The notes: generated from the sequence alone by a model not told the origin. Numbered from the stretch's first letter, positions 1 through 64,000 are shown. The stretch: DNA of 64,000 nucleotides from Okamejei kenojei (GCA_035221665.1 CM069159.1:19716001-19780000); one strand, 5' to 3'. Numbers and translations: made by a program.

Positions 1-779
1 TGTGCAATGTTTTGTATCTCTGCTGATGTCCAATATTTTTATCTTTTGTATTTACAATCAGGAAAAAAAGATGTTTGCATTCACGGCTATGTTTCATATA
101 TTTAAATAAAAATTGATTTGCGGACTTTCGGTGGAATATGAGAGCTTGACTGCGCCATTTTGCTCCGCTGTCAAATGCGCAAAAACACTCGAAAAAACAA
201 AACAGACAGAAGAAAACGCTTACCGGTAGATGCCGCTGTCGCGTAAGTGACAGAAAATTGATCCCAACTCCGTATTTTAAATGAGTAGACGACACCAGCT
301 CTCTTACAAGAGGAACTACCTTGAGGGAAGGTTTTTTTTGTGACTATTTGAAAGAACAAGACAAACACTAATGGCCCTGTCTCACTGTGCGAGTTGAACA
401 CACACACACACACACACACGAGGTACCTAGTAGACTGAGTGAAGACTCGTGGCTGTGCACGAGAACTGCAATATGATCTAAGTGCGTAATACCCAGCGGT
501 ATGTTCATTGCTGCGATGTTCCTAGTTCCTCTCCTGGAGTTAGAAATTTCCTCTCCGTTACTCTTGAGCCAACCGTGAATGAAGGTATGGTTTTATTAAA
601 AAGGCAACAAATGTTAAAATTACATCTCCATCCTGTGTTTTTGAGTTATTTCAGAGCGGCGGCATCTATTGATATGACCTACAATGGGAAAATGCGCACC
701 TCCAGTAAACCAAGCTGTGTTTTATGTTTTTTAATACTTTTTTGCAATGGATCTCTATTTTAAATAATTTTTAAAAAGG

Positions 780-1341
780 AAGCAGCCCGGGTGACCTGAC
801 ATTGAGCGGCCGCCGGGANNNNNNNNNNNNNNNNNNNNNNNNNNNNNNNNNNNNNNNNNNNNNNNNNNNNNNNNNNNNNNNNNNNNNNNNNNNNNNNNNN
901 NNNNNNNNNNNNNNNNNNNNNNNNNNNNNNNNNNNNNNNNNNNNNNNNNNNNNNNNNNNNNCTTCAGAGGAATGAAGCAGCTCGGGTGACTTTGAGCGGC
1001 CACCGGGACCCGACAGCACACACACACACAGATACACACAGATAGACAGAGAGGGGAGAGAGAGAGACACACACACACACATAGAGAGAGAATACACACA
1101 GACAGCAGCTGGCCACCACTTCAGAGGAATGAAGCAGCTCGGGTGACTGAGCGGCCACCGGAACCGACAGCAGACACACACAAGATACACACAGATAGAC
1201 AGAGAGGGAGAGAGAGAGACACACACACACACACACATAGAGAAGAGAGATACACACAGACAGCAGCTGGCCACCACTTCAGAGGAATGAAGCAGCTCGG
1301 GGTGACTGAGCGGCCGCCGACCCGACAGTACACACACACAC

Positions 1342-1386
<45 letters not shown>

Positions 1387-1430
1387 CACACACACAGATA
1401 CACACAGATAGACAGAGAGGGAGAGAGAGA

Positions 1431-1499
<69 letters not shown>

Positions 1500-1640
1500 T
1501 ACACACAGACAGCAGCTGGCCACCACTTCAGAGGAATGAAGCAGCTCGGGGGTGACCTTGAGCGGCCACCGGAAACATCAGACACACACACAGATACACA
1601 CAGATAGACATAGAGGGAGAGGAGGACACACACACACACT
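780..1640. repeat. Compound minisatellite: ~75-bp core separated by (CA)n/(GA)n tracts
   Basis: Core CAGCAGCTGGCCACCACTTCAGAGGAATGAAGCAGCTCGGGGTGAC..GAGCGGCC at ~1100, ~1260, ~1510, partial at 962 and 780. Confidence 0.9.
819..961. other. Assembly gap (143 N)
   Basis: Run of n. Confidence 1.
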
Positions 1641-1805
1641 CAGCGGACCAGGCAGCATCTCTAGGAATAGAGTCGAGACCCTTATTCAGACTTACCCGAA
1701 ATGCCCACCCATTCCTTCGCTCCATAGATGCTGCCTGTCCCGTCAGTTACTCCAGCATTGTGTGTGTCTATCTCCGTGGTGTGTGAACCAGCTCTGCAGT
1801 TCCTT
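1639..1805. repeat. Palindromic Penelope-pLTR-derived short repeat
   Basis: CTCAGCGG..CAGGCAGCATCTCT arm and its complement AGATGCTGCCTGTCCCG..AGTTACTCCAGCA. Confidence 0.75.
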
Positions 1806-2002
1806 CCAATCCCACACTCTCGTCCCCGGGGGGGTGGATGGAGCATCCACAACGTGGACACACCCACCACCACCCCAGACTTGCCTTTTTTTTTGCCCCT
1901 TCGGCAGGTCTTTTAACCGTGTCCTAAGCCGTTCATTGAGACAGAGTAGAAGCCATGGGGCAGGCGCCTCAGTAATAAAGGACAAGTGGCAGAAAGGCCG
2001 AA

Positions 2003-2166
2003 GATAGACACAAAATGTGCGGAGTAACTCGGCGGGACAGGCTGCATCTCTGGAGGCGAAGGAATGGGCGGCATTTCGGGTAAGTCTGAAGAAGGGTCTC
2101 GACTCTATTCCTTCTCTCCAGAGATGCTGCCTCCGCTGATTACTCCAGCATTTTGTGTCTATCTTT
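2003..2166. repeat. Palindromic Penelope-pLTR-derived short repeat
   Basis: GATAGACACAAAATG...CATTTTGTGTCTATC self-complementary arms with central CTGAAGAAGGGTCTCGAC. Confidence 0.8.
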
Positions 2167-2498
2167 GTTCAGTCTTTACTCGAGGGGGCGAAAGAACAGA
2201 TTATTAAAGTTCCCACGGTAGACTCACGAGACACTAAAGATAAACGCACGGGGCCACTACGTTATTACAACGAGTTTAAATGTTTCCATTTTTAACTTGA
2301 ACAGTTAATTTGACTCGTGGAAAAAATCAAACATGTTTGATTTTTTTCACGAGTTAACAAGTTTCCCGAGTACCTGCCGTTAGCGCCACGAGTCGATAAG
2401 TTGCTCGTGCGAGTTCCGACGTTCCCGCTACGTGATCACCACGAGTGAAAACTCGGGGTCACTCGTGGGCCAACTCGCACAGTGAGACAGGGGTTTAA

Positions 2499-3367
2499 GT
2501 CAAGCTCTGGTGCAAGATATTAAAGAGCTATTGGCTGGACAGCTTGAAAAGCTGGACACTAAACTGGGTGAGCAACTTACTGCTGTAAACTTAAATATTG
2601 TGACTGGAAGAACAGAAATATGTGAGAAAATTGATATGGTACAAGTTCGCATAGAGGAGGTGAATTCCTCCCTGAAGGGAGAAATTAAAAGGGCTGAAAC
2701 GGACATCAGCAACAAGTTAGAACCCATCATTCTCACTTCAAAAAATCACAGTGATGCCATCAGAGAACTGGAATCTGCAACTACAGACATCATCCAGACA
2801 GCACAAAGACTGAAGACGGAACTGGAGCGTGTTTCTGGGCAATTGGCCAAAACGACCGAAAAATGTCTAGATCTTGAATGTCTAGATTCTAAACGTGAAA
2901 ATCTAAGGATTGTCGGGTTGAAGAAAAGAAAAAAAGATGGCAAAGATACTCGTGACTTTGCTGCCGATTTACTTCAAGAGGTACTTAATCTGGATGAGGG
3001 ACCAAAACTCGACCGGGCACATAGAGCTCTGAGAACCCGACCAGGACCTGGAACTCCACCAAGACTGCTTATCTTGAAGCTACATCATGCCTCAGTTCTT
3101 GAAGACATCATGATGAAAGTGGCAAACAAAAGAAATCTGATTTTTGAAGGAGACAATATACGAATCTTCAGAGACTATCCAGCCGGTCATTAAGAAAAGA
3201 GCACTCTTCACCAAGTCGAGAGTCATCTTAAGAGATATACAAGATCTCAAATATGGCCTAATGTATCTAGCCAAACTCAGGGTCACATACACAGAATCTG
3301 AACGCTTCTTCACTACCCTGAGGAAGCACTTAAGTTTGCGCAAGACATTGCAAAGGATAAGTAGGAT
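2499..3367 (+). pseudogene. L1 ORF1 (coiled coil + RRM + CTD) remnant
   Basis: ORF 2510-3193 has heptad-rich N-part, RENLRIVGL, LDRAHRAL..PPRLLILKLH, IRIFRDYP. Frameshifted continuation KRALF..KYGLMYLAKLRVTY in ORF 3144-3389. Confidence 0.9.
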
Positions 3368-3369
3368 AA

Positions 3370-3687
3370 ATAGAAACATAGAAACATAGAAATTAGGTGC
3401 AGGAGTAGGCCATTCAGCCCTTCGAGCCTGCACCGCCATTCAATATGATCATGGCTGATCATCCAACTCAGTATCCCGTACCTGCCTTCTCTCCATACCC
3501 TCTGATCCCCTTAGCCACAAGGGCCACATCCAACTCACGCTTAAATATAGCCAATGAACTGGCCTCAACTACCCTCTGTGGCAGAGAGTTCCAGAGACTC
3601 ACCACTCTCTGTGTGAAAAAAGTCTTTCTCATCTCGGTCTTAAAGGATTTCCCCCTTATTCTTAAGCTGTGACCCCTTGTCCTGGAC
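3370..3687 (-). mobile_element. CR1 LINE 3' fragment
   Basis: TRGHSLRI..FFTQRVVSLWNSLP..FKRELD motif; (TTCTATGT)n tail on minus strand. Confidence 0.9.
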
Positions 3688-4106
3688 AAATAACATTTTG
3701 CATAGCCTGTCACGAACGTACATTGAGCTGACTTTACGAGGCCACTTAGGAGGGCTATGTTTTATTTACCTTGAAGTTCTACTGTGTGTATAAGTCACTC
3801 CTTCTGTATTCATTTATAGAGAGGTTATAAAAGCTATAAGCGTTTACAAAGGGCTTATAATTTTCTTACTGTATGCATTTGCACTGGGTTTAAAATTAAA
3901 ATGTTCATATAAGATAGCCGATATTATAGAAATAAGGGCTGTTAAGTCTGGGCGAAGATTAGAGATAGAAATGGAATGCATGTGAAAATCTGGTGAGGAG
4001 CAGTGAGGTTGTGGATGAGGGATGGAGAGAGAGAGATTACTCTCTCCCTGTATAATGTGTCAACAATCTGAAATTTTTAACAGCTTATCTAACATATTAA
4101 CATACT

Positions 4107-4633
4107 AATCATAGAATCATAGAAAATATGTGCAGGAGTAGGCCATTCGGCCCTTCCAGCCTCCACCGCCATTAAATATGATCATGGCTGATCATCCAAC
4201 TCAGTATCCTGGACCTGCTTTCTCTCCATAACCCCTGATCCCTTTAGCCACAAGGGGCTCATCTAACTCCCTCTTAAATATAGCCAATGAATTGGCCTCA
4301 ACTACCTTTTGTCGCAGAGAATTCCACAGACTCACCACTCTCTGTGTGAAAAATGATCTTCTCATCTTGGTTCTAAAAGACTTCCCCCTTATTCTTAAAC
4401 TGTGACCCCTTGTTCTGGAGTTCCCCAGCATCGGAAACAATCTTCCTGCATCTAGCCTGTCCAACCCCTTAAGAATTTTGTAAGTCTCTATAAGAACCCC
4501 CCCTCAATCTCCTAAATTCAAGTGAGTACAAGCCGAGTCTATCCAGTCTTTCTTCATATGGAAGTCCTGCCATCCCAGGAATCAGTCTGGTGAATCTTCT
4601 CTGTACTCCCTCTATGGCAAGAATGTATTTCCT
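4107..4633 (-). mobile_element. CR1 LINE 3' fragment
   Basis: IEGVQRRFTRLIPG..YEERLDRLGLYSLEFRRLRG and RTRGHSL..RVVSLWNSL; TTCTATGA repeat tail. Confidence 0.9.
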
Positions 4634-5848
4634 AACGGAAAAAAACTCAAGCATTAAGTCGTGTATTTTAATTTAACATTTAATATTTAACTATGAGAGT
4701 CACCAAATTTATGTTACGTTCCTATAGTCTGCTCATATTTAGAAGGCGGTTACAAATCGCCCGATAAAAAGATGCTTAGACCTCCTGACAGTCTGCATGA
4801 CAGAGCGAGAGGGAATACGGTAGAGAAAATGGGGAGTAGGGTTAACGTAGTAGAGAATTAGGGGTAGAGGATGGAAGAGTGAGCCGGGGAGAGTTATAGA
4901 GTGTCATCGAAAGGGAGAATTAGTGAGAATTAGTTAGGAAGTTACGGAAAGTTAAGGGAGTCAAGTAGTGATGCGAGAAGGTGGGAGGCCCAGGGAGACG
5001 GCAGAGGTTAATAGAGAGAGAGGAGTCGAGTAAGTGTTGATAGGTACTGAGTAAGTTGCGGCAAGATGTGCAGAAGTTTAGAGATTGTATTAGAACGAGT
5101 GGGGAAGCTGTCGAGGAGTTGAAGGGCGTTTGAGAGGGGAGGAGAGAGAGTTCTCGCTCTGTCTACGGTACTGCGGGTGGTAGTAACAAATAGCTTTAAG
5201 TCTACCGATTTTAAATCGGCTATTTATTTGACATCTCAATTTCAGTAAGCTAGTTAATAAGTTCTATATATTAATCTAATTACTAAATATTCATCTAGTA
5301 TTCACTGTATAAAATTATACTTAATTTTTTGGAAATCTGGCACCCCAGATGAAATTATATACTGACCTTCCTCTTTTTTTTGCTATATTCTGTTCTGTTC
5401 AGTCCATTTTTAAAATAATTCTGTAAGGAGCGGAGCTAAATGAAATAAACATCTACGGACGCTTACAAGAATCATTCCACCATGGGGTGGGATACAGCCA
5501 CAGCATGCATATATGCTGCGATTTTTGACTTTTTTTCCATTTTTTAGCTTGTCTATTACACTCTTTATCTATCTTTTTTTAGGCACTTTTTCCTGGAAGA
5601 TACCTGCAGGGGCTTGGAATTGGGCTCACCCACCCAGCAACTAAAAGTCTTATTTTAAATATTGTGTTACTCCATTTGAAACAAGGGAAACCATGTAAGC
5701 TTTAATGTAAGACAATCCTTCCAGAAAAACTGGAGGAATCACCTTTTGTAGTTGGAATGTTAGGGGCGTTAATGAGCCAATTAAAAGGGATAAGGTCTTT
5801 GCCCATTTAAAATCTAGTAATACTGATATCATATTTTTACAGGAGACG

Positions 5849-7054
5849 ATCAGTATTAGATAAAGGTTTTGCACAATGGAAATATTATGGAATTAAAAAG
5901 ATGGGACATCTTTATAGAAAAGGTGTGTTCCTCTCATTTCAGGAGGTACAACAGAATTATGGATTACATTCAAATATTTTTTTAGATATTTACAACAGAA
6001 AGATTACGTTAAATCACATACACAAAAATATAAAAATATAGCCAGAGATTCTAGATGAATGTTTGAATAAACACCCCAACACAGTCAAATTAATATCTTA
6101 CATTTTTAATATTCTTTTAGATAGTGAGAATCCGTCGACGGAATTACATAGACAAGCATGGGAAAATGAATTAGTTCAACCCATAATGAAAGATATTTGG
6201 GATGAAAGACTACAACATATACATCAATGTTCGTTAAACGCCAGACATTCTTTAATACAATTTAAAATATTACATAGATTGCATTATTCTAAAACAAAAT
6301 TAAATAGATTTTTTCCTAATATTTCTCCTATCTGCAATAAATGTCAATATTCTGAGGCTAATTTAACCCATACCTTTGTAAGTTGCATAAAAATTAAAAT
6401 ATTTTGGGTGGATATTTTTTAAATATTTCCGTAGTGGTTAATACTCAACTGGAGACCGATCCTAAATTAATAATATTGGGCATATCTGAACAATACCTAA
6501 AACTTACAATAAACCAAAGAAATTTCCTTGATTATAGTATAATAACTGGGAAAAAATTAATATTAAAATTTTGGAAAAACCCTGCATCTCCCACAATCAA
6601 AATGTGGATTATGGAGATGTCGGAGACCTTAAATCTGGAAAAATATATATTTGTCTTAATTGACAAACTAGAATTATTTACTAGAATATGGTCTCCGTTC
6701 ATAGATTATTTGAAGGGGTAGAATGGATCGGCGCTGGTACCTGACGGAAGCTTGAACCCAGGACTAGATGAATAGTTATGCTTTCTTACCAACGGACCTA
6801 TCTCCTAAGTTGTATTATGGATTGTTTATTCTATTTTTCTAATTTTCTTTTCTTTTTCTTTATTTTTTCTATCTATTCAAAAAAAATAATAATTAGAGTC
6901 AATGCTAATATGTAACCAATAAATGAAGACACCAGCTACATTGGTAGCGGAGTTCCTGGAATCCTGGATATTTAATATGTAACCGTTTAACAAAGTTTGT
7001 AGTGGTTCGGACTATGATATGTACATGCCTCTAATAAAATTTAACTTTAAAAAA
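5849..7054 (+). mobile_element. 5'-truncated L1 nested in host L1 endonuclease
   Basis: ORF2 C-terminal region (QFKILHRLHYS, C-x2-C..H..C knuckle), 3' UTR, AATAAA and poly(A). 40-bp duplication at 5809-5848 and 7055-7094. Confidence 0.85.
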
Positions 7055-8671
7055 AAAATCTAGTAATGTTGATATCATATTTTTACAGGAGATGCATCTT
7101 AAGGATGGAGCTCATAACAGGCTGAAGGCTAACTGGATTGGTCAATTATATAATTCTACTTTCCTCTCTAAAGCTAGAGGTACTGCAATCATAATTCATA
7201 AAGGCACAACATTCAAACACAAAGCCACTATAGCCGATAAGGAGGGTAGGTACATTATAGTATTTGGGGAGTTATATTCAACCCCACTTATTATGGTGAA
7301 TATCTATGCCCCTAATTTTGACAACCCACAATTTTGTAATAAAATAATTAACATAATCTCAGACTCCACCCAGCAAAATCTGATAATTGGAGGAGACATC
7401 AATTGTGTACTGGACCCATATCTGGATACATCTTCACAGCAAAGGAGATATAATACAAAATCAAAATCCTGTGAACTTCTAAACACTTACATAACAAAAT
7501 ACAAACATAACCGACCTATCGAGGATTGCTAATACATCCGGAAAAGAATATTCTTTTTATTCAGCCATTCACAAAACGTATACATGTATTGATTATTTTC
7601 TGGTGGACACAAAATTGATCCCTTTTACAATTAATCCCAAATATCATAATATTATTATTTCAGATCATTGTCCATTAACATTCTCCTTAAAATTAGAAGG
7701 AATGCACAACAATAAAACGTTCTGGAGATTTAATCCACAAATATTAACTGACCCAGGTTGCTGAGAGTATCTGAAGCAACAGATGGAACTATTTTATGAG
7801 ACAAATGACACACCTGGTATTTCAGCCTCTTTATTATGGGAATCTTTTAAGGCTTTTTTCAGAGGTTCTGTTATCTCATACCAAGCTTATCAAAATTTAA
7901 AAAACAGGTTGGAACAATTGGAATTAGAAGAACAGATTATACAGCTTGATATAGAAAATGCTACTGATCCATCTACTGTCAAACACAATAAGATAGCAGT
8001 ATTAAAATTCAAGTTAAATCAAGTTATTTCTACAAGAGTTATTAAGTTATTTCAACATACTATGCAAAAAAACTTTGAATTTGGTGATAAACCGCATAAA
8101 CCTCTGGCACGTCAGCTGAGACAAATGAAAAAAGATCACACCATCCAAAAAATTAGATCAGTAAAAGGTGAGCTGCTTACACTCCCTAAAGATATCAATG
8201 ATAGATTTTTAGAATTCTATCAAAATTTATACACATCTAAAACTTCAGTAGAAACCATACAGATTAAAAACTTCCTTGACAATTGCAACCTTCGTCACTC
8301 AATGCGGTGGAACGAGAAGAATTAGGAGCGCAGATTACAGTAAAAGATATTGACTAGACTATTAAATCACTGAATAATGGAAAAATGCCAGGCCCAGATG
8401 GGTTCAGTAATGAAATATATAAAGCATTTCATGAATTAATTTCCCCTCGTTTATGAGCCCTTTATATACACACATTTAAAGAACAGACGTTACCACAAAC
8501 TTTAGCCGAATCAACTATTACATTGATACCCAAAAAAGACAAAGATCTTGAAGAGCCAGGACCATAGAGAGCAATAGCTCTTTTAAATACAGACCAAAAA
8601 ATATTAGCTAAAACCCTGGCAAGAAGACTAAGTAAGTACCAGTAATATAATACACTCTGTAATATAATACA

Positions 8672-9043
8672 CTCTTAAGGGGTTGGACAGGCTAGATGCA
8701 GGAAGATTGTTCCCGATGTTGGGGAAGTCCAGGACAAGGGGTCACAGCTTAAGGATAAGGGGGAAATCCTTTAAGACCGAGATGAGAAAGACTTTTTTCA
8801 CACAGAGAGTGGTGAGTCTCTGGAACTCTCTGCCACAGAGGGTAGTTGAGGCCAGTTCATTGGCTATATTTAAGAGTGAGTTGGATGTGGCCCTTGTGGC
8901 TAGGGGGATCAGAGGGTATGGAGAGAAGGCAGGTACGGGATACTGAGTTGGATGATCAGCCATGATCATATTGAATGGCGGTGCAGGCTCGAAAGGCTGA
9001 ATGGCCTACTCCTGCACCTAATTTCTATGTTTCTATGTTTCTA
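8672..9043 (+). mobile_element. CR1 LINE 3' fragment nested in host L1 RT
   Basis: ORF 8683-8946 CR1 C-terminus; (TTCTATGT)n tail; L1 RT resumes at DQTGFIP. Confidence 0.9.
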
Positions 9044-10424
9044 TGATCAAACTGGGTTTATACCTAAGAGACATTCGTTCAATAACTTGAGACGCTTGTT
9101 TACTATAATGCACTCACACAGAACGATAAATGAAGACATCAATTATTTCTTTAGACACAGAAAAGGCATTTGACCAAGTAGGATGGGAATATCTCTTCAC
9201 AGTATTGCAAAAATTCCAACTAGGAGGAAATCCTTATGAATTAAAAAAAATTCTCTCTTTTTTATTACTCTTAATCCATAAAAAACAAAAAACTAAATTA
9301 TGTGACCTAAAGTGAAATTATGCTGATAAAACCTCAAGACCTTCATATCTCCTAAAATGTCCCTTTAGAATTGCTACTGAAAAATTTAAATACCTTGGAG
9401 TGACTAGAAAATATCCCTCTTTATTTCAAGCAAATTTTCCACCATTAATCACCAAATTAAATGTCCTTATTCAATTTTGGAAACCTGATTTCCCTTATAG
9501 GTATAGTAAATGCCATAAAGATGATTTTCCTTCCACAACTCCTGTACCTATTTCAATCAATACCGATTTACCTCCCTAAAAACTTAAAAAAAAACACGAC
9601 TCTGTGATTACAAACTTTATCTGGGATTATAAAACTCGTAGAATTCATAAACAACATCTATGCAAACCTAAATAAATCGGTGGATTGGCTCTCCTTAGTT
9701 TTCTTCTCTATTATTGAGCAAAATTTTAATTTACTGGATGGACGATACATGCCAACATGTATAACTGACGCAAATGGAGAGGGAAGATAGTTTGCCTTTC
9801 AATATAGGCACGATTCTTCTCTCTCCAATACAACTGAAGAAATCAATATATGAGAAAAATCTGATATTCCATAGCACCTTACGAATTTGGAAACAGTTGG
9901 AAGTTGGAAATCAACCCTTAAAATGAGAAAGTCCTCTCTCTTCTTACCAATCGCCAATAATCCCTTGTTTAAACCGTCTACGTTAGACAAAGCATTTGCA
10001 CAATGGGAAAGCCTAGGAATTAAAAAGTTGGGAGATCTTTATGAGAAGGGGAACTTCCTCTCGTTTCAAGATTTACAGGTGAAATATCATTTGAAAGGTA
10101 GTCATTTCTTTAGATATCTTCAAATACGAGACTATGTGAAAATACACACGCAAGATTGTCACTCTATGGGCCCAGATATATTAGATGAATGCATGAACAG
10201 AAAGGCAGATACAAATAACTTAATATCCTATTTCTACAATACCCTTTTATATCTACATATCCCATCGTCGGAAATAATTAGGCGAGCCTGGGAAGACGAA
10301 TTGGGGTTAACAATTTCAAAGGATAGTTGGGAGGAAAGTATTTTATATATACTTTACTGTTCCCTTAATGTTAGGCATTCCCTAATACAATTTAAAATAC
10401 TGCATAGACTATTATTCAAAGTCT

Positions 10425-12971
10425 GATCTCTCCACGTTTACATACAATATGCCTGTGAACAAGGAAAGTTACCAGAATCTAATGAGTCTACAATCACACT
10501 TATCCCTAAAGCTGATAAAGATTTGGAAGACCCTGGATCATACAGAGCAATAGCTCTTTTAAATACTGATCAAAAAACACTAACTAAAATGTTATCTCGA
10601 AGGCTAAGTTTAGTGATTAATAAATTAATACATCATGACCAAACAGGTTTTATTCCAAAACACTATGCATCCTATAATCTGAGACGTCTATTCAATGTCA
10701 TGTACTCAAAAAGAGTGAATGATATTGAACTAGCTGTCATATCCTTAGATGCTGAAAAAGCATTTGATCAGGTTGCATGGCCATATTTTTTTTAAATAAT
10801 GCAGAAATTTCAACTGGGGGATAGATTTTCCAAATGGGTAAAAATCATATACTCAAATCCAACTGCAAGAATATTAACAAGATCAAATACTATCAGCAAA
10901 ATTTAATCTCTTTAGGGGTTTGTAGACAAGGATGCCGTTATCACCATTACTATTTGCTCTGGTAATAGAACCATTTAGCTGAAATGATTTAGATCAGAAC
11001 CAAAATATATGGATATAATACAAAAACTACAACGAATAAAAATATCTCTATACGCAGATGACATCTTAATTTATATTACAAAACCGGAGAGATTAGTATT
11101 CCCAATCTATTTAAATGTTATAAAACTAAATTTAGTACATTTTCTGGGTATAGAAATTTAATTGGAATAAAAGTGAAATTTATGCCTATAACTGGAATAA
11201 AATTAAATATATTAGAATACAACTTTCCCACTTAAATAGTCACGGGACAAACTCAAATATCTAGGAATTAATGTACCTAAAATCGTATAACTGTTCTATT
11301 TAAATATAATTACCCCAATTATTAAATAACTAAAAAAATATATATTTATATTGGAAAAACACTACCTATATCAATGAATCGGTAGAATAAATGCTATAAA
11401 AATGATTTTTTACCACAGTTGTTATATTTATTTCAAGCCATCCCTTTATATCTCCCTAAAATGTTTTTTTTTTAAATAGATATTTTGGTTAATAGTTTTA
11501 TTTGGGACTATATAAACCATCGAATAAGTAAAAAACATCTATGTAAATCTAAAATAAATGGTGGACTAGCACTACCAAATTTCTTATATTATTTCTGGGC
11601 AGTTCAGATTAAGAATATGAATTTTTGGTTGGTAAATTTAGATCATGAACCAATTAATATTTTTATTAGAAGTAATCCATCTAAAGATGGAAAATGAAGA
11701 CTGTTTGCCTTTTGATGTAGGTTCGATTCTTTTAGCACCAAGGGAAGTACAAAAAAAATGTATGGGGACAACCCTATAATTCATAGCAATAGACGTATTT
11801 GGAAACAAATAGTTAAGACCCTACATATGGATATGCAAGACTATAAAAATAGAAAACCAGGATTATTCGATGAATTGTTTAATAAACACCCAAATACAGA
11901 AAAATTAATAGCGTATATATATAATACTATTTTGGATATGGAAATCCCAACTTCGGAAATATATCGACAAACATGGGAAAATGAAATAGGTTTATCTATA
12001 ACGAAGGAAACTTGGGAAGAAAGCCTACAATGTATACATCGCTGCTCATTAAATGCTAGACATATATTGATACAATTTAAGGTATTACACAGATTACATT
12101 ATTCAAAAACGAAATTAAATAGAATTTATTCTAACATTTCTCCTATTTGTGATGTGTCAGAACTTGGAAGCTAATTTAACGCATAGTTTTGTAACATGTA
12201 TAAAATTTAATTATTATTGGACAGAAATCTTTAGAGTTATCTCTGAAGTTCTTAAAATTAAACTGGCCCAGATCCAAAATTAATAATATTAGGAGTTCCG
12301 GATTCAAATCTAATATTAACAGTAAACCAAATAAATTTCTTGGATTACTGTTTGATAATAGGGAAAAAATTAATATTGAAATTTTGGAAGGGAACATTAT
12401 CCCCCACAATTAAAATGTGGACAGTGGAAATGTTGGAGACGGTGCATTTGGAAAGAATCAGATTTTTCCTAATGGACAAATACGAACTCTTTAAACAGAT
12501 ATGGTCTCCATATACAGAATATTTGAAGGGGTAGCTGTTCTTGGCATCACAACTCAATGGGTACCCGGCAGGATCAGATGAAAAATAACTTTCTGTTTGT
12601 CTTTTTGATTTGTATACATGTCTCTAGGGGGGGATTGATATTGCTATTTGAAATTGTGTTATTCACTATTTAAGATGTATACTATAATCTCTCTTTTTTT
12701 AATATATATATATAATACTCTGTTCTAATTATATACATATAATAAGAATATATACATTTTTTTTTCTTCTCTCTCTCTTCTCTTTCTATATAATCAAAAT
12801 TATTATTTAATCACTATTCTTATTGATTAAAATCTATTCTTTTCTTTTTCTACTTTCTAAAAAAATAGAAGTTTATAAGAATTACTTGTAACATTCGTAT
12901 ACTTATTGAAATAAGTTGGTTGTGTATTTGAAAAGTTGTTATACCGTTGTTATGATGGATTACTTCTAATA
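10425..12971 (+). mobile_element. 5'-truncated L1 nested in host L1 C-terminal region
   Basis: Starts in RT (DPGSYRAIALLNTD, DQTGFIP, SLDAEKAFD, YADD) and runs to 3' UTR and AATAAA. Duplication core ACTATT[A/T]TTCAAAGTCT at 10408-10424 and 12985-13001; host ORF2 resumes (SKSKLNKIFPNVSPICDKC). Confidence 0.8.
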
Positions 12972-14672
12972 AAAATATTATTACACTATTTTTCAAAGTC
13001 TAAATTGAACAAGATCTTCCCAAATGTCTCTCCTATCTGCGATAAATGTCTCCTCCAAGAAGCGACTATAACCCATTCTTTTGTTTCCTACACAAAATTA
13101 CAAAACTTCTGGAGGGGAATTTTTTATATCTTTTCCAAAATACTTAAAACTAAATTGGATCCCGATATAAAACTGACCACACTAAGTATGTCAGAGGCCT
13201 GTTCTAAGCTAACGATATTTCAAAGACGTTTCCTTAACTATGGCCTAATAATGGCAAAAAAATTAATACTCATATTTTGGAAACAGACAACAGTCCACAG
13301 TGAAGATGTGGATTACAGACATGTCCGAGACACTACATTTGGAAAACATTAGGCATGTCTTGGAGGAAAAACCAGATCAATTTCTTAAGACATGGACACC
13401 CTTTAACAAATTCTTACAACAATAGTATGGTGCAACACAAATTTAAGTTTAAATCCGATGCTGGGTTGGGTGAGGTGGGTGGGGGGGGGGGGACGAGGGG
13501 CAAGGTATATCTCCACTTTTCTTTTCCATTTTTTAAATTTCTATATCTTTCTGCTATACTGCTTTGGTAGTTTAGGGATTTTCTTTTGTTCTTCTTCAAT
13601 GTATCTTTTCATTCTCTACTTTTCTTTCGTGTTTTCACTTTCCTTTCTTTTTTAAGTTTCATAAAATAAATTATATATTTTTTTAAATAATTAAAAAAAA
13701 CATTTGTAAAAATGATTGTGGGTGATAGAGAGTTTTCATTCAAGTATTTTTGTTAAAAATAATTTATTGCGGTTTTCTTTGGCTTCGTAAAAAGAGTAAA
13801 AAAATTAAAGGCCAAAAAAAAAGAAATTGATTTGCGATAAAAATCATATCTCAGTTAAAAGATCTAGTTTTAGGCCGCCTTTGTTATTCATTCATGTTAT
13901 CTCTAAGGCCTATCCTTCCCTTGATGGTGTCTGGCAAATGTATTTTTATTTTGGTTTTCTGAGGATTGTTATAATATCCCTTATTTGAGCAAATTCTGGC
14001 TGAATGTCTTTTCCTTTTATCCTTTTATGTTATAAATGAGCATGCAAAAACTGCAAATAAAATAATGTAAGTGTTTGCATTAGGGTTAAAAAAGAAAACC
14101 TTTTTTTAGATTTTTGTTTGTGTTGATTTGATTGCCTTTTGCTGTTCGACTGTATTAGTGTGTGCAGTGTACATTTAATGGTCCTCCTGACCTAACAACT
14201 TCACATCACATTAATTTCAACATGGAATAGTGATGTGAATACAACATTTAGTTCGACTTCAACATCCATCATGAAACTTGAAGTCAAACTAAATGGTGCA
14301 TTTACGTTACTATGATCACTTTCAAACTAACCTATTTTACTGTCATACTATTATAACAAATTCTTGTTCCATGATGACTCATAAACAAGATCACAAATCA
14401 CATTTTGAATTCCCAAACACAATGTGATTGTGAATAATTGCAGAGCTGCCACGTTTGCCGAGCATTTCTGTATTTTGTTGGGTAAATCTGTATTTCTCAC
14501 ATAAATGCAATAGAATGTACTACACAAAACCTGGATTTTTGAAAATCAGTATTTTGCATGCAACCTCATGTTTTCTCAAATATCAGTATGAAATACTGAA
14601 AATCAGTACTACTGAATTGTGAAACCATTTTTGAAATGTGAATTTATAATTCTTGATTTTGATTCAATCATA

Positions 14673-15605
14673 TCCTTATATAACTATAAAACTCTGATCT
14701 TGGATGAGTGTGTGTGTATTTATTTATTTGTTTGTGTGTTTTCACATCTTCTCGAAAAGACGACGCGCGAATGGGAAATTTTGTTCATATTCTGGTAGAA
14801 ATTTACCCCCTGGAGTCCAAAATCGGCTACCTGAAAATTTTGTGCTTTATTTCTTGAGTTATTAATAGAAATGTTCACAAATCCGATCAAACGTAGAAAT
14901 CAAAATGCCTGTTTTTTGCTGATAATGTGACAATGGATCTACCTGCCTGCCTACCATCGGCTCACGCTGTGACTGATGTCACCTCCCACCCCTCCCTCGC
15001 CGCATTGTTCAAAAGTCGCTCTGTTGACTGAAGACCAAAGATCATAGCTGAAGACTGCGTCGGCCCAGCCGGCACTCCTTTTGTCTATGCTCACTCTATC
15101 GCCCAACCGCTCGCGCCTCGGTTCTGGTCTCTCCCCCTCCCCTCTCTTCCTCTCTCCTTTCTCTCCCTCCCCCTCTCTCTCCCTCCCGTCTCTCTCACTC
15201 CCATTTCTCTCCACCCGCTCTCTTCCCCGCCTCTCTCTTTCCCCCCTCTCTTCTCTCTCACCCCCCTCTCCCCCTCTCTCTCTTCCCCCCCTCTCTCTCT
15301 CTCCCCCTCTCTCCCCTCCCCTCTCTTCCCCTCTCTCTCCCCCTCTCTCACAACCCCTCTCACCCCCCGTAGTTGGGGAGCTACGCGTGAGTGGATAGGT
15401 CGGGGATGCGGTAAAAGGAGTGAATGAATAATATTAATATAATATCAAGGGGGGTGGTTCATGTGTGTGTGTGGGGGGGTGTGGTTAATGTGTGTGTATT
15501 CATGTGGGGGGTTGTTAGTGTGTGTGTGTGACACCGCAGGCCACCCCCCTCCCTCCACAACCATGCATTGAGGGGACGGGAAGCAACTGGTCCCACTTGG
15601 TCTAG
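14673..15605 (+). mobile_element. Non-autonomous Helitron-like element
   Basis: A|TC 5' end (TCCTTATATAACTATAAAA); subterminal GGGAC..GTCCC hairpin then CTAG|T; no TSD; internal (CT)n and (GT)n tracts. Confidence 0.7.
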
Positions 15606-15760
15606 TAACTATTAAAAGTCTGATCTTGGATGTGTGTGTGTTTGTTCATGTATGTGTTTGTTTGTGTGTGTGTTTGTTTGTGTATCATCACATCTTTTTA
15701 AAAAGATGACGTGCTAACGATAAACCTTTTACATATTCCAGTAGAGATTTTTCCCCTGCA
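15606..15760 (+). mobile_element. Second, truncated copy of the same Helitron-like family
   Basis: TAACTATTAAAAGTCTGATCTTGGATG(TG)n..CACATCTT..AAAAGA.GACG repeats 14681-14810. Confidence 0.7.
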
Positions 15761-16377
15761 GCCTTATTTCTATCCAACCCCCGCCCCCCGCTAACTTTCC
15801 TTCACCTCCCCCCTATCTGAAAATCGGTCACCGTTACCACGCCTTACCCTCCTTCACCCACGCGCTTCTGACGCACAGCCTTCTATTTTTTTTTTCCCCA
15901 CCCAACTTAGCTACCCCCCTCCTTCTTCATTGACCCCCGGCTCCGCTGAAACTCCCGTCACCCCCCACTCTTCCTCCTTCGCCACCACATCCCGCAGTCT
16001 CCTGCTATCCTTAATTACCACATCCCCTCAAATAGGACGCCCCGCCCGCCCAGCCAAACCACCATCTGACCTCTCCTGCCCTCCTCGCGCCCTCAAAATT
16101 TGACCCCTTACCCTAACCTCCTCCCCCTAGTCTCGCCCACACGCCCCGCACCATCTTGCTCGCGCCCCCCCCATCTCCATCTGTAACACCCCCCGAGTAT
16201 CATCACCCCATCCCTCCCTCCCCCGTTCCCCCTTTGGTTGACGCCCGCTGCTCACTGCCCGCTGCTACTCTCACCTCCTTCCCCCCTCCTCTACCCCCCT
16301 CCCCTCCTCTCCCCTCAACTCCCCCCCACTCCTCTACCCCCATCTACTACCCCCCCTCCTCTCCCCCACCAGTCGCC

Positions 16378-16832
16378 ATGCCAGCAGCATCCCAGGGTGC
16401 ACATGTAACCACGCCAGCAGCGCCCCGAGAAGCAGCAGCAGGTCGGCCCAAGGAGTCGCTCAAGCAGCGGGTTGCTGAAGGTGGATTGCGGTGCTCACAC
16501 TCCAACCTCAGCTGCTGCTTCTCCCGAGCCTGCTCGGGCTTGGACAGTTTCTTTGAGCACTGTCGACTCGAGCCCGAGGTGATCAAGAACCTGGCCAGGG
16601 AGATGTTTGCCGCCGATCCCGCCTTCGAAAGCCTTGCCCTCAGATTTTTCAGCATGAGCTGCCCAGACTCAGGGAGCGAGCAGCGATAGTGGCAATGAGC
16701 CGAACTGGGGGAAGAACAAGCATATGCCCTTTCTGTCATCAAGCTCAATGCCAGGATTCATCCAGTGGCTGTATGGCTGCAAGAGTCGGGGGGAGGGTGT
16801 GGGAGGGGGAAAGTATAGTGGGAATGCGTAGT
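16378..16832 (+). pseudogene. Unidentified coding-like relic
   Basis: GC/CpG-rich frame with protein-like composition (ESLKQRVAEGGLRC..FFEHCRLEPEVIKNLAREMFAADPAFESLALRFF..YALSVIKLNARIHPVAVWLQE); two in-frame stops at 16687 and 16696. Confidence 0.4.
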
Positions 16833-17680
16833 GTTGCCGAACAAAACACAACAGCAATAGTTGGGTAGATCACCCACACCCCCTACCACTTGTAGCGCAG
16901 AAACGTTGCAGATAAGGTAGTCTTATAATTGGCTCAGGGAGTGGGCAGTGGCACGGTCTGCTCTGATAAGAAATGCCATAAATATTGGTGTTGGCCGCCT
17001 TTTCGGGGAGAGAACCTCAACCTTGGACCGTGTTGCGAACGGTGTCTGGTGATCTTGAACAGAACACCCTGCAGCGTGCTCTGCTATGTTTTCTGGGTTT
17101 GCGAGTTTGTTCGGGGATCTTCAGGAATACGTGAGTGTATGTGCCTTATTTAGTAGTATAATAAATGACTTAGTGAATCAAACTCTGTTAACTGAATCCA
17201 GTGATTCCTCGAACATTACATGTGGTTTGCATAAAATATCGCCAAATGTGCACAGCAATAACTTTTGATACTATGAAGAAAATGTAGAATGGCTCGCGGT
17301 TTTATAAAGACTGAACAATATAGTTGGCCAGCAATTATGTCTTGCTATCATTGATTTTTACGCTCCCATTGCAGATATTACGTGTAAACTAATTAAATGC
17401 TGGACTTGAATAAATAATTGTTGTTCCCGTTATCATGTAATTAGTTATCATGCAGAATAGTAAGATTAAATGAGAACTTACCAGTTTGAAGTTTGATCTT
17501 TATTTTATGAGGCGTTGCGATGAGGGATTTCATGAAGACCCCGCCAACACGCATGCGCGACATTCTTCAAAGCAGCGGTGTGGAATCACAGATTAAACAA
17601 CAATGACTAAATATAGTAAGATTGAAGAGACTCTATTTACCAGTTGACCTTATAGTAGAGGATTGGGAGCGGAGGGCACA

Positions 17681-17789
17681 AAATCCCTCATCGCAACTCT
17701 TCATAATATAAAGATCAAACTTCAAACTGGTATGTTCTCATTTAATCTTACTATTTCATTTCGGAGTCAAGTGAGTGACTTTGTGAAGA
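17681..17789. repeat. DIRS internal complementary region (ICR)
   Basis: 17681-17755 is the reverse complement of 17456-17530; 17754-17789 is the reverse complement of 29632-29667; the two halves overlap at TTT. Confidence 0.9.
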
Positions 17790-18016
17790 TTTCAAAGCTC
17801 TGTGATTTCATGCCCTGGATCACGTCCATGCTCACACACTGCCGCAATTCTGATGCAAGGCGTATGTTAACGTATTTCAGACTTGACAAGCTGAAAAATA
17901 ATATAGTATTTATTAATACAAATCAAAAACCCCACACTCGGGGATAAACGTTTCTTGGGGACCAGTACTTAAAACTGTCTCCGCAAACGTTGCGGGAACG
18001 GCCACATTATAAAACA

Positions 18017-18900
18017 TTATAATAGTTTATTATAAAACTGCTGGAACGTTGCTTTGCTGTCCCAGCCCCCTGTTGCGAGGATATGGTCCATGGGAACCTC
18101 CATGGTCCTCGCTGCTGATGTGGATGCAGCCCTGGTAGAATGAGATTTAAAGATATTAGTATTAATACCTGCTGCATCCACTACCACCCTGAGCCACCTG
18201 GAGATAGTCTGCACTGTCACCCTGTGATGAGGTTTCTTATGGCTGATCAGAAGGCCTTTCTCCATTTTCCTAATGGTATGCGTCACTTTGATATCGTGAC
18301 GTATGTAGGTGGCTATGCAGAGCCTCACATCAACGGGGTATGCCGGAAATATTAATTGCAGCCCTGTAGTCCCAGGTCTGTGCTGCTTGAGTAACTTGTC
18401 AATGAAGAAAGTTACTCTCTCAGGGGTTGAGACAATGTTATCCAATTTGATTTTTTGCAAGGTCTGAACCCGTTGTGCCGAGGTTAGCGCCATTAACATC
18501 ACCATCTTCAGGGTGAGTTTATCCAGCGGTTGTCCAATCATTGACGACCAGCTCCTGAGTAGGGTCAATAGTACCCCTATATCCCAGTGATGCTGTATCG
18601 TGGTCGGGGAGGGTTTGAATTGAAGAGATCCCTCATCAATTTGGAGACGAGCTGGTGTGACCCTACTCCTATACAAAGGTAGGATGACAGTGCGCTTCTG
18701 GCACTGTTAATGGCACTGTAGCTGAGGCCCTCATCATGATGTAGCCTCGCAAGGAATTCCAGCACATGGGGAATCGTGGCAGAGTCATATGTGATGTTGA
18801 TCCAGCTGCAGTAGGCCTCTTATTTGCTGATTTGGGTGAGGTACTGTCGTCTTGTGGATGCTCTGCACATGGTGTCCATGGTCCTTGGTGTTAATCCATA
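18017..18900 (-). pseudogene. DIRS tyrosine recombinase (frameshifted)
   Basis: SAQR, LLKQ, FKSHSTRAAST, GGW, FQQFY catalytic-type motifs; N-terminal LEFLARL..GLSYSAINSARSALS. Confidence 0.9.
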
Positions 18901-18980
18901 TTGCAGGAGTGGCCTCTTCAGAACCTGCAAACCAACAGGTTCAGACGACCATGGTATGGATGATTTTCCCCTGATGTTAG

Positions 18981-19271
18981 TTACCAAATCCGGGCATTTC
19001 TTAATATTGCCCATGGTTCTTTAATCATCTCAAGGACCACCGGATACCATGGTTGTGTAGGCCAGTCGGGTATTATTAAGATGCCTGTTGCAGACTCTGA
19101 TTTTATTTTCTGCAACACCCGACTGATGAGGCAGAATGGAGGAAATGCATAGAAAAACCATTTCCCCCAGTGCAGCGAGAAAGCATCCATCGCTACTGCC
19201 CCAGGATCTGGTTCCCAAGATACATATATTGGTATCTGATGGTTCATTCTGGAAAGGTCGATATCTGGTGT
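18981..19271 (-). pseudogene. DIRS pol C-terminal methyltransferase-like domain
   Basis: YVSWEPDP..DAFSLHW..YAFPPF..LIIPDWPTQPWY. Confidence 0.85.
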
Positions 19272-20009
19272 TCCAAATTTGGCTATAATTTTAGAAATTA
19301 TTTTATTATTTATTTATTTATTTATTTATTTATTATAGAAACAAAATAACAACCAGTTACATTATATTTCAGTAGTAAAAATACATAGTCCTAATAACTG
19401 ATTCATACTAATAATATTATTTATACTGTGTTATCCTTAGTTATAGATTTCAGAGTTATGTATTTTATATAATTAGAGATACATAATACTACTAATACAT
19501 TCACAATATTAGCATTATACTCGTACTATTAGTAATTATCATTTTATTTCTAATTTTTTAAGTATAAGACCAAATTTTATGATATTATTGATACAAAAAG
19601 TTAGTAAATCTTATATAATTCTTATTATTTCTTCCTAAATGTTAATAATATTTATTTTATCGCTAAATTTAAAATTATTGTACCATTAAAAGTATATAAT
19701 TTTTATATAATTAAAAATATAAAATACTAAGAAATACTAATAATTACGTAACAATGTTCTTATGATCTAATAATATTTATATTCGTACTAATATTAAGAT
19801 AGTGTGTTTCTATATTATTTTTTTATATTTTTATTTAGATATAAGAAAATAGAAAAATTAGGAAATAGAATAAAGAATAAAGAAGAGGTTTGATGGAGAA
19901 TAAAATATTCGTCATTAATCCGTCTTTATAGATATATTCATGATTTATTATATGTATCTCTTCATCCACTCAAATATCCAGGCCTCAGTCGGGTTCTCGC
20001 GCCGAACCA

Positions 20010-23000
20010 TTATGACCCTGTAAATATTTAATATATGGAGACCAAATACATCTGAAGAGATCTAACCTATCCATAAGGACAAGCCTCATCTCTCCAAATG
20101 AAGTGTCTCCGACATTTCTATATTCACATTTTGATTGTTGGGGAATGCAGGGCCTTTCCAAAATTTTAATATTAATTTTTTCCCAATTATTAAACCATAA
20201 TCAATAAAAGTTCTTTGATTCGTTGTTATTAATTGGTCGGTTTTCAATTATTCCAAGTATAATCAACTTTGGGTCAGGGATTATATTTATATTGATAACA
20301 GTCGAGATTATTTTTAAATATTTCCTTCCAGTATTCTAACGATTTTATGCAGTTAGTGAATGAATGTGTCAAATTGCTTCTGAAATTTGACATTTGTCAC
20401 ATATTGGAGATATTTTTGGGAAAAAAAATATTATGTAATTTAGATTTAGAGTAATGTAATCTATGTAATATTTTAAACTGTATAAGAGAATGTTTAGCGT
20501 TTAATGAACAATAATGTATATGTTGTAACTTTCATCCCATATTCTGGTCTTACTTATTTGGCCTAATTCCTTTTCCCAAGATTCTCTGTATATTTACTGT
20601 TGATGGGGTATCGTTTCCTCCAGTAAAATATTATTATATATATGATATCATTTTTTCCATAATTGGATGTTTATTCAAACATTCATCTAAACCTTCTATT
20701 TTCTATTTTTAAATTCATATATATGTTACAGAGGCATAGTTTCTAATTTGCAAATACCTGAAAATATTCTTTATTATGTAGCCCATAAATTTGGTTTTTT
20801 TTTTTTTTTTTTTTTTTTGTTGCAACTCTTGAAATGAAAGAAAAGTGTTTTCCTTATAAAGATCAACCCATCTTAGAAATTCCTTTATTTTTACCATTGT
20901 AAAAAAGCCTTATCCAAAATTGAAGTTTTAAACATAAAATTATTAACAATCTTAAGACTTATTGGTAATAGATTTAGTTTTAAAATGCTTTCTTTATTTG
21001 TTTCCATATACGGATTCCATTTTTTTCTATTACGAGATTTTCACTATAAAACTTTCTTAGCTACATTAATATTAGCAAATATTATAGAGCTAATTCTAAT
21101 GGGGAAAACAATCTTCTTCTTCCATACTTAAACCAATTTGGTTATTGTCTATTTCTCCTAACCAAAAATTCATGTTTTTAATATTAACTGCCCAGTAATA
21201 AAACATCAAGTTTGGTAACGCTAATCCTCCATTTATTTAGACTTACATAAAATGTTTTTTATTTATTCTATGGATCTTATAATCCAAATAAAATTCGTAA
21301 TTAAAGAATCTACTTTTTTAAAAAAAAATTTTTGGAAGATATATCGGGATTAATTGAAATAAATATAATATTGTGGAAGAAAAATCATTTTTTATTGCAT
21401 TAATTTTCCCTATCACGAAATAGGTAAACTTTTCCATATGAAAAATATTCCTATTTAATTTATCTAGTAATGGGGGGAAATTAGATTTAAATAGAGAATT
21501 AAATCTTTTTGTAACAAAAATCCCAAGATATTTAATATTTTCATTTGTTATCTTAAAAGGAAATTGTTGTAATATATGTAACTTATTCATTGTTATAGGC
21601 ATAAGTTCACTTTATTCCAATTAATACTGTATCCTGAAAATGATCCGAATTCCGTTATTAGTTTTAACAAATTTCGAATACTTATTTCTGGTTGAGTGAT
21701 ATAAAAGTAATACATCATCTGCATATAAGGAAATTTTAATTCTTAGTATTTGCGGTATCATATATCCATATATTTACGAGGTGTAGTCTTACCCTCTGAG
21801 CAAGGTGGTTCTTTGCTAATGCAAACAATAAAGGTGATAAAGGGCAACCTTGCCTACAACCTCGTGATAAAATTAAATTTGATTGATAACATTCGATTTG
21901 TTGTTATTCTAGCTATGGATTTGCATATAATAATTTAATCCAAGTAATAAACTCCTCTCCTAGTTTAAAAAAGCTTCCATCACCGAAAATAAATAGGGCC
22001 ATTCCACTTGGTCAAAAGCCTTTCTGCATCCAAGCGAAATAACTACTAAATCTTTTTTTATCACTTCTTTTCGAATATATAATATTAAACAATCGTCTTA
22101 GATTATCATGAAGAATATCGTTTTGGTATAAATCCAGTTTGATCCGGATGTATTAATTCATCAACAATTGAACTCAATCTTTTTGCTAATATTGTTTTAA
22201 TATCTTTTGATCTGTATTTAATAGAGCTATTGCTCTATATGATCCTGGTTCATCTAAGTCTTTATTCATTTTAGGTATGAGTGTTATAATAGATTCGTTC
22301 AATGTATCTGGAAGCTTCTGTTCTGTATATATCTGTTCATATAATGATTTTAGATATGGAACTATATATTCATGAAATGTTTTATAAAATTTCCGAACCT
22401 ATACCATCAGGTCCTGGTGTTTTACCGTTTTTAATGATCTAATAGATTCTTTAATTTCATTTATTGAAATATCAGCATTTAATAATTTCTATTTTGTAAA
22501 TCCAGTCCCTTTCAAGTTACATTTTTTTATAAATGCATCTATTTCTATTTTACTTACTGTTGTTTTTAGCAGTGTATAAATTTTTATAATATTGCATAAA
22601 TCTTTCATTAATATCTTTAGGTTGTATTAAATAAGTCACCGTATTTGTGATTAATCCTATGTATAATTTTTTCCGCTTCAATTTTCCTTAATTGTCGAGC
22701 CAGCAGTTTTTGGGGCTTATCCCCAAATTCAAACTGTAATTGTTTAGTATGTTGGTAAAATTTTATCACTTGATCTGGTATATATTTATTTTAATTTATA
22801 TTTCAATATAACAATTTTATTATGTAATATCGTATCTGGTTTTATTGCATCTGTATATCTAATTCCTTAATCTCCTTTTCTAGATCTTGTATGTTCTTTC
22901 CGAATCTTTTTATTGTTCAAATGCTTGTGAAGAAATCATTATTCCTCGAAGATATGCCTTAAATGTTTCCCACAATAAGGAACGCGATATCTCTGGTTGA

Positions 23001-23851
23001 TCATTTATTTCAAAAAAAGTTTTAATTTGAGTTATGATATATTCCTGAGTGGCTTTGTTTTTTAAAATTTGTGGGTTAAATTTCCACTGTCTTAAATTTT
23101 CTATTTTTTATTAATTTTAATTTTTAAACGTTACTGGAGCGTGATCTGAGATTATTATATTATCATATTTAGCTTCATAAGTAAGTGAGATAAGTTTTGC
23201 ATCCACCAAAAAATAATCTATTCTTGAGTAGTTTTATGTACTGGGGAGTAAAAAGAATATTCTCGTCCTGTAGGATTTTCTGTTCTCCAAACATCTTTAA
23301 TGTTGGTTGTTTGCATATATGCATTTTAGCAAATCACTAGAACGTGATTTGTTTTTTCTTTGTTTTGTAGATCTGTCTAAGTAAGGGTCTAATGTACAGT
23401 TGAAATCTCCACCAATTATCAAATTATATTGCGTTAATTCCGGAATATTATTAAATACTTTTTTAAAAAACAATGGACTATCGAAATTTGGTCCATTATA
23501 TTAACAAGAATTACTTTTTCTGTATTTAATTTCTCCTATCACAATAATATATCTACCATCTTTATCATCTATGGTTAATGTATGTTTAAATAAAGTACCT
23601 TTACGAAATAATATTGCTACGCCTCTTGATTTATGTGTAAAAGAAGAGTGATATATTTTATCTATCCATTTAGCTTTCAACCTGTTTTCCGCCTCTTTTT
23701 AGGTGGGTCTCTTGAATGTAAATTACATCAGCTTTACTTGCCTTTAAATATGTCAATACTTTTCCTCTCTTTATCGGTTCATTAATACCTTTAACATTCC
23801 AACTGCAGAATGTTAATCCCTCATTCCCCGTATTTCTTTTAAGTCTTGCAT
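20010..23851 (-). pseudogene. L1 ORF2 (APE, RT, Cys knuckle), many indels
   Basis: FCSWNVKG, IIGGDFNC, DPGSYRAIALLNTD, DQTGFIP, YADD, QFKILHRLHY read on minus strand across frameshifts. Confidence 0.85.
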
Positions 23852-24777
23852 TTTAGATTTATGGGGATCTGCAGGATCTAAGGTTCAGCGCGATAAACCC
23901 AACCTTACACCTGAAACCTGAATGGATGTAGTTTAAATCTCTTTTTTGCCCCTCATGAATATATCTCCCTTGGTACCATTATATTACTCCAATCAAACCA
24001 AAAATTACTATTGATATAAAAGATAGAAAGAAAATAAATAGAAGTACTGTGTGTAAAAGAAAAAAGAACTACATCTAGAATCGATGTAGTTTGTGCCAGC
24101 CATATTAAGATGGACTATACATCTAACGACTTCCGTCATCGATGTTATTAACACGACCAGCTCCTGGAATTAGGGAATTATTATTCCTTAACAATATTTT
24201 AACGGGGGGTATAATATATATAATTTAAAAAAAAGGGGGGGGGGGAGGGGGAATAATAATAAAAAACAGGAAGGGGAGAGAGAAAGAGAAAAGAGGAAGA
24301 ATAAAAAAAAAAAAAAAAAGGTTCTTCCTTTAAAAATATCAATATCTAAAGCTAACTTAGAAATCTAACTAATATTAGACATAAAAAATACAAAGGCTAT
24401 ATAAAAAGATGAATAACATACAATTAATTCAGTTCAAATAGGGAAAATTAGTTATTAATTATTAGTAATAGTGATTAGTAATAGTAGACATTCCTAATTA
24501 ATAAAAAAATAGGGTGGGGAAAAACTAATAATAAAAACCGTATTATAATCTTAATGTGTGTGTTAATTATTTATGTTAGTTATATGTTAGAACTAATTAT
24601 CAATGTCCAGATATCCAGATGACGTTGTCAAATCTTGTTTTATTCCTCTCCATTCCATTCGACATTGTCTATTCCATCAAGTCCAATATCCTCTTGAAGA
24701 GTCTCAGTAAATATTAAAAGTTCATGTTGAATATCTGAAGATGGTAAAAGTCAGTATAACTTGCTTGTAGGTATTCT

Positions 24778-25862
24778 TCAAGTCTTGAACTGCTGAGCAA
24801 ACTCCAATGCAGTGGATGGGGTCTTGAAAAAGTACTCCACATTCTTATAAGAAACTCTTAAAGTCGCTGGGTAGTTCAAACCGTATCTCAGATTTTCTAC
24901 TCCACGCATAAGACTTTTGGCTTCATTGAATGCTTTTCGTTTCCTGGCGACCTCTGGTGGATAGTCTCGATAAATACTAATCCTTTGACCTTCAAATGTC
25001 AAGTTTTTAGTTTTCGAAGCTTTCCGCATAATCTCATCCAGAACAAAATCAAAATTGTACTTTTATAATCATTTGTCTGGGAGGAGCGTTTAGGTCTAGT
25101 CTGACGTCTACTGACTCTGTGAGCACGAGCTAATAAAGGCATTTCTTCCAGAGATAGAACTTCTTTGAGTAATTTAGCAGTGAACTCTCGAGGGCCGTCG
25201 ATATTCTCTCGACCCTCAGGAATCCCTACAATTCTCAGATTTTGCCTTCTCTGATGTCCTTCTAGCTCAGTACATTTCTCTGCTGTTTTAGTCAGCATGC
25301 TCATCAGACGTTCGTTTTCTGTAAACAGGTTCGCTGTAGTCAAAGCATTCGTCTCAGCTGTTTGCTCAAGGTTTTTTATTTCAGCCATCTGTTGTTTCTG
25401 CATTTCTTCAATAGGATTAATCCTATTATCGATGTCTTTTTTAAACTTTTCCAGTTTCTCATCCATCTTTTCCTCCATGGTGTTAAACATTTCAATAAAT
25501 TCTTCCTTTAATTCATCCGACATTTTCTTAACCTTTTTTTCAATATTTAACTTCGTTTCTTGTTTTAAGTCTTTCAGTTGATTTCTCATCTGATTCAGCT
25601 GAGTATCCATCAAACTGTTTATATGGTTTATTTCTTCCTTTACATTTTTTATTTCACCCTTTAATTCTTCCTTTAAGCTAACCATCTGATGAGAAATAAA
25701 AGATTTCAGTTCCTCACCTTCCATTTTTGTCCCTGGTTTTTTGGACACATCTTCCAGGGATCGAGTCCTACTCGACTCCGAGGCTTCACTTGGGCCTTCT
25801 CCCGGTCTCTGCCGGGTTGGTCGACCTTTACCCTTGTCGGTAGGGCTCCGTGAGACCGACAT
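24778..25862 (-). pseudogene. L1 ORF1 (frameshifted near 25030-25080)
   Basis: Long coiled coil, LEGHQRRQNLRIVGIPEG, LARAHRV, ISIYRDYPPEVARKRKAF, YGLNYPATLRV. Confidence 0.9.
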
Positions 25863-26056
25863 AGTTCGTCGCGCGCCTGATGACGTCACTCGGCACAGTC
25901 GGTGAAGGAACAGCAAGCAGTTTGTTGCAGGCAGCCGGTAAGTCGTTAAAACCCCCGTTTTTTTACAATTTTTTTGCGGAGCTGGCTGGCGCTATACTCT
26001 AGGGCTCCATAGCGCCACCGGAAGTCCAAATTTGGCTATAATTTTAGAAATTATTT

Positions 26057-28056
26057 GGGGATTTCACATCCACTCAATGTTATCATTGAATACGCGTGAC
26101 CTGGTGTCCGCCACTGTATTGAGCTTACCAGGAAGATAGGTAGCTGATATCCAAATATTTCTTTCTATGCACCAGAGCCAGATTGAGTTTGCCAATTCAT
26201 CACGAGATATTGACTTGATACCACCCATATGATTTAAATATGCCACCAGTGGTGTTATCTATTTGAAGACGGACACGCGTATCATGTAAATTCATGCAAT
26301 AAGCTCGCAGCCCGTGAAATGCTCCTAGCATCTCCAAATAGTTTATCCCTTGTGATAATAGAAGGGTAGATCCATGTAAATCCCATCTACCGCCACAAGT
26401 GGAATGGTGTCGGTAGCTCCCCAGCCTTGGGCGCTTGCGTCGGTTTGTACCACAACTGACGGATTCGGTACAATAATGGGATTGAATGAGTCACGAATAT
26501 TATCAATCCACCATTGTAACTCAACTTTTGCCTTGATTGGCAGCTGCATAGGCCTATCAAAATGTCCAGCATTTGTTTTTAATGCTGACATTTTTGTTCT
26601 TTGCAAATTTTGATAGTCAGCTGGAAATGTAGCTACTAGTTTCCCAATCACCTTAGCAGCATGTCTGATTGTTGGTTTCCTGACGCAAGCAATGTTGTTA
26701 CAGGCTTCAATAATATCCATTGCCTTGTTATGTGGGATGGTAACAATCATCTGATTGGTGTGAATTGTGAATCCCAGGTAGTTCATGACCTGTGAAGGGT
26801 AGAACCTAGATTTGTCTGGATGGATGACAAACCCTAATTTTTGAAACAATGTTTAGTAGCTGTTGTAGCGGCAGATTTTTCAGATCTTTCGGGTAATTAG
26901 CACCCTAGCCACTAATTGGATGAGAATGGATAAGGGGAATATCTTCGATACGCATGCAAGCTGCCTCAGAGACCTTCAGAGCTTCTCCATTGATCAAGCT
27001 TCAACACACAGTCTTTTGATGAATATTTACCTTATTGTCAGTAGAAAACAGTAAGATACATCTAAGGTTTTTCCGACTTGTTACGGCAATCTTCTTCGAA
27101 CTCCAGCTTATTACTTTATATATTAGAAAGCTCCTCGTGTCTCCGTAACAATGACATGGTCGAAGGATTGACCTTCTCCATCATCTGTCCAAACTAATCT
27201 AAAAACGAAACTTCTGCGCAAGCAGTTGAGCTGCAAACACGCCCAAAAACACATCATAAATCCCACCCACATTATAACGGGCAGTCTAAAATTTAAAGTC
27301 ACATGCCATCCACAATGACACACAAAACAGGCCAAATGGCCACCACAGCTGTCACTGCTAAATTTGTCTATTCCATTGTCATTCCCATAATCAAGATGTC
27401 ATCTAAATATGCCATGACAATATGGTTTTGTTTTCTCAGGGATGCCAATACTGGTTTCAAAATGTTTGTAAATAACCTAGGGGCTGTTGTAAGCCCATTG
27501 GGTAGGGCTCTATATTGCCATAGTTGATCCATCCAGACAAACTTCAAGAACTTTCGGTGATGTTTCCATATGGATACTGAATAGTATGCATATTTTAAAT
27601 TGATGCATGCCATGAAGCACCCTTTGGAAATCAGTGATTTAGCTGTTTCGAATGTGTCCATTTTAAAATGGGTATATTTTACAAAAGTATTCAAATGGGT
27701 TAAGTCAATAATAATCCGACATCCACCATCTGTTTTGGTTTTGGTAAAGATGTTGGATACGAACTCAAGAGGTTTCTGTATCGCTTTCTCTATCACCCCC
27801 TTGGCATGTAGCCTCAAAATTTCCTCATGTCCTTCTGTTTCTCCTTATGGGAAAGGGCACATTTTCGGTTTGGTACATGTTGAGGCAGGGGAAGTTGTTC
27901 ATCTATGAATTCAATTTCATACCCCTGAATACTTTGTAATATAAATGAGTCTAAAGTTATAGAGCTCCATGCATCCCAGAATAAATGTAATCTCCCACCA
28001 ACTTGTGAGGTTAAATATGCAGCACTCGCATGAGAATCAGACCCCCTTACCTCCAT
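26057..28056 (-). pseudogene. DIRS RT / RNase H
   Basis: VGGRLHLFWDAW, DGGCRIIIDL, FKMDT, ALPNGLTTAPRLFT, AYLDD, LGFVIHPDKS, QTDASAQGWGA, YLPGKLNTVAD. Confidence 0.9.
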
Positions 28057-29470
28057 GGTTACTGGCGGGCCTGATGTTCTGGGTTTTGGCGCTCCGTTGT
28101 GTTGCTGGGGTGTGGGGTTGGCGCATCTTCCATGCCGGTCCCTGTTGGCCCTGCCCTAAAAAAGGCTTCTGTTGTTGGGGTGCGGCCAGCGTGTAGGTCC
28201 TTGATGTTCTTTCAGGTGGCCCCCGAGGTCTTACGTATGGATTTTGTCTGCGAGATGCCGGCCTGCTGGAGGAAGGTGGTTTCATCAAACCGACTGCCTT
28301 TGCCTCCTCGTCTAGGTCCTTGACCTGTTTAGACAGGTCCTCACTGAACAGCTGTCTCGGTGGCGGCGTCACAGATGCCTTGCACAACCCCGCAAACTTG
28401 GGGTTGAGAATAGGTTTGATGGAGATTTTCCGGAAGGAGTTTATCTCGTACTGTGTATTACACAGTAGCGCAAGAGCATCTCAGTGCCGTCAATCGACCT
28501 GGCAAAGGCAGTGATTCCCGACATCACGGTTTCAGGATTTTGTGATGTGTAAGCTCCTGAGCCCTAATCCCTGTACTGATATTTCCCCAGATTGGCGTTA
28601 ACTGTCGGTACGTTCAGCAAAACAAAGTTGTTCGGGGCCTTGTATTTGTTCATTGCCTCGGTCAATACCTGATACTGCAGCTGGTGTGTTGTGAGGAAGT
28701 CAATGCTCGCCGCTAGTTTTGGCTGCAGTGGCTGTCCTGTATGCCTTGGCTGGGCAAATTTGGAAACCACGTCAAGAAGTTCCTCTTGAGGTATTTCAGG
28801 TGCTGCAGGTTCCTGAAGCGGTCTTGCCTGTCTGGAAAGACATAAGTGGTGAGGAGTCGGTTCCAGCCGCCGAAGAGGGGTTCACCGATATCCGCGCGGG
28901 CTTGCCGCCTAGCTTCCCCCAGGGTGCGGTGATGTGTTGCCACCGGCCCGCGATCTGGCAAGCTCCGCCGGTGGTGAGTCTGCGCCAGCCGCACCTGCGG
29001 GGCTCCCGGGCTCAGATCTCGATCCCTCACCGGTCCGCGATCTGGCGGACTACTCCGGTGGCAAGTCGACGCCGGCCGCTGCAGCGGGGCTCCTCGACCT
29101 CAGTGCGGTTCTTCCCCTTGTCCGCCCTCTGGTGACCTGCATTGGAGGGGAGACAGAACGTGCCGCAGAGCGGGGAACACGCTTACGCACCTTCATACCA
29201 CTGTCCCTATGTTTAGGTGACAGTGGTAGGGAGTCAGGGTCTTGCCTACCCTGCTCCCACGCGGTGCTCCTACCACTATGTGGCTCCATAGACAGCCGTG
29301 GTGGAAAGTCGGGTCCTGGTTGCGTAGGGCTCCCTGATTTCCGCGATCTTTTCCCGGCCCGACGAGCGGGTGCTGCCGTTGTAGCGGGCAGCTCCGGGGA
29401 ATGCAGCCGCTGATTCCTGTCGGAAGTCCCGTGGCTGGAGGCATGTTTCACCTGACTTCTTTTTTCCATC
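28037..29470 (-). pseudogene. DIRS gag-like ORF, frameshifted
   Basis: Basic/SR-rich N-terminus, KYKAPNNF..LNVPTVN, LFSEDLSKQVKDL; position upstream of RT. Confidence 0.7.
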
Positions 29471-30061
29471 GTCCCTGTGAACACAAAACTATCCACAGGA
29501 ACTAACCAACTCAAGGATAGTTTCACTTGCCTGAGCGGTCCTTTTTGAAGGGCTGGTGGAAGAGCGCACTCCCCCACAGCCGTCGACTGCAATTGCAAGC
29601 GACAATATGTCGCGCATGCGTGCTGGCGGGGTCTTCACAAAGTCACTCATGTGACTCCGAAATGAAATCCATTGCCCCAATTGAAACCCAATTGTAACCA
29701 TGTAAGAATGAGATGCTTCTCATCAGGCACACACCCTGCCTGAGATCATCAACCACCAACTCTGGAACTGTCCGAGAAGGTGACCCAAAATCAAACCTAT
29801 TTCCATATTGGCACAGGAGGTAGGCCTCTCACAGCAGATGTGGATAGAACTGCTGTGAGATGAGTCGCACATCTCATGCAATGGCTTCATCACTGATGCA
29901 TTTGTAAGGGTCTGATTTAGGTAGAATTATTTCCAATGGTAGCTCTTACATGGAGAGCTCTTACATGTGCATATGTCCAGTTGATTTTGTTACCAATTTT
30001 CTGAGGCATTAAAATAAAGACAAATGAAGAATTTATTTATTCATGCTTTGGACAACCTTCT

Positions 30062-30163
30062 CAAACGTCGCCTATCTCCTTCGCTCCTTAGATGCTGCAC
30101 CCGCTGAGTTTCTCCAGCCTTTTGTGTACCCTCGATTCTCCAGCATCTGCAGTTCCTTCTTTA
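30062..30163. repeat. Penelope-derived palindromic repeat, one arm
   Basis: AAACGTCGCCTAT..AGATGCTGC.CCCGCTGAGTTTCTCCAGC..CAGCATCTGCAGTTCC. Confidence 0.7.
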
Positions 30164-30297
30164 ACACTTCTCAAATCCAACATTCTTAAAGAAACATTTT
30201 GCCATTACAAACAATCCCAGGCCCATAAAAGGAGGCTTTTGGCTATTTCTCAAGTTAAACTCAATACCGGAGAGTTTGCTAAGTTCGCGTAATTTCT

Positions 30298-31110
30298 AGA
30301 GTCGTGGAGTCATACAGCACGGAAACAGGCCCTTCACCTCAACTGGCACATGCCGACTAAGATGCCCCATCTTTACTGGTCCAACCTGCCCATGTTTGCC
30401 CCATATCTCTCTAAACCTTTTCGACCATATACCTGTCCAAATGTCTTTCAAATACTGTTGTCGTACCTGCTTCAACTACCTCCTCTGGCAGCTTCTTCCA
30501 GAAACACACTACCCTGTGAGTGAATGCTGCCTCTCGGGTTCCTATTAAATCTTTTCCCTCTCACCTTATACACATGTTCTCTGGTTCTTGATTCCCCTAA
30601 TATGGGTAAAAGACCCTGTCCATTCACCCTATCTATTCCTCTCATGATCATATATACCTCGATCACAGCATCCATCATCCTCATACGCTCCAAGGAATAA
30701 CGTTCCAGCCTGTCCAGCCTTGAGTTGATTTGATTTGATTTTGATTTTAATTTATTGTCATTGTCTTCAATTAAGAGACAACAAAATTCTCTTTCCCTTA
30801 CACTCATACAAGAAATAAAAATAAATAGCCTCTCCTTATAGCTCAAGTCACGGCAACATCAAGGCAATAGACAATAGACAATAGGTGCAGGAGTAGGCCA
30901 TTCGGCCCTACGAGCCAGCACCGCCATTCAATGTGATCATGGCTGATCATCCAAATATCAGTACCCCGTTCTTGCCTTCTCCTCATATCCACTGACTCCG
31001 CTATTTTTAAGAGCCATATCTAACTCTCTCTTGAAAACATCCAGAGAACTTGCCTCCACTGCCCTCTGAGGCAGAGAATTCCACAGACATCCTCGTAAAT
31101 CTTCTCTGAA
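30298..31110 (-). mobile_element. CR1/HER1-like 3' fragments, nested
   Basis: LERYSLERMRM..IEVYMIMRGIDRV..SRTREH on minus strand; second CR1 with (CTATTGT)n tail at 30866-31088. Confidence 0.8.
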
Positions 31111-31318
31111 CTCCTTCCAGTTTTATATTTGACCATCAGATGGTGCAAGAGCTACACTAGGATTCAGTACATAAATCAAAGTGCAGATAACTGCAGCAAC
31201 TGTAGCAACAGTTTTTTTTCTGAAAACAACAAAACTACAAATATGGAGCCAAGTAAATGTCTGATTATCCGACACACTTGCAAATTTGGAAGTTGGTTGA
31301 TTGTTGGAAGTTGGTTGA

Positions 31319-31470
31319 TCTTTAAGAGCCCTATCTGGCTCTCTCTTGAAAGTATCCAGAGAACCGGCCTTCACCACCCTCTGAGGCAGAGAATTCCACA
31401 GACTCACAATTCTCTGTGAGAAAATGTGTTTCCTCGTTTCCGTTCTAAATGGCTTACTCCTTATTCTTAA
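31319..31470 (-). mobile_element. CR1 fragment
   Basis: SLWNSLPQRVVKAGSLDTFKRE. Confidence 0.75.
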
Positions 31471-32424
31471 ATAATTTCTTAAATTCTTAGTTAGTATTTA
31501 CTTTAGCTACCTCAACAAAGTAAGTGGTTCTTGTTTGATTTTTCCAAAGTAGAATTGTTCTTCCTTGCTGACCATCTAGCTTCTCCACAGAAATGCTTTT
31601 CTTCTTCATCTGCAAAGCAGTTTATGGGCCAATTTATCACATGAGCCATCGTACTTGAGTACATTGATTTCTGACAACTGATCACCACCGGGAAAGGCCT
31701 AGATATTTCACCAAATAGGGTGTAAAAGGTAGTCACCATCATGGAGAGATACAGCGTGAAAACAGGCACTTTGACCCACCAAATCTGTGCCAACATATCA
31801 TAGGTTATCATTATACTATGTTATATTACATTTAATGCACCAAACCAAATGGCTTTTAAGCACATAACTGCTATGTTAAATTTATGCACAAGGTGGCGCA
31901 CTGGTAGAAAAGATAGGAACAGCATCTACAGTGCCAATAGATATAAATATGATATGGCCTTGTACAGATGCAGAGCAGTTCCACATAAGAAGTTAGTTCA
32001 CAATATGACACCAGAATATAATACAGAAAAGTAGAGTGAAAATCAAGTAAACACTTTAATGCCTCTGTTTATCACCTTCACTATGATCTTCTCCCTATGA
32101 ATCTAAAATTCAGTTGGGCCATTTCTTGCATCTCACCCTTTTTCTGTATCTCTCTGTCTCTGTCTCAGGAGACTAACAATCTACTGACATTTAATATAGT
32201 CCAACTGACTCCCACAATGATCTTGACAAGACTTCCTCCCACATGGTCTCTTGTAAACATAGAAAATAGGTGCAGGACGAGGCCATTTGGTCCTTCGAGC
32301 CAGCACCACAGTGCTGTAAGTTCACCTTTCTTTCACTTTCTCTCAGTGTCACCTTTTCTGTTGCACCTATTCTCACGAAGAGACTTTCCTTTCTAGAACA
32401 TAGGCTCTGGTGAAGTTATTTTCA

Positions 32425-32696
32425 TCATAGGTTTAAGGTAATAGGGGAAAGGCTTAATAGGAACCTGATAGGGTGGAGGCTGCATGGAACGAGCTGCCAG
32501 AGGAGGTATTTGAGGCAGGTACTATCGCATGTAATGTTTAAGAAACATTTAGACAGGTACATGGATAGGACAAATTTAGTGGGATACGGACCAAAAGCAG
32601 ACAGGAGGGACTAGTGTAGCTGGGACATGTTGACCAGTGCGAGCAAGTTGAGCCAATGGGCCTGTTTCCACACCGTGTGACTCTATGACTCTATAA
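32425..32696 (+). mobile_element. CR1/HER1-like 3' end
   Basis: TGGAACGAGCTGCCAGAGGAGG..GGGCCTGTTTCCA..GACTCTATGACTCTAT tail. Confidence 0.75.
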
Positions 32697-32709
32697 CATC
32701 TCAGATGTC

Positions 32710-33360
32710 CTCCAGGAAATGTGATTTCTCCTCTGCTGTGGTCGATGGACCTCCTGTTCACATTTCCTCCATTTAACACAGATACTATTCCCTTGGTCTT
32801 TACCTTTCACCTTTCCACCAGCTGCGATGGGATCCCACCAGTAGTCACATCTTCCCCATCCCATCTCTTCCTGCTTTCCACAGGGACCATTCCCTCTGCC
32901 ACTCACAAATTCACTTACCCATCCCCACTCACCTCTCCCTGCCCCCTGGCACCTTCCACTGCAACCGTAAGAGATGCTACACTTGTTCCTACATCTCTGC
33001 CCTCACAACCATCCAGTGACCTAAACAGTGCTTCCAGGTCAGATGTAGATTCACAATCTCCTACAACTTTGTTGATCAATTTGTATTCCTGATGTGACCT
33101 CTTCTACATCGGGAGACAATATGTAGGTCAAGCAGCTGCCGTGTGGAAGTGCTCTGTCCCTAATGGCTATTCTGACTTCCCAGTTGCCAGATCTTTCATC
33201 TCCCCTTCCTACTCACACTGACAAGTCTGCCCTAGGCCTTCTCATGACCATGGTGAGGCCTAATCCCGATTGGAAGATCTCATCTGGGTAATCTACAATT
33301 TAGTATGAACAATGAAAAATGGATTCATACATGTGTTCATATCTCCAATTTCAGGTAATC
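32710..33360 (+). mobile_element. Degenerate Penelope-like element (GIY-YIG region)
   Basis: IPLVFTFH, Cys-rich linker (RCYTC) and FYIG remnant at ~33100. Confidence 0.65.
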
Positions 33361-33497
33361 CTGTGCTCCTTCTCTCATTTTTGCCATTGTGTAAAATAGT
33401 AGCCCCTCTGATTCCTATTAATTCCCCCTTCACTTTAAACCTATGCGCTATAGGTTGAACAAGGGCGGAAAAAAAACATTTTTCAGTGGTGCCACTG

Positions 33498-33784
33498 CAG
33501 GAAGTGACTTAAACTTTATCGAAATGCTTCAATGGGTGAAAGAAACTCATTTGAAGTAAGACAACCTTGCTGCAGCGAATTATAAAAGGCACTAAAGTCA
33601 CTCTGACGGCGCATTGACTGGGGCAGCTGTTTTAGATGCCGTGACATTGTTTTTGATTCAGTTCTCTTCCAACACGCACTCTGTGGATTTCATTGACACA
33701 GATCCTCAGTGTTTACTTGAACAAAGGCAGAGATATTAATCTGGGGAAAGTGAAAACTTCCTTCGGCTCGAACGTAACTTCCTC
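33498..33784 (+). promoter_or_regulatory. Putative immune-type promoter: ETS sites, TATA-like box, IRF element
   Basis: CAGGAAGTG 33498-33506; TATAAAA 33581-33587; GAAAGTGAAA 33746-33755; ACTTCCTT 33756-33763; ACTTCCTC 33777-33784; all within ~450 bp upstream of the ATG. Confidence 0.5.
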
Positions 33785-33942
33785 CGCTCTGTACACCCTC
33801 TGGCATTTCACAGTCTCTGCTATTCTCCGCCTGAGATGCGAGTTCACAGCGGACGGATCATCCTCACTTGACATTTGCACGATTGGAGCTGGCCGCGGGC
33901 GGAGAGTTTAACATTTCCAGGGACGGTCAGAACCAGGCAAAG

Positions 33943-33991
33943 ATGCAACTCCTCCTGAAGCTGCTTTTCCTCCTGCATGCAGGAACACAAG
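33943..33991 (+). CDS. IgSF receptor exon 1: signal peptide MQLLLKLLFLLHAGTQ(G)
   Basis: AAGATG start, hydrophobic leader, phase-1 donor AAG|GCAAGT in frame with exon 2. Confidence 0.85.
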
Positions 33992-34760
33992 GCAAGTTAT
34001 GTTGATCGGACAATCTGTGGACCAAAGAGCCGTGATGGGGATCACCATTATGTGGCATATTGCATGGATAGGTAGTTCAGGACCGAGTCTGTTATTAAAA
34101 CAGCAAGTCGATTAATATCTCTGCTCATAGGCCGAGAAACCCGTCAAAAGATTTAATCTATATTTTTAATGTTGGAATAAAAGTTTTGCATATTCATTGA
34201 CTGCGATTGCCTGCAATTATTCAATTAGTTAAAGCATTTGAGATACAATTCGGTCACTATAACTCCATCAGAGAGCACAAAGCAAGAATCTTACGAAGGT
34301 GTAGAAACGTTGAACGACAGATTCCGGTTTGCAAGAGAAGACACAGCGTGCTGGAGCAACTCAGCGGGCCAGGCAGCATCCCTGGAGAACATGGATAGGT
34401 GACGTTTCGGGTCGGGACCCTTTTTCACAAAGATACTAGTATCTTTGCTTTTTCAGACATTGAAAAGTCATCTCATCCATGTGCTCCTGAGATGCTGCCT
34501 GACTCGCCGAGTTACTCCAGCCCCTTGTGTCTTTTCTAGCGTCCCAAGATCACGGTGCCACCTGCCACCGAATCTGCTGAGAGAAGGCATTTGCAACCAT
34601 TATGGAAGCGAGAATCGTTGTTTGAAAACGTCAGATTTGAATACGTTTCTTGTAAATATTGTTTCCGTTAGAAAACCAATCCCTTGTTCAGTGGGTAAAG
34701 TGGATGTTTATTGAACTACTAACGGGAGTATAATTGACAAATGTATTTATTTTCCACCAG

Positions 34761-35108
34761 GAGTTCCGCTAATCACAAATTTGACCCAGCCACGTGTGGT
34801 CAAGGTGTGGAGAGGCGAGTCCGTCACGTTAAACTGTACATTTACTTATAATGGAAGTGTGAATGGCTGGCTCCGCGTTTCATGGTATCGGACATTACCT
34901 GGACGGCCTGATGTTACTTGCAACACGAACAAATCGCTCTGCATTCCTCACCCCACCAGGGATGGTTTCAAAAACTGTACGGTATCACTGAAGATTGAAA
35001 ATGTATCGTTTGGTCATTCTGTTTACAGCTACATTTGTGCGGTGAATGTACCAAGTGTCTTCCCTCCAATTCAGGAAAGGGGCCAAGGAACACGAATACA
35101 GGTTTATG
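34761..35108 (+). CDS. Exon 2: V-type Ig domain with J-like G strand
   Basis: Acceptor ttttccaccag; LTQP..GESVTLNC..VSWYR..SLKIENV..YIC..GQGTRIQV; phase-1 donor G|gtaaag. Confidence 0.93.
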
Positions 35109-35909
35109 GTAAAGTATTTGCAATACTATGATGATCTCCAGTCTCTGCACTTTATGTTTAAGACATCGATAATGTTAAACGCAGTGACATTTGAACCAAG
35201 CTATTTACAGATACTTTAACAGAAATAATAGCAAGCAGACCCAATTAGAAATAAGATGAAATGAACACATTTTGTTTCAACCTAAATGAATAAGGCGTAC
35301 TTAAGATGGCACAAAGGGCTGGAGCAATTCAATGTGTCAGGCAGCATCCCTGGAGAACATGGATAGGTGACATATCGGGTCTAGACCTTCTTCAGACCAT
35401 GTTCCCCTGAGATGCTGACAGACCCGCTGAGTTATTCCAGCACTCTGTCTTCTTTTGTAAACCAGAATCTGCAGTTCCGTGTTTCACAGAGGTACTTCAA
35501 GGTTGGTGTTTCCAGCATTTTTTTGTAAAACACGGCTTGTGATATTGTTTCATTTGTTCCTAAATCGTATATGAATACCAACAGTGACACTATTGCTCCA
35601 TTTCCCTTTCTTTTCACTTTCTATTCTGTCCATACCAAAGGATGAGCTGGTTTTACAACAGTTAAACAAATTACTCTTTGAGATAGTTTGATTGACTGCA
35701 TTCAGTTAGGATTCAGTTTGTGATAGATCTTACTCTGACAATGGAGGAAGGGATGACAGGTCAGTTTGGGAATGGAAAAGCGAAGTGAAATGGATAGCAA
35801 TTGGCAGCTCCTTCCCAGAGTGAGCAATGATGGGTAGATGGGGATAGTACATGGAAGGGAACATTTTAAGGGGAGTTCACTTCTTGTACTAAGAATTAAT
35901 AGAAACAGA

Positions 35910-36820
35910 ACTTAGCCAAGTCAAGCTGTTTATTGTCATTGGCACAAGAACGGTGAGGTACAGGTGTAACAAAAATCTGCACACAGAAACATAAATTATA
36001 TGTAAATTGTTTATAAATCACATAAAATTCTACAAGACTAAAAAATGGAAGAAGACCTGTAAAACACAATAACAAAAACAAACAAGTCCATGGTGTTTCA
36101 TTGTCGTGGGAGGATTTGGGTCGTGTGGGTTGGTTCAAAAGAGGTGCAGGGAAAAGTAGTGGTTTCTGAACCTGGTGGTGTGATACTCTTGGCTTTTGTA
36201 CCTCGCCCTATGGTAACAGTGAGAAGAGGGCATGGCCTGGATGGAGAGATAATACATGCCACCATCTTGAGGCATGTAGATGGGGAGGCTTGTGGCTGTG
36301 ATTGCTTGAGCTGAGTCTAGCCTCTTGAGTTCCCGGGTATTGAAATTTCCATACCAGTCCAGGATGCAACCAGTCAGAATACTTCCTACAGTACATCAGT
36401 AGAAGTATCTTTGCATGTTGCATAACCTGCCAAATCTCTTTAACTTCGAACAAATTAGAGGCAGTGCCAGATCTTCTTCATGACTACAGAAATGTGCTCA
36501 GCTTACGAGAGGCTGTCATCCAGGAATTTGAAGTTGCTAACTCTTTCCACCATTGACCCAACATTAAAAACTGGCATGTTGTCTCCCGACTTCACTGTTC
36601 CAAAGTCAATGGTTCGCTACTTTGTTTTGTTGACCTTGAGTGAGAGTTTGTTGTTGCGGCACCATTCAACCAGTTGTTCCGTCTCTCTCTTGCACACTGA
36701 CTGTTCATCATCCATAATTCAGCTAACCATAATGGTGTCATTGTTGAGTTTATAGATGGCGTTGGAGCTATGCTTAGCCACATAGCTATGAGTGAGAAAA
36801 GAGTAGAGCAGGGTGCTACA
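35910..36820 (-). mobile_element. Degenerate Rex1/Babar-like LINE 3' part
   Basis: Minus-strand remnant YTHSYVAKHSSNAIYKL.NDT..EQLVEWCRNNKLSLKVNKTK..IDF. Confidence 0.7.
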
Positions 36821-37207
36821 GGGTTGGAAATTATATGACTGCCTTGGTCTCCTTTGTTTGCAACAAATAAATCTGAGGAGCAATTAAATTGCAGTGCATT
36901 AAATTATGTGAGGTCTCAACACACAAACCAGAAAGGACTTTGATCGCGTTGCCTGGAGTAACGTAGAGGCATAGATGTATATTAGCCGGTAGAAGAATTG
37001 GGCAGATGTTGTGAACAAATAAATTCACTCAATCAGTGGCAGTGACTGGAACTCATCACCTGAATGGGTAAAAGAAGCAGAAATCTTCACCAAATTACAT
37101 GTACCTGAATGAGCACTTGAAGTGCATCACCTGCTGGGCTTTGAACTAGAGGAGTGAGAGTAAAATAAAAGTATGTTTTAGTGCAGCATGTATTCAATAG
37201 TCCTGCC

Positions 37208-37442
37208 CAGGAGTTCCCAACCTTTTTCGTCCCGTTTACCCCTGGCAACTTTAATAGCACATAATAATGTTATTTCACTTATTTATGAACAACTAATGAT
37301 GAACAGATACCCGTATGCCAGAACCAAACACAGTCAGTCAATGAGAAAAAATATGTACAATATCCAGAATCAACAAATTTACCCCCTCGGTAGGCGAAAT
37401 CTACCCCTTGGGGTTAAATTTATCCCAGGTTGGGAACTCTTG
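37208..37442. mobile_element. hAT (Charlie-like) MITE
   Basis: 16-bp TIR CAGGAGTTCCCAACCT / AGGTTGGGAACTCTTG (15/16 match); TSD only partly preserved (TCCT). Confidence 0.7.
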
Positions 37443-37825
37443 TCCTATACCATAATTTTCTACAATGATTATCATTAACTCAAGCTTCCACTAATCTCTC
37501 ACTGAGCTGTTTTACTGTGCATTACTGTGCATTACGAGCATCGTCAATACTAACCAAAAAACTACCGCATGTCAGTCTGTGTGATATACATAATCTTATT
37601 TAGCCAGGATCATGGAATAATATTATAATGGTCCAGAATATATATTTGATCCTTGATGCTTCTCAGCTAAAGAAGGGCTCTATTATTACGATTCTACATC
37701 ATTAACTTAACATATGCTTATTGAAAATAGGGCAGAATTTTGGACAATTTACTCTGTCAGTAAGTTTCACTGACATTGAAATGTGTGGTATATAGTTTAA
37801 TACTTTATGCTTTATCTTCTCTCAG

Positions 37826-38116
37826 ATCTTCCAGAAATGTATATACGGGGTGATACTTTGGTTGCTGGTCATGAATCCACTCTAACCTGCTCTGTCAAGG
37901 GATTGTACGACAAGGATATCTCCTTTACATGGACATGCACCTCTACAAATATCACTGCGCCAACTTTTGAAACAGAAAGGAATGGCACACTAGTTGCCAC
38001 CAGTCATTACAAGATTGTCCCAAGAGTGGAAGACAATGGGACTGTTTGCAGTTGTCATATTTATCATTCCACTTTTGGACGACCAGCTGTAAATACAATC
38101 AAACTAAATATTATGT
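37826..38116 (+). CDS. Exon 3: C1-like Ig domain
   Basis: Acceptor cttctctcag; LTCSVKGLYDKDISFTW..NGTLVATS..EDNGTVCSCHIYH; phase-1 donor T|gtaagt. Confidence 0.92.
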
Positions 38117-39747
38117 GTAAGTATCATCTTTAACTTTTGAAGTATTCACTGTATTGCTAATCTTTGAATTCTTATTGTGTTGTGTTATAACTGATATGTA
38201 CTGTATATCACCATCTATACCAGTGTAACTGAATATCTACTTTACCTGCTTATTGACCCAGTCCCATTAGTTTTATCACTTACATTTTCTCTCATTTATA
38301 TTGTTCTCGGTTTCCTTTATTTTGCCTTTCTCTCTTGTCCTGTTACTCAGACCCAGTTTTAATTCACCTTTCTCAATTTCTTTAAATCAATCTGCCCCAA
38401 ATACTCTATCTTCTAACTATGATGATTATTTCCCAGATTTGAATCATTCTCAGTTAAGTTTGAAGCTTCCTTATAGATATCTCTTGGTAATCCTATGTGT
38501 GTGTCTCCCCATCTGAGGCAATCTTAAAGGCTAATCCTCTTAACCTTCCTTCTCAACCAGAGTTTTGTGACATTTACAGGGTGGATCAATATTCCTCATC
38601 CCTCTCCCTTCCACATTCATATTCTGTCCTATTCATTTTAGAATTGGACTTTTGTCATTTAAGCCCTCATTGTGTGTGGGTGCATTGATAAAAGTATTTC
38701 AAGTATAACTAATTGCTCCTTCTCCAAACTTATTGGCTACGGTCTCACAGAGGTTCTATGTTCCCTTTCACCAAAACTCACTTTCCTCTGTCCTTATCCA
38801 TCTCCTGCAACACCTCACCCTTTTGCATCTTTACTTGTTTTGTATGTCATATCTCTCCATTAAATGTATCTTTCTCTACCAACAAAAGTTGATTCTTCTC
38901 TCCCAGCTTTTGCAATGAGTGGTATCTTCTTCTCGCTATTTTCAATGCCCGTCTTATGTACCTGTCTTAACCCTTACGTCTTTGAGAGTTCATTGCCCTC
39001 TGTCCTGCATTAACTTTGTTTAACTCCTCTATTCATGGCCACACCAACAATATTCCCTTATCATATGTAGGAAGAAACTGCAGATGTTGATTTAAACCGA
39101 AGATAGGCACACAATGCTGGAGTAACTCAGCGGGTGAAGGGTCTCGACCCAAAGCGTCACCCATTCCTTCTCTCCAGAGATGCTGCCTGTCCCGCTGAGT
39201 TACTCGAGCATTTTATGCCTACCTTCCCTTCACAGGTGACCCTACTACTCTCACCATATGCAGGCGTATCAGTGATCATTTGTAGTAGCCGTAGATATCA
39301 CTTACAACCTCACAACAACCAGTGTTCCGACAGGTGAAGAAAATCACCTAAGAATTACATTAGTGGCTTCACTCTTCAAACTGTTAGGAATTTGGACCTC
39401 CACTTGCCACGTTTACCAAAACGCTTCATCTCTCTACCACCAGCTGTATAACCCTCGAACAATTCTACATTTCTCCAGTCGTAATGTCGAAGAATCTCAA
39501 CTTTCATCGTGCAAACGGTTCATTAAGCTCTACCATTCACTCCCCTTTCCTCTCTGCATCAATCCCTCACTCTCCATAGACAAGAACAAGCTTAGCTTTT
39601 TGTTTTACGTATATGATTCTTTCCAACTTGGCTTCAGTGGCAGGCCCTTGAGAATGATTAGCTCTCAGAAGTGCAAAGTTTGATTGTGAATAGCTGTTCT
39701 GTGTTTACTTGCATCTAAAATGAAGTGTACATTATCTTTAACATTAG

Positions 39748-40065
39748 ATGGACCACAAGATCTATTAATAACATACAGGTTGAAAGCAGTGGATATTTAT
39801 CGACCGATCAATGATAGCATCATCTTTGTTGCTGCTGATTCATTCCTGGAACTGAATTGTCGTGTAGATAGTAATCCGGTCTCCATTGTTACCTGGACAA
39901 AGGCCACGGAGAATCATAATGTAACGTTGCAAACTGGAGTCGGTTTCAACAGTTCAAAAGAATGGACACGTTTCCAGCATAAAGATGAAGGGATGTATTG
40001 GTGCACGGCAAAAAACGGCTACGGCTGGAGAAACAGAAGTATCTCGATAAACACAAAACAGAAAG
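39748..40065 (+). CDS. Exon 4: C2/I-type Ig domain
   Basis: (Y)GPQ..LELNCRVDSNP..VTW..DEGMYWCTAKNGYG; phase 1-1; donor G|gtaaat. Confidence 0.92.
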
Positions 40066-40480
40066 GTAAATAGAAATGTAATTATACATGTGCCTAGGTA
40101 ACAATGTTCATTGAGGTAGAATCATTCTTAGCAAATAAGACCTCAGCTTAATTAGTTCAATGTCTTTTTTCTTGATCTTAGTGATTGATCAATTGTAATA
40201 TTTGATTCATTTTACAATCATATATAGTAAAGACTATTTAATGCTGTCATCTTCAAATGCTTTGATTTTATGGTGTTTTTCCATAGTAGATTTTTAAAAA
40301 TTAAACATTAGAGTGCTGCAGTTTTGTTTATTAATGGCAGTGTATCTCTTCTGGAATTGAAGGAAGTATGTACCCTGCTGTCAAATAAAGTTAAACGATT
40401 GCAGTGCTTTTTAAAAACTTTTTATGTTTCTCAGAGTTGAAACATTACATTTACTTGACATCTTGAATTTTCTTTCACAG

Positions 40481-40579
40481 ATTATCCTTTTCTTTATGTT
40501 CTGGTCCTGATCCCCCTAACTACAGCCATCATTTTGGCAATAATATATGTTTATCTGAACTGCAAGACACAACGGAAAG
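40481..40579 (+). CDS. Exon 5: transmembrane segment
   Basis: Acceptor ttttctttcacag; DYPFLYVLVLIPLTTAIILAIIYVYLNCKTQRK (no charged TM residue); donor AAG|gtaaca. Confidence 0.9.
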
Positions 40580-40827
40580 GTAACACTTAAAATAAATCGT
40601 TGGTTGTAGGTGTTAACCTTAAATCGACAACAATAGCCAGCTGAAAAATAATGTGGTTTTCAGTCAATCGTGTTATTACACAAACCTTTTTGATATCCTG
40701 TGTGTTGCTTGTTGGGTTAATTTCATGGCCAAGCCTCTTTGGTTAAATAGGTGTTACATTTCAAGTTAGAGGATCATGAAAGATCTTGGTCAATATTTTC
40801 CAGTAATGCCCTGATCTCAAAAATGAA

Positions 40828-41136
40828 TTCAGTTTAGTTTAGAGATACAGCGTGGAAACAGGCCTTCAGCCCATCGAGACAGTACTGGACAATTATCATC
40901 CTTATGCTAGTTCTATGTTATCGCACTTTCGCATCCTACATACTGGGGGGGAAATTACAGAAACCAATTAACCTAAGTCTTTGGAATGTGGGAAGAAACC
41001 AGAGCACCCGGAGAAAACCCATGTGGTCACAGGAAGAATGTACAAACTCCATGCAGATAGCACCCGTAGTCAGGATTAAACCTGGGTCTCTGGTGCAGCA
41101 GGTCTGTAATTCTATGGCTGTGCCACTGTGCAGCCC
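40828..41136 (-). mobile_element. HE1-like tRNA-derived SINE
   Basis: Minus strand has tRNA-like head, V-domain-like core TTTCTCCGGGTGCTC.GGTTTC.TCCCACA and GGGCTGAAGGCCTGTTTCC..TATCTCTAAACTAAAC tail. Confidence 0.8.
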
Positions 41137-41169
41137 TAATTAAAAATAATATTATTTATTAATTCATAG

Positions 41170-41212
41170 AAAAACACCAAACTTGGCAAGCCATTTTCAA
41201 AATTGGAATCAG
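41170..41212 (+). CDS. Exon 6 (predicted cytoplasmic microexon EKHQTWQAIFKIGI)
   Basis: catag acceptor, AG|gtacta donor; phase 1-2; frame restored by exon 7. Confidence 0.5.
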
Positions 41213-41847
41213 GTACTACATTACAAAAGATGCAAATGTTTTGAATATGATTAGTATGTTGGAGTAGTGTAGACATTTTGAGTGAGTGCATTTTGGAAAT
41301 AAAAATTAAAACTTTTTATGGGAAATATTTAAATTAAGATAAAGAGATGCGCTACAATGTGGAAAAACAAGTAGTTCAACTATGTTCTGTTTTGCATTCT
41401 AAGGACATTGATTTTATTTTCTGCTGTTCTTTGAGTCTCTACAAGTCTTTCAAATGTATTGACCATTATAATAGAAAAGGAAATGATCTTGAACTTGTTT
41501 GACCTACTGAGGTTAGGGAGGAATTTTGTAGAGGAAATTCATTTCTGGAAAAAGTGCAGCATGAATTCTCCACAAAGCCACCAGGACGTGGAATTATTCA
41601 TTGAGAGACTTGAAAGGACTCAAGTCTATTTAGTTAACTCTGCAACGGTTAAAAGGATGAAAGGGCAAGTTGAATTATGAGAGAATGACATAGCATTTCA
41701 CAAGGGGAGCAGCAAGAAAGTTTTGAAATGAAATTCGTTGAGAGTAAATTTAGAAAAAAAAGTCTAATTCTCTGTTTGCTATTAACAGTTTATGATGACT
41801 TTGAAAATAATTTAGTTGTTTGGAAAAAAGAAACCTTTAAATACAGC

Positions 41848-41945
41848 AGGTAGACAAAAGTGCTGGAGAAACTCAGCAGGTGGGGCAGCATCTATGGAGA
41901 GAAGGAATAAGCGACGTTTCGGGTCGAGACCCTTCTTCAGACTGA
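41848..41945 (-). repeat. Penelope-derived repeat arm with minimal hammerhead-like core
   Basis: Minus strand agt-CTGAAGA-A-GGGTC-TC-GACCC-GAAA-C-GTC-gct. Confidence 0.7.
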
Positions 41946-42631
41946 TAATACTGCAGAGTAAGACTGTTGAGCCAATTGGATTGATTGGATTTGATTGGAC
42001 TTTTCCCTGTCGTATATGATTCTTGATATTAGGCTGCGTGACAGCTTATCTGCCCCTCAGCTTATTAAATCATTATGTGAAATTGAAGCTTGAATGCCAT
42101 CAATGCCAGTGGAATATGTTTCCTGCTGTGAATCTTATCACTGGCGTTTCTTTATTGTCACTGCTTTGCTATTTCTTTTCACTTGCTTCACTCAAGGCTA
42201 AAGTACACCATCCCCCATGCATTTCCTGTTCAAGAGTGCATTGGAATCACCCAAAAAAAAAATCCTCAAAACAGAGGAATGCCTTGCCTTCCACTGCAGT
42301 ACATTTCTAGTGCAATGTACAGGCCTTTGTTAACCAAAGCGTTATGTGTTCTGGCCACTACGTCTCCGTATTTCTCATCACCCAGATCTTTTCCACTTGA
42401 ATGTACAGTATTATCTCATCACAACTATAGACCTGAAAATTGAAACACGCAGATTTCGGAAAAAATGAAATGCTGCTTTACAAAACCAGGCCAGGTTTAG
42501 AGGAAATCAGGTCCGAAATACATCCACCTTGATGTGAGAAGGAATCTATTGATGCTAATCCATTCTGGACACTGTGCAAGAGAGAATATTTAGCATATGT
42601 ATTTTGGGAATTTTGTTCATAGCTGCAAGTT

Positions 42632-42975
42632 GGACTTGGGCCTGGATAGAGTGGATGTGGAGAGGATGTTTCCACTAGTTGGAGAATACAGGACCAGAGG
42701 TTATAGCCTCAGAATTAAAGGATGGTCCTTTAGGATGGAGATGAGGAGGAATTTCATTAGTCAGAGCGTGGTGAATCTGTGGAATTTATTCCCACAGAGG
42801 GCTGTGGAGGTCAGTTCAGTGGATATTTTTAAGGCAGAGATAGATAGATTCTTGATTAGCACGGGTGTCAGGAGTTATTGGAAGAAGGCAAGAGAATGGG
42901 GTTAGGAAGCAGAGATGAATCAACCATGATTGAATGTCAGAATGGCCTAATTCTGCTCCTTTCACTTATGACCTT
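42632..42975 (+). mobile_element. CR1 3' fragment
   Basis: GLDRVDVERMFPLVGEYRTRGYSLRI..VVNLWNLFP. Confidence 0.85.
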
Positions 42976-44794
42976 ACGAACAAGCACTGCTTATCCAGTT
43001 GCAGTATTTTCTTTAAAAATTTACAATATCTTGCACACTCCTACCAAAAGTGAATATAAACTGAGTTTAATAAATGCCTTCAGATAAGACAAAAGATCGC
43101 CTGTCATTGTATTGTCCTTCTCTAAATCAAAGCAGGTTTACTTTCCAATCTTTGACAGGATAGTCCAGATTTTGGCTTTTCACGTTTCTCCCTGAAAATT
43201 GTATGGTTTTCTTGACTCTGGGTTTCGTCTTTCTGCTCTGCATTCCTCATTGGATGAGTTTCCTAACTCAACATTAAGATTTAGTAAAAACCTGTATTCC
43301 CTGGCAATGACCTTATCTGTTCCACCCTTTATGGCTTGTTGTATTGTTTATTTGGAGGGCAAATTGACTAGCAGCCAGCGGATGGCCACAACAGGTTTTA
43401 AATCAGCAAATCAGACACTATTTACATGCAAAAGTAGAAAATTGCACTGAAGTGGCAAAAAAAACAGGAGCTAATGTATCAGCTACACATATACTGAATA
43501 TTGGCCAGATTATCTTGGTTGGTTTGGGGAAGATCTCATGCTATACCACCCATTTTGCACTGAAAAATCAAGATGCATTTCTACACCTATAATGATGATA
43601 CTCAGTGAAAAATCAATTATTAAAAAATAGCTCAGTATCAAAATCCTACATGCATTCTAGGTCCCAAATTCTAAAGCAAAGAAAATTATGTAGCGATTAA
43701 GAAATGAATAAAACAATTTACAAATATTTGTTATTCATTTGAATTTTAAAACATCTTAAGTTAGGATTAAAGTAATCCTCCTATTTCAGATTTTGGCTTT
43801 TCTTCCCTCACTGTTAGTCACCAAAGCAAATAAATTGGATTTTAATAACAGAAATATTACATTGGCCCACATACTTTCTTCCATCTTAAAGAGATTAAAT
43901 GGTGTAATAGGGCAGGATTTGAAAAGTTCCAGTGTTCTATGCTCTAAGTTGTTCTTGTCAAAGAACAGAGGAAATAAAAAGTGAATGGTACAATAGCAGC
44001 CTTCATACATGAAATCGCATTTCTGCATGCTTGTGCAGTGAACTGTTACAAGAAGCCAAAGTAAAGAGGAAATTTGCAAAGATTTGAAGGGACAGTGGCT
44101 TTACTTTTGCAGTTCTTATGCTTGGCCTGGTTTGGAGCTACAGTTGCACAAAGTGGTTAACTGCAGCATTTGTAAGTGAGAGCAGTGTGTGGTATGCAGC
44201 TGGATATGCCTTTTGTATAGCTCTGGTGACCACAGTTCACTACAATTGTCTATTTTTAAATTTTAATCATTTTATCTCAACTACAGATAAAATATCATAA
44301 CATTTTGGGTCTGGAATGAGATATACAATCAGATAAATCCTTTGCATAGTGTGCAAGTTATATGTTAAACAAATTCATTTGGGTTAATATGTTTTACTTT
44401 AAGATTAAATGTTGCTTGGCCTCTTTTTTCAAATCAACATTTCAATTTGCTACCTATTGTCACAAATAAGTATCATGCAACAAAAGCTTTGTGACAAAAA
44501 ATAGTTGATAAGCTTGATAATTCTAATAAGAATTATTAACATTATTCAAAGAAGGTCTAAAATAAATTAGGATGGAATCAAAGTAAACAGGATATAACAT
44601 TTTCCAAATTTTGAGAATAGTCTTTTTGAGAGGTTCTCGTCGTGGCCCATCACAAGTTACCACAGATACGATTTACTGTATGAAGGCTACGGAACAGAGC
44701 TCTTCTTATTTTTATTCTTTGAAAATAAGATGAATTTACCATGTGCAATGTCACAATTTATTAATTACTTTATTCAACAAAATAGATGTCAACA

Positions 44795-45281
44795 AAATAG
44801 AGAGAGTACAGAGGAGATTTACTAGAATGTTGCCTGGGTTCCAGCAACTATGTTACAGAGAAAGGTTGAACAAGTTAGGTCTTTATTCTTTGGAGCGCTG
44901 AAGGTTAAGGGGGGACTTGATTGAGGTCTTTAAAATGATGAAAGGGATAGACAGAGTTGACGTGGATAAGCTTTTCCCATTGAGGGTAGGGAAAGGGCAG
45001 GACATGAGAATTAAGGGACAGAAGTTTAGGGGTAACGTGAGGGGGAACATCTTTACTCAGAGGGTGGTGGCAGTGTGGAATGAGCTTCTAGCAGAAGTGG
45101 TGGAGGCAGGATCGATTTTAACATTTAAAAGTAAAGTGGATAGGTATATGGACGGGAAGGGAATGGAGGGGTATGGTCTGAGTACAGGTAGATGGGACCA
45201 GGGGAAAACAAATGGTCGGCACGGACTGGAAGGGCCGAGAGGGCCTGTTTCCGTGCTGTAATTGTTATATGGTTATATGGT
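44795..45281 (+). mobile_element. CR1/HER1-like 3' fragment
   Basis: LIEVFKMMKGIDRVD..FTQRVVAVWNEL; tail GGGCCTGTTTCCGTGCTGTA + (TTATATGG)n. Confidence 0.85.
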
Positions 45282-45636
45282 TTATTCACTGAAATTGTGA
45301 ATTTATACCTGAAACCTTTGTAGCCAATAATTAATTATCATTTTATGAAATATTGCACGGAGGTCAATGTTGAATTCAACAGCCCAGTGGAGTAAATATT
45401 ATTGATCTTTTTCCGATGGTCGGATCCTCACTTCTCACCTAAAACTGACAGGAATTAGATCACTTTAGCCATACAGATTTGGTATTCTTTGCTTTTTTTT
45501 TCTTGTAGAAATGTGGGTAGCAAATGTTTACAAACACTGTAGCTTCACTGTAACATCTTTCAAAGTTGGCCAAGACCACGTTTTGTTGCAGCTTGTGAGA
45601 GTCTGTCCGTCTTCTCCTGCATTTCTGAAGACATAA

Positions 45637-45955
45637 GCCCCTGTCCCACGGTACGAGTTCATTCCATGAGTTCTCCCGAGTTTGCCCTGATTCGAACTCG
45701 GAGATTTACAGTAATGGCCACTTCTCAGTACTCGGGGTCCTCGTAGACATTTTTCATCATGTTGAAAAATTCTTCACAAGTCTTTCCGTGCTTACCTGCT
45801 GTTAGCGAGTCTTCCCGAGTACCTGCCGTTAGCGCTAAGAGACGTCCCCAAGCTCCGACGTACCCGCTACATTCATTCCCTGTGCTTACCACGAGTTTGA
45901 TTATTTTCTTAACTTGTGAGAGGTCTTGGAATGAACTCGCACCGTGGGACAGGGC
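45637..45955. mobile_element. PIF/Harbinger-like MITE (319 bp)
   Basis: ~30-bp TIR GCCC(C)TGTCCCACGGT[A/G]CGAGTTCATTCCA; TAA TSD at 45634-45636 and 45956-45958. Confidence 0.85.
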
Positions 45956-47116
45956 TAATACCCCTAGTATATGAAGCATTTAAAAAACCTCTCTGATATT
46001 CTCAGTGTATTTTGTAACATTTTTACAAAGGTCGGGTTTTATTTCCTGAATTGTTGCTACTGGTGTTCAGCATGGAAACATGATGATAATTAACTTTCAA
46101 GATATATTCAATTGTACAATGGATGACTGCATAATCTGATTTGCTACTGATGATTGAATGAGGAAACAAAACCTTTTGCTGTTAGTTAGTTTGTAGCACA
46201 TGGTTTTGTGAATTAATCTCAGCAGGAAGTCTTTATGTAATATTTCCTCTGCTTATGGCAACAATGCAGCATGCACAGAGTTACCCTGAAGTATCGAGCG
46301 GCACATGGGTCTGCAGAAGGACTTCTCACATCCAGTGTTATAAAGATGAAACTATCATCAAGCAGGCCAATTATGGCTTTACAAATAATTAACAAGGGAG
46401 TGCACATGGTATTGCTGAAGATAATACTCAAATGAGGCTTGGTTTGCCCATTCCACAAGCTCAGACAGTGTTAAAGATTTGGTAATCCTATTTTAAAGTG
46501 TTATAGAGTAATGCAGCATGGAAACAGACCCTTCAGCCCAACTTGACCCAACCAAGATGCCCCATCTTCACAAGTCCCACCTGCCCATGTTTGGCTCTCT
46601 AAACGTTTCCTATCCATATGCATATTTGCTGTGTGTTCTGTAAAGCATTGCATTATCAATGACAACATAAGTGATATTGGATGAATGTCTTGGTTTGTCT
46701 TAAGCATTCCTGTGAGTTACTCCAGCACGTTGTGTCCTTTTGTGTAAACCAACATCTGCAATCCCTTGTTTTTACACTGATAATTCTGCTGGAGTGGACT
46801 TGGAAGGACCCAAGATACAGTAGAAAGGTAGATGTGGGAAGCAGAGGGCAGTTGAGTGAATGTCAATACAAACTGATAGTTAAAAAAGTTGCTTGGGTGG
46901 AATACTTGTTCTAGTTCACATTAGGTACTGAAGATGGTAGAAACATTACTCACTCTCTGAGCAATCACCTCTGCTGGTTGGGCTAATTGCTTACTGATAT
47001 TGGGAAGTGCCTTTTAACAGTTTGTACCACAATGAATAATCTTACGATTTCCTGGCAGTGCACCGAAATAGCAATAACTTGTCAAACTGCTTTCTGGTGG
47101 ACTAAAGAACATATCA

Positions 47117-48862
47117 GCGGCACTGAACACACTGCCGATGTCATTAATAGGCAGAATAAACGCGATAAAAATGATCTTCTTACCACAAATATTGTACCTA
47201 TTTCAATCAATACCAATATACATACCTAAAAAATTCTTCAAAAAATTAGATTCTGATATTATAAACTTCATATGGGATTATAAATCACACAGAATTTAAA
47301 AAAAAAAACACTTGTGTAAATCTAAAGAATCAGGGGGACTGACACTCCCTAACTTATTGTATTATTATTGGGCAGTGAATATTAAAAATATAATCTACTG
47401 GTTGGACAGTTCTGCCCAACAGGTAGATTGGATAAGAATGGAGAAAGAGGATTGTTCCCCTTATAATATAGGAGCGATCCTTCTTTCTCCGATAAAACTG
47501 AACAATGTAATATACAAGAAGAATCCAATTATTCATAGTATAATACGAATTTGGAAACAAATAAAATTAACTTTAAAATTAAGAAAATTATCGCTTCTTT
47601 CTCCAATAGCTAATAACCCCTCATTCAAACCATCCATTATTGATAAAACGTTTACCCATTGGGAAAGAATAGGAATTAAAATGATGGGAGATATGTATGA
47701 AATGGGAAAACTTTTATCATTCCAAATAATTACAACTAAAATATAATTTGAAAAGTAATCAATATTTCAAATACCTTCAAATTCAAGATTATTTGAAAAA
47801 GTATATACAAGGATATCAAACTTTAACCCCAGATCTACTGGAGGAAGGAATGAATAGAAAGGCAGAATCAAGCAATTTAATATCTTACTTATATAATATA
47901 ATTCTAAATATAGAAACACCAACGACAGAGGCAATTAGAAGGGACTGGGAACAAGAGTTATTGATAAAAATTCCGAACGATGGATGGGATAAAAATTTAT
48001 TATATGTAAACAAATGTTCAATGAATGTAAGACATAACCTAATTCAATTTAAAATTTTACATAGATTATATTATTCGAAAACAAGACTGAATAAAATATT
48101 TTCAAATGTTTCCCCCATCTGCGACAAATGTCTAACTCAAAATGCCACTATAGCACATTCCTTTGTCTCTTGTACAAAACTGTATACATTTTGGAATGAA
48201 ATTTTTGGAATTTTTACAAAACTATTTAACACAAAATTGAACCCTAATACTGAATTGATTATCTTTGGATCAATGGAAGAGGGAAGTAAACTAACTATAT
48301 TCCAAGAAGCTTTTCTTAATTATGGTCTAATAACAGCGGAAAAAACTTATACTTAAATTTTGGAAAAACGCACCTACGCCAACATTCAAAATGTGGATCT
48401 CAAACATGTCTGCAATGCTACATCTTGAAGAAATGAGATTCCTCTTACTAGGCAAAGTAGACCAATTCTTAAAGATTTGGTCTCCGTTTATCAACTTTAT
48501 ACAAGCATATGGTGCAACATAACATAACCTTAGAAATTAAATGTTTAGAACTGGGTGACGGATGGGCAAAAGTATGAGATAGGTAGATCTCTCCTAATCT
48601 CTCTTTTCTTTTTACTTTTTCCTTCTCTTTCAATCTTTTAACTTCTCACCTCTGTCCTTTATTTTTTTGTTTTTGTTTTCTGTTTCTACTCGCTTGTCTA
48701 TCTATTCCGACACTCTTTATTTCTCTTTTCTCTCACTGTTCTTTTATTATTGAACTAAAAGTATGAAGTTGTACAAGAATGAGAATGTGTATTTATGTAT
48801 TAGGTACTTAAGTACCAGACTACTGTACTTACTTCTAACAAAAATTTAAAAAAAACAACAAA
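47117..48862 (+). mobile_element. 5'-truncated L1 (intronic)
   Basis: ORF2 C-terminal ORFs 47312-47746 and 47748-48356; poly(A); TSD AAA[G/A]AACATATCA 47104-47116 / 48863-48875. Confidence 0.88.
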
Positions 48863-51800
48863 AAAAAACATATCATTATGCAATATCGTGTTCTGTGTGA
48901 AATTATACTTACTTTACTTAATCTCTTTAAATGAAGAACATAAAATTATTGTAGCCGTTTGCTGCATAATCTATACAACATGTTCATGACACTCCCAAGT
49001 TTGGGTGCAGTAGTTTTGTCAGAGAATTGGCCACAGTATTATGGTTGTTAACATGTTAATTAAATGAAAACTCCTGAATACTCTGAGTATGTTATTCTAG
49101 TTACAACCAAAGCATGAAAGACGGCCGGACAAGTCCCTAGGGAAAAGTACTTTCAAGTTAATTCATTTTTGATTAAATCTTATCTATTGTCTTCATAATT
49201 TTATATTATCTTCATGGGTGCAGTTGACCATCATATCTTTGTTTCACTTCCCTCTTAAACCAGCAAAGACTCAGCTATACTGAGTTGTAGGAGTTGTATT
49301 GTGACAATTCAGCTGTGCAAGTGTTTCTCCGTGTTTGCTGAACACATGTGATGCTCCACATCTACATATTCAGTCAAACGGAGGACACATGGATTTGAGT
49401 CAGTTAAGACAGTGACCACAGCAATGAGTCAAGAGACCTTTAACTCATTATCTTGGCCCGGGCATCATGAACAGATACTTTATGATAAATGAAAGCCATT
49501 ATCAAGCACAATCAACTAGCAGGATAGCAGTGAAGACTATTTTTAGAAGCATGGTTATATTATTGTGGTCTAAAGCACCCTTTAGTAGGAATTGTAACAA
49601 ATTGATGCTCCATTGACAAAATTCATTCTGGCAATAAACAGAACTTTAAAAAAACGATGGAAAAGATGGACTGTAAAGCTAAAATATAATTACTATGGTA
49701 ATTAAAGTACATTTGAACCTAATATTTTGATAATTTAAAATATAGGTCAGGTTGAATATTTTTTCAGTTTGTTGGCTTCATTTTTGTTTTAGTGATTGTT
49801 CCCAATATTCAGCCTTGCTGCATGCGCACCTGTGTTGGAGATTTATACTTTAAAACTGGCAAATGGCTTTTGATGCACACTAAGATAAAGCCTTTGTTTT
49901 GGATCTGAATAACCTAGAACAGTGAAAAGCTCCAAGAAAGTTGGGGCTACGTGTTCATTCTAATGTTATAGGAGTAATCCAAAAACCTATTGGATACAGA
50001 TTTTTAGATCTAGAGGCCATTGAGTTTAGTTTAGTTTCTTGTTTAGTGTCACGTGTACCGAGGTACAGTGAAAAGCTCATGTTGCCTGCTAACCAGTCAG
50101 CGGAAAGACAATACGTGATTACAATCGAACCATCCACAGTGTTATCCAAAAGTTATAACTCAGTTATATAATTGGACTGATGACTGAACTCAGAAGTACA
50201 ATGGGCAGTTTTGCAGAACACTCCTAAATTGCCCTCTGCAACGCACAAGATCGTTATTGATTCTTTATGCCCAACAAAGTCCATTTGCAGAAAATACAGA
50301 CACATACTCTTGATCCACAAGAAGACCAAGGTGCAAACCTTTTACTCAAGGGTTTCTCAAGGAATTCCTCTCTGAAATTCACTCCATATATCATTACAGC
50401 CCAGAGAGCAGTTAATCACATGGCACAACCGTTGGTAGTTTAAAGTAACATATATTGTTCATTGTCAATAATATACACACTTCATCCTGAGATGTGAATC
50501 TGTGTAACTTTATCGGAATGGAATCTGGATTTCCCAATTTTAATGAGGAGTGAGTGAGCAAACTAGTACTGAATTAATTAAAACTGTGAAAGATGCAGGT
50601 TGACATTGCCTTTTGTGTTGAACGTCTCTAGAGTAGGATGCAAGCCCACAGCCTTCTGACAGAGTGTTACCAAACCAGGGTGATGCTTTCTACCGAGGTA
50701 GCAAAAAGCCAATGCTAATAATGCCTCAGGAGTGACTGATCTAATAATCACAACTGACAAGCTATGTGTTGAAATTAGCATTCGATTGTCAAATACATGT
50801 TTTCTTTCCCTTTCCCCAGATCCAGTCAATGTGACCATTGAGCTGAGGTAAGAACTTTGATTTAATTTTAACATTTTGTGAAAACATTTGATTAATATAT
50901 TTATAATATTGTACAATTTGTTTAATGATTTCACATTCCACCGGATCACTCAAGTACTAATTTATATCATTCCCAGAACCCCAAATTCGACTGAAATGCA
51001 GTAAATGAGAAGTTGATGCTAACAGTGTCAGAAAATTACTGCAAACCCTCATGATTTAACATATCTCAGAAGTAAAAGCTGACTTGTAACAACAGAAATC
51101 TGTGTAGGGATCTGTGAAAAGCTTCATTTGTCTATGTTTATTACACACGTCCAATTCTTATAAGTTTGTTATTCACAGAAAATATAAGAAAATGTAATTG
51201 AAAACCCACAAAGGGAACAATGCCTATCCAAAATGTGTGACAATGAGATGGGTGTTTCCCAGTGTGTGATAGAATTAATGCTTTCAATTGGAATTAGAGG
51301 AAGAACTAAAGACACTCTAAAGGCATTAATTGCACTGACAAAACGCTGGTAGCTCAGAATATTTCACTTTCACCTTCACCAGTCCCCATATGCAACTCTG
51401 CATACATTGCTGAGGTGTCCAGCAGTTTTCTTCCAAACATCTAACTACACTTTAATCCCTGAGAATATTTCCCATCTGAGAGTCCAAGCATTAGGTGTCT
51501 TTCAGGTGAAGTGTAAATTTCCATTCTCTCAACCCCTGTTACATCAGAGCCCAAAATACCTAAGATGAACGATGATTAGAAATGTCACAACTGCTAACAC
51601 TGTTAGCTGTACTAACTGGTGATGACTCGAAACTGTGCCTGCTCAAGCTTTTTGTTAGACGATCAGTAATTCCCCTCGAACATTCAGTCTGCTCACCAGC
51701 AACTTGTAGTTTTTTATGCATTATTAATTTTAACAACACTAATTTGTTCAAATGATGGAATTCAAGAGAGGAAAATCCTTATGTCCCATTCCCATTAATA

Positions 51801-52169
51801 AATGTTATTCTTCAATGGCTTTATGTTAAACACCATTTACTCATTTAAAAATGGGTGACATAACCATGGTAAGTGCTCTGGATGTAATTGAATACTTATG
51901 AAAAATGATGATGAATTACTCTGTATGGAAAGGAAGTCTGGACAAAAGTGACAGACTGTGCATTATGGCATTGGCTGGTAACATCGTTCAAGCCATAAAG
52001 TTGTGGTAATTGTGCAAGTTATTAAAATGCATAAGTGTGTCACTTTTTTACCATTCTCGTATCCAATGTCATTAGACAATAGAAGAATGAAATAAGGCTA
52101 ATTGTATTCTCTTTTAAAATTCTTCCTATCTTGTATTGATTTTGTCTTTTTTATTTCTATCTGTTCAAG

Positions 52170-52213
52170 TCCTGAACACATGCACAGGGATGCAAACTGC
52201 AACAAGGAGTTAG
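52170..52213 (+). CDS. Exon 7 (predicted cytoplasmic microexon SPEHMHRDANCNKEL)
   Basis: Long pyrimidine tract + caag acceptor; donor TAG|gtatgt; phase 2-1. Confidence 0.6.
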
Positions 52214-52235
52214 GTATGTATATTATATGCAACTG

Positions 52236-52478
52236 TGTTTAGTTTCATTTAGAGATACAGCGTGGAAACAGGCCCGCAGTCTGCACAGACCAACAAGTTC
52301 TACCCTACACATCAAGGACAATTTACAGAAGCCAATTAACCTACAAACCTGCATGTCTTTGAAATGTGTGAGGAAACCGGAGCACCTGGAGATAACCCAA
52401 GTGGTCACAGGGTGAATGTCCAAACTCCATACAGACAGCACCCGTGGTCAGGGTCAAACCCGTGTGTCTGGTGTTGTA
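52236..52478 (-). mobile_element. HE1-like SINE
   Basis: Same core and tail as 40828-41136. Confidence 0.8.
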
Positions 52479-52854
52479 TCAGATAGAGTACACTAACTAT
52501 TCAATGTCAATTGTGGGGAATGTAGGGATATGGATTACATGCAGATAGATAAGAGATAAGAGCTAAGAGATATGTTCGGCACAGACATCATGGGCCACAC
52601 GGCCTCTCCTTGTGCTGTCCTGTGTTCTATATGGTAAATGTAGCATGCTTGAGACAATGTGGGTGACATTTGGCTGTCCTACATTTCACTAATTTTCCTC
52701 AAAACATTTCTTGACTTGTAATTGGAATGTATTTCTCTGATCAGTCAACAGCATTGTATCAGGCAGTTTACAGATTGGTAAAAGGCAAATAAGGTGGGCC
52801 TTGGTCTTATACCTCCTGGCAATGCATATCTTCCTGAGAAGCTGGAGTAAGGGC

Positions 52855-53690
52855 CTGTTTCCAGCAGCTACTTACTACATGTTCCGTGTATGGTTTGGAA
52901 CATGACATTAAATATAATGTTAGTAAGAGTGTTGTTATGGTCTGTAGAACCAAAGAGGATAAAAGCCTAAAATATCCTGATTTTAAATTGTCTGACAACA
53001 ATCTTAGTGTCTGTAATAAGATAAAATGTCTAGGGCATATTATTACAGAAAAAATGACAGATGATGAGGATATTTATAGGCAACGACGCATGCTGTATAT
53101 ACAAGCGAATATCCACTTGTGTAAAATTGGTGCGTGTGCAGATGTGGTGAAGATGTCGCTCTTTAGAACATACTGCACACCCCTCTACACTGCGCACCTG
53201 TGGTCAAACTATTTAAAGACAAGTATGCAGAGACTAAAGGTGGCATATAACGATGCCATGAGAACACTACTAAGGCAACCAAGATGGTGTAGTGCCAGTA
53301 ATATGTTGTTGGCTGCAGGAGTCAGTACTTTAGAAGCTATTCTAAGACACCACATGTATAAATTCATTTGCAGGATAAATGACTCTAAAAATGTGCTTAT
53401 TGTGGCCTTGACAAACATAAGGGTTAGCACTACACGCTACGAATCCCAGTTGTGGTGACACTGGTATAGTTGTCTTGTTGTACATTGATCATTTTTTACT
53501 CTGGATTTTTAACTTAAGTATTGTGGGGTTTTTTTTTAAATATATAAATTATGATGTTTTTTATGTGATTTACCATGATTTTATATATATTTATGATATT
53601 TGATATGCAATGCATTTTTAATGTAATGTTGCCCCTTGTCTGGACCTTGAGTCCGTAATAAAGTTATTATTATTATTATTATTTTATAAC
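52855..53690 (+). mobile_element. 5'-truncated non-LTR element, probably RTE-X clade
   Basis: Uninterrupted RT C-terminal ORF 52886-53458 (DDEDIYRQRRMLY..LFRTYCTPLYTAHLW); AATAAA + (TTA)n tail; TSD core AGTAAGGGC 52846-52854 / 53695-53703. Clade call from memory only. Confidence 0.7.
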
Positions 53691-54443
53691 AGCTAGTAAG
53701 GGCTAACCCTGAGGATCCTTCAGTAAAATGGGATTATTTTCAATTGGTCAGGAGTCATATGTACCCACTACAAGACAATGGAATTCTTACTTGCTGCAGT
53801 TTTACTTAAGCAATAATGCATGGGTCCATATATCATAATCCAGGAGACTCCAATACAAGATGCTGCACAATCTTCAGAGCTTTCCTTACAGCAAAGAATA
53901 GAGCAGAAACTGCGGTATGATTCAGGTGGATGATTGACCTGGTCCTCTGAGTATTTCCACCGTTTTTGTCAAATGAATTCATTGCCACAGATGGCTGTGG
54001 AGACCAAGTTTTTGAGTATTTTAAAGCAGGAAATTTACAGGTTATTGATTAGTTATGCATGTCAAAGGTTATGGGGGAAAATGCAGGAAAATGAGGTTGA
54101 AGGAAAGACAGATCAGCCATGATTGAATGGCAGTGTAGACTTGATGGGCTGAAGGGCCTAATTCTGCTCCTATGACATGAACCTACGAACAATTTTCAAT
54201 TTCATACAAAGTAGCTCACACTATCGACAGCGATTAAAACTAAGCTAAATCATTGAAAGTGAATGTTTATGGTGACTGGAGCCAGTGGTTAAAGTCACCA
54301 TTCGCTATCATTGTAGGTTGCCAAAAGAGATTGGCGAACATGTGCAAAGGCAGGCAACAAATTGATCAAAATGATACTTAATACCTTGTTAGATGCGGTG
54401 GTGAGATCACAATGGGACCTCCATCCATTGAAGGTGAGGAACA

Positions 54444-54650
54444 GATACAAAATGCTGGACAGGCAGCATCTCTGGAGAGAAGGAATGGGTGACGTTTCAG
54501 GTCGAGACCCTTATTCAGTCTTAAGAAGGGTCTTCACCCGAAACATCACCCATTCCTTCTCTCCAGAGATGCTGCCTGTCACGCTGAGTTACTCCAGCAT
54601 TTTGAGTCTATCTTCAATTTAAATAAGCATCTGCAGTTCTTTCCTGCACA
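54444..54650. repeat. Palindromic Penelope-derived repeat
   Basis: Two inverted arms around TTCAGTCTTAAGAA. Confidence 0.8.
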
Positions 54651-55140
54651 AAGGTGAGGAGGCCTTCCAGTCACGGTGAAATGGCAATGGGGGTGGGGGG
54701 AGCGGACGAGGAGATTATATGAATGTGAATGGAAGGAATTTAGCTGCAATGCAATAGTTTGTAGAAAGAATCATTGTACTCACATGTTTGGCCAAGGTCA
54801 GTTGAATGACCAGTTCACTTAGCATCGCCAGGCCCCTATCCAGCTCCATAGAACATCAGCACCATCTAACAGCACTAGAGCCTAACCTTCAAATGACCCA
54901 CATGCATTACCATTACACCAGTCCTCACACTCAGATATCACAGCTTGTGCACATTGCTGGCATTTCAACCATGGGAAGCACATATATTGGGCATCGTTCA
55001 ATAACTTACTTTGTTCGTGTTTAAAGGTCAAGAGATGCAAAACTATTACGAGCATCACCACTTAGCAAGCCACCAAGGCAGTTGCTGCTTATGGTGTTAG
55101 GCTTGCAGTAATTCTCCACTATAGAGTCAGTAATCTTCCA

Positions 55141-55463
55141 TGGCATGGTGATGCAGCTGGTAGAGCTGCTGCCTCACAGCACCAGACACCTGGGTTTAAT
55201 TCTGACATTGATTGCTGAATGTGTAGAGTTGGCACGTTCTCCCTAGAAGCATGTAGGTTTCTCCCGGGTGATCCGGCTTCCTCCCACATTCCAGAGATGT
55301 AGTTTAGGTTGCTTCTGTAAATTGCCCCAAATGTTTAAAGAGCGAGTAAGAGAGTGGAATAACCTAGACCTAGTGTGAATGAGAGAGCAATATTCAGCCT
55401 GGCCTCGGGGGGGCCAAAGGGCCTGTTTGCATGCTGCATCCCGAAAACTAAAACTAAATTAAA
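55141..55463 (+). mobile_element. HE1-like SINE
   Basis: Box A/B-like head, central core, GGGCCAAAGGGCCTGTTT..ACTAAAACTAAA tail. Confidence 0.8.
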
Positions 55464-55763
55464 AACCATCCACACTGTGGACACTGGGGAGAACTGCAGA
55501 GGAGTACTTGAACAGGTATGGGGAAGATAGATATTAAGCAGATGCACGTTCATTGATTTTTGTTTTTTTGCGCAGTAGCTGGATGAATAAATGTGGTCTA
55601 CTATGTGGAGTGAAATATAGTCACAGCGTCATATAGCATGATAACCACCCTTTGGCCCTACTTGCCCATGACAACTGTAGTGCTCCAGCTACACTAGTCC
55701 CACCTGCCTGCATTTGCCCCATATACCTTGACCTTCCCTATCCATGTACCTGTTCAAATACCT

Positions 55764-56712
55764 ATTCATGATTTAGATGAAGGAATTACAATTAGCAAAT
55801 TTGCAGATGACGCAAAGCTGGGTGGCAGTGTGACTGTGAAGAGGATGCGATGAGGATGCAGGATGACTTGGACAGGTTGGGTGAGTGGGCATATGCATGG
55901 CAGATGCAGTATAATGTGGATACATGTGAGGTTATCCACTTTGGTGGCAAGAACAAGAAGGCAGATTATTATCTGAATTGTGTCAGATTAGGAAAGGGGG
56001 AAGTGCAGCGAGACCTGTGTGTCCTTGTACATCAGTCAATGAAAATAACCATGCAGGCAGTGAGGAACGCAAATGGCATATTGGCCTTCATAATGAGAGG
56101 ATTTGAGTATAGGAGCAAAGAGGTCCTACTGCAGTTGTACAGGGCCATGGTGAGACCACACCAGGAGTATTGTGTGCCATTTTGGTCTCCAAATTTGTGG
56201 AAGAACATTGCTATTGAGGGAGTGCAGCGTAAATTCACGAGGTTAATTCCCGGGACTGTCATATGATGAAAGAATGGAACGACTGGGCTTGTATTCACTG
56301 GAATTTAGAAGGATGAGAGGGAATCTTATAGAAACATATAAAATTATTAAGGAATTGGACACGCTAGATGCAGGAAACATGTTCCCGATGTTGGGGAAGT
56401 CCAGAACCAGGGGCTACAGTTTAAGAATAAGGGGTGGGCCATTTAGAACTGAGATGAGGAAAAACATTTTCAACCAGAGAGTTGTGAATTTGTGGAATTC
56501 TCTGCCTCAGAAGGCAGTGGAGGCCGACTCACTGGATTAATTCAAAAGAGAGTTAGATAGAGCTCATAGGGCTAGCGGAATCAAGGGATATGGGGTGAAG
56601 GCAGGAATGGGGTATTGAATGTGGATGATCAGCTGCGATCACATTGAATGGCAGTGCTGGCTCGAAGGGCCAAATGGCCTACTCCTACACCTATTGTCTA
56701 TGTAACTATGTA
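55764..56712 (+). mobile_element. CR1 RT 3' part, inserted in an older opposite-strand CR1 (55620-55763, 56713-56910)
   Basis: SKFADD.KL, MQDDLDRLGEWA..WQMQYNV..C.VIHFG, LYRAMVRPH.EYC..FWSP. Confidence 0.9.
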
Positions 56713-58817
56713 TGTCTCTTAAATGTTGTTCTGGTATCTGCCTCAACTACCTTCTGTGGCAGCTTGTTCCATTTACTCACCAGCCTCTGTGTGAAAGCAT
56801 TGCCCCAAAGATTCCTATTAAATCTTTCCCTCTCACCTTAAATCTATGTCCTCTAGTTTTTGATTCCCCTACTTATTGGGTAAAAATAAACTCTGTGCAT
56901 CTGCCCTGTCTATTCCATCTTTATCTTGAATTTGCATCTCTGAGCAAAGTGAGTGCAGTGAAAATCCTCTCTGGGAAGTTCAAATAATCACAAGGATAAA
57001 AGCTGCTGCTGCTCTATGCTCCCTGCAAAGGCAGAGTGGGATGAATGACATGGTGAAGCCTGCAACCAGATTAAATCATTAAAATCCCCCCAAAGGTTTG
57101 TTCATCCCTTTTTTGCAACATATTTCCAAAAGGGTTCCTATTTGCATATTCACCATAATCAGCAATGGAATATTCACATCTGCAAAACATGTACGTCTAT
57201 CTTGCACGTTTTGAAGCTACAAAGCCGCTCAGCCTTGTAATTTTCACAGAACAGTATATTAAATTAGTTGCCAGAATCTCTTTACTGAGAACACTACAGC
57301 ATGCTTTATAGTGAAGTAGTTTACGTTCATTTCTAAGCATATGCAACCACCTGCTTTTTTCAAATACATCAATGTGAACAGCACCGTTGAGACTTTCTTC
57401 AGAGAATCAATAAGATAAGCCTTTAGACACGATAACAAACGTTAAGACTCAACGGTTATTACTACGTCCCCAGTAGTGGTGTCAGAGCTACATTCAATTC
57501 TGAATAACATTTGTGGTTAAAAAAGCACAATGAAGCGATACTGCAATTTTAGGTCAAGGGAAGGATATGACAATAATGCTCTGTGTTTGATGCTGATAGT
57601 TCTCAGCAGGGGCTGGCAGAGTGTGGATCAACTTACTACAGCTATGGTCAAGAGCGAAAAAATTAAATACTCAGAACTTATGATCCTAAATACTAATTAT
57701 TGCTAGAATGATATAGCACAGAAACAGGCCTTTTGCCTGCAAAGGCCAATCAGACCATTGTACTTGTCTATACTTAGCCCCATTTGCTAGCATTCAATCC
57801 GTATTTTTTTTTCGGAATAAATACAAAAGATGTTAACGAATGTAAGGTGGAATCAGGAACAAAGACGCAAAACAGTCAAAAATTGTACATATGAAAGTAT
57901 CACCACAACAAAACATTGAGCCAAACCACAGTAGAAAACTTCCAAAGACAACCTCCTTATAGTTCAGCTGATCTCTGAGGCAAATCAGAGGTCAGATACC
58001 AAAAACATTTAAACCTCCTTTCCACAATGGACTAATGAACTGGTGGTGAAATGCTTGACTGTTGTTACTAAAACATCCACATTCATATTAATTAGGTCAC
58101 CGCCACTGAATATAAAGGAAATTGTTAGTATGTGGTTTACTTATTTTTCAAGGTGCTTTTAATTAATTTTATCTTCTACTTTAAATAATTGTTATATTTT
58201 AAAAAAAGTTTTAAACCTTTTCCAGCTGCTTTTCATGTTCTCAGAGGCATTGAGAATCAGCTTGATATGGCCTCTAAAATGTATCCAGAGGTTAGTGTGG
58301 ACAGGTGAGGACGTTAGGCAGTAAGTCCAGGCACTGGGTCAAAACTAGAACAGCACCGGCCAATATCCAAGCATGGCTGAGTGATCAACTTGTACTCTGT
58401 GAACTTGTGCCAGGGAATATTAATGTTAAGCATATCGTTTCAGTTGGTAGCACTCAAAACAGATTATAGAAGTACAGGCACTTCGCGTTTTATGCATGTT
58501 TGATTTATGTGTTTTTGAAATAACGCACGTGCTTAATTAATACCAATATCAAATTTATGCATTGTATTTTTGAAATATTGCGCTCAAAGTTACACCTGTT
58601 TAAATGTATTTATTTAATTTATGCATCTTTGAATTACATGCTCCATTTCAGGAGCGTAACCCCTGCGTAAAGTTTAAAGCACTAAAAAACAGCCTTATCG
58701 ATCTTTGCTGGTATTTATTCTTCACACTTAGCTCCTCACATCCTTATCTAAACTATCCACATGCTAGATTAGTTTATTATTACTTCCGATATTCATGCAT
58801 TCTGATTTGCTTGGCAG

Positions 58818-58877
58818 ATACAATATATGCAGTGGTCAGGAAGAATGGCCCACCAATCAGCAGACCGTTTTCAACAG
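58818..58877 (+). CDS. Exon 8: DTIYAVVRKNGPPISRPFST (ITSM)
   Basis: ttggcag acceptor, CAG|gtaaga donor, phase 1-1. Confidence 0.85.
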
Positions 58878-58955
58878 GTAAGATAAAATCCAGGGACTTC
58901 AACTTCTTCCATATATTACAATAAATGCTTCACATGTTCGCTCTTTTCCCCACAG

Positions 58956-59053
58956 AGGTTGCCTTTGTTAATGAAGGGAACAGTGAAGAAGAAGTCTCCT
59001 ATGCGGACATTGTTATCCACAGTCCAAAACAACGCTACAACCAAAAAGCCAAG
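58956..59053 (+). CDS. Exon 9: EVAFVNEGNSEEEVSYADIVIHSPKQRYNQKAK (ITIM)
   Basis: cttttccccacag acceptor, AAG|gtattg donor, phase 1-0, acidic run before VSYADI. Confidence 0.87.
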
Positions 59054-59079
59054 GTATTGATAATTGCCTCAGAGTATCT

Positions 59080-59359
59080 AGGTCATTTAAGACTGAGCTG
59101 AGAAAAAACTTTTTTACCCAGAGAGTTGTGAATTTATGGAATTCCCTGCCACAGAGGGCAGTAGAGGCCAAATCACTGGATGGATTTAAGAGAGAGTTGG
59201 ATAGAGCTCTAGGGGCTAGTGGAGTCAACGTATATGGGGAGAAGGCAGGCACGGGTTATTGATAGAGGACGATCAGCCATGATCACAATGAATGGCGGTG
59301 CTGGCTCGAAGGGCCGAATGGCCTCCTCCTGCACCTATTTTCTATGTTTCTATGTTTCT
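59080..59359 (+). mobile_element. CR1 3' fragment
   Basis: FFTQRVVNLWNSLPQ; (TTCTATGT)n tail. Confidence 0.88.
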
Positions 59360-59464
59360 AGAAAGTCCCCTTGTTTATTTATCCTTGATGTATCTAAAAT
59401 ACATCAGCAATTGCAGGAAACTCATAGCTATATCCCCGGAGAGGAATTATATCCAACCAAGTAC

Positions 59465-59658
59465 ACATTTCCCTGTGGCCGCAGAGGTTTTCTCTATTTG
59501 TTTCAGTTTCCTCACACATTCCAAAGACATGTAGGTTAATGGCTTCTGTAAAATTGTCCCTCGTGTGTTGGATAGAACTAATGTATGATGCATCATAGGT
59601 CAGCAGAGACTTGATGTGCCAAAGGGCCTGCTTCCACACCATGTCTCTAAACTAAACT
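59465..59658 (+). mobile_element. Partial HE1-like SINE
   Basis: Core + GGGCCTGCTTCC..TCTCTAAACTAAAC tail. Confidence 0.7.
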
Positions 59659-61954
59659 CAATCCTTTTGCTTTTGGCATAGATGTAAAAATTGTTGATTG
59701 ATTCACATTGCCTTGTTTTAGTGACAACACTATCCTGCCCCATAATCGACATTATAACTTTAGAAAGCTCCTTTGGCATAATGAAATTTTCCAAAGGTGG
59801 TTCATTATCAAACAGGATTTGCCACTGAACAGCAAAATAATGTTAAAACAGATCACCAAATTTGGTCAAAGGAGTCGGATTAAGGAAGGTGAAGTAGGAA
59901 AGTAAAGAGATTTAGTGAGTGGATAATTGTTCTTACAGTTTAATCAGCTGAAAAATACAGTTGGCAATAATGGAAAAAATAACCAAGATAAAAGTTAGAT
60001 GTGAGCAGATAATGATGTGGGTTCAAAACAGATAATGCTGGAAATACTCAGCAGAACATGCAGCATCTGCGGAAAGAGAAACCATCAAAGTTTCAGGTCA
60101 GAGACCTCATGTCAGAATGGTTGTAAAATGACGTTGCATTATTTTAGCGGCCCCACCATCCCGCTTCGTAACCCACAGAACAACTTTACAAAGCTCCCTT
60201 AGCCCAGTAGGATGCCTCAAAGTGGGTCATTGGAAAGTTTTCAAGCAGAACAGTTTCCATTTTCTCAAATGTTACCCGACCGACTGAGGGAAGGATCTCG
60301 ACCAGAAACGGCACCCATTCCTTCTCTCCAGAGATGCTGCCTGTCCTGCTGAATTACTCCAGCTTTTTGTGACTATCGTCGGTTTAAACTAGCATCCGCA
60401 GTTCCTTCTCACGCATTTCCTGTTTTTACTTTAGTTTTCCAGCATTTGCAGTTTTTCTGACTACCTCTGTGGTCTGCAGGGCTGGCAGAGATGGAAAGGA
60501 ATAGGGCAGGTTGAGGCTTTGAGGAGAGGGCGTGGCTTCAAAACAAAGATGACTATTTTAAAATTCAGCCATTGCTTAACCAAGAATTATTGATCTGCAG
60601 CAAGAATGTATATGATGGCTGAACAGTAATTGTTGCGAGTTAAAATGTGAATTTCAGTATCGAGTTGTTTTGGGTATACAGGGATGAGATTGTGGGAGAT
60701 GCGACCTGAGTGCCTGTGGTGGTAAAGCATCGGTAACAGATGAACTGAGGCACGGGCCATGTTGGACAATATAACAGAAGTGGAAATAGTCAGTCCGAGT
60801 GTTTGCTGTGTGGTTAGAGACATGGCTGTGCTTGGACTCGGATATATTCATATTCATCGATGTACTGATCTTAACCACATTCCTTGCCAGATAGCACCTG
60901 ATCCTTCAAACTTCAAAAATTATTTTCATATTTTCTTAAAACACAGATGGAGGCCATTCAGCCCATCACGTCTCTGCCAGCTCTCAGCACAATCCAATCA
61001 TTCACTAGCCCATTCATTTTTATGTAACCTATTCTCTGGTAAATTAACACCTCCCCCCCCCCCCCCTCCCTCCACTCACCTCACAACTATGTTAGATGCA
61101 CTGCACAGGAGCCAATAACATTATAAACCTATACATCTTTAGGATGCGGGAAGGACCCAGAGCAGATGTAGGAATCCTCATGGTCACATGGAGTATTAAC
61201 AGATTCCACCCAGTGAAAGACCACAGTTCAGGTTTGAACCAGATCATTGGAGCTGTGAGACAGCTGTACTGACTACAGTGCCACAATGCCATCCTAATGT
61301 AAAGGTTTAATACACAGAACATTTCCCATCATTGATCATTGATGCTCCAAATTTAGTTTTGAGCTGAAGTGGAAACGGATGTCAGTGCCTTCAGTATCAA
61401 CATTTTGATAATATTTTTCCTAATGTACATAGAACAGTACCACACAGAGCCAGGTGCGTTGGCCCACAAAGTACTTGCCAAGCACAATGTTAAGTTTATC
61501 AAATCTCCCTTGCCTGCACATCATCCATATCTCTCAATTCCTTGCAAAACCATGTGCCGATCTAACTGCCACTATTGTATCTTTTAAATACCACTAACAT
61601 ATTTAATGCTAGTCTTGTATCTAATAGAGAACCTGTATATAGTTCTCCACATCTCAAATCATCATAACATTCCTAACAGTTCAAATTTAACTGATTTGAA
61701 TACAAATCTGTTTATTTTTAACTGAAAGTAAATTAGATAGTCTCCATAGCATTTAGCGGATATGTCCTGTATTTGACATTCCAAAATACATTAATACCCG
61801 TCTGTATTAAATCCACCTTCCACTCCTCTGCCCAATTTTCCAACTAATCAACGTTCTGTTTTCTTTCACAACCCTCTTCATTATCTATTATTCCATTAAT
61901 TTTTGTGTCGTCAACTAGTTTATTAATCAGTCCACCTACTCTCTCATCTAAAGA

Positions 61955-62265
61955 TAGCCACAAAATGCTAAGGTAACTCAGTGGGTCAAACAATATCTTT
62001 TGGGATCACACTGTCCCAAGCCAACAATTGGTCTATCAGGGACCATCCTGCCGAGGTCATCTGTTGCTGGCCCTGATTTGTCTTTTCGTCTTTTCTTGCT
62101 TCCTGCTCTCCCCACCCCCACCACCCCCATACAATCAGTCTGAAGAAGGGTCCCGACTTGAAACATCACTTATCCATTTTCTCCAGAGATGCTGCCTGAC
62201 CTGCTGAGTTCCTCCAGCATTTTGTGTCTATCTTTGTTATAAACCAGCATCTGCAGTTCCTTTTT
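61955..62265 (+). repeat. Penelope 3'/pLTR-derived repeat
   Basis: CAGTCTGAAGAAGGGTCCCGACTTGAAACATCACT followed by the shared arm; related copies at 34306-34540, 35308-35480, 39068-39222, 60288-60415. Confidence 0.75.
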
Positions 62266-62766
62266 ATTACTTTCTCATCCAAGTCATTTACAATGCCATT
62301 CACCACTGAAAAATGGAAAAAAAATCCCTCAACTACTATCATCTTTTAAACTAGAAAATATCGTAAAATAGTAAGACTTTTTCAACATATTACAAGATGG
62401 CCCTTCTATTACTATGATAGCCTTTGCTAACTAACATCCACGCAGGCATTATTTATAGACATTTCCAGATAATGTGTGAATCATCAGGAAAATCACAGAT
62501 AATATGGAAAGTTTGGTGCTCGTGCCAACCACTGTGTTTTTCACAAATTTAAATATAACATAAATATAAAATTGCTGATTTGATTTAAACCGGTACCAGT
62601 TGGCTCAAATGAGTGGATAAATCAATTTCCATTCCACAAGGTACATTTTGTTAGTTTCCTCTATCCACAGTTACTGCCTGACCGAAACATTTCCAGCAAT
62701 CTTGATTTTATTCCACTTGCCCTCGGCACGTGATAGTGATTCTTCCTCTTTTTTGTGTTCATTCAG

Positions 62767-62904
62767 CAAATTTGCGACGTCATGGACAAAAATGCCAAAA
62801 AACAGTTACCGTATGTTTACAGCTCATCTCCTCGTCATCATGTGGATGATACATCGGAATATTCTGTGGTGCGAGTTTCACGCCAAGACTTGAGGACTGT
62901 GTGA
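62767..62904 (+). CDS. Exon 10 (last coding): QICDVMDKNAKKQLPYVYSSSPRHHVDDTSEYSVVRVSRQDLRTV*
   Basis: Strong pyrimidine tract + ttcag acceptor, phase 0 matching exon 9, SEYSVV motif, TGA 62902-62904. Confidence 0.8.
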   Translation, partial: QICDVMDKNAKKQLPYVYSSSPRHHVDDTSEYSVVRVSRQDLRTV

Positions 62905-64000
62905 CCTTGAAATTAGTTCTCAGCTACTTTGTAGCCTCAGGAATGAACTACTCACAAGTGGTTTCACAGAGCGACATGCAGGACGAGCCGCTGGAAACTG
63001 AGTGACCAACGCCAAGACATCTGTGCTCAGCAATAGACTTCATCGCTTTATAGTTCTTCCTATGGACAAGAGTCTATTGTTCACTTTTCTTAGGTGTTAG
63101 ACATCCTTAAGGAGTGAAACATTTTGTCAGGCATATTTTAGTCCCAGGTTGTTTTTCTCTTGCAAAAGACAACATTATTTGGTGGCTGAACTTCTTTAGG
63201 AGCTGGCAGCTCCAGGAGTAACTCAATAACTTTCTCAAAGGTCTAAAAATGCAATTTCTCTGGTGCTTAAATCGGGATCTTCCGTTGACTGTAGATAACC
63301 GTAAACTGTCCTTACCCATCACCTGTGGAGTTTACGTGAAGAGGAATTGGACATTCATCTGACTTTTCCAAGCAGTCTAGGCCTGGGCACAAAAATAACA
63401 GTCACTGACTTCCCATCCTGCAGAGATCTGTACAGGACTACTGCAATCCTTATACTTCAGCTCCAGGCTGGACTGTGTGCTCACACTGAAATATCATTGA
63501 GCTGATGAGAAACATTAACACAGCCAACTTGCTGTAGTGAACAGTAAAATTATTTGCATGTATTCTACTGTTTGAATGTACAAGTGTATACATAAAAATT
63601 GTGAACAGAAACTTGAATTCTATGTAGAGTGCACTGTGAAAAAATTTTTTTTGCTCCATTGCTTTTATGAAATCAGACTGGAATTTGTGATACTGCCCCA
63701 ATTAAAATTGGATTTAAAATGGTCCTACAAATTTACAAAACACAGAAACATACAAAATGTATACAAACCAGCTTATTTAGTGGATGGAAGAGTAAACTGT
63801 AGAGCAGTATCTGACAATGAAAATACCAGGATATCAGTTAATATGATCCGACCGACCAACACTGGAACACACTGCGGCCCAGGGCAGGTGTCCAGCAAAT
63901 TTGGGGCAACAAGATCTGCCTTGTTACGATAGTAACTTGATCAACCAAACTTTAGCATGAGCATATAAATAGCCAAAGATCATGAAAGAAGAATGTTTAC

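Follow-up and report, generated by a model that had tools for sequence, protein, structure and literature searches.

A ten-exon VJ-C1-I receptor gene with a predicted inhibitory tail in the skate Okamejei kenojei belongs to an ancient gnathostome family

The window analysed here, a 64,000-nucleotide stretch of the Okamejei kenojei genome (GCA_035221665.1, CM069159.1:19716001-19780000), carries at positions 33943-62904 of its plus strand a real, intact and transcribed gene of ten exons, supported far beyond chance. Its start codon (ATG at 33943) and stop codon (TGA ending at 62904) are those given in an earlier note on this DNA, nine of whose ten exon lengths are also exact (49, 348, 291, 318, 99, 44, 60, 98 and 138 nt); these nine exons have AG acceptors, and their donors are GT except for that of exon 1, a GC donor (AG/GCAAGT). 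The exception is exon 6, for which homology supports no exon of 43 nt as earlier given: among the 43-nt candidates from a mechanical listing none encodes a peptide conserved at this position, and the conserved exon lies at 50820-50847 (28 nt), with a strong polypyrimidine acceptor, a GTAAGA donor and the peptide DPVNVTIEL, present in all orthologues. Because 28 and 43 leave the same remainder modulo 3, the frame downstream of exon 6 is unaltered, and because the exon is of 28 nt the protein is 490 rather than 495 amino acids long (corrected coding total 1473 nt, i.e. 490 codons and a stop). The reading frame is in phase and stop-free, as had been proposed, and its product aligns without gaps to a 490-amino-acid RefSeq model of Leucoraja erinacea (P0153), with 454 of 490 residues identical.

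Exon 1 (33943-33991, 49 nt) holds the start codon and the signal peptide (MQLLLKLLFLLHAGTQ) and ends in phase 1; 16 of its 16 residues match P0153, and the leader is kept in all orthologues. It is followed by exon 2 (34761-35108, 348 nt), encoding a V-set domain that has six sequons and a J motif joined in the germline (GQGTRIQVY), by exon 3 (37826-38116, 291 nt), encoding a C1-set domain (Cys154-Cys209, Trp168, VCSCHIYH) with three sequons, and by exon 4 (39748-40065, 318 nt), encoding an I-set/Ig_3 domain (motifs YGP, SNPVS.V.W and YWC..N.YG) with four. The count of 13 N-X-S/T sequons in the ectodomain agrees with the number first reported, and one further sequon is cytoplasmic. Exon 5 (40481-40579, 99 nt) encodes the end of the stalk, an uncharged transmembrane helix (a helix is predicted at residues 338-364 of the structure model) and a basic stop-transfer sequence, CKTQRK. 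The cytoplasmic part comprises exon 6 (9/9 residues as in P0153), exon 7 (52170-52213, 44 nt; SPEHMHRDANCNKEL, 14/15 residues as in P0153), exon 8 (58818-58877, 60 nt) with the ITSM-type motif D-TIYAVV (Tyr396), exon 9 (58956-59053, 98 nt; 33/33 residues as in P0153) with the ITIM EE-VSYADI-VIH (Tyr428), and the coding part of exon 10 (62767-62904, 138 nt) with the ITIM-like SEYSVV (Tyr477), YVYS, the C-terminus -QDLRTV and the stop. The 3' untranslated region extends over at least 62905-63698, the reach of the transcript contigs. Within intron 5, a relic or alternative terminal exon (46779-46823, plus strand) encodes DNSAGVDLEGPKIQ followed by a stop; this peptide has 78% identity to the C-terminus of a short Rhinoraja model (P0001), and the acceptor of the element reads TG, not AG. 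If used, this exon would yield a tail-less isoform.

Transcript contigs were drawn from two studies, with four runs examined. Three contigs, from X1 (2109 nt), X4 (1559 nt) and X2, splice 59053 to 62767, joining exon 9 to exon 10. The 1559-nt contig has zero differences from the window, while that of X1 shows three differences in exon 10, all synonymous, no other coding differences being seen between the transcripts. The X1 contig extends to 63509 and one X4 contig spans 62971-63698. Upstream of exon 9 the contigs run for 1264 and 1298 nt, in keeping with exons 1-8 (1237 nt in all) preceded by a short 5' untranslated region; depth arithmetic on the X1 and X4 contigs fits exon 8 being covered, and the depth of unique intron bins is zero in all four runs. 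Given this splicing pattern and intron depth, we infer that the runs, not recorded as such, are of RNA. For the 5-6, 6-7 and 7-8 junctions, not seen in direct reads, the evidence is homology together with the lengths of the contigs and arithmetic on their depth. The possibility raised at the outset that the ectodomain exons are not joined to those of the tail was not borne out: other species keep the tail exons within this same protein, and the contigs show them spliced to one another.

The product is predicted to be a 490-amino-acid type I membrane glycoprotein and a member of the immunoglobulin superfamily; its tip is antibody-like and its tail putatively inhibitory. An architecture of V-set with J motif, true C1-set, I-set, uncharged transmembrane segment and ITSM/ITIM/ITIM-like tail had been read from the sequence, and HMM evidence confirms it for the ectodomain. 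The V domain (Pfam V-set, 2.7e-10) finds its best PDB matches in the V domains of lambda light chains (5e-7). Besides the canonical Cys42-Cys109 it carries a second cysteine pair that is conserved (Cys77/Cys89), a Cys70 specific to the species and an FG loop of the form P-x-x-x-P-P. Exon 3 scores 34.6 bits against Pfam C1-set (cut-off 21) versus 15.6 bits against C2-set_2, the CD80-like model that covers domain 2 of nectins, and among seven family members scanned C1-set likewise prevails in six, while the seventh, Callorhinchus (P0180), matches neither. The best PDB matches of this exon are constant domains of IgA and IgG (2e-9); its top non-family match is a multi-C1 'titin-like' protein of the white shark, with a score summed over 10 repeats. 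V and C1 align jointly, as a single unit, with immunoglobulin light chains (profile 23-218 against chain residues 3-201). Exon 4 matches Ig_3 (4.9e-10) and I-set (6.8e-7), with no C1-set match in the Pfam scan, and its PDB matches include contactin-1 (8e-13), MAG (3e-11) and Siglec-8 (4.5e-4). Across the Pfam, PDB and family-profile comparisons no single known family groups all three domains, as the earlier note had supposed.

The tail, of about 125 residues, contains TIYAVV (ITSM-type), VSYADI (a canonical ITIM), SEYSVV (ITIM-like) and a C-terminal -RTV; in six of seven pairwise comparisons no other region is as well conserved. Among 13 orthologues, the Tyr, Ala and Val of the exon 8 motif and the exon 9 block E-E-V-x-Y-A-D-I-V-I are invariant. 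At position -2 of the first motif either T or I is found, and a 'switch' (ITSM) reading therefore does not hold for the family as a whole; in many sharks the C-terminus is -RTA, a weaker PDZ ligand. The protein has the traits by which ITIM-bearing inhibitory receptors of the immunoglobulin superfamily are recognized, namely a type I topology, an uncharged transmembrane segment and a tail with one or more (I/V/L/S)-x-Y-x-x-(I/V/L) motifs; a transmembrane segment without a charged residue is as expected of an inhibitory, not an adaptor-coupled, receptor. Inhibitory signalling through SHP phosphatases is suggested by the tail motifs.

Homologues were found in 17 other chondrichthyan species, and orthologues in 16, Callorhinchus included, with a gene tree that follows the species tree. 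A restriction to cartilaginous fishes, as first suggested, does not hold, since gar, sturgeon, paddlefish and the bony-tongue fishes arowana and arapaima carry members of the same architecture; eel and tarpon have partial models of the family. The ray-finned members also keep the extra cysteine pair of the V domain, and the three tyrosine motifs of the tail are kept in both osteoglossiform members, Scleropages and Arapaima. The skate gene is an orthologue within an ancient gnathostome family that has persisted in chondrichthyans and in ray-finned fishes of early-branching lineages and is mislabelled by automatic annotation, which names its members inconsistently (Siglec, MAG, CADM, ROBO3 or SIRP-like). 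The earlier description of the gene as 'unassigned' stands in that it fits no single known family; it fails in that RefSeq/Gnomon models already exist in many species, under misleading names. The literature within reach of the search yielded no paper on the family and no established name for it.

Several systems with a comparable layout were considered. UrIg and UrIg2 are non-rearranging VJ plus C1 genes of elasmobranchs, UrIg being secreted with three C1 domains and UrIg2 having nine or more C1 domains and a transmembrane segment, with no ITIM described (PMC12227049). Like the skate gene, they are cartilaginous-fish genes in which a split leader and a germline-joined VJ exon precede C1; the skate gene differs in having a single C1-set, followed by an I-set and a predicted inhibitory tail, rather than three or more C1 domains after the VJ (PMC12227049), and its family is present in ray-finned fishes too. 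PRARP-type genes of tetrapods (cited in PMC10751288) have a VJ-C1 core, a transmembrane segment and an ITIM tail and occur in small gene clusters; they are set apart by having two Ig domains only, as against the added I-set and the distinct conserved tail of the present family. Assignment to the NITRs was likewise rejected. The skate receptor shares with them an ITIM tail, an I-type domain and a V domain in which a J-like motif is present. In NITRs, however, V alone or V plus I sits directly on the membrane stalk, while a C1-set stands between the V and I domains of the skate receptor, and its family includes chondrichthyans, whereas NITRs have, to our knowledge, been described from bony fishes only.

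Taken together, the best explanation is that the locus holds a ten-exon gene for a VJ-C1-I inhibitory-type receptor of an ancient gnathostome family, a reading to which we give a probability of roughly 0.7. We think it unlikely that the gene encodes a divergent nectin or nectin-like protein (CADM, PVR/CD155), serving mainly in cell-cell adhesion or recognition and with its ITIMs as a PVR-like addition, PVR likewise carrying an ITIM. Its domain order (V, C1-like, I-set) equals that of the nectin ectodomain and its size is similar to that of nectins, CADM1-4 and PVR; Gnomon calls the sturgeon and paddlefish members 'CADM1/2-like', and the C-terminal T-x-V of the skate receptor resembles a PDZ ligand. 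Foldseek with the predicted model of P0153 retrieved nectin-3, nectin-1, Necl-4 and CD155 (E 1e-14 to 1e-12), and the nearest ESM Atlas models by structure are nectin-4, nectin-3-like and CADM1/3; however, MAG, CD22, SIRP-alpha, NCAM and titin match the structure equally well, at 12-19% identity, such that only 'three Ig domains' is indicated. Nectin and CADM chains are absent from the 60 best PDB profile matches, where MAG, Siglec-8 and immunoglobulin light chains are present. In the V domain the J motif is a true G-x-G-T and the best matches are immunoglobulin lambda V domains; domain 2 is closer to C1-set than to the model for its nectin counterpart. The tails of nectins and CADMs carry either an afadin-binding motif (E/A-x-Y-V) or a 4.1 motif plus EYFI; neither these nor the A-x6-G and T-F/Y-P motifs are seen in the skate protein, which ends in QDLRTV.

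It is also improbable that the receptor represents the SIRP lineage in chondrichthyans and early fishes, with the same VJ-C1 core and SHP-1/2-recruiting ITIM tail and a membrane-proximal I-set replacing the second C1 of tetrapods. Common to both are a non-rearranging V domain with a J-like motif directly adjoining a C1-set, a type I topology with an uncharged transmembrane segment, and a tail in which separate small exons supply several ITIM-type tyrosines; the mode of action is likely to be the same. The tail motifs VSYADI and SEYSVV resemble the ITYADL and SEYASV of SIRP-alpha, yet ITIM motifs converge easily, and the skate tail has three motifs and a C-terminal T-x-V versus four tyrosines in SIRPs. 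Apart from two unnamed fragments, the best non-family matches of the C1 domain taken singly are proteins with SIRP-like names or V-C1-C1 repeats (alligator, Dermochelys 'PTPNS1-like', Xenopus 'SIRP-beta-1-like'), and one sturgeon family member is automatically named PTPNS1-like, but such names are unreliable. The ectodomains of SIRP-alpha and SIRP-gamma give the highest query TM-scores among the Foldseek matches listed (0.33, level with a titin fragment), while SIRP chains are absent from the 60 best PDB profile matches. A FAM110-like open reading frame lies 17 kb upstream, and human FAM110A is presumably located near the SIRP cluster on 20p13; the skate frame is, however, frameshifted. Judged by the V-C1-C1 layout of SIRPs, the V domain and first C1 are present, but the third domain is Ig_3/I-set without a C1-set match.

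RefSeq naming would make the protein a true Siglec, and so a lectin for sialic acid, a reading already disfavoured and highly improbable. In its favour, Gnomon names in the family include Siglec-6, -8, -12, -13, -14 and MAG-like, domain 3 matches MAG and Siglec-8 (in both, the family profile aligns over domains 2-3), clusters of CD22, MAG and Siglec-6 are the nearest neighbours by ESM features, and the ITIM plus ITIM-like tail is laid out as in CD33-related Siglecs. Against it, the V-set of Siglecs has an intrasheet B-E bond, a Cys that pairs with domain 2 and a strand-F Arg that is essential, and C2-set domains alone follow it, whereas that of the skate has an ordinary B-F pair (Cys42...Trp...Y-x-Cys109), a J motif and an F strand (SVYSYICAV) with no Arg. 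Siglecs are absent from the 60 PDB entries that the V exon matches best, and domain 2 is not C2-set, passing the C1-set cut-off (34.6 vs 21 bits). With the Siglec cysteine pattern and F-strand Arg absent and domain 2 a C1-set, no lectin function is expected.

For an inhibitory-type receptor of the VJ-C1-I family, the likeliest mechanism is the following, offered as a proposal since it is drawn from motifs. The non-rearranging VJ-type V domain would bind a ligand, after which Src-family kinases would act on the tyrosines of the tail; once phosphorylated, the ITIM/ITSM pair would recruit the tandem-SH2 phosphatases SHP-1 and SHP-2, possibly with SAP-type adaptors at TIYxxV, and this recruitment would dampen activating signals in the receptor-bearing cell. 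Through its C-terminal T-x-V the receptor may be anchored to a PDZ scaffold.

Such a receptor could play a 'checkpoint' role and may bear on the origin of antigen receptors. More speculatively, and with considerable doubt, the V-C1-I family might be a surviving offshoot of the pre-RAG VJ-C1 stock, i.e. an inhibitory receptor ancestral to gnathostomes whose V-C1 core is sister to those of SIRPs and antigen receptors and whose third domain and tail are shared with the Siglec and nectin world; together with a tail-less partner, it would then represent an ancient paired system, inhibitory and non-signalling, that neither tetrapods nor most teleosts have retained.

The ten-exon gene of Okamejei kenojei at 33943-62904 (+ strand throughout) is a member of an ancient family of putative inhibitory receptors of the immunoglobulin superfamily, which is conserved, uncharacterised and mislabelled. 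The gene is real, intact and expressed, and the anatomy proposed for it in the earlier note is correct save for one short exon. A hydrophobic leader starts with the ATG at 33943 and runs to a donor reading AG/GCAAGT, followed by three long, open exons (exons 2-4: 34761-35108, 37826-38116 and 39748-40065), each with phase 1 at both ends and AG/GT borders, and by exon 5 (40481-40579; 99 nt), which encodes a hydrophobic helix and then a basic stop-transfer sequence. Towards the 3' end, exon 8 (58818-58877; 60 nt; encoding TIYAVV), exon 9 (58956-59053; 98 nt; VSYADI) and the coding part of exon 10 (62767-62904; 138 nt; SEYSVV...RTV, ending in TGA) all have good splice signals.

As there are many mechanical candidate exons of 43 and 44 nt, homologues were used to choose exons 6 and 7. 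When the C1 exon was searched against 1.84 billion representative proteins, we detected one skate protein 76% identical to it and several shark and ray proteins approximately 52% identical, with the C1 domain at the matching position, and the full sequences of these skate, shark and ray proteins bear the same tail. Mapping homologous proteins back onto the window (tblastn plus a peptide scan) placed exon 6 at 50820-50847 (28 nt, encoding DPVNVTIEL; the acceptor has a strong polypyrimidine tract and the donor reads GTAAGA) and exon 7 at 52170-52213 (44 nt). The 43-nt exon 6 proposed earlier is rejected, its mechanical candidates (e.g. 41170-41212) matching none of the orthologues; the lengths given for the other nine exons (1-5 and 7-10) stand. 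With the 28-nt exon the ten exons amount to 1473 nt, i.e. 490 codons plus stop, and align without gaps to P0153 (the 490-aa RefSeq orthologue model of Leucoraja erinacea; 454/490 residues identical), so that the protein is of 490 rather than the 495 amino acids first stated. The downstream reading frame was nevertheless right, since a 28-nt and a 43-nt exon end in the same phase, and the ectodomain again contains 13 N-glycosylation sequons. Exons were searched singly; for the full-length searches, the fold and the tree, database proteins including the natural orthologue P0153 were used.

Intron 5 contains, at 46779-46823 (+), the coding stretch DNSAGVDLEGPKIQ followed by a stop, a 78% match to the C-terminus of a 380-aa Rhinoraja model. 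This looks like the relic of an alternative last exon for a tail-less isoform, as in the Rhinoraja model; in Okamejei kenojei its would-be acceptor reads TG instead of AG.

Searching sequencing runs with the V exon returned four runs from two studies, whose contigs were aligned over 58500-64000 only, exon 9-10 being the junction read directly. Contigs in three of these runs (X1, 2109 nt; X4, 1559 nt; X2, 232 nt) pass directly from exon 9 into exon 10, and the X4 contig shows no difference from the window. The alignment break at 59051/62765 is equivalent to 59053/62767 because AG is shared. Depth in the exon 8 bins has the value expected from the same contigs with exon 8 in and intron 8 out. 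In none of the four runs do unique intron bins have any depth, coverage there being limited to transposon copies. Although labelled 'probably DNA', these runs are read as transcriptome, since their contigs are spliced, their introns empty and their assemblies small (80-178 million letters). The contig parts upstream of exon 9 (1264 nt in X1 and 1298 nt in X4) fit, by length arithmetic, exons 1-8 (1237 nt) plus a 5' UTR of 31 or 65 nt, and the 3' UTR extends at least to 63509-63698. Across 62765-63509 the X1 contig has 19 differences from the window in 745 positions, and it has none in the 100 positions of exon 9; all three differences in the exon 10 coding part (62814, 62844 and 62856) are synonymous, and the divergence may be allelic or between populations. 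The X2 contig (window 58939-59051) begins 17 nt inside the 78-nt intron 8, yet intron 9 is spliced out; this could reflect partial retention of intron 8, where there is an in-frame stop, or unspliced precursor. In each of the four runs, three intronic repeats (59052-59419, 60156-60523 and 61996-62363) had contig depths between 10^4 and 10^6; they are very abundant transcribed transposon families and the source of many spurious inter-copy 'joints'.

The remainder of the window is mostly transposon debris, dense in 1-33000 and in the introns, and includes coiled-coil ORF1-like (L1-type) ORFs (2510-3190 and 25002-25916), on the - strand a tyrosine-recombinase (DIRS-like) ORF (18020-18676) and a reverse-transcriptase fragment (27371-27817), and also a zf-RVT piece (47748-48353) and CA/TG-rich simple repeats around an assembly gap (819-961). 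A FAM110-like coding region lies approximately 17 kb upstream of the receptor gene (16156-16831, +). Residues 110-172 of the ORF at 16156-16689 match Pfam FAM110_C at 28.1 bits (cut-off 27) and the conserved end ..IQWLYGCKS.. lies in another frame (16724-16831), pointing to a gene with a frameshift, a pseudogene or an assembly error. The fragment gave no usable match in the ESM Atlas; the region may serve as a synteny marker.

Domain profile matches bore out the order of a V, a C1-like and a third domain. Exon 2 is V-set (2.7e-10), with immunoglobulin lambda V domains as closest solved structures and a J motif (GQGTRIQVY) encoded at its 3' end. Exon 3 scores 34.6 bits as C1-set (cut-off 21) versus 15.6 bits as CD80-like C2-set_2, its closest solved structures being IgA and IgG constant domains. 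Exon 4 is Ig_3/I-set, with contactin-1, MAG and Siglec-8 as nearest matches. C1-set outscored C2-set_2 in six of the seven family members scanned (Callorhinchus matched neither), most clearly in ray-finned fish members (62 versus 46 bits and 59 versus 41 bits). In a profile of 13 orthologues, V and C1 aligned as one unit to antibody light chains (23-218 versus 3-201) and domains 2-3 aligned to MAG and Siglec-8; the best 60 matches of the profile included no chain of a nectin, CADM or SIRP. The AlphaFold model of P0153 has seven-strand domains of moderate confidence and a disordered tail, and Foldseek matched it to MAG, nectins, Necl-4, CD22, SIRP-alpha, NCAM and titin at 12-19% identity. These matches indicate a three-Ig ectodomain only and do not discriminate between families. 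The ESM Atlas likewise gave CD22, MAG and Siglec as feature neighbours and nectin and CADM as structural ones.

The claim that the receptor fits no named family was borne out for SIRP, Siglec, UrIg/UrIg2 and NITR. The nectin/CADM group shares the domain order, but membership is not supported by the sequence profiles. SIRP is rejected by architecture, as the third domain of the skate protein is I-set; Siglec identity is rejected on the wrong V-domain pattern and a C1 domain 2; UrIg/UrIg2 on the single C1 and the inhibitory tail of the skate gene; and NITR identity is likewise rejected. Two unnamed fragments aside, the closest C1-domain relatives outside the family are reptile and frog V-C1-repeat proteins automatically named SIRP-like, which is at most a lead. 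A possible NKp30-like affinity of the V domain, to which the human sequence and one automatic name point, is not claimed.

Full-length searches with natural orthologues found the gene in 17 other chondrichthyan species of 15 genera, comprising Leucoraja, Rhinoraja, Mobula, Narcine, Hypanus, Hemiscyllium, Rhincodon, Stegostoma, Cetorhinus, Carcharodon, Scyliorhinus (two species), Heterodontus, Heptranchias, Pristiophorus and Mustelus; the chimaera Callorhinchus has an orthologue too. The sole architecture variant seen among orthologues was P0155 of the epaulette shark Hemiscyllium ocellatum (610 aa), in which the V domain is tandemly duplicated (V-V-C1-I). Chondrichthyan orthologues carry the names Siglec-6, -8, -12, -13, -14, MAG-like or 'uncharacterized'. 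The receptor had been proposed as one of cartilaginous fishes, a restriction that does not hold: the same V-C1-I-TM-tail layout occurs in the ray-finned fishes Scleropages, Arapaima, Polyodon, Lepisosteus and Acipenser, with shorter, partial models in Anguilla and Megalops. These members, variously named CADM1/2-like, Siglec-6, Schwann cell myelin protein-like, ROBO3-like, MAG-like and PTPNS1-like, keep the extra cysteine pair of the V domain and YGP and YWC..N.G of domain 3, and the order of three tail tyrosines is also kept in Scleropages and Arapaima (DTVYA, LIYADI, SIYSDV). A maximum-likelihood tree gave (Callorhinchus,(batoids, sharks)) with strong support and the ray-finned members outside (Polyodon on a long branch), so the family is older than the split between cartilaginous and bony fishes. 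No tetrapod or derived-teleost member was found in word-limited searches, which do not prove absence, and no paper on a V-C1-I inhibitory-receptor family was found in the literature searched.

The skate protein is a transcribed, glycosylated type I member of the immunoglobulin superfamily with an uncharged transmembrane segment. In six of seven species pairs the tail is more conserved than any other region, the block E-E-V-x-Y-A-D-I-V-I being invariant in the orthologue alignment. The proposed ITSM/ITIM/ITIM tail was confirmed in its three conserved tyrosine motifs, one per exon, and not in its 'switch' reading: skates and most species have T-x-Y as the first motif, whale shark and catsharks I-x-Y, so that a 'switch' function is not conserved.

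The action of ITIM and ITSM motifs is known from SIRP-alpha, PD-1, PECAM-1 and Siglecs. By analogy with such receptors, and with a mode of action presumably like that of SIRP/Siglec-type ITIM receptors, ligand binding by the V domain would most likely lead to phosphorylation of the tail tyrosines; the phosphorylated motifs would recruit SHP-1 and SHP-2, possibly with SAP-type adaptors at T-I-Y-x-x-V, and the phosphatases would inhibit activating signals. The spacing of Tyr396 and Tyr428 (32 residues) is compatible with a tandem-SH2 phosphatase, and the C-terminal -RTV or -RTA may bind a PDZ protein. B7 binding by a CTLA-4/CD28-like FG loop is not proposed: both prolines of Y/F-P-P are invariant in elasmobranchs, but the aromatic residue varies and the motif is absent from Callorhinchus and ray-finned members. 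With P-x-x-x-P-P thus kept only within elasmobranchs, there are no grounds for a CTLA-4-like ligand.

This kind of receptor is already known and no new kind of system is involved. Non-rearranging VJ-C1 genes are thought to be the source material of antigen receptors, and every conserved VJ-C1 family adds a data point to their history. This one is old, occurring in chimaeras, sharks and rays as well as in early ray-finned fishes. The wrong names it carries (Siglec, MAG, CADM, ROBO3) would mislead surveys of Siglec or nectin evolution. Almost every residue of its inhibitory tail is conserved, so that it probably has an important role in these animals, and the family offers comparative immunology a defined candidate inhibitory receptor in the oldest jawed vertebrates.
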